A stretch of 64,000 nt of DNA from an uncultured virus (IMG/VR IMGVR_UViG_3300034759_000204). Lineage: Duplodnaviria; Heunggongvirae; Uroviricota; Caudoviricetes. The notes below the pieces were generated by a model. The model saw only the letters and a program-made list of their open reading frames with translations. It searched no databases and had not been told where the DNA came from. The stretch lies in IMG/VR virus record IMGVR_UViG_3300034759_000204; one strand, 5' to 3'. How positions within the stretch are numbered: position 1 is the stretch's first letter; each line of letters starts with the position of its first letter. The position numbers and the translations under genes are program-made. Shown here one piece after another: positions 1 through 64,000 of this stretch.

Positions 1-1
1 A

Positions 2-712
2 TAGACTTTATTAGATCAACTTGCTGATCAGAATTTAAAAGATCAGGTGGTTTATTTAGATCCAGTAAAAGATTAGGAAGTTGTTGAATAGTTAAGTGAA
101 TTACGTAAGTACTAGTCTGCTGATTAGGAAAATCAAAATATTATTTCTTCATATACTGAAGAAACTAAAAAGATTCCATATAACTATAGCGATAGTAATT
201 TAGGTAATAATGTTGAATTAAATGGTGTATCACCATATGCTATTTATTATGAGGACTATCTGGCTTAGCTAGAAATAGAACAATCTATATAGCCTACTTT
301 TGATGATTTAAAAAATATGTCTTATTATGATGGAAATAAAACTTATGGTGATGATTATAGTAATTTAGATATTCCTGATTTAGAACAATGTATAGATGAA
401 GGTACTTGGAGAGATAGATTATTTTGGAAGTTTGTCATTAATGAAGATAGATACTGGGATTTGACGTATGTTCTAATAAAATTTGCTTTAGGTCCATTAG
501 AAAGTTTTTTAAATTGGTTTTTACATAAAATAAAAAGTATAAAAATAGCTGGTTGGTATCCATTCAATTGGGTGAAATACACTAAATTCGCTGAACAATT
601 TTAGTATGATGTAGCAAAAAAATACGATAGTATGTTTTGTGGTACGCCTACATTTTATAAAAACTATACTGGTGATAAATACGGTTTATCACAGTTTTTG
701 AATGACTTGTGA
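2..712 (+). CDS. Hypothetical protein, 5' truncated by window edge (TAG read as sense)
   Basis: Frame is open from position 2 to TGA 710-712 when TAG is read through. It includes track ORF 317..604 and is followed by GGAGG and the ATG at 729. Confidence 0.7.
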
Positions 713-728
713 TTGGAGGTTTTAAAAT

Positions 729-1694
729 ATGGGACTTTTTTCTAAAATAGGTAAAGGTATTAAAAATGTTGCGAAAGGTGTTGGTAATGCGGTTAAGTCT
801 GTAGCAAAAGGAGTAGGCAATGCTGTTAAATCTGTAGCTGAAGGTGTTGGAAATGCTGTTAAATCAGTAGTAAATACTGTTACTAGTTTTTTCTCTGATG
901 GAAAAACTGCTGAACAAGTATTAGATAGCTTTATTAATGCTTCTGGTAGAGTTGATACTGGCAATTAGTTAATAGACTCCCTGTTTTCTGATTAGTAGAA
1001 TCATGTACCTTCTTATTTCAACAACAAATAGTTTTTTAGAATGATGGATAAAGATAGCAGATTATATTCTCAACTTATAACTTATGTGTTAGAAGAAAAA
1101 TTTTCTTTATCACCTTATTCTAAAAGTTATACATCTAATATTGATCAATTTGAAAAAGATTATTCTTATAACAATTTTAATTTACCTGAAGATATATTTT
1201 TTGTTTAGGGCAAGGATAATATAAAGCAAGCACAAAATGGTAATTATACTAATTTACTTAATTTTCTTTGTAATTTTTATAAGATAAATAAAGGATTTTT
1301 GAATATTGATGAAACAGACGAAAAAATAGTTAATTTAATAGGTTCTTAGATAACACTTTTTAGGGCATATTCTGGTGAGTTTTTTCCATTAACTCCAGAT
1401 TATAAAACTTTCCCTGATAAATATCTTTATAATATTTATCCTGATTTTAAAAGAAAACCTGTTTCTAATAACAATAAATTTAATACTAAATTAAAACCTA
1501 AATATTCAAATAATCTTTAGTCAAATTAGAAAAAATTATTTAATCCATCACAACAAATAAAAAACAGGTACCAAAATGGTCTAAAAGATAAAAAAATAAA
1601 TGGACATGCTGGATTAGTTCATTTTGGAGTAAAGAATGTTTAGTCTAATTTAAAAAGTAATTAGAAATTTATTAGTAACAAGTTTAGGAGGTAA
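729..1694 (+). CDS. Hypothetical protein (321 aa) with N-terminal 11-aa amphipathic repeats (KGVGNAVKSVA)
   Basis: GGAGG RBS and ATG 729. Frame is open through several TAGs to TAA 1692-1694, where its last codons (AGGAGG) form the next gene's RBS. Confidence 0.8.
742..880 (+). repeat. 33-bp / 11-aa tandem coding repeat (~4 copies)
   Basis: SKIGKGIKNVA-KGVGNAVKSVA-KGVGNAVKSVA-EGVGNAVKSVV is visible in both the translation and the DNA. Confidence 0.85.
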
Positions 1695-1698
1695 TTTC

Positions 1699-3288
1699 AT
1701 GGCTAATGCTTTGAATACTTATATTTGGAATAAAGAAAATTTTGAAAAAGTTTATGGAATATCAAAAGAAGAGGCTAGTAATATTAGCAAAGAAAAAGGC
1801 AAAGTAGAATTGTTAATAGAACAAGCTGATAATGTAATAAGTGATTTAGATAACGTTATAAACGTATACGGTGAAGCTAGTACTGATTGGTTGATATAGA
1901 TTTTATGTTGTACTCAATATTATCAATAGATATGGAATATTGTTTTTAATAAAGAACTATTAGAAGATCCAAATATGTTTGATAAATTAAAAGATGTGTT
2001 TGATGATGAAGGTAATATTTTATATAACTTCAATGAATTTTTTAGTAATTTAACTAATAAAGATGAATCAGCTATTTAGTAGTCTTTTGATAAAATTAAA
2101 AATTTATTAGAAACTATAAAAAATTTATTAGAAGTTAGTTTAGTATTTAAAAATTTTAAATTCCCAACATTAAGCCAAATGAATTTTGGTTCAATAGCAA
2201 CAGCAATTATTAATGCTATAATTGGGTTTTTCCTTGATAGTCTGTTAGAGTTTGTAAGTAAAAACATAACATCTAAATTAACTTCAAATGATAAATTTAA
2301 TGATATTTTTGTTACTATGCAAAATTTAGTTAAAGTATTTTATACTTGTGATGATTCATAGAGTTTATCTGGTACTGTGTTATTAGAAAAATTAAATAGT
2401 GAATTAAATTAGTTATTAGGATTCACTAATTAGATAGAATTTAATGATTTTTTTAAATAGTTGGAGAGTTTAATAGAACTAAAAGATAAGCAAGACCCTA
2501 GTTTAGATGATGTTGAAAGTGCTCTTAAAGAAGTTGCAAATAAATGGAATAATATAGGTACAGACGGGCAAGTATAGGCACAATTTTTAGGAAAAATAAA
2601 TTCAAATCTATGCTCTGATTGTTCTGTTTTTATTCATTTGTTTTTTGCACTTGTAGATGGGTAGTTTGAAGCTATACAATAGTATGCTAATAAAATATTA
2701 GATATGTTGTCAAATTTTTATGTTCATATAGAATTTGAAGTTAAAGAAATAGAATTATTTGCTATTATAGAACAGATTATAGATTTTTTAGATAACTTAA
2801 TAAAACTTTTTAATTCACCAAAACGTTTAATTAATAAACTTAAACAATTAGATTTTGATTCTTGTTATAGTTTCTTTAATGGATTAACTGTTGAATATTA
2901 TGATAAAGAAAAACAAGAGCCTGTAAATTAGTCATTAACAGATTTTTTAAATAAAACTTTAAATGTAGAAAATAAAAAAACAAAAAATGACATGATTGCT
3001 CAAATACAACAAGGACGTATAATAAATCAAGTGCCTATACAAAGCTATTTAAATAATGTAGTTACATCAACGCCAACACAGAATTTAGATTAGGGTGATA
3101 TATCAACTTCAGATTTAGGTACATTATATACAGAATTACAATCTATGTTTGATAAATCTTAGAATATAAAGGATATACAAGACGATAATGTCAAAGAATT
3201 ATTTGTTAATTTATTGAAGAATGTATCTACAAAAAATGACAATTATTATAACATTTTGAAGCGTATTAATTCAGACCTACGTTCATAA
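1699..3288 (+). CDS. Hypothetical helical protein (529 aa)
   Basis: AGGAGG RBS. Track ORFs 1699, 2179 and 2704 share a frame and are joined by TAG read-through. Ends TAA 3286-3288. Confidence 0.8.
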
Positions 3289-3291
3289 TAC

Positions 3292-3300
3292 TTGTTAATT
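3292..3300 (+). promoter_or_regulatory. TTGTTAATT motif, candidate late promoter element upstream of portal
   Basis: The same 9-mer recurs in intergenic gaps at 12590, 19192, 32129 and 39180, mostly about 20-30 nt before a start codon. Confidence 0.45.
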
Positions 3301-3320
3301 TTTTAAGTGAGGTGCCAAAC

Positions 3321-4700
3321 ATGGGACTATTTGATTTTTTTACTGATAGAAGAGATAAAAATACTGTTCCTAATTCAAAAATAACTGTTGTAAAAACACC
3401 AAAATTTTTATTAAACAAAACAAATTCTTTTGGAAATTCTTATAAATATAACTCATATTTTGCTGAGTTATATGCTGCTTATAGTAATAACGGAACTTTT
3501 TTTAGAGCTGTGTCTAAAATTAAAGAACTAATATTTAGACATGGTTTTCATATTTATTCTAGTGATAAAGAAATTATGGATTATATTAATGCAAGAATAA
3601 GGCAGATTGAAACTACTAGTAATAAACCTTTTAGCAATATTATACGTAATTTGACTACTGATTATGTGTTATATGGAAATTGTTTTTTATATAAATACAG
3701 AGATGAAAAAAATACATTTGGCAAATCTTATGTAGATTTTGATGGAAAACAAACTAAACCTATATCTGCTGTTTTTCATGTACCAGCTAGATTTGTATCT
3801 TATAATGAAGATACAAACAAATATATTGTAGATAAAGAATTTTATAACATGTTTTCTAATATGTCTGTTTATGATAACTCTATTTAGGACGTTAATTCCG
3901 ATAACAGGGCAATAAATGCAAAAGATATGATGCATTTAAAAAGTGAAGAAATAGGAGAGTTTTTCCCAGGTGGTTTTTAGAGTAGAGCTTTATCAACACT
4001 TGTTATTTTAGCTTCTTTAGAAGATATAGCCGAAAACATGATAGAAAATAGACAATTTTTTGTAACTGTCTATACTGTTGGCACAAAGGATAAACCAGGT
4101 AATAGAGAAGATATTGAAACTGTAAAATCAGATTTAGAAAATGCTTCTGAAGATGGAATGCTAATTATTCCAGGTAACCATGATATAAATATAAAAAATA
4201 TGTCTAGCTTAAAAGATATTAAAGAATATATAGATTATTTTAAAACAAAGTTATTAAACGAATTAGGTATATCTTCTGTTGGTTTAGGTGAAGGTGGATA
4301 GGCTAATAGAGCTACTGCAGAAGAAGCTAATTCTATAACTTATGATTTAGTGAAAAATATACAAGACTCATTTTCTGAACAGTTTAATTTCTATTTTTTA
4401 CGTGAACTTTTAAAAGAAAAGAAAGATTTCAAAAAAGAAGAAATTTTTTATTTAGAAGATAATGAATTACCTAAATTAGTTTTCCCAGAACCAGATACTG
4501 AGTTAATGATTAAATTGAATACACATGAAGTATTTAAATTTGAACATTCTATACAAACTGAAGATGAATCTAGAAATAATATGAATATGGAACCTATAAA
4601 GGATAGAAGTAAACTGTTCCAAAACTTATACGGTAAAGGTGCTAATTCTTAGGAAACAAATAATCTAAACCAACCACAAAATCAGCATTCAAATCAATAA
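3321..4700 (+). CDS. Portal protein (459 aa)
   Basis: GAGGTG RBS and ATG 3321. Portal-like motifs DYVLYGNCFLYK, YTVGTKDKPG, LGISSVGLGEGG*ANRATA and C-terminal QPQNQH. Lies just upstream of the protease and capsid genes. Ends TAA 4698-4700. Confidence 0.8.
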
Positions 4701-4714
4701 TGGAGGTGTTTAAT

Positions 4715-6445
4715 GTGTATTTAGAATTCAAAAACGCTGTTTTAAAAACTAATAAATTTAAAGACTCATCAAAAAACAAAGTTTATGTTATATAGACCCA
4801 TTCTGATATGCCAATAAATAACAGGTTGTATTTATAGGAAGAACTAGAAAAAGCTGTTAATACATTTACAGATCCTTTTAAAAAGCCTATATTATTACAT
4901 CATGATGATTGGTCAGAACCAATAGGTAGAGTTAATAATTAGGTATATTATCCAAAAGCATCCGTTGGTGAAGCTGAAAATTATTATGGAGTAAAAATAA
5001 ATGTACCAGAGGAATCAACTGGTTTTGTGCTTTTAGAATGCGAAATAATGAATGAATCAATTTATAAGAAAATAGAAGATGGTATATACAATACTGTGTC
5101 TATAGGATTTAGGGCAAAACAACTAACATGCAACATATGTGGTGCTGATATTACTGATATTGGAGACTACCTTGAACATGAACATCAAGCTGGCAAAGTA
5201 TACGATGGACGAACTATGTATGTAGTTCCTCACGGAATAGTATTTGATGAAATTAGTTATGTCAATACGCCTGCTGACCCTTATGCTGTAACTATTAAAT
5301 TAGGTGAGAAAGAAGAAATTTCTGAATTAGAGTTTGTTAATTATGTTAATGATATAGTTAAATCTTCTATTAAAACCCAATTTACAGATGAAAATAATGT
5401 AGACCCTGTTAACAAAGAATATGTTAATTCTGATAATGGAGGTATAAAAATGGATGATAAATTGAAGTAGTTAGAAGATAAAGTTGCTGGTTTAGAATCT
5501 AAAATAAATAGTTTAACTGAATTTGTTGATTCTTTCAAATTAAAACAGAAAGAAGATTTTGTTAATTCAATTTTAGATTTAAAAGAAAAATTAGGTGTTA
5601 TAAATAGAGAAGAAAATTTTAAAAAACTTATTGGTAAAGATGAAGAGTTTCTTTCAAATCTAAAAGAAGAATTAGAAGAATTAGTTGTAAGTAAACAAGA
5701 AAAATCAGGCGATGTAAAAGAAGAAGAAAAAAAAGATGAAGAAATGAAAACAGAAAATAGTGAAGATACGAAAGATAATGAAAAAACAGATGATAAACAT
5801 GAAGACAAAAAAGATAGTGAACAAGAAAAAAAAGAAGATGGCGAACAAGAAAAAAAAGAAATAAATACTGAAGAAAAAAATACTGATAGTGAAAAAACAG
5901 AAAAAGAAGAAAATGAAGAGAATGAAAAAAAAATAAATGATAGTGTTGTAAGTTATCAAGATTTATCTTTAGCTGATGAATCTGTAGATTGGGATGGAAG
6001 TAAAGCTAGATAGAATGTAAAAAAATGGGCTACAAAAGATAACGATGAGATCGATTGGTAGAAATATAGGAAAGCATTTCTTTGGTATGATTCTGAAAAA
6101 CCAGATATCGAAGGTTCATATAAACTGCCAATAGCTAATGTGTTTGATGGAACATTAAAAGCAGTACCTAAAGGTATTTATGCTGCTGCTGGTGCAGTAC
6201 AAGGTTCAAGAGGTGGAGTAGATATTCCAAAAGAAGATAAAGAGAAAGTAAAAAAACATCTTGATAAATATTATGCAAAATTAAAGAAAGACCCACCTTG
6301 GAAAGAAGATTCAAATAGTGAAGCGAAAGAAGAAGATTCAGAAAATCCAGAAATTCATATAGTTGATAAATTAGATACAGAAGAAGTGAAGGTCGTAAAA
6401 AAAAGTATAATGGATACTTTTAAAGAAATAGGTTTAATTAGCTAA
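4715..6445 (+). CDS. Prohead maturation protease fused to coiled-coil/acidic scaffold region and C-terminal head-associated domain (576 aa)
   Basis: GGAGGTG RBS and GTG 4715. Motifs I*TH, KPILLHHD..EPIGRV, KIEDGIYNTVSIG, CNICG and EISYVNTPAD, then an E/K-rich region and a WDG..KYRKAFLWYD..SYKLP..RGGVDIP domain. Ends TAA 6443-6445. Confidence 0.8.
5450..6445 (+). CDS. Probable nested, separately initiated scaffolding protein (in frame with the protease)
   Basis: GGAGGT at 5438-5443 is followed by an in-frame ATG at 5450 at the start of the coiled-coil region. TGTTAATT motif at 5422-5429. Confidence 0.5.
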
Positions 6446-6485
6446 ACATAGATTAATTAACTAAAAAACAGGAGGTAAAAAAAAT

Positions 6486-7232
6486 ATGGCTAGAATTACA
6501 AAGGCACCACAAAGATTATTTAGAACGTTCTCTACTGTGTCAGTTGTAGGTGGAGGATTAGGTAACAAACCAGCACCTTATTTGCCTATTATAGAATGGG
6601 ACAAAGATAACGAAATAGGTATTGTTATTAAAGAAGGAACTATAGTTGCTAGAGACGAAAACGGATATATTGTGCCAGCCAACGGTGGTGTAGATGTAAC
6701 ATTAACATATTCAGCTTTAGATGAAGAAGAGGGAGTTGTAAATAAGGCAGGTAATCCAGTTGTAGCTGGTGGAACAGAAACATTAAGTGCTAACAAACCA
6801 ATTGGTGTTGCAGAAAGCGATGTTTATGGTTATGCATGGCACACTGATTCTACTTATAAATTCCAAGAAGGAATCAATGTTATAAAAGAAGGATTAGCTA
6901 TGTGGGCATTATCTGATGCTACTGGTTTGTTACCTGGTGATTTTGTAAAACCTGGAACTGATGGTAAACCTGTAAAAATGGATTTGTCTACTGCTATATC
7001 AGGCGAACCTGCTGCTTTAGATCCAACAGTATTGATAGGTATGTTAGAACAAAAAGTTGGAAAAATCGAATTAATTGCTGATGCTAATGTTGATAAAACA
7101 TGGTTAGGTGGAGTTGATTTGTTAAGAACTCCTGCTGGATTAGGATTGCCAGGTCAAGAGACAAGTGGTGCAAACAACGGTTTAGATCCTAACACATTGT
7201 TAGGTTTAGTAGTATATTTCAATTTTGCTTAA
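6486..7232 (+). CDS. Head structural/decoration protein (248 aa)
   Basis: AGGAGG RBS. Gly/Val-rich protein immediately upstream of the major capsid gene. Contains no TAG codons. Confidence 0.7.
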   Translation: MARITKAPQRLFRTFSTVSVVGGGLGNKPAPYLPIIEWDKDNEIGIVIKEGTIVARDENGYIVPANGGVDVTLTYSALDEEEGVVNKAGNPVVAGGTETLSANKPIGVAESDVYGYAWHTDSTYKFQEGINVIKEGLAMWALSDATGLLPGDFVKPGTDGKPVKMDLSTAISGEPAALDPTVLIGMLEQKVGKIELIADANVDKTWLGGVDLLRTPAGLGLPGQETSGANNGLDPNTLLGLVVYFNFA

Positions 7233-7259
7233 TAATAAAAATAAATGGAGGTATTAAAT

Positions 7260-8483
7260 ATGATTAATTTTTATGACGTAGTTAAAGAATCAGTTGAAAA
7301 AGCATAGAAAAATTCAAATTTAAGAACATTTGATGATAAATATGAAGAAAATTTAAAAGAATTACAAACAGATGCAGCTTCAGAAATGTTGAAAACTTTG
7401 ATAGAAAATAACGGAAGAATAAATTATATATCAAATGTTTATGGCAATGGCAAAAAAATAAGTTTCAAAGACGAATTAATGACGTCTTAGCAGTTTAAAG
7501 AACTTATTCCAAGAGTTATTACTAAAGTCGTTATAGAAGCTGCTGAACCAGCTTTGGTATTAGTTAATATGTTGGATGAAATAACTTCAGATGGTATTTC
7601 AGTAGTCACACCTGTTATCTCTGGTTTTGGTTCTAACTTGGATATACCAGAAGGTGGAGAAGCACCAAGTTTCACAGTATCTACTGGTGGATTTAAAACA
7701 GCATCAATGGGTAAAAGTGGAATTGCTGTAACTTTGACTGAAGAAGCATATGAAACATTAGATTATTCAATATTCAATTATATTTTAAGACAAGCTGGTA
7801 AGGCTTTAGGTAGACATAAAGAAAGAAAAGCTTACAATATGATTAGTAAACATTCATCATTAGTTGCAACTGGTGGAACTGGTGTTGACCTTTAGGGAAC
7901 AGCTAATGGCACATTGACTTTCTCTGATATACTAAGTGCTGCTGTAAAAATATATGCTGCTGGTGGAGTAGCAGATACATTGATAATTAATACTTTAGCA
8001 GCTCCTGTATTCTTAATGAATCCATCTTTAAGATCACTTTTCTTATTATCGGGTGGAGATTTAGGAGATTTCTACGGTGGGAATGTAACTGTAGCAAGAA
8101 CTACTCAACCAGAACTAGCACATTATTTACAAAGCCAAGTACCGGCGTATAAAAAAGTTCAATTCCCTTCAAATGTATTTGGAAGAGGTTTAAATGTTGT
8201 ATTAACTGATTTTGCTGATTATGATGAAGCAAATGCTCAAACTGATATAATTGTTGCTGATTCTTCTATGTTAGGTTTCAATGTTGTAAAGCAAAGACCT
8301 ATGACAGATCAGTGGACAGATCCAGCAAGAGATATTAGAAACTTCAAGATTACTGAAAGATATTCGTTAGTACCTAAAGCAGTAGCCAAAGAAGGGGAAC
8401 CTTCTCCTTATATACAAGTAATTAAAGACGTTGCTGTTAAGAAAGGTTTCGATCCAGAATTAGTTACTAGAAATTTGGTTTGA
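7260..8483 (+). CDS. Major capsid protein (407 aa, HK97-like fold)
   Basis: GGAGGT RBS and ATG 7260. TAGs at 7305, 7488 and 7893 are read through. Motifs LIPRVITKVVIEAAEP, DIPEGGEAP, KSGIAVTLTEE, LRQAGKALGRHKE and DPARDIRNFKITERY. Followed by a terminator. Confidence 0.85.
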
Positions 8484-8500
8484 TAATCTTGTTATTATTG

Positions 8501-8540
8501 ATCTGGGGTTGGGGTTTCCCATTTAAACCCCAGATTTTTT
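8501..8540 (+). terminator. Rho-independent terminator after major capsid gene
   Basis: ATCTGGGGTT ... AACCCCAGAT inverted repeat followed by a T-run. Confidence 0.75.
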
Positions 8541-8574
8541 AATTTTAAAATCGCCCAAATTGAGGTGAAAAACA

Positions 8575-9837
8575 TTGAATATAACTAATGTTTCAATATC
8601 AGAAGGGCAAGTTGTTGATTTAAATGGTTCTATACAAATAATATTTGATGACATTATAAATGAATCAACATTTAATAACAACACAGTTTATCTATTGGAT
8701 GAATTTGGTAATAGAGTTGATATTAATTTAGAAATTGTAGATGTACAAACTGTGTTAGTTAATTATAATAATTTAAAATCAACAACACAATATACTTTAT
8801 ATATTTTAAATAATACAATAACACAAGATGGAGTTCAAAGTATATTAGGTGAAACACTAATTTCTGATTATACTTTGACTTTTGTTACTAGAAATGTTAT
8901 TGAAACTGATACTATAATAGATTATACAGATCAAAATATTGAAGGTATAGATATTTCTGATAAACCTATAAAATTGTATAATCAAGGTAATGCTGTTTAT
9001 TGGGAATATAATCCTATAAAATTTGATGGTGTTTTAACATAGATTTTTGATAATCAAGAACATTAGAATAAATTTCCAGAAATAGTTAATATTGAAATTG
9101 AAGATGTATATTAGAATCCAATTCCTGTTTATATATTTTATTCTATTGATTAGAATAAAGTAAATATAAATATTGTACAACAGGATGGTTCAATATTACC
9201 TAATAATTAGATTGTATATATATTATTAGATGATGATACTATTTCTAAAAACAAAGAATTATTAGTTATAACTGATATATCACCAAAACCTGTTTCTAAA
9301 ATTTTCTTAAAACGTAATTTAGGTACTTTATAGAATGATTTAGGTGATTAGTTATTTACTTCAATTTATTTAGAATAGTTGATAGAGTATGAGGATTTAT
9401 AGAAACTACCATCAGTTACACCTTATAACGGCTTAGTTAGTGCTAGAAAAGAAGCTGTTGAAATTAATAGCTAGCCTTATTTGGAATTAAATACTGAGTT
9501 TGCTGTAGTTTAGACTTCTAGTAGTTATTCAATAACAAAAGATTCTAAACAATTCAATATTTTTAAGAATATAGTGTTATCAAAAATTTTAGAATATTTT
9601 GTTTTAAATTCTAATAATTATGACAGAATAAGTTTGGAAAATATAACTATTTCTTATAACACAGTATCATTGAAGAAAATGTAGGATGATTATAAGCAAA
9701 AATAGTTAGAGTTAATATAGAAATCTAAACCAGTAGGACCCGCAGTAGCTAAAAGAGGTTTATATGGTGGTATAGATAGAACAAAGATTAAAACTCTATC
9801 TAGACTTTATTCTAAATTAAACGTCTATGAGGATTGA
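8575..9837 (+). CDS. Ig-like domain neck/head-completion protein (420 aa)
   Basis: GAGGTG RBS and TTG start. N-terminal Ig-like pattern (IQIIFDDIINESTF..LKSTTQYTLYI..SILGETL..DYTLTFVT). 14 in-frame TAGs. Ends TGA 9835-9837. Confidence 0.6.
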
Positions 9838-9842
9838 TGATC

Positions 9843-10256
9843 ATGCCTAATAGTTTTATACAAGAAATTGATAATTTAATACAAAAATATGGTGAAATTT
9901 TAGTTTTAAGACATGAAGAAGATAATGATTATAAAGATATTATAGTTAAAGGCTGGTCAGATAATTTATCACCATTAATAGGTACTAAAAAATTTCAACA
10001 ACTGTTTACTTTAGGTTTAGAATCAAATAGTATAAAAAATTTCTTTATATTAAAAAAATATATTCCTGAAGGATTTAAAGTATATAAAGACGATTTAGTT
10101 TTAACATTAGATAAATCAGAATATCAAAAAGGGAATATTAAAATTATTGAGAAATATATTATTACTTACAAGACAGAAGGTATTGTGTTTGGAAGTGATT
10201 AGTATCTTTAGTTGCATTGTGATGAATATCGATTTTCTGAGGAGTCTAGATTATGA
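9843..10256 (+). CDS. Putative head closure/neck protein (137 aa)
   Basis: Synteny between capsid and sheath. N-terminal IDNLIQKYGEILVLRH. Ends TGA, overlapping the next ATG (ATGA). Confidence 0.5.
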
Positions 10257-10855
10257 TTGATGAAATGGCTAAAGGCAATATCAAAATTTCATAGCAAAAT
10301 ATTTTAGTGTTAAAAGATTAGTTTATAGAAGGGTTTAAACAATATATAAGTATTAAAAAAAGTTTCTTACCAAACAAAATATCGTTTAGACCATTTGTTG
10401 CCAAATTAGATGATAGTTTAGATGAAGGTATATTGTCTATGTTCAAAGATTATGATTTTGTTATTCAATATCTTATACCAAAAATACAAATAAGATCTAT
10501 ACAAGGTAAAAAACCTATAGGTCCTATGTTTATATCTTCAGATGAAGAAGGATCAAAATATAGATTTCAAAAACAATATAATTTAATGTTTGAAATTTTT
10601 GGTATAAATTATGATAAAACATTTTAGTTATAGGATGAATTATTTGATTATTAGTATTTGTTTAAAGATTTAAATATAGAAAGTGAATATGAATTTTTAA
10701 ATATAGATACAGCAAAAGCTTCATATTAGCAATTAATAAATGGAACCCTATTGTATGGATAGAATGTTAATTTAGATATAGTTACTAATGTAGATATATC
10801 AGAATATTAGAGCATTATAAGAAGCATATCAATTTCTTCTGAAATAGAAAAATAA
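10253..10855 (+). CDS. Putative tail completion/terminator protein (200 aa)
   Basis: ATGA coupling and GAGGAG RBS. Open to TAA 10853-10855 with TAG read-through. Lies directly before the sheath gene. Confidence 0.5.
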
Positions 10856-10875
10856 AAAAAGGAGCGTGACTTTTA

Positions 10876-12519
10876 ATGAGTTTACCAAAGATTACTACAA
10901 GTGTATAGTTTGTAGCACAATAGCAAGAACCGCCAAAAACATTACCAAAAATCGTATTTTTATCATCAGAATATGATTCAATATACAAAGCAAACGAACC
11001 TTTTTACATTTACTCTTAGTCTGATGCGTAGTTAAAATTGAATGGGAAATTGTTATCTAAAGTTGTTGACTCGTTAGATACATTTTCAACTGTTGATGAA
11101 GTTACTGGTGAAATAAGAAGAGAAGCTGTAGTTGTACCAGTAGAATTAGCCATACCTAAATATTTGGACACTGTATCAAATCCATTAGTTACTGGAGGAG
11201 ATACTGGAGAAGTAACAGTTCAAACTGGAAATACATATGTTAGTGGAGTTGAATCTAACTTTGATTTGGATTTTGGTGCTAATTTACAAATACTTATTAC
11301 ACATGATACTACCGCTGGTTTAACTTAGACTATAAAATTAGATAGTGAAAGTTCTTATACTGGTTCAGTACCAGAAAGTTCATTGACTGGTTTAACTACT
11401 GGTGGAAGTATTGAAGTTCCAATTGACGGTTTAGAAGGCGAAATATTAACAATAACTTTGTCAACTGATCCAACCGTTGGAAATTGGAGCTCTATTGTTA
11501 ATGTGGAATATTATAGAAAACCAACTAGTATAGCGGAAAAGATTATTGCTTTAGAAATAGCTTTAGATAAACTTGAAGGTTATCCTTCAGAATATGTTAT
11601 ATTCGATGAAGCTAGCTTCGGAGAGTATTTAGATGATGATACTGGATTGGTTATTGAATAGGCTGACGTAACTAAACTAAGTGAAGCTATGGGAAAAGAA
11701 GGATTTACTGTAAGTTCAACTGTATCTGGTGATTTAGACTTAACAGATTAGGCAACAGTAACAGAATTTTATAAAAATAATGATTTAGCTGTTAGAGTTG
11801 CTGATTATTGCCATAAAAATTCTGATCAATTCAGAAGGGTACTAGCTGTATTAAGTGCTATAAGGCCACAATTCGGTTCTTATTCTGCAATTAAATCACA
11901 TACACAAAAACTTATAGCTTTAAATTCAAATGAACAAATAAAAAAGATAAGAGATACATATGGTGAATATATAGTTGTAAACAATATTTTTGATAAAAAC
12001 TTAGAACCTATGACAAATATGGTTTTAAGGTTAATGTATAAAAAATCATTTAACGATTCTTTTTATAACACATATTTATCAGATGATAATGCAGTTAACG
12101 TGGCTAATATAGTACCTTATAAATTTGCTGATAGTTTGGATGAAGCTGGTTATGTATTTACTAAATATGACGAATCGTTTGTTGTTATCCCATTCCTTAG
12201 AACTATGAATAGTGCAAATAAACAGTCTGTTAGAACTATTAAGTTGATAAACAACATATTAAATGAAACTAGAGATATAGCTAAAAAATATATTGGTAGA
12301 CCAAACAGTGCAATAAACAGAACATTGTTATCAGACGAAATTAATAGTAATTTAGCTAACAATTATACATAGCAAAATAAGATTTAGAGTGGTAGAGCTG
12401 AAGTTAGAGTAGGAGAAACATCAGGTGCTATTGGTGCGTTGAATGTCTATATAATTATCAAAGATTTCTACGAAATTGGTGACATAAAGATTTATATGAC
12501 ATACGAAAAAACTGCTTAA
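10876..12519 (+). CDS. Tail sheath protein (547 aa)
   Basis: AAGGAG RBS. Track ORFs 11038, 11383 and 12010 join in one frame. C-terminus RTIKLINNILNETRDIAKKYIGRPNSAINRTLLSDEINSNL..GALNVYIIIKDFYEIGDIKIYM is typical of sheath C-terminal domains. Confidence 0.75.
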
Positions 12520-12601
12520 TCAAAAAACATCTTTTAAATATAGTATAATTATATGGGTGTAAATTGGATAAAAAATTGCTTTATAATATTTGTTAATTTA
12601 T

Positions 12602-12632
12602 GTCGATAGGTTAAATCCCTATCGACTTTTTT
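12602..12632 (+). terminator. Terminator-like hairpin after sheath gene
   Basis: GTCGATAGG-loop-CCTATCGAC followed by TTTTTT. Confidence 0.75.
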
Positions 12633-12648
12633 GTTGGAGTTGGTATAT

Positions 12649-14001
12649 GTGAATATTTTGATTTTAAATTTTAATCAAGAACATACAGATTTTAATGTAT
12701 ATATGGAAAGAATAAATACAAGTCAAGTTGATGAATTTGGGTTTGATATAGATACAACTTTTTCTTTTAACCAATTCAAAGAAAATCTTTATTCTTCACA
12801 ACAAAGGTTGAATGGCTATGATAAAAAACTTGATTATTTACTTGAATTAGATGAAGAAATTAAGTTGTTTGGAATACCAATACCAAAAACAGAAGAATAG
12901 TTTGATAAAGTAAGTAAATATATTAGTTTAAAAAAAACATTTGAATTTGTGTTAGAACAAATTTATGATTTTAATATTGATATAGTGTACTTTGATTTTG
13001 ATATAAACACATAGTTTAATCCTTTAGAAAGGTATTATATTTCTGTTTATGAAAAAACAGGTTTAAAACCAAATGAAATTACAGATTATAGCACTTTTGT
13101 AGATGAATTAGATAATGATATATATAAGTTCTTTTCTTAGTCAAGATAGTTTATAGATAGTATAGAATCTGTTTATAAACCATTTTATTTATTTAGAATA
13201 ACAGAATTTCCTAACTATACATTCTATTATGAAAATGTAAATTAGAATTCTTTTTATTATATAGAAAACAATGTTATTTATAGTAAAACAGTTGAAAGTA
13301 CTGTTATACAAAATAATAATATTTATTAGAATTCTAACCTAATAGGTAACGGTATATAGACTGTTAATTTTGATTAGTTTATAGAAATTAAAAATTAGTC
13401 AGATTTATTATTATTTAGTTTTAATCACACAGATTCCAGTAATTAGACTTTTTATAATTTTATTGATAATCTGTTGTTAGATAATTATAAAACATTTATT
13501 GAATCATATTCTAATATTTTTGTCAATTATATGTACTTAAATAATTTAGATATTAGTTTATATCAGTTTATAAAAAAATATTTAGAAACAACAAAACAAA
13601 AAGTATTTTTATCAGAAACACAAAGTTCAGTAATATATCCAAGTAGATATCAATAGTTAAATAATATAAATGTTGGATTTTATTATGTTAATGGATAGGA
13701 AGAAATTTGTGTATTAAAAATATTTGATTATTAGATTGTCGATAGATTTTATACTAATTTCATTATACATAACATCTTAAAACAGGCAAAAGATATATCT
13801 AATAAATATTTAATTAAAACAGTTAACCATAACCAACATTATGAAGGAAAAGCTTTGTTAGAAGAATATTTAAATGGTTTACAACAAAACGAATTAATAT
13901 TAGATTACAGAGTTAATTTAAATATTGAAGGTGAAAAAGCTGAGTTTAATGTGTATATAAAAGATAGAAATATTCCAGATTCAGTTTTTCAAATAATTTA
14001 A
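12649..14001 (+). CDS. Hypothetical protein (450 aa), possible divergent sheath paralog
   Basis: GGAG RBS and GTG start. Open to TAA 13999-14001. C-terminus (ILKQAKDISNKYL..LEEYLNGLQQNELILDYRVNL) resembles a sheath C-terminal domain. Confidence 0.5.
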
Positions 14002-14028
14002 TTTTTTAAAAAAAGGAGAGGAATTAGA

Positions 14029-14556
14029 ATGGCAATGAGTTAGAATAAAGCAGTTATAACTATTGATGGAAAGTATATAGGAACTTAGACTGATTTAACT
14101 TTTGCTTATCAAACAGATATAAGACCACAATATACTATAAACACAATAGACCCTAAAAGTTTTAGTGAAGGTATATCTATGGTATCAGGTATTATCAATT
14201 TCGCATTGATAGATACTACAATTTTATTAGAGTTAAATCCTAATGGTATCAAAAAAAGATATTCATTTGCTGACACAATAGTTAATGAATGGAATGATAG
14301 CACACCAAACCACAAGATTATTGATGATACGTTAGGTGAATTAGTGGAAATTAAAAATTTAGATGAATTACCACCTGTTGTTTTGAATATATTCAATATT
14401 GAAAAGACACCACAAGGGCCAGAAATTGCTCAAATGATATTATCAGATGTAGAATTCACAGCTTACAGACTTGTTGTTAATGTCAACGACGTTATAGCTA
14501 TGGAATCAGTAGAATTTATTGGTTTAGATTATAATTCAAAATATTTTAAAGAATAA
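14029..14556 (+). CDS. Tail tube-like virion protein 1 (175 aa)
   Basis: AGGAG RBS. RPQYTINTIDPKSFSEGISMVSGIINF..LDELPP..LSDVEF..MESVEFI pattern, downstream of the sheath. Confidence 0.6.
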
Positions 14557-14571
14557 TAAGGAGGGTTTTTC

Positions 14572-15258
14572 ATGGCTTACAGTGCAGTTCCTAAATATAA
14601 AAATTAGTTTACAAATTATGCTATGATAGCTTACGGCGATGAGTTAATGCCAACTATTATAGGTGATGTATTAAATTTTGATATTGGTTTAAGAAGAGAT
14701 AAAATGCCTATTTTCACTATTGGAAAAAATAATGGTGTGTCTATAATTAGAAAAGGGAGATTGGTTGAAGGTTCGTTTGCTAGATTTGCAGCTAACGGTA
14801 AAGAAACACAAGCTACTTTACTTAGTAATATAAATCCAACAAAATTCCCAAAAGTTTATGAATTAGTTGAACACACAGTTACTCCAGAGGAAATTATGTA
14901 GTCTGTAAGGGCAAACAGTTCTTTTCATAACGATTTTCCTGATAGTTAGGCAGTAGATAAATCACAATAGTTAATTGATGCTGGATTAGGTGATGAACTA
15001 GCATTTTTTAGTAGACCTGGTATTAGATTATCAGATTTTAACGGACTTAATATGGTTTTAGTTGGTATACCAGAATCTTCTATTGAAAATGAACCAGATA
15101 AATTTCCAGAAAAAGTTTTATTAGTAAAAATTAATGAAATTTATTTTCAAGGTACTTCTGTTAATATCACAATTGATAATCCTAATGTAATTGAGCAAGT
15201 TGCTTTTTATTAGAAGCAAATGCATGTTTATATTGAAGGGCCAGAATTCATCGTTTGA
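14572..15258 (+). CDS. Tail tube-like virion protein 2 (228 aa)
   Basis: AAGGAGG RBS. KMPIFTIG..RKGRLVEGSF and EIYFQGTSVNITIDNPNVIEQVAFY* parallel the previous gene. Ends TGA. Confidence 0.55.
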
Positions 15259-15283
15259 GCTATTAAAAAAAGTGGTGACTTTT

Positions 15284-15994
15284 ATGGATGGAGTAAAAGT
15301 TTTTGATTAGAATGAGTATGTGATTTTTATACAACACGATACTTCTTCTAACATTTTTCCTAATGTTTTTGAACCAGCATTAACTGCTATAGCTGTATCA
15401 ACAGATGTAGATGTTAAACCTGTTTATTAGCTTGGTTCGTATAATGTAAAGGGATTTAGTTTTGGTGGTATGTTAATAACAGGCGAAATCTATGCACTTT
15501 AGGATGCTACTGCCAATAAAAATTTTGATGTATTTTTAGATACTATTTCTACTTCTGTTATAAATAGAAGCTATGATTTTGTTAATCAAAAAACTTTTGA
15601 TTTTAGAATTATTTCTGCAAATATTTTTCAAAACAATGTTGAACAATCTGAAATGTTTATGCAGGTTATTAAAAATGTCAGAGTGTTCAATAGAACAGAA
15701 AGCAAAAATGCTAATGATAATGTCAAAGTTTTAAAATATAGTTTTGTATAGGAAAAACAGTATAGACAAAAATTAGAGTATAATGATGAAACATTGAATT
15801 TAGATACTATGATTAATTTAGATGAAAATGAAGATTACATGAGTATATTAAATAGTCTAAAAACTCAATATCCTGATCTTGATATAGAAAGTATACAAGA
15901 TATTATGAGAGAAATTTTTCCTGTACACACAAAAATGTCTACCGTACTTCAAAAAAATAAAGATGTGTTAGATATTGTTAATAAAATCAATTGA
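15284..15994 (+). CDS. Tail tube-like virion protein 3 (236 aa)
   Basis: KPVY*LGSYNVKGFSFGGMLITGEI motif is shared with neighbouring genes. Ends TGA 15992-15994. Confidence 0.55.
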
Positions 15995-16012
15995 GAAAGT
16001 TGTTGATCAATT

Positions 16013-17362
16013 TTGGTAATTAATTCAAATGATATTGTTGTTTTTATAACAAACAAGTATAAACTCACATTTTATTTAGATCAATTATCTTTTTTACAGT
16101 TAAATATAAACAACAATGCAACTCCTATTTATTCATAGTTTTATAAGGATATACAAGGAGTTGCTCTTTCTCATTTTATTGTTTCTGGTGCTTTAGGTTT
16201 TAACTAGGTTGGATTCAATGCATTAAAAAAGTTGCAAAATCAAATAAATGAATATGTTGACTCATCTGTTATCAAAACTGAAGATTAGAAAAATAAATTA
16301 ATATTTCCTAAAATGACTATAAAAAACAAACTTTAGGTTTTGAATAATCAAAGAGACGATATAATATTGACAAATGTTGTATTTTTTTCTAACCAAAATA
16401 CAACAACTATTGATGGTACACCTTCACAAGAAGTTTATCAATACTATTAGGAAGATATAAAATTTGATAATACTGGATATAGTATTGGTGGACTTCAAAC
16501 TTTGAACCAACTTGGTGTATTATCTTAGAATACAATTTTAGATACTTTTGATGATCATAAATTAAGTCATTAGTTAAAAGTTGATATAGTAGAAGTAATA
16601 GATGGTGATACATTAAAAGTATAGATAAAAAATGGGCAAAATAATTATCTTTATAGCCTTATTGAACCTTATTTAACTAACAATCAATTAGATGTAAGAT
16701 TATAGAATATAGACTAGCCAGAAACAGGGGCAACTGGTGATAAATATGTTTCTGATGCTGGGTAGACTAGTAAACAGTTTATGCTGAACAATATTGGACA
16801 ATACCAAAATTATTATATATACTTAAATTCAAATAAATTAGAAACATCATATGATGATAGAGTTACGCTTGATTTAGTTGCAACTAATGGCACTAATAAT
16901 ACATCTATCTAGGCATTAATGGTTGAATACGGTATGGCAGATATATCTTTCTATGATAAATGGAGCACAGATGATTTTAATATAATGAATGAATTGAATA
17001 AATTAAAATCTAAATAGTTAATTAATAATATAGGATTGTACCAACATAAAAACAGTCAACCAGTTTCAATAAATGAATTAGTAAATTATAAAGGGCAATA
17101 TCGTGTTGTACAATATAATAAAAATAAGCAATTAAACTCTTCTAATTTAAAATTTTCAGCATATAAACAATTTGATTTATATAATATATCAGATACCTTT
17201 AAATTAGCTATACCTACTTAGATAAAAAAAAGTTTTAATGATTTATTTAAAAAATTGTATAATAAAATGATTAATTCAGAATATGTGTTTGGAGAAATAT
17301 ATTTTAATCAAACAGAAGGTTTTTATTATATTATTTTGAACAATGAGAGCCAGCTATTTTAA
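16013..17362 (+). CDS. Tube-like domain fused to staphylococcal-nuclease (thermonuclease)-like domain (~449 aa; start uncertain)
   Basis: N-terminal half: TPIYS..IVSGALGFN..DGTPSQEVYQYY*EDI. C-terminal half: IVEVIDGDTLKV, VRL*NID*PE, LMVEYGMA and IGLY. Ends TAA 17360-17362. Confidence 0.65.
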
Positions 17363-17377
17363 GGAAGGTTAAAAAAA

Positions 17378-17818
17378 TTGATTGAATATACCAACTTTGA
17401 ACATCTAAATATTTATTTATCTAATGGAAAAGGTAATTATGTACAATTAAATTTATAGTCTTTTTTACAATTAAACTTTATTGAGACTATACAACCATAT
17501 TTTGGATTTATAGATTAGTCTGTACAGGGATTCCTTCAAGGAAAACATTTTTATCCAGGGAAGATATAGTTTAATTAGCAAAATATGCACCCATTGATGT
17601 ATTATCATTATAATGAAGGAAGAGAATCTGGTGTGACTATATTGTATGATAATTATGTTATACAATCGCCATTTATGGAAGTTATAGATCAAAAAAAGTT
17701 AAGTAAAACAGTTTTAGAAAATGTATTTTTTATAGGTTATTAGTTGGAAACTACACCAGATGGATAGCCTGTGCAAATAGCACATAATCTGTATTTTATG
17801 GATTATAAGAATTTTTAA
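17378..17818 (+). CDS. Tail tube-like virion protein 5 (146 aa)
   Basis: AAGGAAGG RBS and TTG start. QPYFGF..QGKHFYPGKI*FN..VLENVFFIG..PDG*PVQ pattern matches the paralogs. Confidence 0.5.
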
Positions 17819-17834
17819 TAAGGAGCTGATTTAA

Positions 17835-18239
17835 ATGGCAGAAAAAGAAGTTAAAGAAAAAGAAGAAGTAAAAGAAGGAAATGAATTATTAAAAGAATTA
17901 GTAGATTATTATGGTGAAGAAGTTAAAGATGTATATATGAAATATAAAGACAAAGATATATATGTATATATTTTTAATGATGATTCTTTATATCTTTTTT
18001 TACCAATGAAGAATAAAGAATATAGAGAAATACAAAAAAAGGCATATGAAACTGCATTAACAGAAAATATGTCAAAAGAAGAAATTGAAAAAGATCTTAT
18101 AGTACAAAAATTCACTATATATCCAGAACTTAATGCTGAAGCCTTAGAAGATATGCCAGCGGGTAAATTTGAAACTTTATACGACTTAATAATGAAAGCT
18201 TCACATTTTAATACACAAAACCCTGTGCTAGCTCTTTAA
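17835..18239 (+). CDS. Tail assembly chaperone (134 aa)
   Basis: AAGGAG RBS. YLFLPMKNKEY..IVQKFTIYP..MPAGKFETLYDLIMKASHF resembles myovirus tail chaperones. No TAG. Confidence 0.6.
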   Translation: MAEKEVKEKEEVKEGNELLKELVDYYGEEVKDVYMKYKDKDIYVYIFNDDSLYLFLPMKNKEYREIQKKAYETALTENMSKEEIEKDLIVQKFTIYPELNAEALEDMPAGKFETLYDLIMKASHFNTQNPVLAL

Positions 18240-18272
18240 TAACTTTTTCAAAAGAATGGTGGAGAATAATTT

Positions 18273-18878
18273 ATGGATGTTGAAAAACTTAAATTAGCTA
18301 CTTAGTTGTAGGAATATAAAAAACAATATAAATATATATATACAAAAATTGTTAATGATGAAATTTTTGTTTTTAAACATCCTAAAATTTAGGATATTGA
18401 ATCTTTTGAAGCAATTATAAATTCTATTCAAATGACAGAAGAAGAACTGTATGTGTTTTTATAGTATAACTGTTTATTGGAACCTAAAATAGAATATGAA
18501 GAACTAGTTTATTTAGATTATTAGAAGACAGTTTTTTTAGAAGTTGGAGAAACTATATTTAATAGTTTTAATTATGAATATGAAGAATTAGATAAATACC
18601 TAACAGAAATGGGCAATAAACATAACAATTCATCTATTTATTTATATGTTTTAGAGTTAGTTAGAAATCAAGGTTATGATCACGATAAATTAATGGATAA
18701 AACTGTTGATGAGATTTCTGAATATTGGTAGTTGTATAAATAGTTAATTGAGCAATCTAAAAACGTAAATACTTCAGAAAGAAAAAAAGAAGAATAGCAG
18801 GAAGATTTTTATAAATACAAGCAAGAATTTGAACAGAATAAGGAAGAATTTTTGAAAAAATTAAGAAATGAATAGTAA
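18273..18878 (+). CDS. Second tail chaperone-like protein (201 aa)
   Basis: GGTGGAG RBS. YKKQYKYIY..EIFVFKHP..CLLEP is paralogous to the previous gene. Ends TAG-TAA, then a terminator. Confidence 0.55.
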
Positions 18879-18894
18879 TTTATATAGAAACCAC

Positions 18895-18932
18895 AGAGTT
18901 CTCAATTTTTATTTATTGAGAACTCTTTTTTT
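18895..18932 (+). terminator. Rho-independent terminator
   Basis: AGAGTTCTCAAT ... ATTGAGAACTCT 12-bp inverted repeat plus T-run. Confidence 0.8.
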
Positions 18933-19227
18933 ATTTTAAAAGTTCTAGTCAAGAAAATTATATAACACAGTAAAATAACCTCTTTATATAAGGCTCTCAG
19001 AGCTTTTCTTAAATTCACTTATGTATAATTTAATTCAAACGCCGAAAACAAATCAATACAGAGCGTTTTACAAAGAAGTTGAAATATAGTAATGATGGTG
19101 TTTTTAGAGATTTTCTATATTTAACTAAAAAACTATAGTTTTAGAGTTTTTTAACTAACCTTAGTTGCTGAAAATATTCTTTTCATACAATTTGTTAATT
19201 TTTTTTAGATAGTGGAGGTGTATTTCT

Positions 19228-22200
19228 ATGTTGAGGTACTATGATAATCAAGGACGTCCATTAACTACTGAAGAATATAATCAATTAGCTTTGAAATATT
19301 AGAATCAAATAGATGAACAGTTTAGAGAAGAAAATAATCCATCAAAGAAAAAGAATGGATTATTTGCTACTTTGTAGTTAACCACTATCGGTTTGTTTGC
19401 ATAGAATACAGTATAGTAGCCATTTCTTAAAAGAATAGATTTTGGTATTGGCAAGTTTGTTTAGAATAAAATGCCTGTAAATGATCAACTTTAGAAAAGG
19501 TTAGGTACTGTTGGAGAAAATATAACTACTTCACGTAATAATCTATTTTTAAATTCTATAATTGATACAACTGATATTTCTTTAACTAACAGAATTTCAC
19601 ATGCCCTGTTTGATAATAAACAGTTCACTCAATATATATAGAAATATGTTTATCAAACTGCTGGTAATTATATAGCATACAATACAGTTTAGTCTGTTAC
19701 TGGGCAAGAACGTGAAAGTAATATATTTAAATTCATGTTATTTGAAAATAATTTAATGCTATAGGGTAAATTTGGAAAAAGGGCGTTATTAAAAACTGAT
19801 TTTGGTAAAAATATTAATGATTATATAATAAATGCAAATCGAAATGTACAAGTAAATATAAATTAGTTATCTAAAACTTTAGCTGATGCCTATGAAAAAG
19901 AAATTGCTGGTAAAGCTTAGTTTAATCCTAAAAATATTAGAAATTTATCTAACGCATTAAGCAATTATTATAACTATATAAAAGAAAATTTTAAACCAAT
20001 AAAGGATATCCAAAGAAAAAGTTTAGAAGCATATATCTGGAGCGATGTAATAAATATTGCTCAAGCTAATAATATTCTTAAAGTTTAGCCTAAAACTCCA
20101 ACTTCAAAAGAAAAGGAACTTATAGATTCTACATATGAATCATTACAAGGGTTAGTAAAAGAAAGGTCAACACCAGAAGGTATTAGTTTAAGAGAAGTAA
20201 TTGATAATCTTGAGACTTTTAAAATAAACGATAATTTAAAGTCTACAATTAAAAGTTTAGAAAATATAGACAAGTATATAAAAAATGTTGTTGGAAATAA
20301 AACAGATATATTGGATGCCCCAATATTTAATTTTTTAACTAAAACTTCTTCTGGTAAATTAGTATATAAATCTAAAAGTACAGGGGAATAGCTTTTTAAT
20401 TTAAATGAATTTTAGACTAATTTCAAAATTCCATTTTTAGATTTCAATCCAGTACAATTATTTCAAACAAGAACTCCTTTAGGTTTGTATACAAGATCTT
20501 TAGTACAAGAATTAGACCCAAAAACATATTTAGGGCAAAGTAACATTAAACTACAAAGTATAAAAGAAATACTCAACGATGATAATATAAAACAAAATAT
20601 AAAATCATTAATTAATGCTGATGAATAGTCTACACCTTTACAAAACCAATTTTTTAAATTCTAGATTCCATTAAGAAACAGAAAATATTTATCTGAAGAT
20701 TTTGAAGTAACTTTAGACTTTTTAGAAAATAATAGGTTATATGAATTCAAAGATTTTGATACTTTAATAAAAGATGTTAGTGCTGCATATAAACCAATAG
20801 ATGAAAACAATGTACTAAAAGATATTATATATAATGCAAAAACTAAAGAGTTTGAACATATTTTTAATTTCAGTTAGTATGCTACAAGAACTGGGGAAAT
20901 AAAAACATTTTTTGAAACAGAACTTATGCCAGATAATCCGTTAGAACCAATATCAAAAAATATTACTAATAATGTTGACTATAATAATGAAATATATAGT
21001 ATTGGATTAACTATTAATGACAGTTATTATTATGCACTTAATACAACAGATCTTGGTTCTTCATTATTAAAAACTCTGTCATTAGAACAAAAAAGTTATA
21101 GATTGGAAAACAAAGAAACAGAAAGTAAAATTTGGAAATTTATAAAAGAACATGATTTACTTTTCAATCAATCTTATTCATTTAGCAAACCTATTCATAC
21201 TGAATGGCTAGAATCAATTAAAATGTTTGGTTCTACTAATAGGCTATACAACAAAGGTTTACAACGTTTTAAAGAAACAGGATCATTAAAACCTGTTGCA
21301 AAATTAATGGAATTATATAACATAAATGCATCAAATCTTATTAGTCCTTCTTTGCTTAAAAATTTTGATATTTCTATTGATAAAAGTAATATAAATTCTT
21401 ATGTTCGTGAATATATGTCTTCATTCCAATATTTTGAAGATTTAGGTATAAAACTTAATAAATTAAAAACTATATTTGCTGTTAATAAGAAAAATATAGA
21501 ATTTTTCCAAAATATATTACCAACTCCATTTGAGAAAAAACAATATTATTTTATTAAACATAAAATAAATTCAAAATAGTATATTGATTATAACTTATTA
21601 ACCACCAAAGTTACCGCCATTGGACAAACTATGGAAGAGTTAATGGATAAGACAATAACTCTTTAGAAAATAATAGATATGGAAGAAGCTGATTTTAAAG
21701 AATAGTTATCCAAATTGGCTACCGAAAGTGAAAAGTCTTTTGGCATTTTTGCCGAAATGATAAGACATTTGAACCGTTCACTTGAATCAGTAAATGTTGG
21801 GCCAACTCCATATTAGGTATTAGAAGAAGCTTTTTATAACATACAATTTGATAGAACTTATAATTTAGATGAATTTAATTTATTAAGAAATCAAATATCA
21901 AATCAACTAAGATATCAACCTGGTATAAAAAAGAGAATATTAGAAAAAGCTAGAGAAGAAGAATACAATCTTAAAACTGGTATGGGAACAGTTTCAAATG
22001 TAATACTTAGATCTTCAAATGCTGTGTAGGGAAGTAGTAATGGGATAAGTAACAAATACAATGTACCTACTATACAACGTTTATTTACTCATTATTTTGT
22101 TGATAGGCCAACACAATTACTGGAAGAATTAGGTTTGGGGAGACCTAACCCTAATCCAAAAAAATAGCCTTCTACATGGCCTAAAATATTTCAAAATGCA

Positions 22201-24951
22201 TGGAATTATACTTTTGGTGCAAGTAATGATAACGCTTATGGGTAGATAGCTGGTGTAATGTTCAAACGTGTATTGCCAGTATACGCTGGATATCAAGCTT
22301 TTAAATAGATAGATTAGTAGTTAACTACTAAAACTGGAGAAGAAACACCTATTTATGTTCCTTCAAAACTTTTAGCCGAAACATATACATCTTTTGTTTA
22401 GGGATTACTAAAATTTGGTGATATATTACAAGTTGATAAAATAATAGATTTTATAGATTTTAGATTTCCTAACATATTACCATTATCTCTATCTATGTTA
22501 TAGTAGAAAGATTATGGTGCTTCTGAAATATTTATGTTTGGTGCATTTAGTACTTTACTTTCTAAATACAAAGATCCTGAACAATATGCATTAGAAGTTA
22601 CTGGAAATAAAAATGTACCTATAAGACAAAGTAGATTTTGGGAGTTTGGTAGGACTCCATATTTAGGTGGAGAAATAAAATATTTTAGACCACATTTATA
22701 GCATATTGTCGGTTCGCAATGGGAATACACAGATGTATTATGGGGTAGTAGTTAGGAATATCTTAAACATGGTAATATATATGGACAAATATTAACTTTA
22801 AATCCATTTAAGAAAAATTACCTTGCTGAAAAACATATTATAGATAGACCTTATCCAGATACAAATCTAGGACTTTATTCAAACGTACCTGTTTTAGGCA
22901 ACTATATAGCTGGTTAGCAACAATTTGTTACTAAATAGGATATACATCCTTATTTTGTTGATAATAATGAATTTAATAATATATATAAAACAATAAACAG
23001 AAGTAGTTTAGCTAAACCTTTTAATAATTAGATAAATCAAATACAAGATTATCTTGGATTTACTGGTTTTATGTCAAAGTTCACAAACCCATTTGCTTCA
23101 AATGAGTTAAAAGGTCCAGAATTAGCTTCACCAAGTCTTATGTATGGCAACCGTTTATATTATCAAATGGAGTTAGGAGGTTTACTAGGTTACACTGAAT
23201 TCTTTAGAAGAATTGTAAATAATAATGAAAGTATTTATGGGAACCAATATTATAATCCTATACCAAACCTTTTATTTCAATCATAGTACAACTGGTTACC
23301 TGAAAACTATTATCTGGATTTTTATCATGGAGACGTTTACTCTAAAATACCGTATGGTGAAATAAGATTTCCTGGTGCTGGATATGAATAGACACATAAA
23401 ACAACTGGTATGTATAATGAATTAGAACAATTTGAAATTATAGCCAATGTAGCTCCATACAGTGCTAATGTAACTCGCACATACAATAAATATAAAAAAC
23501 ATGATGAACAATTACCTTATTATGAAAGATACAGAATTTATAGATAGTATAATGAGGCTGATCAAGTAAGACATTCAATGATAACAAATGAATATCCATT
23601 TTCCAGTATAACTAACAAAGCTAGTTTCAATGTGGAAAGAATAGATGAAAATGGTTTAATATATGTAAACGAAGAAAATGTACCAGTAAGATTATAGGGT
23701 GTAGATTTAAACATTGATTAGATTGCTTAGAGAATATTTGAGACAGAAAATGTATAGAGTATTCAAGAAGCATATAGTGAAGCACAAAAACGTAGAGATG
23801 AAATAATAAATAGTATAGGCAAAAAAATTTCAGGTGAAGTATGGGCTGACGAAAATTAGAGATATGAAATTGACGAACAAGGTAATGTAAATTTAGTGTT
23901 AATGAACCAACAAATTGCCAAAATTGCCAAGAAAAACAATATGCCATATGATGAAAATGATAGATAGGATGTTAGATAGAGATATAAAATTGATATTCCG
24001 TTTATTTCTACATTACAGCTTGCTTCTGAACAATTTACGCACAATTTTGGATTCTTATTTGAAAAGTTTGGTGGGCCTGCAAGTTAGTTAGAACAATATC
24101 AAAGATACGAAGTATATGGAACTAGAAGTTAGAACTGGAGTAATCCTGTTAATGACTTTTTAAAACATTCATTCTTTAACACAATAAACCTTCCACCATT
24201 AGAAACTTTTACACATTCTATAGGTATGGGATATTTGTTTGGGAATAATTTACAAACTAAAATGTTAGCTTCTGTATTTAATTTAGGAGCAACTTTGCCA
24301 TTTTAGTTTTCACCAAACAATATAATACCTCAATCTACTAAAGAAAGATACGAATTAGAAGAAAAATATATGTTATAGAAATAGGCAAGAGGTGAAAGAT
24401 CGTTATATGGATATTCAGCATTATAGTCTGATACGCCAAAAGAACTTATAAGTTTATTACCAAAAAATGAAAGAGATTATATACAGTATTTCGTTAATGC
24501 CCCAGAAAATACTCTTAATCAAGCAAGAAAAGTTTAGCCATCATATACAAATTTTGTGTTAGATTAGATAGAAAGATATAAGCAAGCACAAATAGCTGGA
24601 GAATATACACAACAATTAATTACCTCAAGAGATCAAAGAGAATATTTAGAAGAACAGTATAATGGTGAGTACTATTTAGAAAGTGAATATTTAAATCCTT
24701 ATGTTGATTTAGATAAAATGTATGCTTTAGAAGTATATAGCGAGTTTGATGATACTAGGAAGTTTAGTTAGTATACAGATGATCTGTATAAGTAGTATCA
24801 ATCTATATTAAAAACAGAGTTTAACAATAATCAAATAACAAGTAGTTTCAGAGGTATAGGTACAACAATAGCAAGTATGAGAAATTATACTAATTCTAAT
24901 ATCAATATGTATGTAAAAATGAATCAGCAAAACGGTACATACGCTTATTAA
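19228..24951 (+). CDS. Giant virion protein, tape-measure position (~1907 aa)
   Basis: GGAGGTG RBS. Single frame (includes track ORFs 20926 and 23071) to TAA 24949-24951. Follows the tail chaperones. Motifs VPIRQSRFWEFGRTPYLGGEIKYFRP, HIIDRPYP and KIPYGEIRFPGAGYE recall large-myovirus tail proteins. Confidence 0.6.
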
Positions 24952-24967
24952 AAGGTGTGATTAATTC

Positions 24968-27900
24968 ATGGAAAATAATTTTTTTGACTTTAGCAATATA
25001 AGTTAGAAATTAAACGAAATTAAATATAAAGCTGATGCAAGTCGTCATTAGATTAAAACTAAAAACGATTTAGCTTTGCAATATGAAACTGTACAGACGT
25101 ATGTTGAAATATTGCGTGACCTTATAAATGAAAAATTTAGATATACTACTGTTAAAGAAGTTTTTGATGAATTAGAAGAAGCAACAGATTATTTAGAAGA
25201 AGTTTTGTTTGGTTTGGATTATCAGTCTGTTAAAGTTTCTTATAATGACATAGCAGATTTAGTTGATAATATAATTGATCTTACTGATAAAAATACAAGG
25301 GACATAAATGTTATAGACGAGATCAAAAGAACATAGGAATATTTAAAGAAATCTACTGAAAAAATTAGAAATTTAAAAGATTTTGAACATGTTTTAAATG
25401 ATATACCTGTTATAGTTAGAACATCAAAAAGAAATAATAACACAATACAAGAAATTATCATAAATGATCCTAAGAACCCTTTACCAGAAAACAGTTTATC
25501 TATATATGAAAAAGGCAATTATATAATAAAGTATGATTCTAAGATTATATCTGACCCTTCAGATGTTTTTTTAGATTTCCATATAAAAACAACTAAAAAC
25601 GATGTTGATAAAATAACTAAATTTAATACTGATGACATTGTTAAATAGGTTGATGAATAGGGTAAAAACAAATTATTTATAAGATATAATTTAACAAATT
25701 GGAGATAGTATAACCCTTCTATCAATGATAGAGGTTTTATTAATGATCAATCAATAGTTACTAATAAACTAATAAATGAAGATTCTATTAGTTATTATAA
25801 TCCACCTAATAAATTTGCTTTTTTAAGAAAATCACTTACTAATAAAGATTTAAAAAGATTTGAAAAAATAAAAAGTAGCACAAATATAGAAGATAGATTA
25901 ATTAATTTAAATAGAATTGATATACCAGATAATGAATTAATTAAATAGATAACAGGGTTACCATAGGTACATACACCAGAATAGTTTAAAATGGGTATAT
26001 ATGAGTCTGATAGGATAAAAATAAACTTTGAACCTACAAATTTGATTACAAAAATGAGTTCTAGTAACAAGAAAAATCCTAAATATAAATTTTTAGGATT
26101 AACTGGTAATCTTAGAATTGATATAAATGATAAATATGTGTTTGAGAGATTAAAAAATAATAAATATATAACACAAAACTACCAGTTAGAAGATAATGAA
26201 AATTCAACTGGACGTTTAATAATAAATAATTTCAAATTATCAAACCAAGACGTAAATGTAACAGAACGTGTTATGGAATCAAACAGAAAAGGTATAGTTT
26301 CACCTATAACAGAAGGTGAAATAGGTAAACTTTCTAATGTATTTAATAGATTAGGTATTCAAGGTAATAAACCATTATGGGATAAAAACCAAAGTGGATT
26401 ATTTTTTGATATTGAAACTGTTGATAATAAAAATTTATCTATAGGTTTTGCACACTATTTAAATCCAAAAAGTGATTAGAATTTTAAAATAAGTATATTG
26501 AATGAAAACTTATCATAGGATATACTTTCTTCTGTTAGTAGAACTAGAAGTTTAGATGAATATAATAGTATTAGTGGTATAATTCAAGCAATGAAAAACA
26601 ACAAGTTAACTAGTATAGAATTTGATGGAATACATTATTATTTATAGGATTTAGAATCTTCTGAATCTATTGATAAAGTATTTAAACAAATAAAGAAAGA
26701 TATAAATGTAGATTTTTTTAAACCTAATATTTAGGATTTTATAAGTGGATATAATATTAAAAACTTTGATTTACCTATTTTACAACAGAAATTAGGAGAA
26801 AGCAAGGCAATTTCAAATTTATTGAAATTGCCAGTTGTTGATATATATGAAGATATTCCAGGTTTATTACAAAGAAAAGGTATTTATTTAGGTTCTTATA
26901 ATCAAGAAAATGTTTAGAAAGCTTTAGGTGTAAAAATAAATAAATTACATGTTGATATAGATGACGCTATAACTACTGCAGAAATAGCAAAAAAAATGAG
27001 TAATTCAATGCCATATAGATTTGGAGAATCAATTACAAAATTTATAGTAGATACAGGTTTAACTGAAGATATCATTAATACAGATATTTCACAAACAGGT
27101 GTTAAAACAAATTTTTATGGATCAAAATATTTTAAAGATAAGTATGGTAGAGATGAAATTCATTATTCTGATTTAGTTGAAGAGTTTTTAATTAAAGATT
27201 TTAACCCAAATATGTTTGGCAGAGATTATAATGTTGTAAGAAATAAAAACAATGATTTTTATACAGAATATAAAGGTAAAAATTTTATAAATGTACAAAA
27301 AGATTATGCTGGATATTTGAATTTATTTGAAAACTATATGCCTTCTAACAAATTATTTGCTGTTAATACTATTTTAAAAAAATAGAATGAATTAGGATAT
27401 ATCAAACAAAAAGAATTTTATAAAACTAAGATGAATTTAATAGAAAAATATAATCTTAATTAGAAGCATGAACCACTAACAATGTTATTAAATATACCAA
27501 TAGAAGAATTTAAAAGAAATGATTATATTCCAACTTATGAAATAAAAATAAATACTGGGAAGATATTCAAATCAATTAAGAATAATGTTATTGAAAGATT
27601 TATAAATGAAGATAGAGAAGATTTAATTGAAAAATTTTTTAATAAATCTGGTACTATTAATATATCAATAGATGAATTTAGAGAGTTTATTGAAGCATTA
27701 AATGTTGAAAAAGATTTATTAATAAAAAATATAAAAAACGAATTTGAAAAAAATATAGATTTAGAAAAGTATAATAAAAAAAGTTATTTAAAAGCATTAA
27801 ATAAAAAAATAAACTTATTAGAAAAAATAAATTTTGAAGAAACGATTGAAATTCAAACTGACAAAAATATTATAATGAACTAGAAAGAATTTATTGAAAA

Positions 27901-30900
27901 TATTTAGGAAGATAAAAACCTAATAATTGATGAAGAAACTTTATGGGAAAATTTAATTGAAAGCGGAAGATAGAAAGTAGAAATTGAACGTAAAGTACCA
28001 AAAAATATAGATATTGATTTAAGTGATTTTTTGCCAAAAACAGATGTTTCTAAACTGTAGTTTTTAGTACATTATAATGAATTTAAAACAAATAGTGTAT
28101 TAGAAAAATAGTATTCAGAAAATTTAGAATTATTTAAATCTAAATTTACTAGAAAAAATTTGTTAGAACTTATTAATTAGTTAAATGAAGATATTCAAGA
28201 CGAAATATGGTTAATAAGTCAAGAAAATAATAATAATTTATTTAAAGAATTAAAAGATTTAATTCTTGATTTAAATAAAACATTAGAAAATGAAAAAAAA
28301 TTATATCCAGAAACCATTAATATTTTTCAAAAATATCCAAATCTCATGAATGAATTAATAAATATAGGTATTGATACTGAAAATGAAAAAAAATCTTTTA
28401 TACTTGATGCTCTCGGATTATTTGAAGTTACAGAATCAGATGAATATTATATAAAAAATAAAATTAATGAATTAAAAAGCGTTATTAATAATATCAATGA
28501 ATTAGAAGATATTGCAAAAAAATCACGTAGTTATAATCAATTTGCTACTGTTGCTATTAAAAACTATAGATTCAACCAAGCACTAAATTTGATTGATTTT
28601 ATAAAAGATGAAAAAATAAAATCGAAATTTTAGCAATTTGCAACCGAACGTATTCAACAATTATACGATACAAATCAACAAAAATTTATATCTACTTTTA
28701 TGAGTAACGTACAACAATTTATAATTAACTACTAGACATATAACAGCCTTAATAATTTTAATAATGATTTTGATCCAGATAAATAGATTTCAAAATAGAT
28801 ATATGATTTGAAGTATTTAAATAACAATGAGTTGATACAATTAGACTAGAATTCTTTATCTAATCATCGTTTATTAAAATTATATATAGATGTACAAAAA
28901 GGTAATGACTTTAAACAGTTTTATAAATAGTAGTTAGAATAGATTGAAGAACAAAAAGGTGTAGTTGAGTTTGAATTTAATGAACAAAAGTTTAAAATAA
29001 ATTAGTCTAAGTAGCCTAAAGACCCTGTTGAAAGATTAAAATGGTTTGTAAAAAATTATGAAAGTCAAAGCAATTATAGATATGGAAGAAATACTTTAAA
29101 TAACTACATGTTAAGTAGAATATTTTATGGAAAAGAAATTTTTGATTAGAGGAACTTAGAATTAATAGATTTTATATCAAATATAAAATCTATTCCCCCT
29201 GATGTAATAGTTAGTAAAATAGGAGAATTTCACAAAAATGGATTATTAAAATACAACCCTTTAATTAGTACAGCTACTGGCAAAAAATATCCAACACATG
29301 CTTTTTAGAACAAAAATTATAATGCGTTAGTTTCAGATATTTTAGAATAGTTTAATTAGAAATATTATGATTTATAGAATGATGAACTTTTAATATTGAG
29401 GGATGCAAGTAGCCCAAATTCATTTTACTCTTTAAATGATCCTAATAAAAGAAGAGAAGGCGAAGAATTACTTGACGAAATTATTGACACAAACGCTGAA
29501 AATCCAGAACTTTTACTTCTTTCAATAAAAGACTATTATAATAATAATATTAGAAAAGGTTTTTTAAAGGAAATTAGAAGAAATGGTGAATTAATAGATA
29601 ATAAAGATATATCTAATTATAAACTTAACGAACTAATATTTTCTCGTTTTTATAAACAATCAAAAAACCCTGTTTATTTAAGACTGCAAACTTTAAATGA
29701 AATATTCCATAAACCAGATAATAAAGATTATACTAAATTTATGAACAAAACAAATTCAAGAGAGAATTTGACGTTTAAGTTTAAAGATATAATTGATGAC
29801 CTTACAAATTAGAAAGTTAAAAAAATAAAAGTTAATCCTATAACAGATTTTTTTGGTTCTAAAAAGTTTATAGATAAATTTTAGGAGTTTTCTATATAGA
29901 AACATCATTTTTCTAAATTAGACGGATATTTTGTTACAAATAATTTCCTAATAAAGTTTATAGATAAAAATACAGAAGAATTGTTTAGTGATTTAGATAT
30001 AGAATTTAAACAATATTTTACTATACTAAATAAATATAAGGATTTGTTATATGAATTTCTTGATAAAAATAAAATTTATACTAACGAAATTATATCAAAT
30101 GAAATAGCAAGAAAAGCATAGTATTACAGTCAACAAAATCCAAATGTAAGTAGGAAATTTAATAGATTAGCTTTTAGAGAACTAAAAGAATTAGACCCTT
30201 CTAAATATAAGGAATTAATTAGTAAAGCAGAAAAAGATTTTGATATTACAAAATATATTAAAAATATAATGCTTAATTATAAAATAGGAGATACAATTGA
30301 TATTAATGGAAAACTATATAAAATTGCAGATATTAATCCTATAACTGGAGTTAAAGTAAAAAGAGAAGGGAAAGTATATACATTAGTAAACGATAAATTA
30401 GTTTCGGCTGAAGGGAATTTTGAAGACGTAATCATTGATGAAGCAAGTAAAGGTGAATGGAAAAATATAGAACTAAAACCATATAGAGAAAATTTAGAAT
30501 TATTTAAACAAAAAACTAAAAATGAAGTTGATTTATATAAATTCAATATTGTTGCTAAAGAATAGATTAGATTTTATAAAAGAGATAAAGGATATATAGA
30601 TTTGTTTATTGAACATAAAGAAGATATTTAGAAATAGATAGGTTTAGATTTACAAAAAGATACTGATAAATTATTTATGGATAATTTAATTGAATTCCTT
30701 CAAAAACATAAAGAATTAAGTAAAAATTATACATTGTCTAATCAACAAATTGATAATTTTTTAAGAGATGATTTTGGGAAAGTTAAAATACCACCAGAAT
30801 TAACCGAATTTCTAAAATCAAATAATTTATAGAAAGTAAGAGGTTATGTCAAAAAAGATGCAACTTTGAATATAACTGATGGATATGTAAAAATATCAGA

Positions 30901-31966
30901 AGAAGGACTTGAAAAAAGTGATTTAGCTGTAATAAAAAAATTTAAAGATCAATTAGCTGTATTTAAAAACACAGATGATATTTTTAAAGGTGGCAAGACT
31001 ACTGAAGATTATTTAGCAAAATTAAATGAAATTAAAAGTTTGAAAGTAAATGATGCTTTAGAAACAAAAATAATTATAGGTAATTTAGATAATTATGTTG
31101 AAAATTTAAGAAAAGTTTTTGAGATTAATGATAAAAGATTAAATGAACTTTTTAAATTATATGATTTATAGTCAACAAATAAACAAAAACTTTATTTAGT
31201 TAATTAGATAGAACATAATATAGCATTAAACAAGAACAGTTTAATATGGAACCTTATAGGACAGGAAAATTTTAATAAAATCAGAGATTTTATAGATGAT
31301 AGTTCTGGTAATAGTTACAATACTATAAGATATTATTATCAACTTTTAAAACAAAAAAATTCATCTGAATTAAATGATGAATTATTAAGCTTTATTTAGC
31401 AAATTATGGCTGGCTCAAATTAGCAAAGAAATTTAACAACTATTCTTAGTTCATATAGGAAAGATGTGCCAATTGAACAAATATATAAAGTACCAATTAT
31501 ACAAAATGTATTTGGAAAACAGACTAATAAAAAAGTTAGTGATAAAGAATTAGAAGATACAATTAATAATTTAATAAAGTTTAATCTTGAAAAACAAGAA
31601 GAAGTAGTTGATAAAACACAAACAGAAGAAATTTTGAAAAAAACTAATTATAAAAAAATTAATTTCAAAAAAATTAATTACAAAAAAATCGCAGGTTGGG
31701 GATAGGGAATAGGTACAGTAGGTTTAATTGCTCTTGGTACTATACAAAAACGTAAATAGGAGAAAAAGTAGTAGTCAGTATATCCACAATAGGTATAGAC
31801 TAATGAAGATTATTATTTATACCAAGAATTGCCAAATACAGAATATGGGTTTGATATTAGACAATTAGAAAAAATGCCAGATCAAGCTGTTGAAGAATTG
31901 ATTTATCAATTATCAGATTTGAAAAAAGACCAATTAGTCAATTTGTATAAAACCTATCAATATTAA
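24968..31966 (+). CDS. Giant protein (~2332 aa) with internal DEDD/DnaQ-like 3'-5' exonuclease domain and C-terminal hydrophobic segment
   Basis: All nine + strand track ORFs between 25076 and 31705 share one frame. Motifs FFDIET (26402), SGYNIKNFDLPIL, VVDIY and KLHVDIDDA. C-terminal IAGWG*GIGTVGLIALG. Ends TAA. Confidence 0.65.
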
Positions 31967-31980
31967 GGAGATGAGGTTAA

Positions 31981-32097
31981 TTGAAGATTGATAAAAAAAG
32001 TCAAATGTTAAGTATACCAAGAATTTAGTTTCCAAAAATAGATAGCACTAAAGTACTTAAAAAAATACCAATGAAGCCTATAAAGATTAAACGCTAA
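31981..32097 (+). CDS. Small basic peptide (38 aa)
   Basis: AAGGAGATGAGG RBS, TTG start and one TAG. Lys/Pro-rich. Fills the gap before a terminator. Confidence 0.45.
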
Positions 32098-32098
32098 C

Positions 32099-32130
32099 AA
32101 GACACCGCTTAATATAAGCGGTGTCTTTTT
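32099..32130 (+). terminator. Rho-independent terminator
   Basis: AAGACACCGCTTA-ATA-TAAGCGGTGTCTT plus T-run. Confidence 0.8.
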
Positions 32131-32163
32131 GTTAATTTCTTCAGAATGAAGGAGTTGATATTT

Positions 32164-35100
32164 GTGTCAGAAAAAAGTTTTGAAACTAAAAATATAATTA
32201 TTGGATAGGTAGATTTACAAAGTTCTATTAATAAGCTAAATATAATTGAAGTACCTTTAAATAAAAGAGTACCTATATCTCAATAGCCTTCTAGTTCTTC
32301 GTAGTTTTATAACACTAAAGAAGTACAAATTAGTATGTCTGTGTTGTTTAATAAAGATGATATATTTTGGAAATACATTAAAAAGTCTATAAATCCTTAG
32401 AAAGATGTTATTGAAGAAGTAAAAGTTTTTACAGGATTAGAAGCTTTATTATAGCAATTTGAAGTTACTCCTTTTATAACTATATATAATGAAGAGTTAT
32501 AGAAATTAATTAATCCAAAACCTAATCCTAATTCAAAATAGCTTCCTTATTAGACTAATGTAGTTTTAAATTCATTATCATATCAAACAATAGAAGATAT
32601 GCCAGGAGCTATTGTTGTTAATATGAGTTTTTTATAGCTAGATTTAGGTAGTATGTTTAACTCTTTAAGCCCTAATTTTGTTGCATATAAATTAGATAAA
32701 GATAGTAATAATTTTACTCAATAGGTATATAAATCTGATTATTTTTAGAGATTAATTATTGATAAAATAAATGAAAAACACACTAGTGGTAATTATAACT
32801 AGGAATTGACATTATCAAATTTTGTATTTGAATTTGATATTCCTGGTGGATTAGATAAATAGATAGATCAATTGAATAAAGTAAAAGAACTTATGGATGA
32901 AGTGTTATTACAAAGCATTGATAGTGAAGAAAACAAAAAGTTTTTAGCTCAAAAAGAAACTACTAATAAACAAATAGAAAGTTTAATATCAGAAATTAAC
33001 TCTTATAAAGAAAAATATTTAAATAGTGAAGGTAAAAGTATATCAATTAAACCATCAATGTTTAAAGTTGGTTATGAAAACCATATTTAGCCTATAAATG
33101 TTACTAGCATTAGTAAAATGAAAAAATATTCTTATCTTGGCAGAACTGGTTTAAATATTGAAATTCAGTTTATGGCTGAAAATATTGAACAAGTATCTGA
33201 ATTAAACTATTTTATAGATACACTTGTTGAATATTCGGAAGTATTAAAAAGATTTGGTTTAAATTAGCCTTTAATATTTCAAAACCCATTTTTAAACCAA
33301 TTAATAGGTGATAAAGATTTTTATTTAGATATAGTACAAGAATCCAATATAGATGAAAGTCCAGGATAGTTCATTGTAGATATGTATTTAGTACAACATA
33401 ATAACGATAGTTTATAGGGATATGTTATAGACGAAAATAAAATTTTTACTGACACTATTTTAAAATCTTTATGGACAGATATCAATAATATTGATTTAAA
33501 GAAAATAGCCGAATTAGAATATTTTAAAGATGATATAAATACTATAGATTTTGCAAATTCTTAGACTGTTAAACATTATTATATCCAACTCAATAAATCT
33601 AGTAATTTAAATGTTATTAAAAACAAAATTTTAAGGTCAAATAATTTATATATTGATTTGTTTATAGAAGATAGTTTAATTACAGAAAATAAAATTGATG
33701 AATTAATCCCTTTTTTATCACAAGAAGTAATAAATAGACTTTAGTCTATAAATATATATTTAAGTCCTAAAGTTAGATTTTCTAACATATATAAAGAATT
33801 TAATAAAATAATTAAAGATCCTAATAAAGCAGAATATAATTATAAACAAGTTAGTCTTTCTGATTAGGAATCAAGTGCAATGACTAAATTACTTAATCAT
33901 CTAGAAACTGTTAATATAGACCTAATTAATATAGATATGGATTCTATTTAGAAAAGTATTGATTATTTATCTTCTAAAGTTGTTAATGGTAATATACAAA
34001 ACGCAATTTTTATAAATCCAGTACATTATCAAATAATAGATAAATTACATCCAATGTTTAAAACACATACAATAAATAAAAATAATGCTTTGTTTAATAT
34101 AACTGAATTTTTTAGAACTTTCTAGTATATTAGAAAATCAAGAAATTATAATACATCTTTAGATTAGTTATATGCTTATATGCTAAATTAGTTATTTTTT
34201 ACAAGTAAAAACGAAAATACAGTAACTGAAATGAATGAATATATTTATACTATTGGTTTAAATGATATTATAAGTACCGAATTAATACCTAACACTAATG
34301 ATGGATTTGGAAATAATTTTGATTTAAGAGATTATATTTTATATAGACAAACTTATAATGGAAAAATAGTTAAAAATCTTAAGAAATTTGTAGCTGAAGG
34401 TACTGCTGATAAAATATTAAGTATAAATTAGAGTACAATTATTTTAGAACCTGTTGATTTTACTAATATATAGACACCAGAAAATATTCCAACTGATGAA
34501 CATAGATTTTCTATTTTTGACTACAAAGATATAGTAGAAATAAATAGTTCTATACCTAATAATTATTATAGTTTTGACGATTTAAAACAAAAAATAGATG
34601 ATGTTTAGAAAAAATACTTTAAAAACAACACAATAAACGAAAGTATATCAGACTTATATTCACTCAATATTGTGTTGTATAAAAGTTTATTATTATCACA
34701 AAAATTTATAAAAAATATTTTAGATGATTTTATAGAAATACAAAACAATAATAATAATTCTTTTGAATATAACCCAATTTATTATGTTCCTATTAATTAT
34801 GTTGAATTAGAAGTAAAATGTGAAGAGTTTATTCAGAATATGGTTCAAATAATAAATTATAATTTAAATTTATAGCAGATTAAATATAATATTAATGCAG
34901 ATTTTTAGTATTTAATTTTATTACATTAGATGTAGGATATATTAGTTAACACAGTTTTAGACGAAGATAGAAAAATATACCTTTAGTTATTAGCTCATAC
35001 ATTATATAAAGAAAATGAGGATTATGTTGCAACATATTTAAAAGGCGTTTTAGGTACTTCAACACTCGAAAGAAGTAATATATTTGATTCTGAAAATTAT

Positions 35101-38100
35101 CCAATAATTGGTAAAAAGCCAAATAACCTTGTTGAAGGTGCGACAATATTAGAAGCTATAAACAAATGTTCCGAATTTTATGATAGAGATATGCAAAATC
35201 AAATAGACTATAAATTTATGTTTGATTAGTATTATTAGAACAACTCTGAATATTTTGATAACAAAATTCCTGCTGCAATTAATAATGTTAAACATTTATC
35301 AGATTTAAATAATATTACTATAATGGTAACTCAAACTTTAAACACTTTGAATTCTAAAAATAAAGGTAGTATATTAACTGATTATGCTTTAGAATTAATA
35401 AAAAAACGTGAAGATGATGAGAGAAATTTTAATTATGACCCAACAGAAATATTTTAGTCTGTTGTACCAGTTGATTACAAAGCTATTGAATAGACTTATA
35501 AAAATATACTTGATAATGAAGATTTTATAGATGCATTAAAAGAATTAGATAAAGCATTAATACAAGGTAAAGATGCGGAATCTATTAATACGCTCTATGA
35601 AAATATTGCTATGTTATTAAAAGGGGAAATAAAGACTAAATTTAATACGACATTACAAGAAAACTAGGACCAATTTAGAAAAGATGATGTATACGATATA
35701 CTAGAAATCTTCATAAATCAAATAGATACTATAGGTTCAGACATTGAAAAAATTCACGAAGATATTATAACTGGAGGTTCTACTGAAGCAAATTTTGATT
35801 TAGAAAACGACTCTCTTATTAACGAAGATATGATTATAACTAATGAAGATGATATTAATTAGATAGAATTAAAATATAACAATGAAATGTAGATGTTAGA
35901 AAGTAAAATATATTAGTCAGACTCGTCTACTGACTTTGAAAAATATTCAAATATAATAAGAGGTTTAATTAACGAAATTTATGGCTATATATATGGATTA
36001 AATAAATATCAGATAAACATTAGCTCATTATAGCCTAAATAGGCAATTGCGTTTTTACAACGAGATTTAAGATATGTTGGTGATATAAATAAATATTTTG
36101 AAAATGTAACAAGATTATTCTATAAAGATGTGTTGAGTTTTCAAGTAAATAAAAGCAAAACTAATCCAGCACATACAGCAACTATTATGTTATAGAACAC
36201 AAATCAAAATATCCTGTTATAGGACGAATATACTGACACTAATATTTTAATACAAAGTTTAGGTAGTGATTATATAAGTAGAATAACAACAGATATTATT
36301 ATTTCTCCTGGAACAGAAATTTAGTTATATTAGGGTACTGGTAAAAGTATATATGACTTAGATTTAATATTTCAAGGTAAAATATAGCAATTAGAAATAA
36401 ATGAAGTAGTATCTATAACTTAGGATAGTTATGGTGCAGATTTATTAAATCCAGTAGACCAAACTGAATAGAATACTACTGCTAAACTTTATATCAATCC
36501 AACAGATTTAGCATTAGCTTCTTTATTTGACTCTAAAAGCTATAACTTAGGTTCATATAAAGGTTTACAAACTGATTTATTAGTAGATAGCTCTTTACTT
36601 AATAATATATATAATGTTATGAATTATTAGTTAAAAAAAGAATATAGGGATTTAGGTGTAAATATATATTATCCAACAGAATTCTATCATTACCATAATC
36701 CTAATAATAAATATCAAATAAAAATAAATGAATGGATAGATAAAAATTAGATATTTAGAAATATATTTTTTAATTTTTCGGGTGAAATAGTTAATAACCC
36801 TTATAGATATATAGATGGATACACTTATTGGGATATAATTAATGATGCACAACTCAGAATACCTGATTTTGTATAGTATGTTGATGATTTTGGTGTTGGA
36901 CAACAAAGATTATTTTTTGGCAAACGTAATTGGAATTATCATACTAACAATTACGTAGTTCTACCTGAAGAAGAAAATGCTATTAGCACAAAAGAGTTAA
37001 AAGAAAAAGAATTTAAATTACTTTTAGATAGTATTGGTATTAATAATTTTGAAAATCTGAAATATGTTATGGATTTAGATAAACTAACTACTGAAGAAAT
37101 TGAGTAGTCTAAAAGTGGTTTAAAAAATGCATTAGGAAAAGCAGATGTAAATAATGAAATTATAAGACTTGTAGATAAACTTAAATACTTTTATGATGAT
37201 TAGTTGTAGTTTATAAAATATGTTAATGATAAATTAGGAAATCAAAAGGAATAGGATTTAACTGATTTCAACCAAAAATTTTAGTATTTTACAACAAATT
37301 ATCCTAATAACTTTGATTCTTTATATGTAAAACTTAGATTGTTTTAGAAAATAGAAACTCAATTATCAAATTTATTAGATTATGAAACAGCTTTTTCAGA
37401 ACCATTTCTTGAAAATTATCCAGCAATTACAAATGCCATATAGAATTGGAATAATGAATACAATATCTCTAATTCAACTAATTTTGTGTATTATAATGGC
37501 AAAGAATATTAGGTTATAAATACTTTTAAACCAAACAATATAGAGTTTACTCTTTATATAAATAGAGATACAAACCTTTATAAATCATTAAGTACATTAG
37601 ACTCACATTTATTAGAGTTAATGTTTACTTATACCACAGATGCTTCCAAATCATATAAACTTATAACTCAATTTTCAGGAGAAAAAACAAATGAAGATTA
37701 TTAGCAATAGTTTTAGTATTAGCTAAGTTATATACATAGATATATAGGCTCTTTATCAATTAATTATTATAGTGCTAGTTTATCAGAATAGTTAGAAAAA
37801 ATAATTAATACAGAAAAACCTTTATCAGATGAATATACCGAGTTTATAAAAGAAAACTTTTACGGCACATATCGTTATGATATTATAAAAAATTGTGTTC
37901 CGTTAAAAGATAAAATAATAAATGATTTAAAACAATTTATACCAATAGTACAAAATCAACTTTATACTAATACTATGTTAGTAGATTCTTTAAATATTAA
38001 TGCTAATATAGTAAATATTATTAGTTAGTAGAATTATAAAAAAGAATTAGATAAAAGAATAGAATCAATAAATAATATGAGTTTTAAATCTATATATACT

Positions 38101-39162
38101 AGTGAAAATTTAAAATATCTAACAAATTATATTGATAATTTAAATGCTTATTTATTGCAATCAAGAAATCAAGATTTCTTTTTAAGATTAGATATAGCAA
38201 ATATACTAGCAGGATATGAACCATTCCAAAAAACTTATTATTTAAGTGATAGATTAAATATTATAGAAAACAGACTACAAACCAATTATAATAATGTATA
38301 GACACAATTTAATGTATATGGAAGAGATGGATTTGTAAACAACAAAGGATGGTTTAATGCATTCCTAACAATGTTTTCAAAACAACAAGACCATACTGAA
38401 ATAGATGGCGTTAATTATGTTATTACTAAATAGCTACTAGATAACAATATACCAGATTATTTAAATGTACAACAACATTATATAGACCAAAATGCATTTA
38501 CTAGTCCTGTAAGGAAAATAATATAGTAGAATAAATTGTCTGAAAGTTTAAGAGATTTTTATGAAGGTAGTATAACTATAATAGGTAATCCTAAAATTAA
38601 ACCTTATGATAATATAGATATATTGGATATTGGATATGCATTAGAAGGTACAGCAGAAGTAAAAAGTGTAAATCATTTATTTGATATAGAAAATGGATTT
38701 ATAACTGTTATAACACCACAAATGCGAGTAGATACTTCCTTACCAGAAAATATAGCTAAAACATGGAATTCATATCAATACCTTAAATCGATAGTAATAG
38801 GTGGATTATTTGTATCTACACTTATTGGATTTGGATAGCCTATTTGGTTAGGTGGATTAATGTTTTTTGCTTCTGGACAAATAGCTAATAGTATTGGTAA
38901 AGATATTGTATTAAACCATGTAGATCCAAGTTAGACAGGTAACATGTAGCAACACACATTAGAAACTATATATAACTCAGCAATAGTAAATCCACTATCT
39001 TTAAAAGGTAGATTGTTAACTCCTAAATTTGAACATTATAAATTTGAACCTCTAGATAGATATAGTATTGTAAACCAGAATTTTACTAAACAATGGCAAT
39101 GGTTTGGCAGAGGTTTAAAAGATGTTTTTACTAGAGGAGAATATATAACTTTTGAGGACTAA
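32164..39162 (+). CDS. Giant baseplate hub-like protein (~2332 aa)
   Basis: AAGGAG RBS and GTG start. One frame to TAA 39160-39162. Motifs GLEALL*QFEVTPFITIYN, VNKSKTNPAHTATIML and a hub-like C-terminal FYEGSITIIGNPKIKPYD..EVKSVNHLFDIENGFITVITP. Confidence 0.6.
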
Positions 39163-39206
39163 TATTTGAAAACTAAAATTTGTTAATTCAGTTAGGAGGC
39201 AAAAAA

Positions 39207-39473
39207 ATGTTCATAGAAAAAGTAGATGAAATAACAGAATTAAGTATAGAAAATAATTATTTAAAAGCTTTTGTATATGGCAAAGAAAGAGTATATCCGC
39301 TGGTTTTTGGAAGTTATATAGACCAATACTCTGATTAGGATTAGAATATAGAAGATTTTGAATAGATGGTAGTTGGTGAATCTATGGATAATGCTGTTGC
39401 TTTGTTAATACTTAAAGTATATCCAAGACTTCAAAATAGAAGAAAAATCAAAGATTTACCTTTAAAATTATAA
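39207..39473 (+). CDS. Hypothetical baseplate-region protein (88 aa)
   Basis: AGGAGG RBS, three TAGs read through, ends TAA. Confidence 0.6.
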
Positions 39474-39490
39474 AAATGTGAGTGATTAAT

Positions 39491-39820
39491 ATGGATAAAT
39501 AGTCTTATCGAAATTAGGTTAAAACAAGATTAGATAAATCTCCAAATAAAAGAATTTATCCTGATAGAGAAACTAAAGATACATATATATCTGTTAGTCA
39601 AGGAAGAATAGATTTAGTAGTTAAAGGTAGTAATTTTACATTAACTGATAACACAGCATTTTTCAATACATCAAAAGTTTATTTTACACCTCAATTTAAT
39701 AATGTTGTATTTGGTATGATGAATACTATTAATCCTGCTAATATTATACCTTTGCCCTCATCAATGGTTACTCCTATACCAACAAGTATGTTTGTTAATC
39801 CTATTAAATTTATAAATTAA
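39491..39820 (+). CDS. Hypothetical baseplate-region protein (109 aa)
   Basis: Open frame with two early TAGs, ends TAA. Beta-strand-like middle and Pro-rich C-terminus. Confidence 0.55.
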
Positions 39821-39832
39821 AGAGGGATTAAA

Positions 39833-40180
39833 ATGGATATAAAAATATCTAATGGTGATTTTTATTTGAATAACGGTATAACATAGATGTTTAGTGAAGA
39901 TAAAGAAATAGAATTTAAAATAAAACAATTATTAAACTCTACAATAGGTAATTTAAGTATAATTCATAAACCTAATAATTTTGATGTTTCTAATGAACCA
40001 ATAAACCTAAACAGTAAAACATAGATTAATAAAATCAAGTCTATGGTTGAAGATGTTTTAAAAAAATTGAATTTGAAATTAAAAGTCGATATTGATTTTA
40101 AGATACTTAATAGTGGAAGAAAAATAACTATTAGTTTTATTTATTTACCAACACAATATAAGTTTAGTATTTTTATTTAA
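39833..40180 (+). CDS. Putative gp25-like baseplate/sheath initiator (115 aa)
   Basis: GAGGG RBS. MDIKISNGDFYL N-terminus. Size and position just before the baseplate J-like gene. Confidence 0.45.
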
Positions 40181-40195
40181 TAGGAGTTGATTTGA

Positions 40196-41371
40196 ATGAT
40201 CTCCAATCTAACAAAGGAAGAATTAAAAACTGATATTTTAAGAAATTTAGAAAATGAAGGCATTGATGTAATAGGTAGTTATGCATTATAGTCATTTTTA
40301 GAAGCCATAACCAACTAGTACGGCGATCAATATGCATATATAAGTGAACAAATAGATAGATAGTTCAATTTAAAACAAGACGATAATCTCACTTATTAGT
40401 TATAGAATATGTTAGGTATAAATGTTAATTATCAGCAAAACACAACTAGTTTGTTTATAAAAATTAAAACAACAAATGGCACTTCAATTAAAGATGTTCT
40501 TAGTTATTAGACTTTAACTAATGGGATATCAGTAGATTATAAAGGTATAACATTTACTGTTAATCTATCTTCATTTAACTATTTAAATTAGATAACAGAA
40601 GAAGAATATAATGTTATAGCTGATGAAAATGAATTAGAGGTTAAATAGAGTGTTGTATATGATACATCTACTTCTTTAACCAAAAATGAATCTTTTAATC
40701 TAACAGATTAGATTGTGTAGGAAATAAAAGATAATATATCTTTAGATTTCACTTTTGGACCTAGTATTAATACTATTAAAACATTAATAACTAATGTTGT
40801 TAAAGGATATATAGATGATACTTATAGTTATAATCAATTGATTTTAAATGAAGAAACAATTAAACAATTAGTACAAGTTTTGGCTAATAAACAGTTTAAT
40901 AACATAGTGTATGTTGATAAACCTAGAGGAGATAATAGTTTTGATGTTATAGTGTATGATTTAAATGTTAATCACACAACTGTAGATTTAGCTGAATAGA
41001 CTTCTAAGTTATCAAAAATTTTGCCTGTTTATATAGATTAGAATATAACAGAACCTATTTATTATAAGTTAAACTTAACTTTTGATATTTAGATATTTGA
41101 AGAAAAATTTGATAACAACGAATTTTTAGATTATATAGAAAAATATTTTTCAACAAATTATAAATCTTTTGACAAAACAGATTTTTGGAATTATATTAAC
41201 AAACATTCTGGAGTTAATAGTGCTGATTAGTAGAATAGTTTAAATGTAGACTTGGTTATTAAAAACATAACTGGAACAGAATTTACTACTTCTGATATCG
41301 AAGTTATCAACTAGTTAGATGATTATAGAATAATTGTAATTGATAACGTAGCAGTCAATACGAGGAGCTGA
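40196..41371 (+). CDS. Baseplate J-like wedge protein (391 aa)
   Basis: AGGAG RBS. L*NMLGI and VDKPRGDNSFDVIVY motifs resemble baseplate J. Ends TGA. Confidence 0.55.
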
Positions 41372-41376
41372 AATTA

Positions 41377-42342
41377 ATGATATATGATTATTTTGAACAA
41401 CTTCCAGATTTTTTTAGTAAAAGTAAAGACACAGTTTAGTATAAACTTATGTATAACTACCTTAAATACTTTAAATATCAACCATTTTAGTAGAGGTAGT
41501 ATAAAAGTATGATGTTTAGTATACTACCTTTTTTTGAATCTGATTTATTAATTGAATTGTAGTCTTTGCCTGTTGGAAAAACATTAGAATTAGAACAAAC
41601 TGGTGTTATAGATTTAGAATAGTTTGTGTATAATCAAATTCAAGGTTTATATCCTAATTTAATATTTAAAAATAACACTACTGTTGAGAAAACTGTTAAA
41701 ACATTTAATTTTAATACTTTGCCAATGAGTTTAAAAGAATATGTGTTTAATAGCCTAAAGTTTTATCAAAAAGATAGTAAGATAAACGTCAAAGATAAGT
41801 TGTATATAGAAGAAGATTAGATAGAAGTTGGAGATTTAAAAACTTATTAGTTTATTGGCAATATATTATATTATACTACTTCTAATTCTTTTGTACTATT
41901 AGATGTTATAAATAGAGAAAAAATATTTGAAATAACAAACTTTTATGTTTCTCTGTCAATGGATACTGATTTTTAGAATTAGACTGATTTAGTTATAATA
42001 CCAAATGGGTTTATAATAAAAAACAATAATGATTATTATAATTATTCTCTGTTATATGATTATTATTATTTATTGAACGATAAATATTATACAACTAATT
42101 ATCTTTTAACAGGTGTTGTAAATAAATTATATAATTTAAATGATTATTTTGATATATATAAAGGGTTAGATAGAAAAAATATTGACAGCCAAACACATTT
42201 TTATATAAATATACTATACAATTTAATAATGAAAAATGAATTTAATAAATTACAAGAATTAGGAATAACTTCAGATAAAAATTTAGGTTATAACAATAAA
42301 TTAGTTATTTTTGAAAATTTAGTTTTGCAAAACATGATTTGA
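41377..42342 (+). CDS. Putative baseplate wedge protein (321 aa)
   Basis: GAGGAG RBS. N-terminal EQLPDFF. Follows the J-like gene and joins track ORFs 41626 and 42073. Confidence 0.5.
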
Positions 42343-42357
42343 AGGAGTTAAAATATC

Positions 42358-44286
42358 ATGCCAATTATAAATGAAATTAAAACTACTGACAAAATATATA
42401 CTCAAAATCAAATTAATTATCTTGAATTATACAACAATTATTTTGGTAATAGATTTGATAATAGAATAGATATAGAATAGAATGGTTCTTACAACTTGAA
42501 TGATTTAAATAATGGTACATTAAAAACTATACTTTTAGTTAGTGATAAATCTATTTATTTCGAAGATGATAACACTTTTTATCAGTTTTTGTTAGTAAAC
42601 AATAATTTTATATTAGATTAGAACACAACTTCTACTAACCCACATATTAATATTGATATTGAAACTAACACAATAACCGCTGTAAATACTAAGGCTACTT
42701 TTGTTTATCAATCAATAGATAAAGTTAGATATGCTTATAAACTTCCAATTATGCCAACTTCTGGTTATGTACATCAAGAATAGAAAGGTTTGTATTTAAA
42801 AGAAGTAAAAGATTAGTATACTTACAAAATTGAATAGTATACAGATGACCTTTATACAATAAAAGATGAAAACACCGTTTATACAGATTAGTATCCTATG
42901 TTATTAAATACTAACTTTTTTTATAACACCACTACACCATCAACTACAGATTTAGGAATTCATACTTCTACTATTATTTAGAATTCTATCAAATCAGATG
43001 TTTTTTAGTTATTAAAAAACAAAAACATATCTGATTATATTTCTTTACCTAAAACTTATAATTTCAATTATGAATTAGTATCAGAAACTAATTTAAATAA
43101 ATATAAAAATCCTGTGTTGACTAATAAAACAAACATAAGCGGTATACCTTTATTCTATTATGATAAAAAAGAATTTCAACTAACAAAAGGTATAACCAAA
43201 AGGTCTTTAGATGATATATCAATCAATGGATTAGAACTTACATTATTTGATGGTACAAGAGTACCAGATAATGAATATGTGTTTGAAGTTTATTTTGATT
43301 ATTAGACTAATAAACTTACTTATTATATTTATACAAACAAAATAAATGAACCATTAATATAGCATATTAATGTAGTTGAAGATGAACAACATTTAGGATT
43401 AAACCTAAAACCAGTTTAGATATGCGATGTTGTAGGTACAGACTATGTTTAGCCAACTGGTTATGAGTTTGTTAGAGAAAATGAAATAATTAATTCTATA
43501 AAACTTGTTGGCTCAAATAATTTTCTTCATCAAAATTAGTTAATTTAGTCTAGATATAAAAATAATGGAAAAATATTAAATATAGATACTAATAATCAGT
43601 ATTTTAAATTAAATACAACAGCTTATAAAGTTAAAGATAAAATATATAAAGTAGAATAGGTTGGAATAAAAAGTATAAACATAAATGGCTCTTCTGTGTT
43701 AGTAGAAAATTTTAATTAGCATAATGGATTTATAAAAACAACAGAAGATTTAGGTTAGGAAATAGAAGTAGAAATAGAATTTGATTTAACTGATTATAAT
43801 TAGATGTTATTAAAAACAGATGATTCAAATGGTAAAGATATTAGGTTGTTATGGAATAACAGTGTTATTGAATTACCTCAAACTAATATTATTTTAGAAA
43901 ACTTGTTAAAAGAAAATATAATTATATATAACAATGAATATATACAATTACAAAATTTAAATGAAATAAATTATATCATAGATTATGGTACTCAACAAAT
44001 AACTTATAATAGATTAATTTTAAATCCAACTTATTATTAGTAGTTAAAAATACCTGTTAGTTTACAAAATACAATTCAAACTTATTATTTAACTACTGAT
44101 GGTACTTTAACAACAAATACTATTGATTATATAGAAATAATAAATTTAAAAAATTTAAATACAAATAATTTTGATTATTTGTAGTTAAGTCAAACAAACA
44201 ACTTAGACTATACAAAAGAAAAAAATATTTTGAATATAAATTCTGAACTATTCAATTATGTTGAACTCAAAAACATAACTTATTAA
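42358..44286 (+). CDS. Hypothetical baseplate/fibre-attachment protein (642 aa)
   Basis: AAGGAG RBS. One frame, including track ORFs 43114 and 43804, to TAA 44284-44286. Confidence 0.6.
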
Positions 44287-44303
44287 GAAAAGGGTGATTT
44301 AAT

Positions 44304-47300
44304 TTGAGTTCTTATCAACAAGAATATAATAATTTGAAAAAATATAATTGGGAACAAATAAATAAAGATGTTAAAACTATCTCTAAATTTTAGGGAGTTT
44401 TTTCTTCATATCAAGAACTGTAGAGATAGGTATAGGGTATAGGCTGGTTTGGTATAGTAACTTCAACAACTGAACGTGGTGTTTATATTAAAACTAACAC
44501 AGGTTGGTTACCTATATCTTCTTCTGAAACTGAGAGTAGTTAGATAAATTTATTTGATGTCTCTTTGCTTTTAGATGTTATGTTAGATAAATATGGAAAC
44601 ACATCTGAACTTGGAACTTTTCATATAGTAGGATTAGAACAAGATAATGAGTTGACTCCTAATTATCTGGTAAACCCTATTATATACAATCAAAGTTCAG
44701 AAATTCTGTTATCTACTAATTTATATTTTAAACTTAATGGTTAGACTATAAATTCTTCATTATTTAAAGGTGAAATTAAAACTGTTTATATACAGGATTC
44801 TACTTATTTAAATGAATTAGTGAATAACCCTAACTATATGTTTGTTAAAGACAGAATTTAGGTTATACATGAAAATCCTGTTGATAATAAATATTATATT
44901 TTAGCTTACAGAAAAATGGTAGACAGCTCATGGCAAGATTAGACTGAATTTATACCTTTGCCAAAAGGACAGTTTTAGTTTGGTGATGGCTGGGATACAA
45001 TAACTACTGTTTCTACTTTTAATAGTACTTTTATCCCTTTATTTTAGCTTTATTATAATCCAAACTTAACAAATACTAGATTCGATTAGGTATATGAAGT
45101 TGATGATGAATATAGAAAAATAAAGTACTTATAGCCTAACCTCAAATCTTCATATTCTAAAATTTATTCTCAATTTACACAATTAAAAAACCAGATTAAT
45201 GTTACAAATGAAAAAATTGAATTAGTTTCACAACAAGATATAAACCATGTATTTGAATCTGATGTTTAGTTGATAGGTAATATAAAGTATTATGATAACA
45301 ATGGTTTTAAATATATAAGTATAGTAAATGAGAATGATACTAATAACAATTAGGTTGTTGTGTTAAATAATACAGATTACGTTAACTTATATGGCCCTTC
45401 ATACAAACTAAATGAACCTGATTACAAATTTTATCTAACAGTAAGTAATGGATTTGTTGATAGATTATTTGGTTTGGAAGACACAAATAATTTCCCAACA
45501 GGTTAGTTTAATTTAGGTAGTATTAGTGGTTATTCTTCTGAAGGTGTAGTTTACATAGTAAAAGAAGAAGATGACAAATGGTATTATTTAAATCCTGCTA
45601 CTGATAAATTTGAAATAATGCCTTAGTATACAGACCCAATTACTCAGAAAATCTATTCAGAAGGCGAATTTGAGGATAGACTTTATAAGATTTAGTTTGT
45701 TGAAATAGAAAATTATGTATTAAAAAACATGTTTAAACATTAGGAATTCTTTATAGACAAACCTTATTCTAATACTTAGGCTATAGATATTAGTAATGGG
45801 CAATATATAGAATTAAGAACTTTTTATATTCCACCAGATTAGCCAACTAAATAGGTTAAAACATCAATTAAAATAGGAAATCCAACTTAGCAAGGTGAAG
45901 TTGGAAGTATTATATTAGATGGTAATGTAATTATAAACGGAAATGTAATACAAAACGGTACTATAAGTTTTGACTCATTGTATGGAGATGTAAAACAAGG
46001 TTTCTATACTTTACAGTTTAATCCTGTTTTTACTACAACCAGAAACGATAATGGCACTATTTTATCTCCTATAAAAACAATACAAGTAAATGCTGTTAGA
46101 AAAACAGATAATTATTTTATACCAACAATAGATAATATAAAGATATTTAAAAATGGAACTCAAATAACAGAAGGACAAGAAATAGAAAATGGTGTTATAT
46201 TAAATCAAATAAATTTATCAACAAGTCAAATAGAATTAGATTGTACTAATCAAACTTATGATTAGAATTTTACTATTAAAACTACTTTTACTGATAATGG
46301 TGAAACTTTTGTTATTCAAGATAATTATATTATAGATTATATAGAAGTTTATCATTAGATTTATAAATATTAGACTTAGAATAAGTATGTTTTTAAATAT
46401 AATCCTAATACTAACACATATCAAGATAACACAATAATTATAAAAGGTTATTATAAAGTTGGTGATGAATAGCCAGCTTATAATTCCATTTATGCTAAAT
46501 ATGGTACAAATACTGTTTATGAAACTAATGGGCAAATTGAAATTACTACTACAGAAACTATTGAAATACAAATATATGATGTTTAGACAGATTATTTAAT
46601 AGATACAATAACTTTCACTAAGTTAGTTGAAGGTGAAGATACTTATAATATTATACTTGACAATGAAAATGTTAGTATCCCAGCTAACGAATATGGAATA
46701 CCAGAAACTGGACTTACATAGATTAGTAATATAACTGTGTTTAAAGGTACAACAGATATTACAAACAGTTGCACTTTTACATAGGCTTAGACAAATTGTA
46801 CTTAGACTATAACTGGAAACCAAATAACACTTTCTGATTTTGTTTAGGATTCTAATGGTGATTAGTATATAGATGTAACTTATAATTCTTAGATTATAGG
46901 AAGTAAAAGAATTGTATTTACTTTAAATAAAAGAGGTTTAACAGGGAAGTATATTGAATATAGATTTAAAAATTAGAAAACACAACCTTAGGCACCAATT
47001 GGTGATAATCCAGCAGATTGGAGTTTAACCTAGGAAACACCATTGCCAGATGAGTACACATGGATGTCAAAGTAGGAAAAACATTCCGATGGCACATTAG
47101 TAGAAGGCGAAGAATGGTCAATACCTACAAGAATAAGTGGTACAAGTAGCTCATTCATAACATCTAAACCTTTAATAGAAATACCTGTTAATCAAGATGG
47201 TTCTAAAGATTATTCTAATGCTAATTTTTATGTTAAATATTTATAGAATAATACACCACAACCTATAACAATAAATTAGACTTAGACTTAGGGTATAACT

Positions 47301-50300
47301 ACAAGTATTACAAATAATGGTACAACACAACCTATAGTTAATATAGTCTCTTAGTCTAATAATGGTGAAATAAATGTTACTATCAATCAGTATTCTGTTA
47401 TAGTACCAGTAGTTTTAAATAGGTAGAGAAATATAACTCATGTTTTACAAATAGAACCTTTAAATGGTACTATTGTAAGAAATTATAATGATATTCTAAA
47501 TTTTAAAGTAAAAGACGTAAATTTAGAAGGTACTGTTAGTTATGTAAATTAGAACTGGCAATTGTTGGCTACTGATGGTACAGTATTAAAAAGTTTTAAT
47601 AATGTTGGCCAAGTAAGTATAAGTACATAGGATTATACTTATCATTAGATTCTTAAATAGGAATACCAAAACGCAACTGATTATATCGATATTTATGATG
47701 CCTATGACACATATATAATTAATATAGAAAGTTTAAATGGAAGTATCGTACAATTTAGGAAAGACGGAACGGTATTTCCAACAGATGGACTCTTATCCTT
47801 CCAAACTAAAATTTATGATACAAATGTTGTGCTACAAAATCATGAAAACTTTTAGTATAACTGGTATATAACTCCTGAACCTGATGGTATTAATTCATAT
47901 TTATATATAGGTACATAGCCTAATGCTACTAACCAAAATTGGGTATATATAGAGAATCCTTCAAGTCACATTGTAAATATACAAATTGGGTATGATTATG
48001 AAGATACAGTAACTTTAAATTGTGAAATAACAGATAATTAGAGTGGGAATAAATATTATCAATCAATTCCCATAACTATAGTTAAAGATGGTGAAAGTTA
48101 GTCTTATATTTTAATTGAAGCAATTGATGGTACAACAATTAAAAATAAGTCAGAACCTTCTAATTTAACTTTTAAATAGCAATATTTTAGAGATAATAGT
48201 TTGATTTAGTTTGAAAATCCAAGTAATGTTGAATGGTATTTAAATAATACACTTGTTGGTTCAGGAACAGAAATTACTTTAACTCCTTAGAATTTCAATT
48301 TAATTTCTAACACATTAAAAGCTAAATATGTGGATTTAGAATACTCAATTAATATATTGAATTTCAGTGAAAATATAAATGTTGAAATAAAAAGTAGTAA
48401 TGGCAACACATTCAAGAATGGCAATGTATCAACTACATTAGATGCAATAACTTATTTAGGATAGGACATAATTACTACAGGATTAACTTATCAATGGTAT
48501 AAAATACAAAATGGTGTTAGAACAGTTTTAACTGGAAAAACATCTAAAACACTAACTATAATTGATTCAGATGTTAGTAAGCAAACTACTTTTGAATGTG
48601 AAGTAAGTTATAATGGCAATGTATATACGGGAAGTATTACGCTATTAGACATAACAGATGCATATTATGTTGCAGTAGACATGCAAAATAATCAAACTAC
48701 CTTTGTAAGTGGTGTTTTTACACCATAGTCTGTTATAATAACACCAAAACTTTTACAAGATGATATTACTATAAATTCTACATTCACTATTTACTTGCCA
48801 AATGGTACAAGTTTAGGTACTGTATAGTCTGGTTCTTCTAAAACTATAAATTATACTTCTATATTTACAGAAGAAGAACGTTAGACAATTAATAACAGTA
48901 AATAGTTAAAAGTTACTACAACTTATAATTCTGTTGTCTATTCACAAAATGTTGTAGTACAAATGAAAAACTCAAATTATACTTGGTTATAGGAATGGAC
49001 TAATAACACACAAATTACTGACAAATCTATAGCAACTGGTAAATTTTTTGCAGGTCAAAAAACAGCTAGTGGGCTTTCAGGTGTATATATAGGTGATACA
49101 TAGAGTTTTTCTGGAGTAACTTTTAATCCTGGTATTACTTAGGTTAAAGATAATACACAAATGTTTTCACTTTATTTAGATACTAATAATGTATATCTAA
49201 ATATAGGTGATACACAAAGATACTTAAAATATGATATGGATAGTGGGATAAACTTAAAATAGCCAGGTTTTACACTAAATTCGTCTGGTTTAAGTTTGAC
49301 TCAAGGTAATATTACATTAGGGACAGACAAAATAAAACTCAATAACGATGGTTCTGGCCACTTAGCTGGGGGCAATATAAGTTGGGGTGTAGACGGTACT
49401 GTTACATTAAATGCTCCTTTAAACGGCCAAGATATTATAGCTAACACCGTAAGTGCTAATGCACTAGATTAGAATAACATCTTCTCTAAGGTTTATACCG
49501 TTAAAACAGGTGGTTAGATACAAAGTGAAGGATTCCCAACTACGGCTGGGTTTAAATTAGATACAACAAATGGCTTACAAATAACTAAAGGAAATATTAC
49601 TCTTGGCACAAATAAAATAAAACTCAATAATGATGGTTCTGGCCACTTAGCTGGAGGCAATATATCCTGGGATATATATGGAAATGCAGATATACACGGA
49701 ACATTGCATGGAGAAGATATTGTCGCTGAAAGTATCACAGCAATCCAAATAGATTCTGATAATTTTTTCTCTAAACATTTCGTAATTAAATAGAACGGTT
49801 AGCTATACAGTGAAGGTCACTCTAATTTTGCTGACACAACTTAGGGTATTTGGTTAGGAAAAGATACAGATTCAAAGTATAAATTTACTGTTGGTGATAC
49901 TAGTACATCAAAATATTTTCAGTTTAATGGTACTAATACTTATTAGGTTGGAGATTTATTTGGGCAATTTATAGGTGATACTTATTTATACAATACTGAA
50001 TTTAAAAAAGATCCTTAGTTAACTAACACATTTAGTGAAATTATATATGATTAGGAATTACAACAATTATATAGATACCCTGAAACAGGATTAGAATTAC
50101 TACGTACTTTTGGTTCTAAACAACAATATATTTTATCATTACAAAACATATAGATACAACCAAAGGACCAATACTAGCCACAAACAAACACAAGTGGAGT
50201 AAGTAATACATATACTGAAGTTGATCAGGATAATCCATATAGTACTACAACATCAGGTATAAACTAGCCATTTTATAGAGTAGAAGTTCGTTTATATAAA

Positions 50301-51107
50301 ACTTTTCCTGCTAATTATTTTAAAAATGAAGCTGGTGGGCAAAAAGTATATCAAACATTAGTGTTTGATTTTACTTCTAATATTTTATATGGTTAGTATT
50401 CATCAAGCACAAATCAAGTTTCAGTTAAATTTAATAATAGTACAAGAGAAGTAACTGTTGATTTAAAAAATAATGTTGGAACAATTATAAAAACTATTGC
50501 CAAAAAATAGAGATCTGATATAGAAAAAATAGATTATAGAACTTTTTAGTAGATTAAACAAGGAACAAATAATGTAGTTGACAATGGAATGTCATATACA
50601 TTTACGACAAGAGATATGGGACATTAGTTAGTACAAATACAAGCTGACCCTGATTAGAGTCAAGAAACATTAGTAAAATTTAATAAAGGCGTAATAACTA
50701 ATAATGTGTATGGTATAGTTAAATAGAGAACATTCGATGGTACAGCTACATAGGCTTATCTTGCTGATTTATAGGAAAAGTTATGGACTGATGAAGAGTT
50801 AAAACCAGGAACACCAGTACAAATAAAAAAAGGTAAAATAGTCAAGGCATATAATCCTTTTAAAAAAGTTTGGATAACTTCATCTAATCCAGGATTCATA
50901 TTAGGATAGAAAAGAGAAGGATAGGTAAATGTTGGTTTAGCTGGTACAATTACTGTTAATTTAAAATAGCATGTTGATGATGAAATATGCTTAGATATGA
51001 AAGGTAATTTGAAAATAGTAACTTTTTTTGATAAGCTAACAAGAAAATATATTATAGGTAAAGTATTAAAAACAGAAGAAAATGAATCATTAATTCTTCT
51101 TTATTAA
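44304..51107 (+). CDS. Large tail fibre/spike protein (~2267 aa) with Ig-like repeats and C-terminal chaperone-like domain
   Basis: TTG start after AAGGGTG. Ig-like segments (SSNGNTFKNGNVSTTLDA, LTYQWYK), a duplicated KIKLNNDGSGHLAGGNISW, and C-terminal GTAT*AYLADL*EK..GITSSNPGFILG..VGLAG. Ends TAA. Confidence 0.65.
49297..49770 (+). repeat. Internal duplicated module in tail fibre (~95-aa spacing)
   Basis: TQGNITLGTDKIKLNNDGSGHLAGGNISW at ~49300 recurs as TKGNITLGTNKIKLNNDGSGHLAGGNISW at ~49585, with near-identical DNA. Confidence 0.75.
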
Positions 51108-51121
51108 GGGTGTTGTTTTAA

Positions 51122-53758
51122 ATGGCTAATACTTCTAATGATATAATTACAATATATTCTAATACAGGTTTAAATGTTGGTGTACCAGCAAGCACAACAA
51201 TTGGTGGTTAGCTTGTTTATACTTTTAATTCAACATATAGCTATAGTTCTGGTGTGTTAGAAGTTAATATAGTTGATGCAGAAGGTGGAGTAAAAGTTGG
51301 ATTTAACGATGCTGAATTATATAGTTTAAAAGATGATGATAATTAGACTAGCATATTTACTGTTAGACTACCAGAAATAGTTGTTGGTACTAACAAAATA
51401 CAAATATGGTCTACTACAAGTGATGGTGCAACTTTAAAAGGTTTAGTTGTAAAAGCTGGTGTAAAATAGAATATTGCTAGAACAGGTAAAATAAATAAAA
51501 TTATTGATAAAGTTAAATAGTTATATGATTTTTATAACACAACAACAGTAGAAGGAATAGCAGGTTTACCCCCTATACCAACTAAATTATGGAAAAGAAG
51601 TAAATTAGCTAAATCCAAAATTGATGAATTAAAAAATTTAGTATCTGCTAATTTTGGCAGTTTTACTTGCCATTATGACGCAAGTACAATCTTAAATGAC
51701 GAAGTTATAGAACAAATATATAACAAAATAGAAAACTATCTCCCAAACTAGGCTTGTTATATACAAGATTATTACAGACCTTGTGGTTGTGATAATGAAT
51801 GTGACATACATACTTGTAGATGTGATGGTAGATGTCATGGATATTCTAGCTGTGATTGTAATAGCAGACAGTATAACTTTACTTGTGACTGTTACCAAGT
51901 AGCTTATGGTGGTACATGCACATGTTATGAATGGAGCTACGAAACATGTGAATGTTATTGGTAGCACTATGGCTATTGTGTGACAGATGGTTGTTATTGT
52001 AATGGGACATGTTATGAAGATAATATTTGTTTTCCATATTATACATGTGTGTGTGATAACGTAGCTCATATAATCCCATGTTCATGTGACAACTAGTGCC
52101 ATGGTTTTTCTGCATGTGATTGTGACTTTACATGTGATGGATATGATGCTTGTTCTTGCCATAATTCCTGTCATGGTTATTCGGCATGCAGTTGTGATGG
52201 CCCATGCGATATATATGGCTGTGGTTGCTATAATACCTGTCATGGCCATTCTACATGTAGTTGTAACAGCAGATGTTATGGTGGATATTCTACTTGTAGC
52301 TGTAATAATACTTGTGATGGCTATTCTAGCTGCAGTTGTAATAACACTTGTTATGGTGGATATTCTGATTGTTATTGCAATTATGCAAAGTATGGATATG
52401 TTGGGTGTTCATGCAATAATACTTGCTATGGTGGATATTCTACTTGTAGTTGTAATAATACTTGTGACGGTTATTCTAGTTGTACATGTAATAACAGATG
52501 TTATTTATATTCATGTCCATGTGATGGAGCCTGTAATTAGTATAGTAGTTGTTCCTGTAATGACAGATGTTATGAATATTAGTATAATTATTGTCAATGC
52601 TATAATACTTGTTATGGATTTAGTTCGTGTAGTTGCAATAATTCAAGTTATTCTAGCTGTTATTGTGATGATAGTTGTTATGGATATTCTTCCTGCGATT
52701 GCAATAGTACATGTTATGGATATGATGCTTGTTCTTGCCATAATACCTGCTATCCTTTTACCCCATGCGGTTGTGATAATTCATGTTACGGATTTGATGC
52801 TTGTTCTTGCCATAATACCTGTGATGGCTATTCGGCATGTAGTTGTAACAACAAATGTGATGGATATGACGCTTGTTCTTGTCATAATGTCTGTTATGGT
52901 TATTCTATATGTAGCTGTAACAACACATGTGATGGATATAGTTGCGACTGTGATAACACATGCGATGGTTATTCTTCATGTAGTTGTAATAATACTTGCT
53001 ATGGTGGATATTCTACTTGCAGTTGTAATAACACTTGTGATGGTTTTATTGCATGTAGTTGCAATAGCATATGTGATGGATACGGTTCTTGTGTCCCTTA
53101 TGGAGAAGTATGTTAGTGTAATGCACAAGAAGATGGTACTTGTACCTGTGAAAGTGCATACAGATATGCAACATGTACATGTTATTATGTCAAATATAAC
53201 TATAATGAATTTTGTGAAACTTCATGTTATTCATTTAATGTTTGTAGTTGTAATAATGCATGCTATGGAGAAACATGCTCATGTAATAATATTTGTCATG
53301 GATATGAAGCTTGCGATTGTTATGATAGATGTTATGAATATGATTGTTCTTGTAACTACTAGACATATGGGTTTCAATGTTAGAATTGCTATTCTTCTAA
53401 TTATAGTTGTTCTAGTTTTGAATATAATTGTTAGTGTGATATTACATGTGATAGTTATGATTATTGTCCAACACATAATACATGTTCTGCATTTAGCACA
53501 TGTGACTGTTTTGCTACTTGTTATGATGATACTTCAATTAATACATGTACTACATTTACACCATGCAATTGCGATATTTCATTGTATGATGGGTGTACAA
53601 AATACGGAATATGTTCGGCCAATGAAGGGGGCGTTTGCACAAGTCATGTTGAACCATAGGCATGTGATGGATATACATAGCCACAGCCTACTGAGGACAC
53701 ATCAGTTACATGTACATCAGATGGTACAATTGATTGTACAAGTTATGTGCCACAGTAA
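51122..53758 (+). CDS. Cys-rich repeat protein (878 aa): ~210-aa N-terminal region plus ~660 aa of CxCxxxC repeats; probable radical SAM modification target
   Basis: ATG 51122, open through about 15 TAGs to TAA 53756-53758. Translation reads CSCNNTCDGYSS-CSCNNTCYGGYSD-CYCNYAKYGYVG-CSCNNTCYGGYST... The true frame is offset from track ORF 52086..53774. Confidence 0.85.
51780..53620 (+). repeat. Degenerate 36-39 bp coding tandem repeat (12-13 aa, usually three Cys per unit)
   Basis: Recurring TGTAGTTGTAATAATACTTGTGATGG / GGTGGATATTCTACTTG / GATGCTTGTTCTTGCCATAAT units. Confidence 0.85.
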
Positions 53759-53866
53759 ACTATCATTTTGCTAAAGACTCAATGGTTTCCTTAAATGAAT
53801 TTTAAATAAAACTGTTAAAACAAATTATAATTTAAGTAGAAAATTATATAAAGGAGTTAATTTTTA

Positions 53867-55450
53867 ATGGATGATAAAAATCTTAAAACAGGTAAAAAAG
53901 GTAAAAGTTTAAAAGAATTAGGTTTAAAAACAAGAAACTTGAGTTTAGATATGACTGAAGGTTGTAGTTTAAGATGTAAATATTGTTTTGCCGATTTTGC
54001 TGCTGAAAAAAGAGAAAATAGAAAGCTAACAGAAGATGTTATGAAAGCTGCCATTGATTGGTTATTTGATGATGGGACATCTGGGACTACAGAAGAAGTT
54101 AACAAGGAAGGCGGATTAGGGTTCGAACCATGGGGCGGTGAGCCATGGCACAATTTTCAAATGTTACAAAAAGCATATGAATATTTTGAAAAGAAATCTA
54201 AAGAAACTGGTAAAAAAATAGGGCATATAGGTGGAACAACAAATGCTGTAGAATTTACTGAAGAAAGATTAAAATGGTGTAAAGACCACAACATTACTTG
54301 GCTAATATCGTTAGACGGCATAAAAGAAAATCACGATAAACAAAGAGTATATGCTGATGGTAGTGGAAGTTTTGATGTTGTTGATAAAAATGTTGATTTA
54401 TACAAAAAAGTATATGGGTTTGCCCCGCAGTTAAGAATGTCTTTACATCCAGATTATATTGATAATATTTATAAAAGTTATGAGTATGTGTTAGGTAAAG
54501 GTGTAAAATCTTATTTCTTTTCCCCAGTCTTTGAAGCTAACTGGACTGAAGAAAGTTTTAAAGAATTAGAAGATCAAATAGTTAGGTTATATGAAAAATT
54601 AATATTAGATTATAAAAGTGGTTTCCCTAAAGTAGATAATAAATTTATAGACGATATGATTTATTATATATTAGGTGCACAAAGAAAAGGTATAAATTTA
54701 GATGAGATTGAAAAGACAGGATCATATGATGTAAATTTAAATGGCCTATCAAAAGGTATGCATTTACCAAAACCATGTGGTGCTGGAACCTCATATTTTG
54801 GAGTTACTGTAGAAGGACAAATTTTTGTATGCCATAGATTTAATAAACATGGATTGGATCCTAAAAAAATTGGCTTTGATAAAAGATATGGTTGGTTAGG
54901 TAATGTGTGGGAAGGTATACATAATGTAGATTTAGTAAATGAACTTAAAAATTGGGATGTAAAAGATTTAGAACATTGTAAATATTGTAAGTTAAAGTAT
55001 TACTGTAAAGGAAGTTGTTATGCTTCAAATTACGATAATACTGGTAATATTAAAGGATATCATAAAAATGCTTGTAAAATTAATTTTGCTTTATATAACG
55101 CTGCTTTAAGAATAATTGATTTATTCAAAAAGAATAATATGTTTGATTATGAAAAAAATGATATTATTTTCCCACAACAAAATTTTGGTAATTCATTTCA
55201 AGGTAGAAATGGACAAAGTATTAATTCCTGTATGTGTAATAACGCAACTTATTATTTCAATGGATTAGAACAATTATTATCTGATGAAAAGCCTGAAAAT
55301 GTAGAAGATCTTAAAATGCAAATACTAGATGGCGGAATTAATGTGCTACTTGATATGTACCAAGAAGTTAAAATGAATAAGGGTAATAATAGACAGTTCA
55401 ATAACCCTAAAAGTAATAACATAAAAAAGAAATTTAATTTCAAATTGTAA
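53867..55450 (+). CDS. Radical SAM/SPASM domain peptide/protein maturase (527 aa)
   Basis: AAGGAG RBS. CSLRCKYC radical SAM motif, WGGEP, TTN and ISLDG..HDKQR. SPASM cysteines CGAG..CHRF..CKYC..CKGSC..C. No TAG codons. Confidence 0.9.
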   Translation: MDDKNLKTGKKGKSLKELGLKTRNLSLDMTEGCSLRCKYCFADFAAEKRENRKLTEDVMKAAIDWLFDDGTSGTTEEVNKEGGLGFEPWGGEPWHNFQMLQKAYEYFEKKSKETGKKIGHIGGTTNAVEFTEERLKWCKDHNITWLISLDGIKENHDKQRVYADGSGSFDVVDKNVDLYKKVYGFAPQLRMSLHPDYIDNIYKSYEYVLGKGVKSYFFSPVFEANWTEESFKELEDQIVRLYEKLILDYKSGFPKVDNKFIDDMIYYILGAQRKGINLDEIEKTGSYDVNLNGLSKGMHLPKPCGAGTSYFGVTVEGQIFVCHRFNKHGLDPKKIGFDKRYGWLGNVWEGIHNVDLVNELKNWDVKDLEHCKYCKLKYYCKGSCYASNYDNTGNIKGYHKNACKINFALYNAALRIIDLFKKNNMFDYEKNDIIFPQQNFGNSFQGRNGQSINSCMCNNATYYFNGLEQLLSDEKPENVEDLKMQILDGGINVLLDMYQEVKMNKGNNRQFNNPKSNNIKKKFNFKL

Positions 55451-55469
55451 AAAAGGAGGGAATTTAAAG

Positions 55470-55730
55470 ATGGCTTTATCAGCAGAATTAATTATTAATG
55501 ATACAGATTATTCTGATAAAATAACAGATATAAATTTTATTGATAAGAGAACACAAACTGACTACCTGATCACTATGGAAAAATACTATATAACAGATCC
55601 ATTACCTTCTAATTAGTCTATAACTCTTAAATTCAATGATATATTAATAATTGAAAACAGTACAAATATAGACTTTGAAATTAATACTAGAAATCTAGGA
55701 ACGACTATAAGAATTAAAGTTGAAAAATGA
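55470..55730 (+). CDS. Small hypothetical protein (86 aa), last gene of the Cys-rich/radical SAM unit
   Basis: AAGGAGG RBS, ATG 55470, one TAG, ends TGA at the terminator stem. Confidence 0.65.
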
Positions 55731-55771
55731 GGCAGGGCGATTGTCCTGCTTCATTATTATTATTTTTTTTT
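55728..55771 (+). terminator. Rho-independent terminator
   Basis: TGAGGCAGGGC-GATT-GTCCTGCTTCA stem followed by a T-rich tail. Confidence 0.65.
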
Positions 55772-55801
55772 AGTTAATTGTTACTGAGGTGATATAAAAT
55801 C

Positions 55802-58800
55802 ATGCCTAGCTTAATTAATGAATATAATGCTATTTATACATTATATGATAATATATTCCCATTTTAGGGTTAGAAAAATTAGCAATTAATAGAGCCATAG
55901 ACTACTAATTTAATAGGTAATGGAAATTTATAGTTAGATTCTAATGCTGATAATATTTCTGATTTTTTTAATGCTTCTACTCTAACTTTTGTTAATATTA
56001 ATGATATTTTTTCAAAAACATATAATGTATTAAATTATTAGACACAAAAAGGTTTTTATATAAATATAACAAATAAAACTACTCAAACAACTTAGTATTC
56101 ATAGCTTAAAATATATTCTAATAATATAAATATTCAATAGAGTACTACTTATAACCTATCTTTACAAGGTAAATTAGATAATTCTGTTTTAATTGTGTTT
56201 TAGGAAATATATGATAGTACTAACACATTAATACAAAATCAACAACTTAATTTATCTGAAGTTCTTATAATGAGTGATAATACTAAAATATATTCAGGTT
56301 CTGTTATTTAGCCTTAGAATTCTTCATATATAAAATTTTCTTTTGAAATAAGAATACCACAAAAAAGTCAAGGGTCTTAGCTATTAAACAATGTACAATT
56401 AGAAAACAGAAATTATTGGACTTCATTTTAGAATCCAACAAATCCTTAGAATCTTATTATAACTGATATTGGTGAACATTTTTCCTTAACTAACACTGGT
56501 TATTTTTATATTCCTACATCTAAAAAACAAAATTATGAATAGAATTTAATTTCTATAGGAAAACCTTTTGAATAGAATAGTATAACTTTATATTTTGAAA
56601 ATTCATATTAGACCCTTGCTGTTAAAATCACTGATAATACTGGATAGATTGTTTTTGAACATCATAATATTAGTTATGATTAGCTATGGAATTATTTTTA
56701 GTTAGCTTACAGACAAAATGGTGTTGGTATAGATTTAAAACTTTTTATCAACAACACAAAAGTATTTGAACAAAATATATAGGAAATAAATTTAGATTAT
56801 AACAACACATAGTTTAAAAAAGTATATATAGGCCATAGTTATTCTGAGAGTCAATAGATAAATCAACTAAATGGTTTTGTTTCTGTTATAAAAGGTGTTG
56901 GAAGTTATATATTAGATGACGAAATACTTAATATTTATAATAATAAAAAAATATATTCTTCAACAAGATCTTTAGTACGTAGTGCTGATATAAATGCAAC
57001 ATTACTTGGTGGGTTATCTCCAAGCGAATTTGCAACGTCAACACATAGCCACGACGATAGATATAGAAATAAAGTAGAATCAGATAATACATATGTTTTT
57101 AAACATGGTGACACATTAACTGGTACATTAACCGCCCCTACACTTCAAATAAACGATGGGAATACCAAAATACTAGAGGGTGGTACAAATAGTGTAAGAA
57201 TACAAACTAATTCTGGGTATGTTGATATTGGCCCTCAGAATACTTCCTTGTCACATTTTAATACCGACAGACCAAAATTCTATTTTGGCAAACCTGTTCA
57301 GATTAATGGTAATATAGAAAGTGATGGCGGTACTAGAACGATAACAGGGTTTAATCTATCTGGTAATGCATCTACATAGTCTAAACTAGAAACCGCTAGA
57401 ACTATTAGCTTAACAGGTGATGTTACTGGTTCAACGACTTTCGATGGATCGTAGAATGTTTCTATAACCGCTACCGTTGCTAATGATTCACATACACACG
57501 ATACTAGATATTATACTGAATCAGAAGCAGATAGTAGGTTCGTAAATGCCTCTGGTGATACTATTACTGGTACATTAGCATACAATGATGTTTCAAGATA
57601 TTGGTTATCTACTGCTACCAACTATGGAATTTATTGGGAAACTACTAACCACGAACTTGAATTTCATGGAGCTGGGGTAGATAAATTTCATGTTGATTTA
57701 GATGACGGGAACACTTGGATTGGCGGTACTTTAAGCGTTTCTGGTGCAATAACTGGTTCACTTTCTGGTAATGCGTCTACATAGTCTAAGTTGCAAACAG
57801 CTAGAACTATTAGTTTAGCAGGTGATGTTACTGGCTCAACGACTTTCGATGGATCGTAGAACGTTTCTATATCTGCTACTGTTGCAAACGATTCACATAG
57901 CCATAGCAATGCTACTATCACATCTGTCGATTGGAGTAAACTTACTAATGTACCTGATCCAACAATTACTTTAAGCGGTGATATAACTGGTTAGTAGACT
58001 ATGACAAATCTCGGGAGTATAACTATAACTGCTACCGTTGCTAATGATTCACATACACACGATACTAGATATTATACTGAATCAGAAGCAGATAGTAGGT
58101 TCGTAAATGCCTCTGGCGATACTATTACTGGTACATTAACATACAATGATGTTTCAAGATATTGGTTATCTGCTGCTACCAACTATGGAATTTATTGGGA
58201 TACTACTAACCACGAACTTGAATTTCATGGGGCAGGGGTAGATAAATTTCATGTTGATTTAGATAACGGGAACACTTGGATTGGCGGTACTTTAAGTGTT
58301 TCTGGTGCAATAACTGGTTCACTTTCTGGTAATGCGTCTACATAGTCTAAGTTGCAAACAGCTAGAACTATTAGCTTAGCAGGTGATGTTACTGGCTCAA
58401 CGACTTTCGATGGATCGTAGAACGTTTCTATATCTGCTACTGTTGCAAACGATTCACATAGCCATAGCAATGCTACTATCACATCTGTCGATTGGAGTAA
58501 ACTTACTAATGTACCTGATCCAACAATTACTTTAAGCGGTGATGTAACTGGCTAGTAGACTATGACAAACCTCGGAAGTATAACTATAACTGCTACCGTC
58601 GTTGACGACTCACATACACACGATACTAGATATTATACTGAATCAGAAGCAGACAGCAGATTCGTTAATGTAGCAGGCGATACTGTTACAGGATAGCTTA
58701 CTTTTAGTGGCAACACCTCTTTCAATAATGTGATGAATATAAATTCAGAAATGAGAATTGAAAATTAGAATCCTTCTGTATATATATGGAATAATTAGGG

Positions 58801-59326
58801 TGGGGCTTAGAATTTATATTTTGGAGAAAATACTAGTTCTGGATATGGATTACATTTATATTGGGATTCCTCATATACCACATACTTAAAATCAAGGCAT
58901 TAGGGTGTTGATACTAATGTATTTCATATTGATACAAGAAATTAGGATTTTGTATTAGACCAACCTTTAATTTCTACATATGGTGAAAATGGTGGGTTAT
59001 ATATAGGGACTAATGGAAGTAAGCCACAAATAACAACAGTTAACGGGGAACAAATGGTTCTTAGATCAAATGAAATAAGATTTGCTGATAATATCTAGTG
59101 GGGATATGATTCATTTAGTGGGATTAAATATGATTCAGTTAACAAAAAGATGTACATTGGTGGGTCAAACAGTTCTCATTTTACTTCTAGTACTAATCCT
59201 CAAGATATAGATGTAGAATTTGATGGTGTAAATGATGTAAAAGTAAATGGTACTTTGACTATTCAAGGTTTTACTATACAATATAATTAGAGTGATGAAT
59301 CTTTTGATTTCATATATTTAGGGTGA
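55802..59326 (+). CDS. Tail fibre protein (1174 aa) with N-terminal beta-sandwich/LamG-like domains and repeated shaft modules
   Basis: GAGGTG RBS. Fibre motifs LLGGLSPSEFA..HSHDDRY, GNAST*SKLQTARTISLAGDVTGSTTFDGS*NVSI and HTHDTRYYTESEADSRFVN. C-terminal FTIQYN*SDESFDFIYLG. Ends TGA. Confidence 0.8.
57461..58690 (+). repeat. 561-bp near-identical tandem duplication (~2.2 copies) in tail fibre gene
   Basis: Sequence at 57461 recurs at 58022 and partially at ~58583. Minus-strand track ORFs 57688 and 58249 are near-identical and offset by 561. Confidence 0.9.
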
Positions 59327-59331
59327 TAATA

Positions 59332-62220
59332 GTGAGTTAGGTTGTTGGTAAACTTAAAAATAACTCTTTATATACAAAAAAAGAAATATCAGAAACACAG
59401 CCACCAGAATACGATAAACTTATTCTTTATTTATCACTTCAAGGTTATTTATTAGATACTAAAAATTACCTTGAAGATGTTGGATTAGATAAATTTAATG
59501 CCTCTTCTGGTATTAATACTTATTGGATTAATATGACACAAGATGGTACTTTTTTAGGTAATCCTATTTATAGAGTTGAAAAAGGTAGTTCTGATGATGG
59601 ATATTTTTATAGATACAATATTAGTGGTTTAGAAAAAATATAGGAAGCTGAAGAATATGTACTAACAGGTATATTCAAATCATCTAATTCTAACGAAACA
59701 ATAGAAGCAATCGATCATCCATATTAGGGTGGAGGATCCCCATGGACATAGGGCAATCATATCCCGCCTTATGAATCATACGACGATAGATATTATTTAG
59801 GTGATGGTTGGTGGAGATATATTTATAGATTTAAAATAGATAGAACACAAATAACTAATTAGGCTTATAAAAATAATTTATATTTTGGATTTCAATGGTA
59901 TTGGTAGGACACTGGGCAATATGTTTGGGGTACATAGCCTTAGTTATATGTTGGAAATTCTAAAAAAATTTATCAAGGGCATAAATCTTCTTATTCATAT
60001 GATAATCTAATTAGTTATAAAGATTAGTTAAGTTTTGAAGGACCTATAACTAATCAAATTTCTATATCCAATATGAATAATTATCCTATTGGTTATACAG
60101 GAAATGTATGTGGATTTAGTAATAATTTTGAAGAAAGGTTTGGTTAGGGTAATTGGAATACTAAAATAATAAAATAGGATAATTGTATTATACCTGAAAT
60201 ACGAAAAGCACAAAGAATAATAACAACTTAGAGTGGTTGGGGTGGATGGACTGCTGGCAATATCGGTAATACTTCTGGGGATATTACTTATGGTGTTTTA
60301 ATACGTCTACATTATGGTGAAATACAATTTGGTGATTTAAATACTTCTAATAGATTGTATATTAACTCAAACTACTATGAACAAAAAGGAAAAAAATTAG
60401 GAGAGTGGATTTGGTAGTGTGGAACATTTTTAGGTTCTACTGGTGGTAGACATCTTTATTAGAATGGAATTACTAAAGCTGATATTTAGTAGGTTTAGAT
60501 TTATAATACAAATCAACAATTAAGTTATGTAGATGGCAGTAAAGATTAGAGTTATCTTGATTTACCTGTTGATGTTTTTAACAAATTTAAAGATGAAATA
60601 ACAGTAAGTTTTATATATGAACCTTTATCTAATTATTCATATGGAACATGGCCATAGATTTTTACATTAAATTGGTGGATTAGTGGGAATACAAATGATT
60701 GGTTTGGAATATATAGAGGTAATGGATGGAGTTCATAGGATTCTATTACTTTTAGTGTAGTAGATGGAACTAGATAGTATTCAAAAGGTACTTCTATGAC
60801 AGGTATTAATTCTAGATTAAATCATAAACTTTTTATATAGATGTCTTATAGTAAACTTAATAAAAATTTATAGATATTTGTTAGAGATATTAATACTAGT
60901 GAAGATTTGTTAAAAACAAATATTTCTTTACAAACAGATTTTTCATTTGATAAAACATTCAGCTATTAGAAATTAGGTTATTTAAATCAAGGGTCAGATT
61001 AGCAAAATTAGAAAATTACTAATTTCAGTTTTTATCATAAAAGTTTTAATTAGGATAAATTATATACTTTAATACCAAGAGTATTTTAGATTGATAAAAA
61101 TGGATTTCTAAAAACAAAAGAAATTCAAGAACCTCATGATTTATTAACAGAATATGGGCCAACATAGTTTGAAACTGGTTAGTTTGGTGGGATTTATGGG
61201 ACGTATACTCAAACAAATATTAGTGTGTCTGTAGTACCAAGAAAATTTAAAACACCATATTCTTACTTTATTAAAAGAACTCCTAATATTACTGATACTG
61301 GTAGCACTTCACAAAACTGGGGTGGATTAAAATTATCATTCCCAGATGACAAACAATGGGAAGAAAATCAAACTTATAGAGTGAGTTTTTGGTATACTGG
61401 ATATTCACAGCATACAATAGAAATTTATTTTGCTTATAATATTGGTTATACTACGATGGGAGTTGGATTAACCAAAATTTCTTTGCCTTCTATTACTAAT
61501 TAGTTCGTTGACGAAGATGGGTGGAAATATTATGAATAGGAGTTTACTATACCTAATGGATTTATATACCAAACTGGAAGCGATGGTAATATATACTACT
61601 GTATGAGAGAATTTAAAATAGGTTATAATTATACTACTACTGATGAGTATGGAACTAGACTTTATGTTAATGATCTTAAAATAGAAAGAATTTCTAAAAA
61701 CAATGAATATAAAAAAACTAGAGGAATAAAAAAGTATGGTGTTTATATAAAAGAATGGATAGAAAATAACAAATTTACTGATGTTTATATTGTAGGTACA
61801 GCTTTATAGTCTACATATCCAGAAAACAGAACTAATGGTAATAGAATTTTAAAAATAAATGGAACACAAATTTATAATACAACAGGAAGAGGTTTAAGAT
61901 TAACAATCTTTGATTCTAATTTTACTGTTATTAGTGATACCACTTATGATGTATATGGTGATGATGTGTAGAGAACAAATCTAGCTAATTAGTTAATTTA
62001 GATTGATAAACAAAAATATTGGTAGTTAACTTCATATGATTAGGTTAATTCAAATATAGACTTGAACAATTAGATGTAGAGTTTAGGCTCTAAAATTTGG
62101 CCTTTATCTTATAGATCACCTTATTAGGCTGTTGGTAAAGGGCAGAAGATTATAAAAGAAGATGGATAGATGAATAACGTAAATTATGTTAGTAAATAGG
62201 TAATTAATATTAAAATTTAA
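59332..62220 (+). CDS. Putative receptor-binding/tail-associated protein (962 aa) with carbohydrate-binding-like domains and C-terminal ILEI-like domain
   Basis: GGGTGA RBS and GTG start. Aromatic-rich beta domains (YLGDGWWRYIYRF, ENQTYRVSFWY). C-terminal GRGLRLTIFD..TYDVYG..LAN*L..LTSYD*..RSPY*AVGK. Ends TAA. Confidence 0.65.
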
Positions 62221-62232
62221 TGAGGGATAAAT

Positions 62233-63750
62233 ATGGCTGATTTATCTAATGGGACAACAATAGGTGGATTTAGATAGTTACATGAGAATTTATAGAAACC
62301 AACATTATTTGACGATTTAACAGTTCCTACACTTCAAATAAACGATGTTAATACCAAAATATTAGAAGGCACGTCCAATAGTATAAGAATACAAACTAAT
62401 TCTGGGTATGTTGATATTGGCCCTCAGAATACTTCCTTGTCACATTTTAATACCGACAGACCAAAATTCTATTTTAACCAACCTATTCAGATTAATGGGA
62501 ATATAGAAAGTGATGGCGGTACTAGAACGATAACAGGTTTTAATCTATCTGGTAATGCTTCTACATAGTCTAAGCTACAAACCGCTAGAACTATTAGCTT
62601 AGCAGGTGATGTTACTGGCTCAACGACTTTCGATGGATCGTAGAACGTTTCTATATCTGCTACAGTCGTTGATGACTCACATAGTCATAGCAATGCTACT
62701 ATCACATCTGTCGATTGGAGTAAACTTACTAATCTGCCTGATCCAACGATTACTTTAAGCGGTGATGTAACTGGTTAGTAGACTATGACAAACCTCGGAA
62801 GTATAACTATAACTTCTACCGTCGGCGATGATTCACATAGTCATAGTAATTCCACAATTACATCTGTTGATTGGAGTAAACTTACCAATGTACCTGATCC
62901 AACAATTACTTTAAGTGGTGATGTAACTGGTTAGTAGACTATGACAAACCTCGGAAGTATAACTATATCTGCTACTGTTGCTAATGACTCACATACACAC
63001 GATACTAGATATTATACAGAATCAGAAGCAGATAGTAGATTCGTTAATGTTACTGGAGATACTATGACTGGTAATCTTACAATATTAAAAAACAAACCAT
63101 GGTTAACTTTAGATAGTTCTAGTTCTGGTGATAATTTAAACGAACAATAGGCTGGCATAAGTATAGGTGAAGCTGGAACTGGAGGTTAGTCATTACATTT
63201 AGTATATACTGGTGATGGCTATTAGTATATAGGAATGGGTTCTACATCCCCTATTCCTTAGTATAAAGCTATGCGATTTCATTATACTAATAATAATGTA
63301 CTTTTCTATGGCACTATAACAGCAACAAAAGTCTATGGTGCAGTCTACAACGACTATGCTGAATATAGAAGTTCTGATGAGCCTATAGATTTTGGTTATG
63401 TATAGATAGAAGATGAAAAAGGTAATGTAATTAAATGTAATGAAGATAGAAGTAAAAAAGTATAGGGAGTGAGTACTGATACTTTAGGATTTTAGATTGG
63501 AAAACAAAAAGATACTGATACTCCTATTGCTGTTGCTGGTAGAGTTTTAGTTTATTAGATTGATAAACATAAACTTAGAATTGGTGATTAGGTGTGTTCT
63601 ACTAAAGAAGGGAAAGTTAGAAAAATGAAATGGTGGGAAAAGATATTTTTTCCAGAATAGATTGTTGGTTATGTTAGTGAATTTCCTGATTATGATATAT
63701 GGGGTAGTGATAATATTAAAGTTAATGGTAGGATTTGGATTAGAATTTAA
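62233..63750 (+). CDS. Short tail fibre protein (505 aa) with C-terminal chaperone-like domain
   Basis: GAGGG RBS. MADLSNGTTIGG start and shaft modules shared with 55802..59326. C-terminal VYGAVYNDYAEYR..DTLGF*IG..PIAVAGRVL..GD*VCS..VNGRIWIRI. Ends TAA. Confidence 0.8.
62326..63070 (+). repeat. Dispersed copy of tail-fibre shaft modules found at ~57136-58130
   Basis: AGAATACAAACTAATTCTGGGTATGTTGATATTGGCCCTCAGAATACTTCCTTGTCACATTTTAATACCGACAGACCAAAATTCTAT is identical in both genes, and downstream modules are near-identical. Confidence 0.85.
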
Positions 63751-63834
63751 AAAAAATCTAATAACAGATAATAAAGAAAATTTCTGTGTTAATTATTTAT
63801 TGAAAATATTTTATAACATAAAAAGGTGATTATA

Positions 63835-64000
63835 TTGTTTGTACAACCATATATTAATTATAGAGATGGTGAAGGATTAAGATTAATTATAGGTTATAGT
63901 AAATGTGACCTTAATTGTAAAAATTGCCATTTAACCAAAGATGAAAATGTTAGTTTTGAATATATTTTAAATCTTCTTGATAATATAAAAACAACAGGCT
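63835..64000 (+). CDS. Radical SAM activating-enzyme-like protein (NrdG/PflA-type N-terminus), truncated by window edge
   Basis: AAGGTG RBS and TTG start. DGEGLRLIIGYSKCDLNCKNCH contains a CxxxCxxCH motif. Confidence 0.55.
   Translation, partial: MFVQPYINYRDGEGLRLIIGYSKCDLNCKNCHLTKDENVSFEYILNLLDNIKTTG

What the first reader, a model, noticed from the sequence alone, without database searches (positions are those of the whole stretch)
1..64000. Phage genetic code with TAG reassigned to ALANINE (not Gln)
SEEN: nearly every + strand track ORF ends at TAG and the same frame resumes straight after. Reading through TAG gives tightly packed genes ending only in TAA/TGA next to the next RBS, including essential genes (portal, capsid, sheath). 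Residue identity from motifs recalled for unrelated families: tail-fibre GNAST*SKL (57377) and FDGS*NVSI (57452), usually GNAxTAxKL and FDGSANxxI; thermonuclease VRL*NID*PE (16703, 16715), usually VRLxGIDAPE; fibre chaperones ADL*E (50772), GF*IG (63493) and GD*VCS (63589); ILEI-like SYD* (62041) and RSPY*AVG (62125); protease I*TH (4793) and PIGRVNN*VY (4940); hub LL*QF (32452). Internal comparisons agree: GIKNVA vs GVKNV* (1641), and CNYAKYG (52376) vs CNY*TYG (53351). TAG-free fragments are short of Ala but not Gln: 9834..10202 has 0 Ala in 122 aa, and 8575..9042 has 1 Ala and 8 Gln. ESTABLISHED: described phage stop reassignments are TAG->Gln (table 15) and TGA->Trp (table 4). I know UAG=Ala only from some green-algal mitochondria. 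AlaRS recognises the G3:U70 acceptor pair and ignores the anticodon, so a tRNA-Ala(CUA) is mechanistically easy. INFERENCE: an undescribed viral code, possibly favoured by AT pressure because TAG has fewer G/C than any GCN codon. Caveat: a few sites also suit Ser/Thr (GTAT*A, VTG**TMT, GG*ANR) or Gln (PDG*PV).
Basis: partly seen in the sequence, partly recalled or inferred. Interest (0 to 1): 0.98.

Follow-up and report, generated by a model that had tools for sequence, protein, structure and literature searches.

The report
Phage that reads TAG as alanine
This stretch of an uncultured, AT-rich tailed phage uses the stop codon TAG about 575 times inside its structural genes, and comparison with related proteins says it stands for alanine, not the glutamine that published work and public translations assume.

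Summary
Under table 11, ORFs of 100 aa or more cover 18.5% of the + strand. With TAG read as sense they cover 96.9%; TGA-sense and TAA-sense each give 19.6%. The 33 packed + strand genes hold 575 in-frame TAG among 20,673 codons. All 33 end in TAA (24) or TGA (9).

I scored 67 TAG columns in six proteins against their homologues. Alanine is the only residue with positive log-odds (+14.0). Gln scores -28.8 and Ser -49.4, and Ala wins 1988 of 2000 bootstraps. In a masking control, 20 of 20 amino acids were recovered.

PHROG profile scores rank A above S, T, V, Q and X. The Ala shortfall against homologues equals the TAG frequency. Public translations of this phage read TAG as Q.

I could not reach this phage's suppressor tRNA, because the window holds no tRNA and no genome is held. 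An unrelated TAG-recoded prophage that shares one tail-fibre domain carries a tRNA(CUA) with G3:U70 and A73.

I found no paper reporting TAG=Ala in phages. This scan has noted the same code before on other DNA that does not resemble this window.

The parts
1..64000 (+). Structural (late) gene module of a tailed phage, GC about 26%, all 33 genes on the + strand. TAG is used as a sense codon 575 times; genes end only in TAA or TGA.
3312..4700 (+). Portal protein. 4 TAG against 18 GCN codons.
   Evidence: Pfam PF04860/PF06074 and phrog_12; codon counts
4700..6445 (+). Prohead protease/scaffold-like protein. TAG at 4793 sits where 55 of 59 homologues have Ala; TAG at 4940 where 46 of 73 have Ala.
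6486..7232 (+). Unnamed abundant-looking head-region protein with 0 TAG and 8.9% GCN-Ala.
7245..8483 (+). Major capsid protein (HK97-like). Only 3 TAG against 33 GCN-Ala.
   Evidence: PF25209 and phrog_3922
10876..12519 (+). Probable tail sheath (weak match only). 9 TAG against 32 GCN.
   Evidence: phrog_16991, E 3.3e-05
14029..14556 (+). Probable tail tube protein (weak matches only). 2 TAG against 8 GCN.
   Evidence: PF18906 E 1.9e-4, below its curated cut-off; phrog_9206
16013..17362 (+). Protein with a staphylococcal-nuclease domain. VRL-TAG-NID-TAG-PE at 16703 and 16715.
   Evidence: PF00565
19165..51107 (+). Four giant virion or baseplate-region proteins (1928, 2332, 2338 and 2267 aa) plus five smaller ones, TAG-rich (2.4 to 4.1% of codons in eight of the nine). 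In 41377..42342 all 10 inferred Ala are TAG and there is no GCN.
53867..55450 (+). Radical SAM enzyme with 0 TAG in 527 codons. It is compatible with the standard code.
   Evidence: PF04055 and phrog_1802
55802..59326 (+). Long tail fibre with repeats. 42 TAG, including GNAST-TAG-SKL (57377) and FDGS-TAG-NVSI (57452).
   Evidence: phrog_11011, E 1.6e-84
59323..62220 (+). Tail-fibre-associated protein with 43 TAG. Strongest Ala columns: 62041 (79 of 93 Ala), 62125 (56 of 72), 61990 (56 of 97), 60460 (9 of 11).
62233..63750 (+). Second tail fibre with a C-terminal chaperone-like domain. 18 TAG; Ala columns at 62566 (61 of 83), 63463 (48 of 78) and 63493 (45 of 78). The public translation P0001 reads all 18 as Q.

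Best explanation
The window is the late, structural gene module of an uncultured AT-rich tailed phage with a probable contractile-tail sheath and tube. Its genes are written in a code where TAG is a sense codon for alanine, and TAA and TGA are the only terminators. About half of all alanines (575 TAG against 583 GCN) are written as TAG.

The TAG share of inferred alanine codons is lowest in the proteins needed in most copies: 8% in the capsid protein, 0% in the neighbouring head protein, and 18 to 22% in portal, protease, sheath and tube. It reaches 80 to 100% in low-copy baseplate and fibre proteins.

The mechanism is inferred, not shown here. I propose an amber-suppressor tRNA with anticodon CUA that keeps the alanine identity set (G3:U70, A73). 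The host alanyl-tRNA synthetase does not read the anticodon, so it would charge this tRNA with Ala. The tRNA gene would most likely lie in the phage genome outside this window. Under that model, late genes are readable only once the suppressor is present, and highly expressed genes avoid TAG because suppression competes with host release factor 1.
For: SHOWN
(1) TAG is sense: as set out under the observation check.
(2) Homologue columns. Across 67 TAG columns with at least 5 homologues, in six proteins (tail fibre 18, fibre-associated 35, capsid 3, portal 4, protease 6, tube 1), the summed log-odds are Ala +14.0, Gln -28.8, Ser -49.4, Val -50.6 and Thr -58.4. Ala is the plurality residue in 21 of 67 columns. 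It is also the residue in 11 of the 22 columns where one residue reaches 50%. Ala wins 1988 of 2000 column bootstraps, and 1999 of 2000 after dropping 11 homologues that look like code-15 translations.
(3) Controls. 32 of 32 sense codons were assigned correctly. When each amino acid in turn was masked as X and realigned, 20 of 20 were recovered. Columns under query Ser, Thr or Val have Ala as plurality in 5% or fewer.
(4) Curated profiles. I read four segments with TAG as A, Q, S, T, G, V, E or X and summed PHROG bit scores over 13 family-segment pairs. The sums are A 716.2, S 680.3, T 664.6, V 661.2, Q 659.3, X 646.9, E 645.1 and G 608.8. A is best in 9 of 13 (sums added by hand from that table).
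(5) Amino-acid budget in aligned regions. Tail fibre: query GCN-Ala 3.76%, homologues 7.99%, GCN plus TAG 7.59%. Fibre-associated protein: 1.45%, 6.80% and 6.68%. Adding TAG to Gln overshoots instead: 4.74% against 2.34%, and 7.73% against 2.60%.
(6) Across the 33 genes, the TAG fraction correlates most negatively with Ala (-0.58) and positively with Gln (+0.39). Adding TAG to Ala cuts its coefficient of variation from 0.72 to 0.32, whereas Gln goes from 0.37 to 0.38.
(7) Both TAGs of the fibre repeat align to Ala in the solved phage L Dec protein, 6e3c.
(8) Three recoded relatives at 36 to 50% identity (P0283 to P0285) have, at window TAG columns, Q (their own TAG read by code 15) 30 times. 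After that come Ala 11, Ser 8 and Thr 7 among the 46 other residues, although these proteins are only 3.8 to 5.9% Ala.

INFERRED
I infer the tRNA mechanism from established knowledge that AlaRS recognises G3:U70 and not the anticodon (recalled, from no call). A parallel case supports it. Prophage G001 (IMG/VR contig, 135,374 bp) is TAG-recoded between host flanks that use the standard code. It carries tRNA-Ala(UGC) and, 172 bases downstream, a tRNA(CUA) with G3:U70 and A73. TAG in its tail-fibre domain sits on a column that is Ala in 71 of 77 homologues.
Against: (a) No suppressor tRNA, AlaRS or RF2 was found for this phage. ARAGORN and Rfam find no tRNA in the window. The rest of the genome could not be reached.
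(b) TAG columns are less Ala-like than GCN columns: 0.31 to 0.53 nats per column for TAG against 1.46 for masked GCN-Ala.
(c) Several TAG columns are conserved for another residue:
- Arg 65 of 77 at 63658; Pro 36 of 78 at 63556; Val 40 of 81 at 63403; Ser 54 of 95 at 62932.
- Gln 9 of 12 at 60496; Asn 30 of 80 at 61807.
- Thr 45 of 60 at 4299; Ile/Leu/Val 47 of 56 at 3978; Pro or Gly 72 of 72 at 4835.
(d) In close relatives, the 9 TAG-to-sense swaps are CAA x2, GTT, TAT and AAT, and in reverse AAA x2, AAT and AAG. None is GCN. This is expected if swaps follow single-base steps, since no GCN codon is one step from TAG, but it gives no support for Ala.
(e) Internal paralogues pair TAG with Ala only 2 times among 23 non-TAG partners.
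(f) On the nuclease segment, Thr scores as well as Ala (31.4 against 31.0, and 30.9 against 29.5 bits).
(g) G001 is not a relative of this phage. Its only clear match is one 152-residue tail-fibre domain at 45% identity, besides a 21%-identity hit.
(h) There is no peptide-level evidence.
Confidence: 0.83

Rival explanations
1. TAG is read as glutamine (genetic code 15), as in crAss-like, Lak and other described recoded phages, and as the public translations of this phage assume.
For: Code 15 is the only TAG reassignment reported for phages in the papers I read (passages of 10.1101/2021.08.26.457843; PMC11210395). P0001 and P0121 carry Q at the TAG positions, but that only reflects the translation table that was used. 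One column is Gln in 9 of 12 homologues (60496). Two of the 9 swaps in close relatives are CAA. Gln is the runner-up in log-odds.
Against: Gln log-odds are -28.8 against +14.0 for Ala, falling to -48.1 once probable code-15 translations are dropped. Adding TAG to Gln overshoots the homologues' Gln content two- to three-fold. The TAG fraction correlates positively with Gln across genes. PHROG scores with Q total only 12 bits above X, against 69 bits for A.
Confidence: 0.03
2. TAG is read as another small residue (Ser, Thr or Gly), or is decoded ambiguously, for example by a poorly discriminated suppressor or near-cognate host tRNAs. In that case Ala is only the best single-residue fit.
For: TAG columns are less Ala-like than GCN columns. 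Ser is the plurality in 8 of 67 columns, and Thr is conserved at 4299. S ranks second in PHROG sums, and T equals A on the nuclease domain.
Against: Ser, Thr and Gly log-odds are -49, -58 and -69. Masked Ser, Thr and Gly positions are recovered as themselves, not as Ala. The lower conservation has a simple explanation: no GCN codon is one mutation from TAG, so TAG-Ala can only arise through tolerated intermediates and therefore accumulates at less constrained sites (inference).
Confidence: 0.09
3. TAG encodes pyrrolysine or another non-canonical residue.
For: ARAGORN labels any CUA tRNA 'Pyl'. Archaeal lineages that read all TAG as Pyl exist, according to the title and abstract of 10.1101/2024.09.30.615893 in the search listing.
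Against: No Pyl gene family turned up in the window (30 ORFs scanned with Pfam, all 33 with PHROGs). 575 sites at columns that are Ala in homologues do not fit a Lys-like residue; Lys is not among the seven best log-odds. In the parallel case G001, the CUA tRNA has an ordinary Ala-type cloverleaf.
Confidence: 0.02
4. The TAGs are real stops, pseudogenes, or assembly or editing artefacts.
For: None found.
Against: Coverage rises from 18.5% to 96.9% only with TAG as sense. TAG interrupts the portal, capsid, sheath and fibre genes. 74 of 79 TAGs are conserved in four independent contigs. DNA contigs of run X1 match with 0 or 1 other letters per listed piece. Of the 40 differences listed for the relatives' contigs, 1 touches a TAG (TAG to TAT at 59338); 206 further differences were not shown.
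Confidence: 0.01

Closest known systems
TAG-recoded ('code 15', TAG=Gln) phages: crAss-like, Lak, Agate, Garnet and others (Borges et al. preprint 10.1101/2021.08.26.457843, passages read; Cook et al. PMC11210395, passages read; Peters et al. PMC9523058, abstract only, in the listing)
   Same: Low-GC phage. In-frame TAG lies in structural late genes. Some genes are TAG-free. TAA and TGA are kept as stops. Table-11 gene calls are fragmented.
   Different: The residue is Ala, not Gln. The Borges preprint states that only TAG-to-Gln and TGA-to-Trp were observed in phages whose code differs from the host's. The runs that hold this phage or close relatives are labelled subsurface, soil and oil-field metagenomes, not gut.
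Prophage G001 (IMGVR_UViG_3300002494_000025): TAG-recoded prophage with a tRNA-Ala(UGC), tRNA(CUA) and tmRNA cluster.
   Same: TAG is sense in a low-GC phage (coverage 0.60 to 0.96 in L086). TAG sits on Ala columns in the shared tail-fibre domain (71 of 77). GCN-Ala is scarce (1.33%) and TAG makes up 1.21% of codons.
   Different: It is not a relative. Its only clear match is a 152-residue fibre domain at 45% identity, besides a 21%-identity hit. It is integrated in a host of GC 0.41 to 0.44. Its suppressor tRNA with G3:U70 and A73 is visible, whereas none could be found for the window's phage.
Laboratory amber suppressors derived from tRNA-Ala, and the G3:U70 identity rule of AlaRS (recalled knowledge, from no call)
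   Same: The proposed mechanism is the same: changing the anticodon to CUA leaves charging with Ala intact.
   Different: Those are engineered tools that suppress single nonsense mutations. Here about half of a phage's alanine codons would depend on such a tRNA.
UAG read as Ala in some chlorophycean mitochondria
   Same: Same codon, same amino acid.
   Different: That is an organellar genome with its own translation system, not a virus using a standard-code host's ribosomes.

Membership tests
Stop-codon-recoded (alternatively coded) phages | In-frame stop codons of one kind in essential genes, with coding density restored only when that codon is read as sense | tested here: met
   Coverage 18.5% to 96.9% with TAG as sense, against 19.6% for TGA or TAA as sense. 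TAG lies inside the portal, capsid, sheath and fibre genes.
Stop-codon-recoded (alternatively coded) phages | The recoded codon is not used as a terminator | tested here: met
   The 33 genes end in TAA (24) or TGA (9); none ends in TAG.
Stop-codon-recoded (alternatively coded) phages | A cognate suppressor tRNA (anticodon CUA) encoded by the phage | not testable with these tools
   No tRNA in the window or in relatives' fragments L001 to L004. No genome is held. The collection scans returned only short fragments of this phage and close relatives, and none in genome contigs. The Borges preprint detected TAG suppressors in only 40% of TAG-recoded genomes.
Genetic code 15 (TAG = Gln) | TAG positions align with Gln in homologues | tested here: not met
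   Gln log-odds -28.8 against Ala +14.0 over 67 columns. The Gln budget overshoots when TAG is added.
TAG = Ala code (no NCBI table known to me; recalled) | TAG positions align with Ala in homologues, and Ala is otherwise under-represented | tested here: met
TAG = Ala code | tRNA with anticodon CUA and Ala identity (G3:U70, A73) | not testable with these tools
Seen only in the unrelated prophage G001. A second CUA tRNA found with the same D-arm pattern (G002) has C3:G70 and is not of Ala type.
TAG = Ala code | Ala observed in peptides at TAG positions | not testable with these tools
Pyrrolysine decoding | pylT and pylS/BCD genes | tested here: inconclusive
   None turned up in the window (30 ORFs scanned with Pfam, all 33 with PHROGs). 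The rest of the genome is unseen.

The most novel reading that the evidence does not exclude
A genetic code not described for viruses or bacteria, TAG = alanine, is used by an environmental tailed phage lineage for half of its alanines. It has arisen independently of at least one unrelated prophage that carries an Ala-type CUA tRNA. Because AlaRS ignores the anticodon, a single anticodon change in a tRNA-Ala copy would be enough. TAG-to-Ala may therefore be a recurrent route of phage recoding that current pipelines hide by translating TAG as Gln. The rise in TAG use from 0-8% in the capsid proteins to 80-100% in low-copy tail proteins suggests that suppression carries a cost which selection can see.
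Probability: 0.8. Interest if true: 0.9.

Novelty: new variant of a known kind. Interest (0 to 1): 0.85.

Why it matters
Stop-codon recoding in phages is known, but the papers I could read report only TAG-to-Gln and TGA-to-Trp (or TGA-to-Gly where the host uses it too). They explain this by GlnRS and TrpRS being easy to repurpose. A TAG-to-Ala phage adds a third route and points to the synthetase least dependent on the anticodon.

There is also a practical consequence. Public databases already hold this phage's proteins with Gln at every TAG: 18 of 18 in P0001 and 41 of 43 in P0121. That is about 2.8% of residues mistranslated, which will degrade homology searches, structure prediction and proteomic identification. 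A natural, efficient Ala-inserting amber suppressor system would also interest genetic-code engineering.

Tried and rejected
**Reaching the parent genome for the tRNA**
- No genome is held.
- The IMG/VR capsid scan gave only a 4,993-bp fragment.
- The JGI metagenome scan gave three short contigs of relatives.
- The capsid-profile scan of IMG/VR gave 80 loci. 79 are about 30% identical and use the standard code or are otherwise not recoded. None holds a tRNA.
- The genome-contig scan gave two unrelated MAG contigs.
- The tail-fibre scan gave only G001.

**Other tests that led nowhere**
- A tRNA D-arm plus CUA-loop pattern scan of IMG/VR returned 2 contigs: G001 and G002. The latter has C3:G70, so the pattern is not specific for Ala.
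- Codon swaps in close relatives are uninformative: 0 of 9 involve GCN.
- Internal paralogues are uninformative.
- Capsid homologues offer only 3 TAG columns, none conserved.
- The giant-protein C-terminus search returned 12 proteins, mostly recoded relatives, and added no column with 5 or more homologues.
- tblastn of the 2338-aa protein against named phages gave 3 distant hits.
- The PDB sequence search of the nuclease protein found nothing.

- Rejected for this window. GpC odds ratio is 0.96 to 0.99. CpG is the depleted step, at 0.40.

**Sequencing runs**
- RNA-labelled libraries X6 and X12 hold contigs 90 to 99% like parts of the fibre genes. These are contigs from libraries that may contain DNA, so transcription is not shown.
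- Parts without cover say nothing.

**Not used**
- Complex prediction, structure prediction and fold search.
Full report
**1. What is in the window**

The 64-kb window has a GC content of 22 to 31%. Under table 11 it gives only 26 ORFs of 100 aa or more. With TAG read through, the + strand resolves into 33 tightly packed genes (my selection is described under the observation check).

Pfam and PHROGs name the following:
- a portal (3312..4700);
- a protease/scaffold-like protein (4700..6445);
- an HK97-type major capsid protein (7245..8483);
- a weak sheath match (10876..12519);
- weak tail-tube matches (14029..14556);
- a protein with a nuclease domain (16013..17362);
- a hub-like giant protein (32146..39162);
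- a radical SAM enzyme (53867..55450);
- two long tail-fibre proteins (55802..59326 and 62233..63750), with a fibre-associated protein between them (59323..62220).

So this is the late, structural module of a tailed phage with a probable contractile tail. The window holds no tRNA and no Rfam family.

Yes. The 33 genes contain 575 in-frame TAG among 20,673 codons (2.78%) and no in-frame TAA or TGA. All end in TAA (24) or TGA (9).

ORFs of 100 aa or more cover 18.5% of the + strand under table 11 and 96.9% with TAG as sense. With TGA or TAA as sense the figure is 19.6%.

The TAGs are conserved. In four independently assembled contigs of close relatives (59 to 99% protein identity), 74 of 79 aligned TAGs are TAG. 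DNA contigs of run X1 match with 0 or 1 other letters per listed piece.

**3. Which residue?**

*(a) Homologue columns.* I translated TAG as X and gathered homologues for three proteins: tail fibre 62233..63750 (119 used), fibre-associated protein 59323..62220 (134 used) and the capsid protein (26 used). I also aligned the portal, protease and tube to 80 loci from IMG/VR.

I excluded near-identical public translations. P0001 reads Q at 18 of 18 TAG positions and P0121 at 41 of 43, so both were made with code 15.

Over the 67 TAG columns with at least 5 homologues, the Codetta-style summed log-odds are:

| Residue | Log-odds |
|---|---|
| Ala | +14.0 |
| Gln | -28.8 |
| Ser | -49.4 |
| Val | -50.6 |
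| Thr | -58.4 |

Ala wins 1988 of 2000 column bootstraps, and 1999 of 2000 after dropping 11 homologues that look like code-15 translations.

Striking columns, by window coordinate:
- 62041: Ala in 79 of 93
- 62125: 56 of 72
- 61990: 56 of 97
- 60460: 9 of 11
- 62566: 61 of 83
- 63463: 48 of 78
- 4793: 55 of 59
- 4940: 46 of 73

*(b) Controls.* The same procedure assigns 32 of 32 sense codons correctly. When each amino acid in turn is masked as X and realigned, 20 of 20 are recovered, including the poorly conserved Gln, Ser and Asn. Neither X scoring nor the Ala-richer background of the homologues therefore creates the signal.

*(c) Curated profiles.* I read four segments with TAG as A, Q, S, T, G, V, E or X. 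PHROG bit scores summed over 13 family-segment pairs are A 716.2, S 680.3, T 664.6, V 661.2, Q 659.3, X 646.9, E 645.1 and G 608.8. A is best in 9 of the 13.

*(d) Amino-acid budget.* In aligned regions the shortfall in Ala matches the TAG frequency, whereas adding TAG to Gln overshoots:

| Protein | Query GCN-Ala | Homologue Ala | Query GCN+TAG | Homologue Gln | Query Gln+TAG |
|---|---|---|---|---|---|
| Tail fibre | 3.76% | 7.99% | 7.59% | 2.34% | 4.74% |
| Fibre-associated | 1.45% | 6.80% | 6.68% | 2.60% | 7.73% |

*(e) Across genes.* The TAG fraction is most negatively correlated with Ala (-0.58) and positively with Gln (+0.39). Adding TAG to Ala lowers its coefficient of variation from 0.72 to 0.32.

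*(f) Solved structure.* Both TAGs of the fibre repeat align to Ala in the phage L Dec protein, 6e3c.

**4. What speaks against it**

- TAG columns are less Ala-like than GCN columns: 0.31 to 0.53 against 1.46 nats per column.
- A minority are conserved for another residue. Examples are Arg at 63658, Thr at 4299, Gln at 60496, Pro or Gly at 4835, and Ser at 62776 and 62932.
- The 9 TAG-to-sense swaps in close relatives involve CAA, GTT, TAT, AAT, AAA and AAG, never GCN.
- Internal paralogues are uninformative.

My reading of the first and third points is an inference. No GCN codon is a single mutation away from TAG. TAG-Ala can therefore arise only through tolerated intermediates (Ser, Glu, Gln, Lys, Tyr, Leu or Trp codons), so it accumulates at less constrained sites and exchanges locally with its one-step neighbours.

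**5. Pattern of use**

TAG supplies 575 of 1,158 inferred Ala codons (49.7%). The share by gene is as follows (all):

| Gene | TAG share of Ala codons |
|---|---|
| 6486..7232 | 0 of 22 |
| Capsid protein | 3 of 36 |
| Portal | 4 of 22 |
| Protease | 6 of 28 |
| Sheath | 9 of 41 |
| Tube | 2 of 10 |
| 12553..14001 | 14 of 17 |
| 41377..42342 | 10 of 10 |
| 42358..44286 | 21 of 25 |
| 59323..62220 | 43 of 54 |

The radical SAM gene has none in 527 codons. This gradient fits a cost of suppression in high-copy proteins, or weaker selection in low-copy ones. It is not simply a split between late and early genes.

**6. Mechanism**

I could not find this phage's tRNA. No genome is held, and the collection scans returned only short fragments of this phage and its close relatives.

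While screening fetched loci for recoding, I found that L086 gains coverage from 0.60 to 0.96 with TAG as sense. It lies in a 135,374-bp IMG/VR record, G001. That record is a prophage of GC 0.28 to 0.31 lying between host flanks of GC 0.41 to 0.44. The flanks are fully open under table 11.

Inside the phage part lie three genes in a row:
- tRNA-Ala(UGC);
- 172 bases downstream, a tRNA with anticodon CUA whose acceptor stem reads G1-C72, G2-C71, G3-U70 and so on, with A73;
- a tmRNA.

TAG in G001's fibre domain sits on a column that is Ala in 71 of 77 homologues.

G001 is not a relative of the window's phage. Its only clear match is a 152-residue fibre domain at 45% identity, besides a 21%-identity hit. 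It therefore shows that the proposed device exists in nature and goes with Ala columns. It does not show that this phage has the device. A second CUA tRNA found with a D-arm pattern (G002) has C3:G70 and is not of Ala type.

**7. Drivers**

GpC is at 0.96 to 0.99 of expectation, and CpG is the depleted step at 0.40. AT pressure (TAG has one G/C, every GCN at least two) and late-gene gating both remain possible. I tested neither.

**8. Literature**

Four full-text searches found no report of TAG read as Ala in a phage or bacterium. Passages of the Borges et al. preprint state that only TAG-to-Gln and TGA-to-Trp were seen in phages whose code differs from the host's. Cook et al. and a 2026 jumbo-phage survey treat TAG recoding as code 15. 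I saw only passages, abstracts or listings of these papers, and no supplements.

**9. Earlier notes of this scan**

The scan has reported TAG=Ala phages on other DNA and has described the G001 tRNA cluster. None of that DNA resembles this window. I treated these notes as leads. I re-derived the G001 points myself and rejected the GpC lead for this window.

**10. Verdict**

TAG as a sense codon is certain. Alanine is strongly supported by several kinds of sequence evidence. A tRNA-Ala(CUA) is the likely mechanism but is unseen for this phage. This is a new variant of a known kind (phage stop-codon recoding), it is of high interest, and it has practical consequences for annotation.

Noticed in passing
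window 51122..53758 and 53867..55450: An 878-aa tail protein whose C-terminal 600 residues are Cys-rich repeats (CSCNNTCYGGYS-like) lies directly upstream of a TAG-free radical SAM enzyme (PF04055, phrog_1802). This looks like a possible maturase and substrate pair that cross-links a virion protein.
   Followed up: no
window 52086..53774 (+): A second frame over the Cys-rich repeats is open for 562 codons under table 11 and encodes a V/I/M/H/A-rich low-complexity sequence. It is probably a by-product of the repeat's codon pattern, but I did not test which frame is translated. At most about 10 of the 575 TAGs depend on this.
   Followed up: partly
window, whole: CpG is strongly depleted (odds ratio 0.40), while GpC is not (0.96 to 0.99).
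   Followed up: no
window 19165..51107: The stretch holds four giant genes of 1928, 2332, 2338 and 2267 codons, three of them consecutive. Almost none of their length matches a family. The only hit is a 72-residue match to phrog_20474 in 32146..39162.
   Followed up: no
window 14572..15258 and 15191..15994: Two ORFs downstream of the tube gene overlap by 68 bases in different frames. This could be a mis-set TTG start or a chaperone-type frameshift site.
   Followed up: no
G001 (L087 1501..2190; record 118483..119172): The TAG-recoded prophage carries tRNA-Ala(UGC), tRNA(CUA) with G3:U70, and a tmRNA (tag ANEYIPLAA) side by side. All three are RNAs charged by AlaRS. Its phage part has only 1.33% GCN-Ala plus 1.21% TAG.
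   Followed up: partly
G002 (L103 2304..7782): An 11-kb IMG/VR fragment carries three tRNA-Thr, a tmRNA, a CUA tRNA with C3:G70 (not Ala type) and a tRNA-Arg. ORF coverage rises more with TGA as sense (0.88 to 0.96) than with TAG as sense (0.92).
   Followed up: no
runs X1 to X17: Runs that hold this stretch or parts of it are labelled subsurface, soil, oil-field, landfill and aquatic metagenomes. That is an environmental setting, unlike the gut setting of most published recoded phages. Only X1, X5, X6 and X12 were laid.
   Followed up: partly
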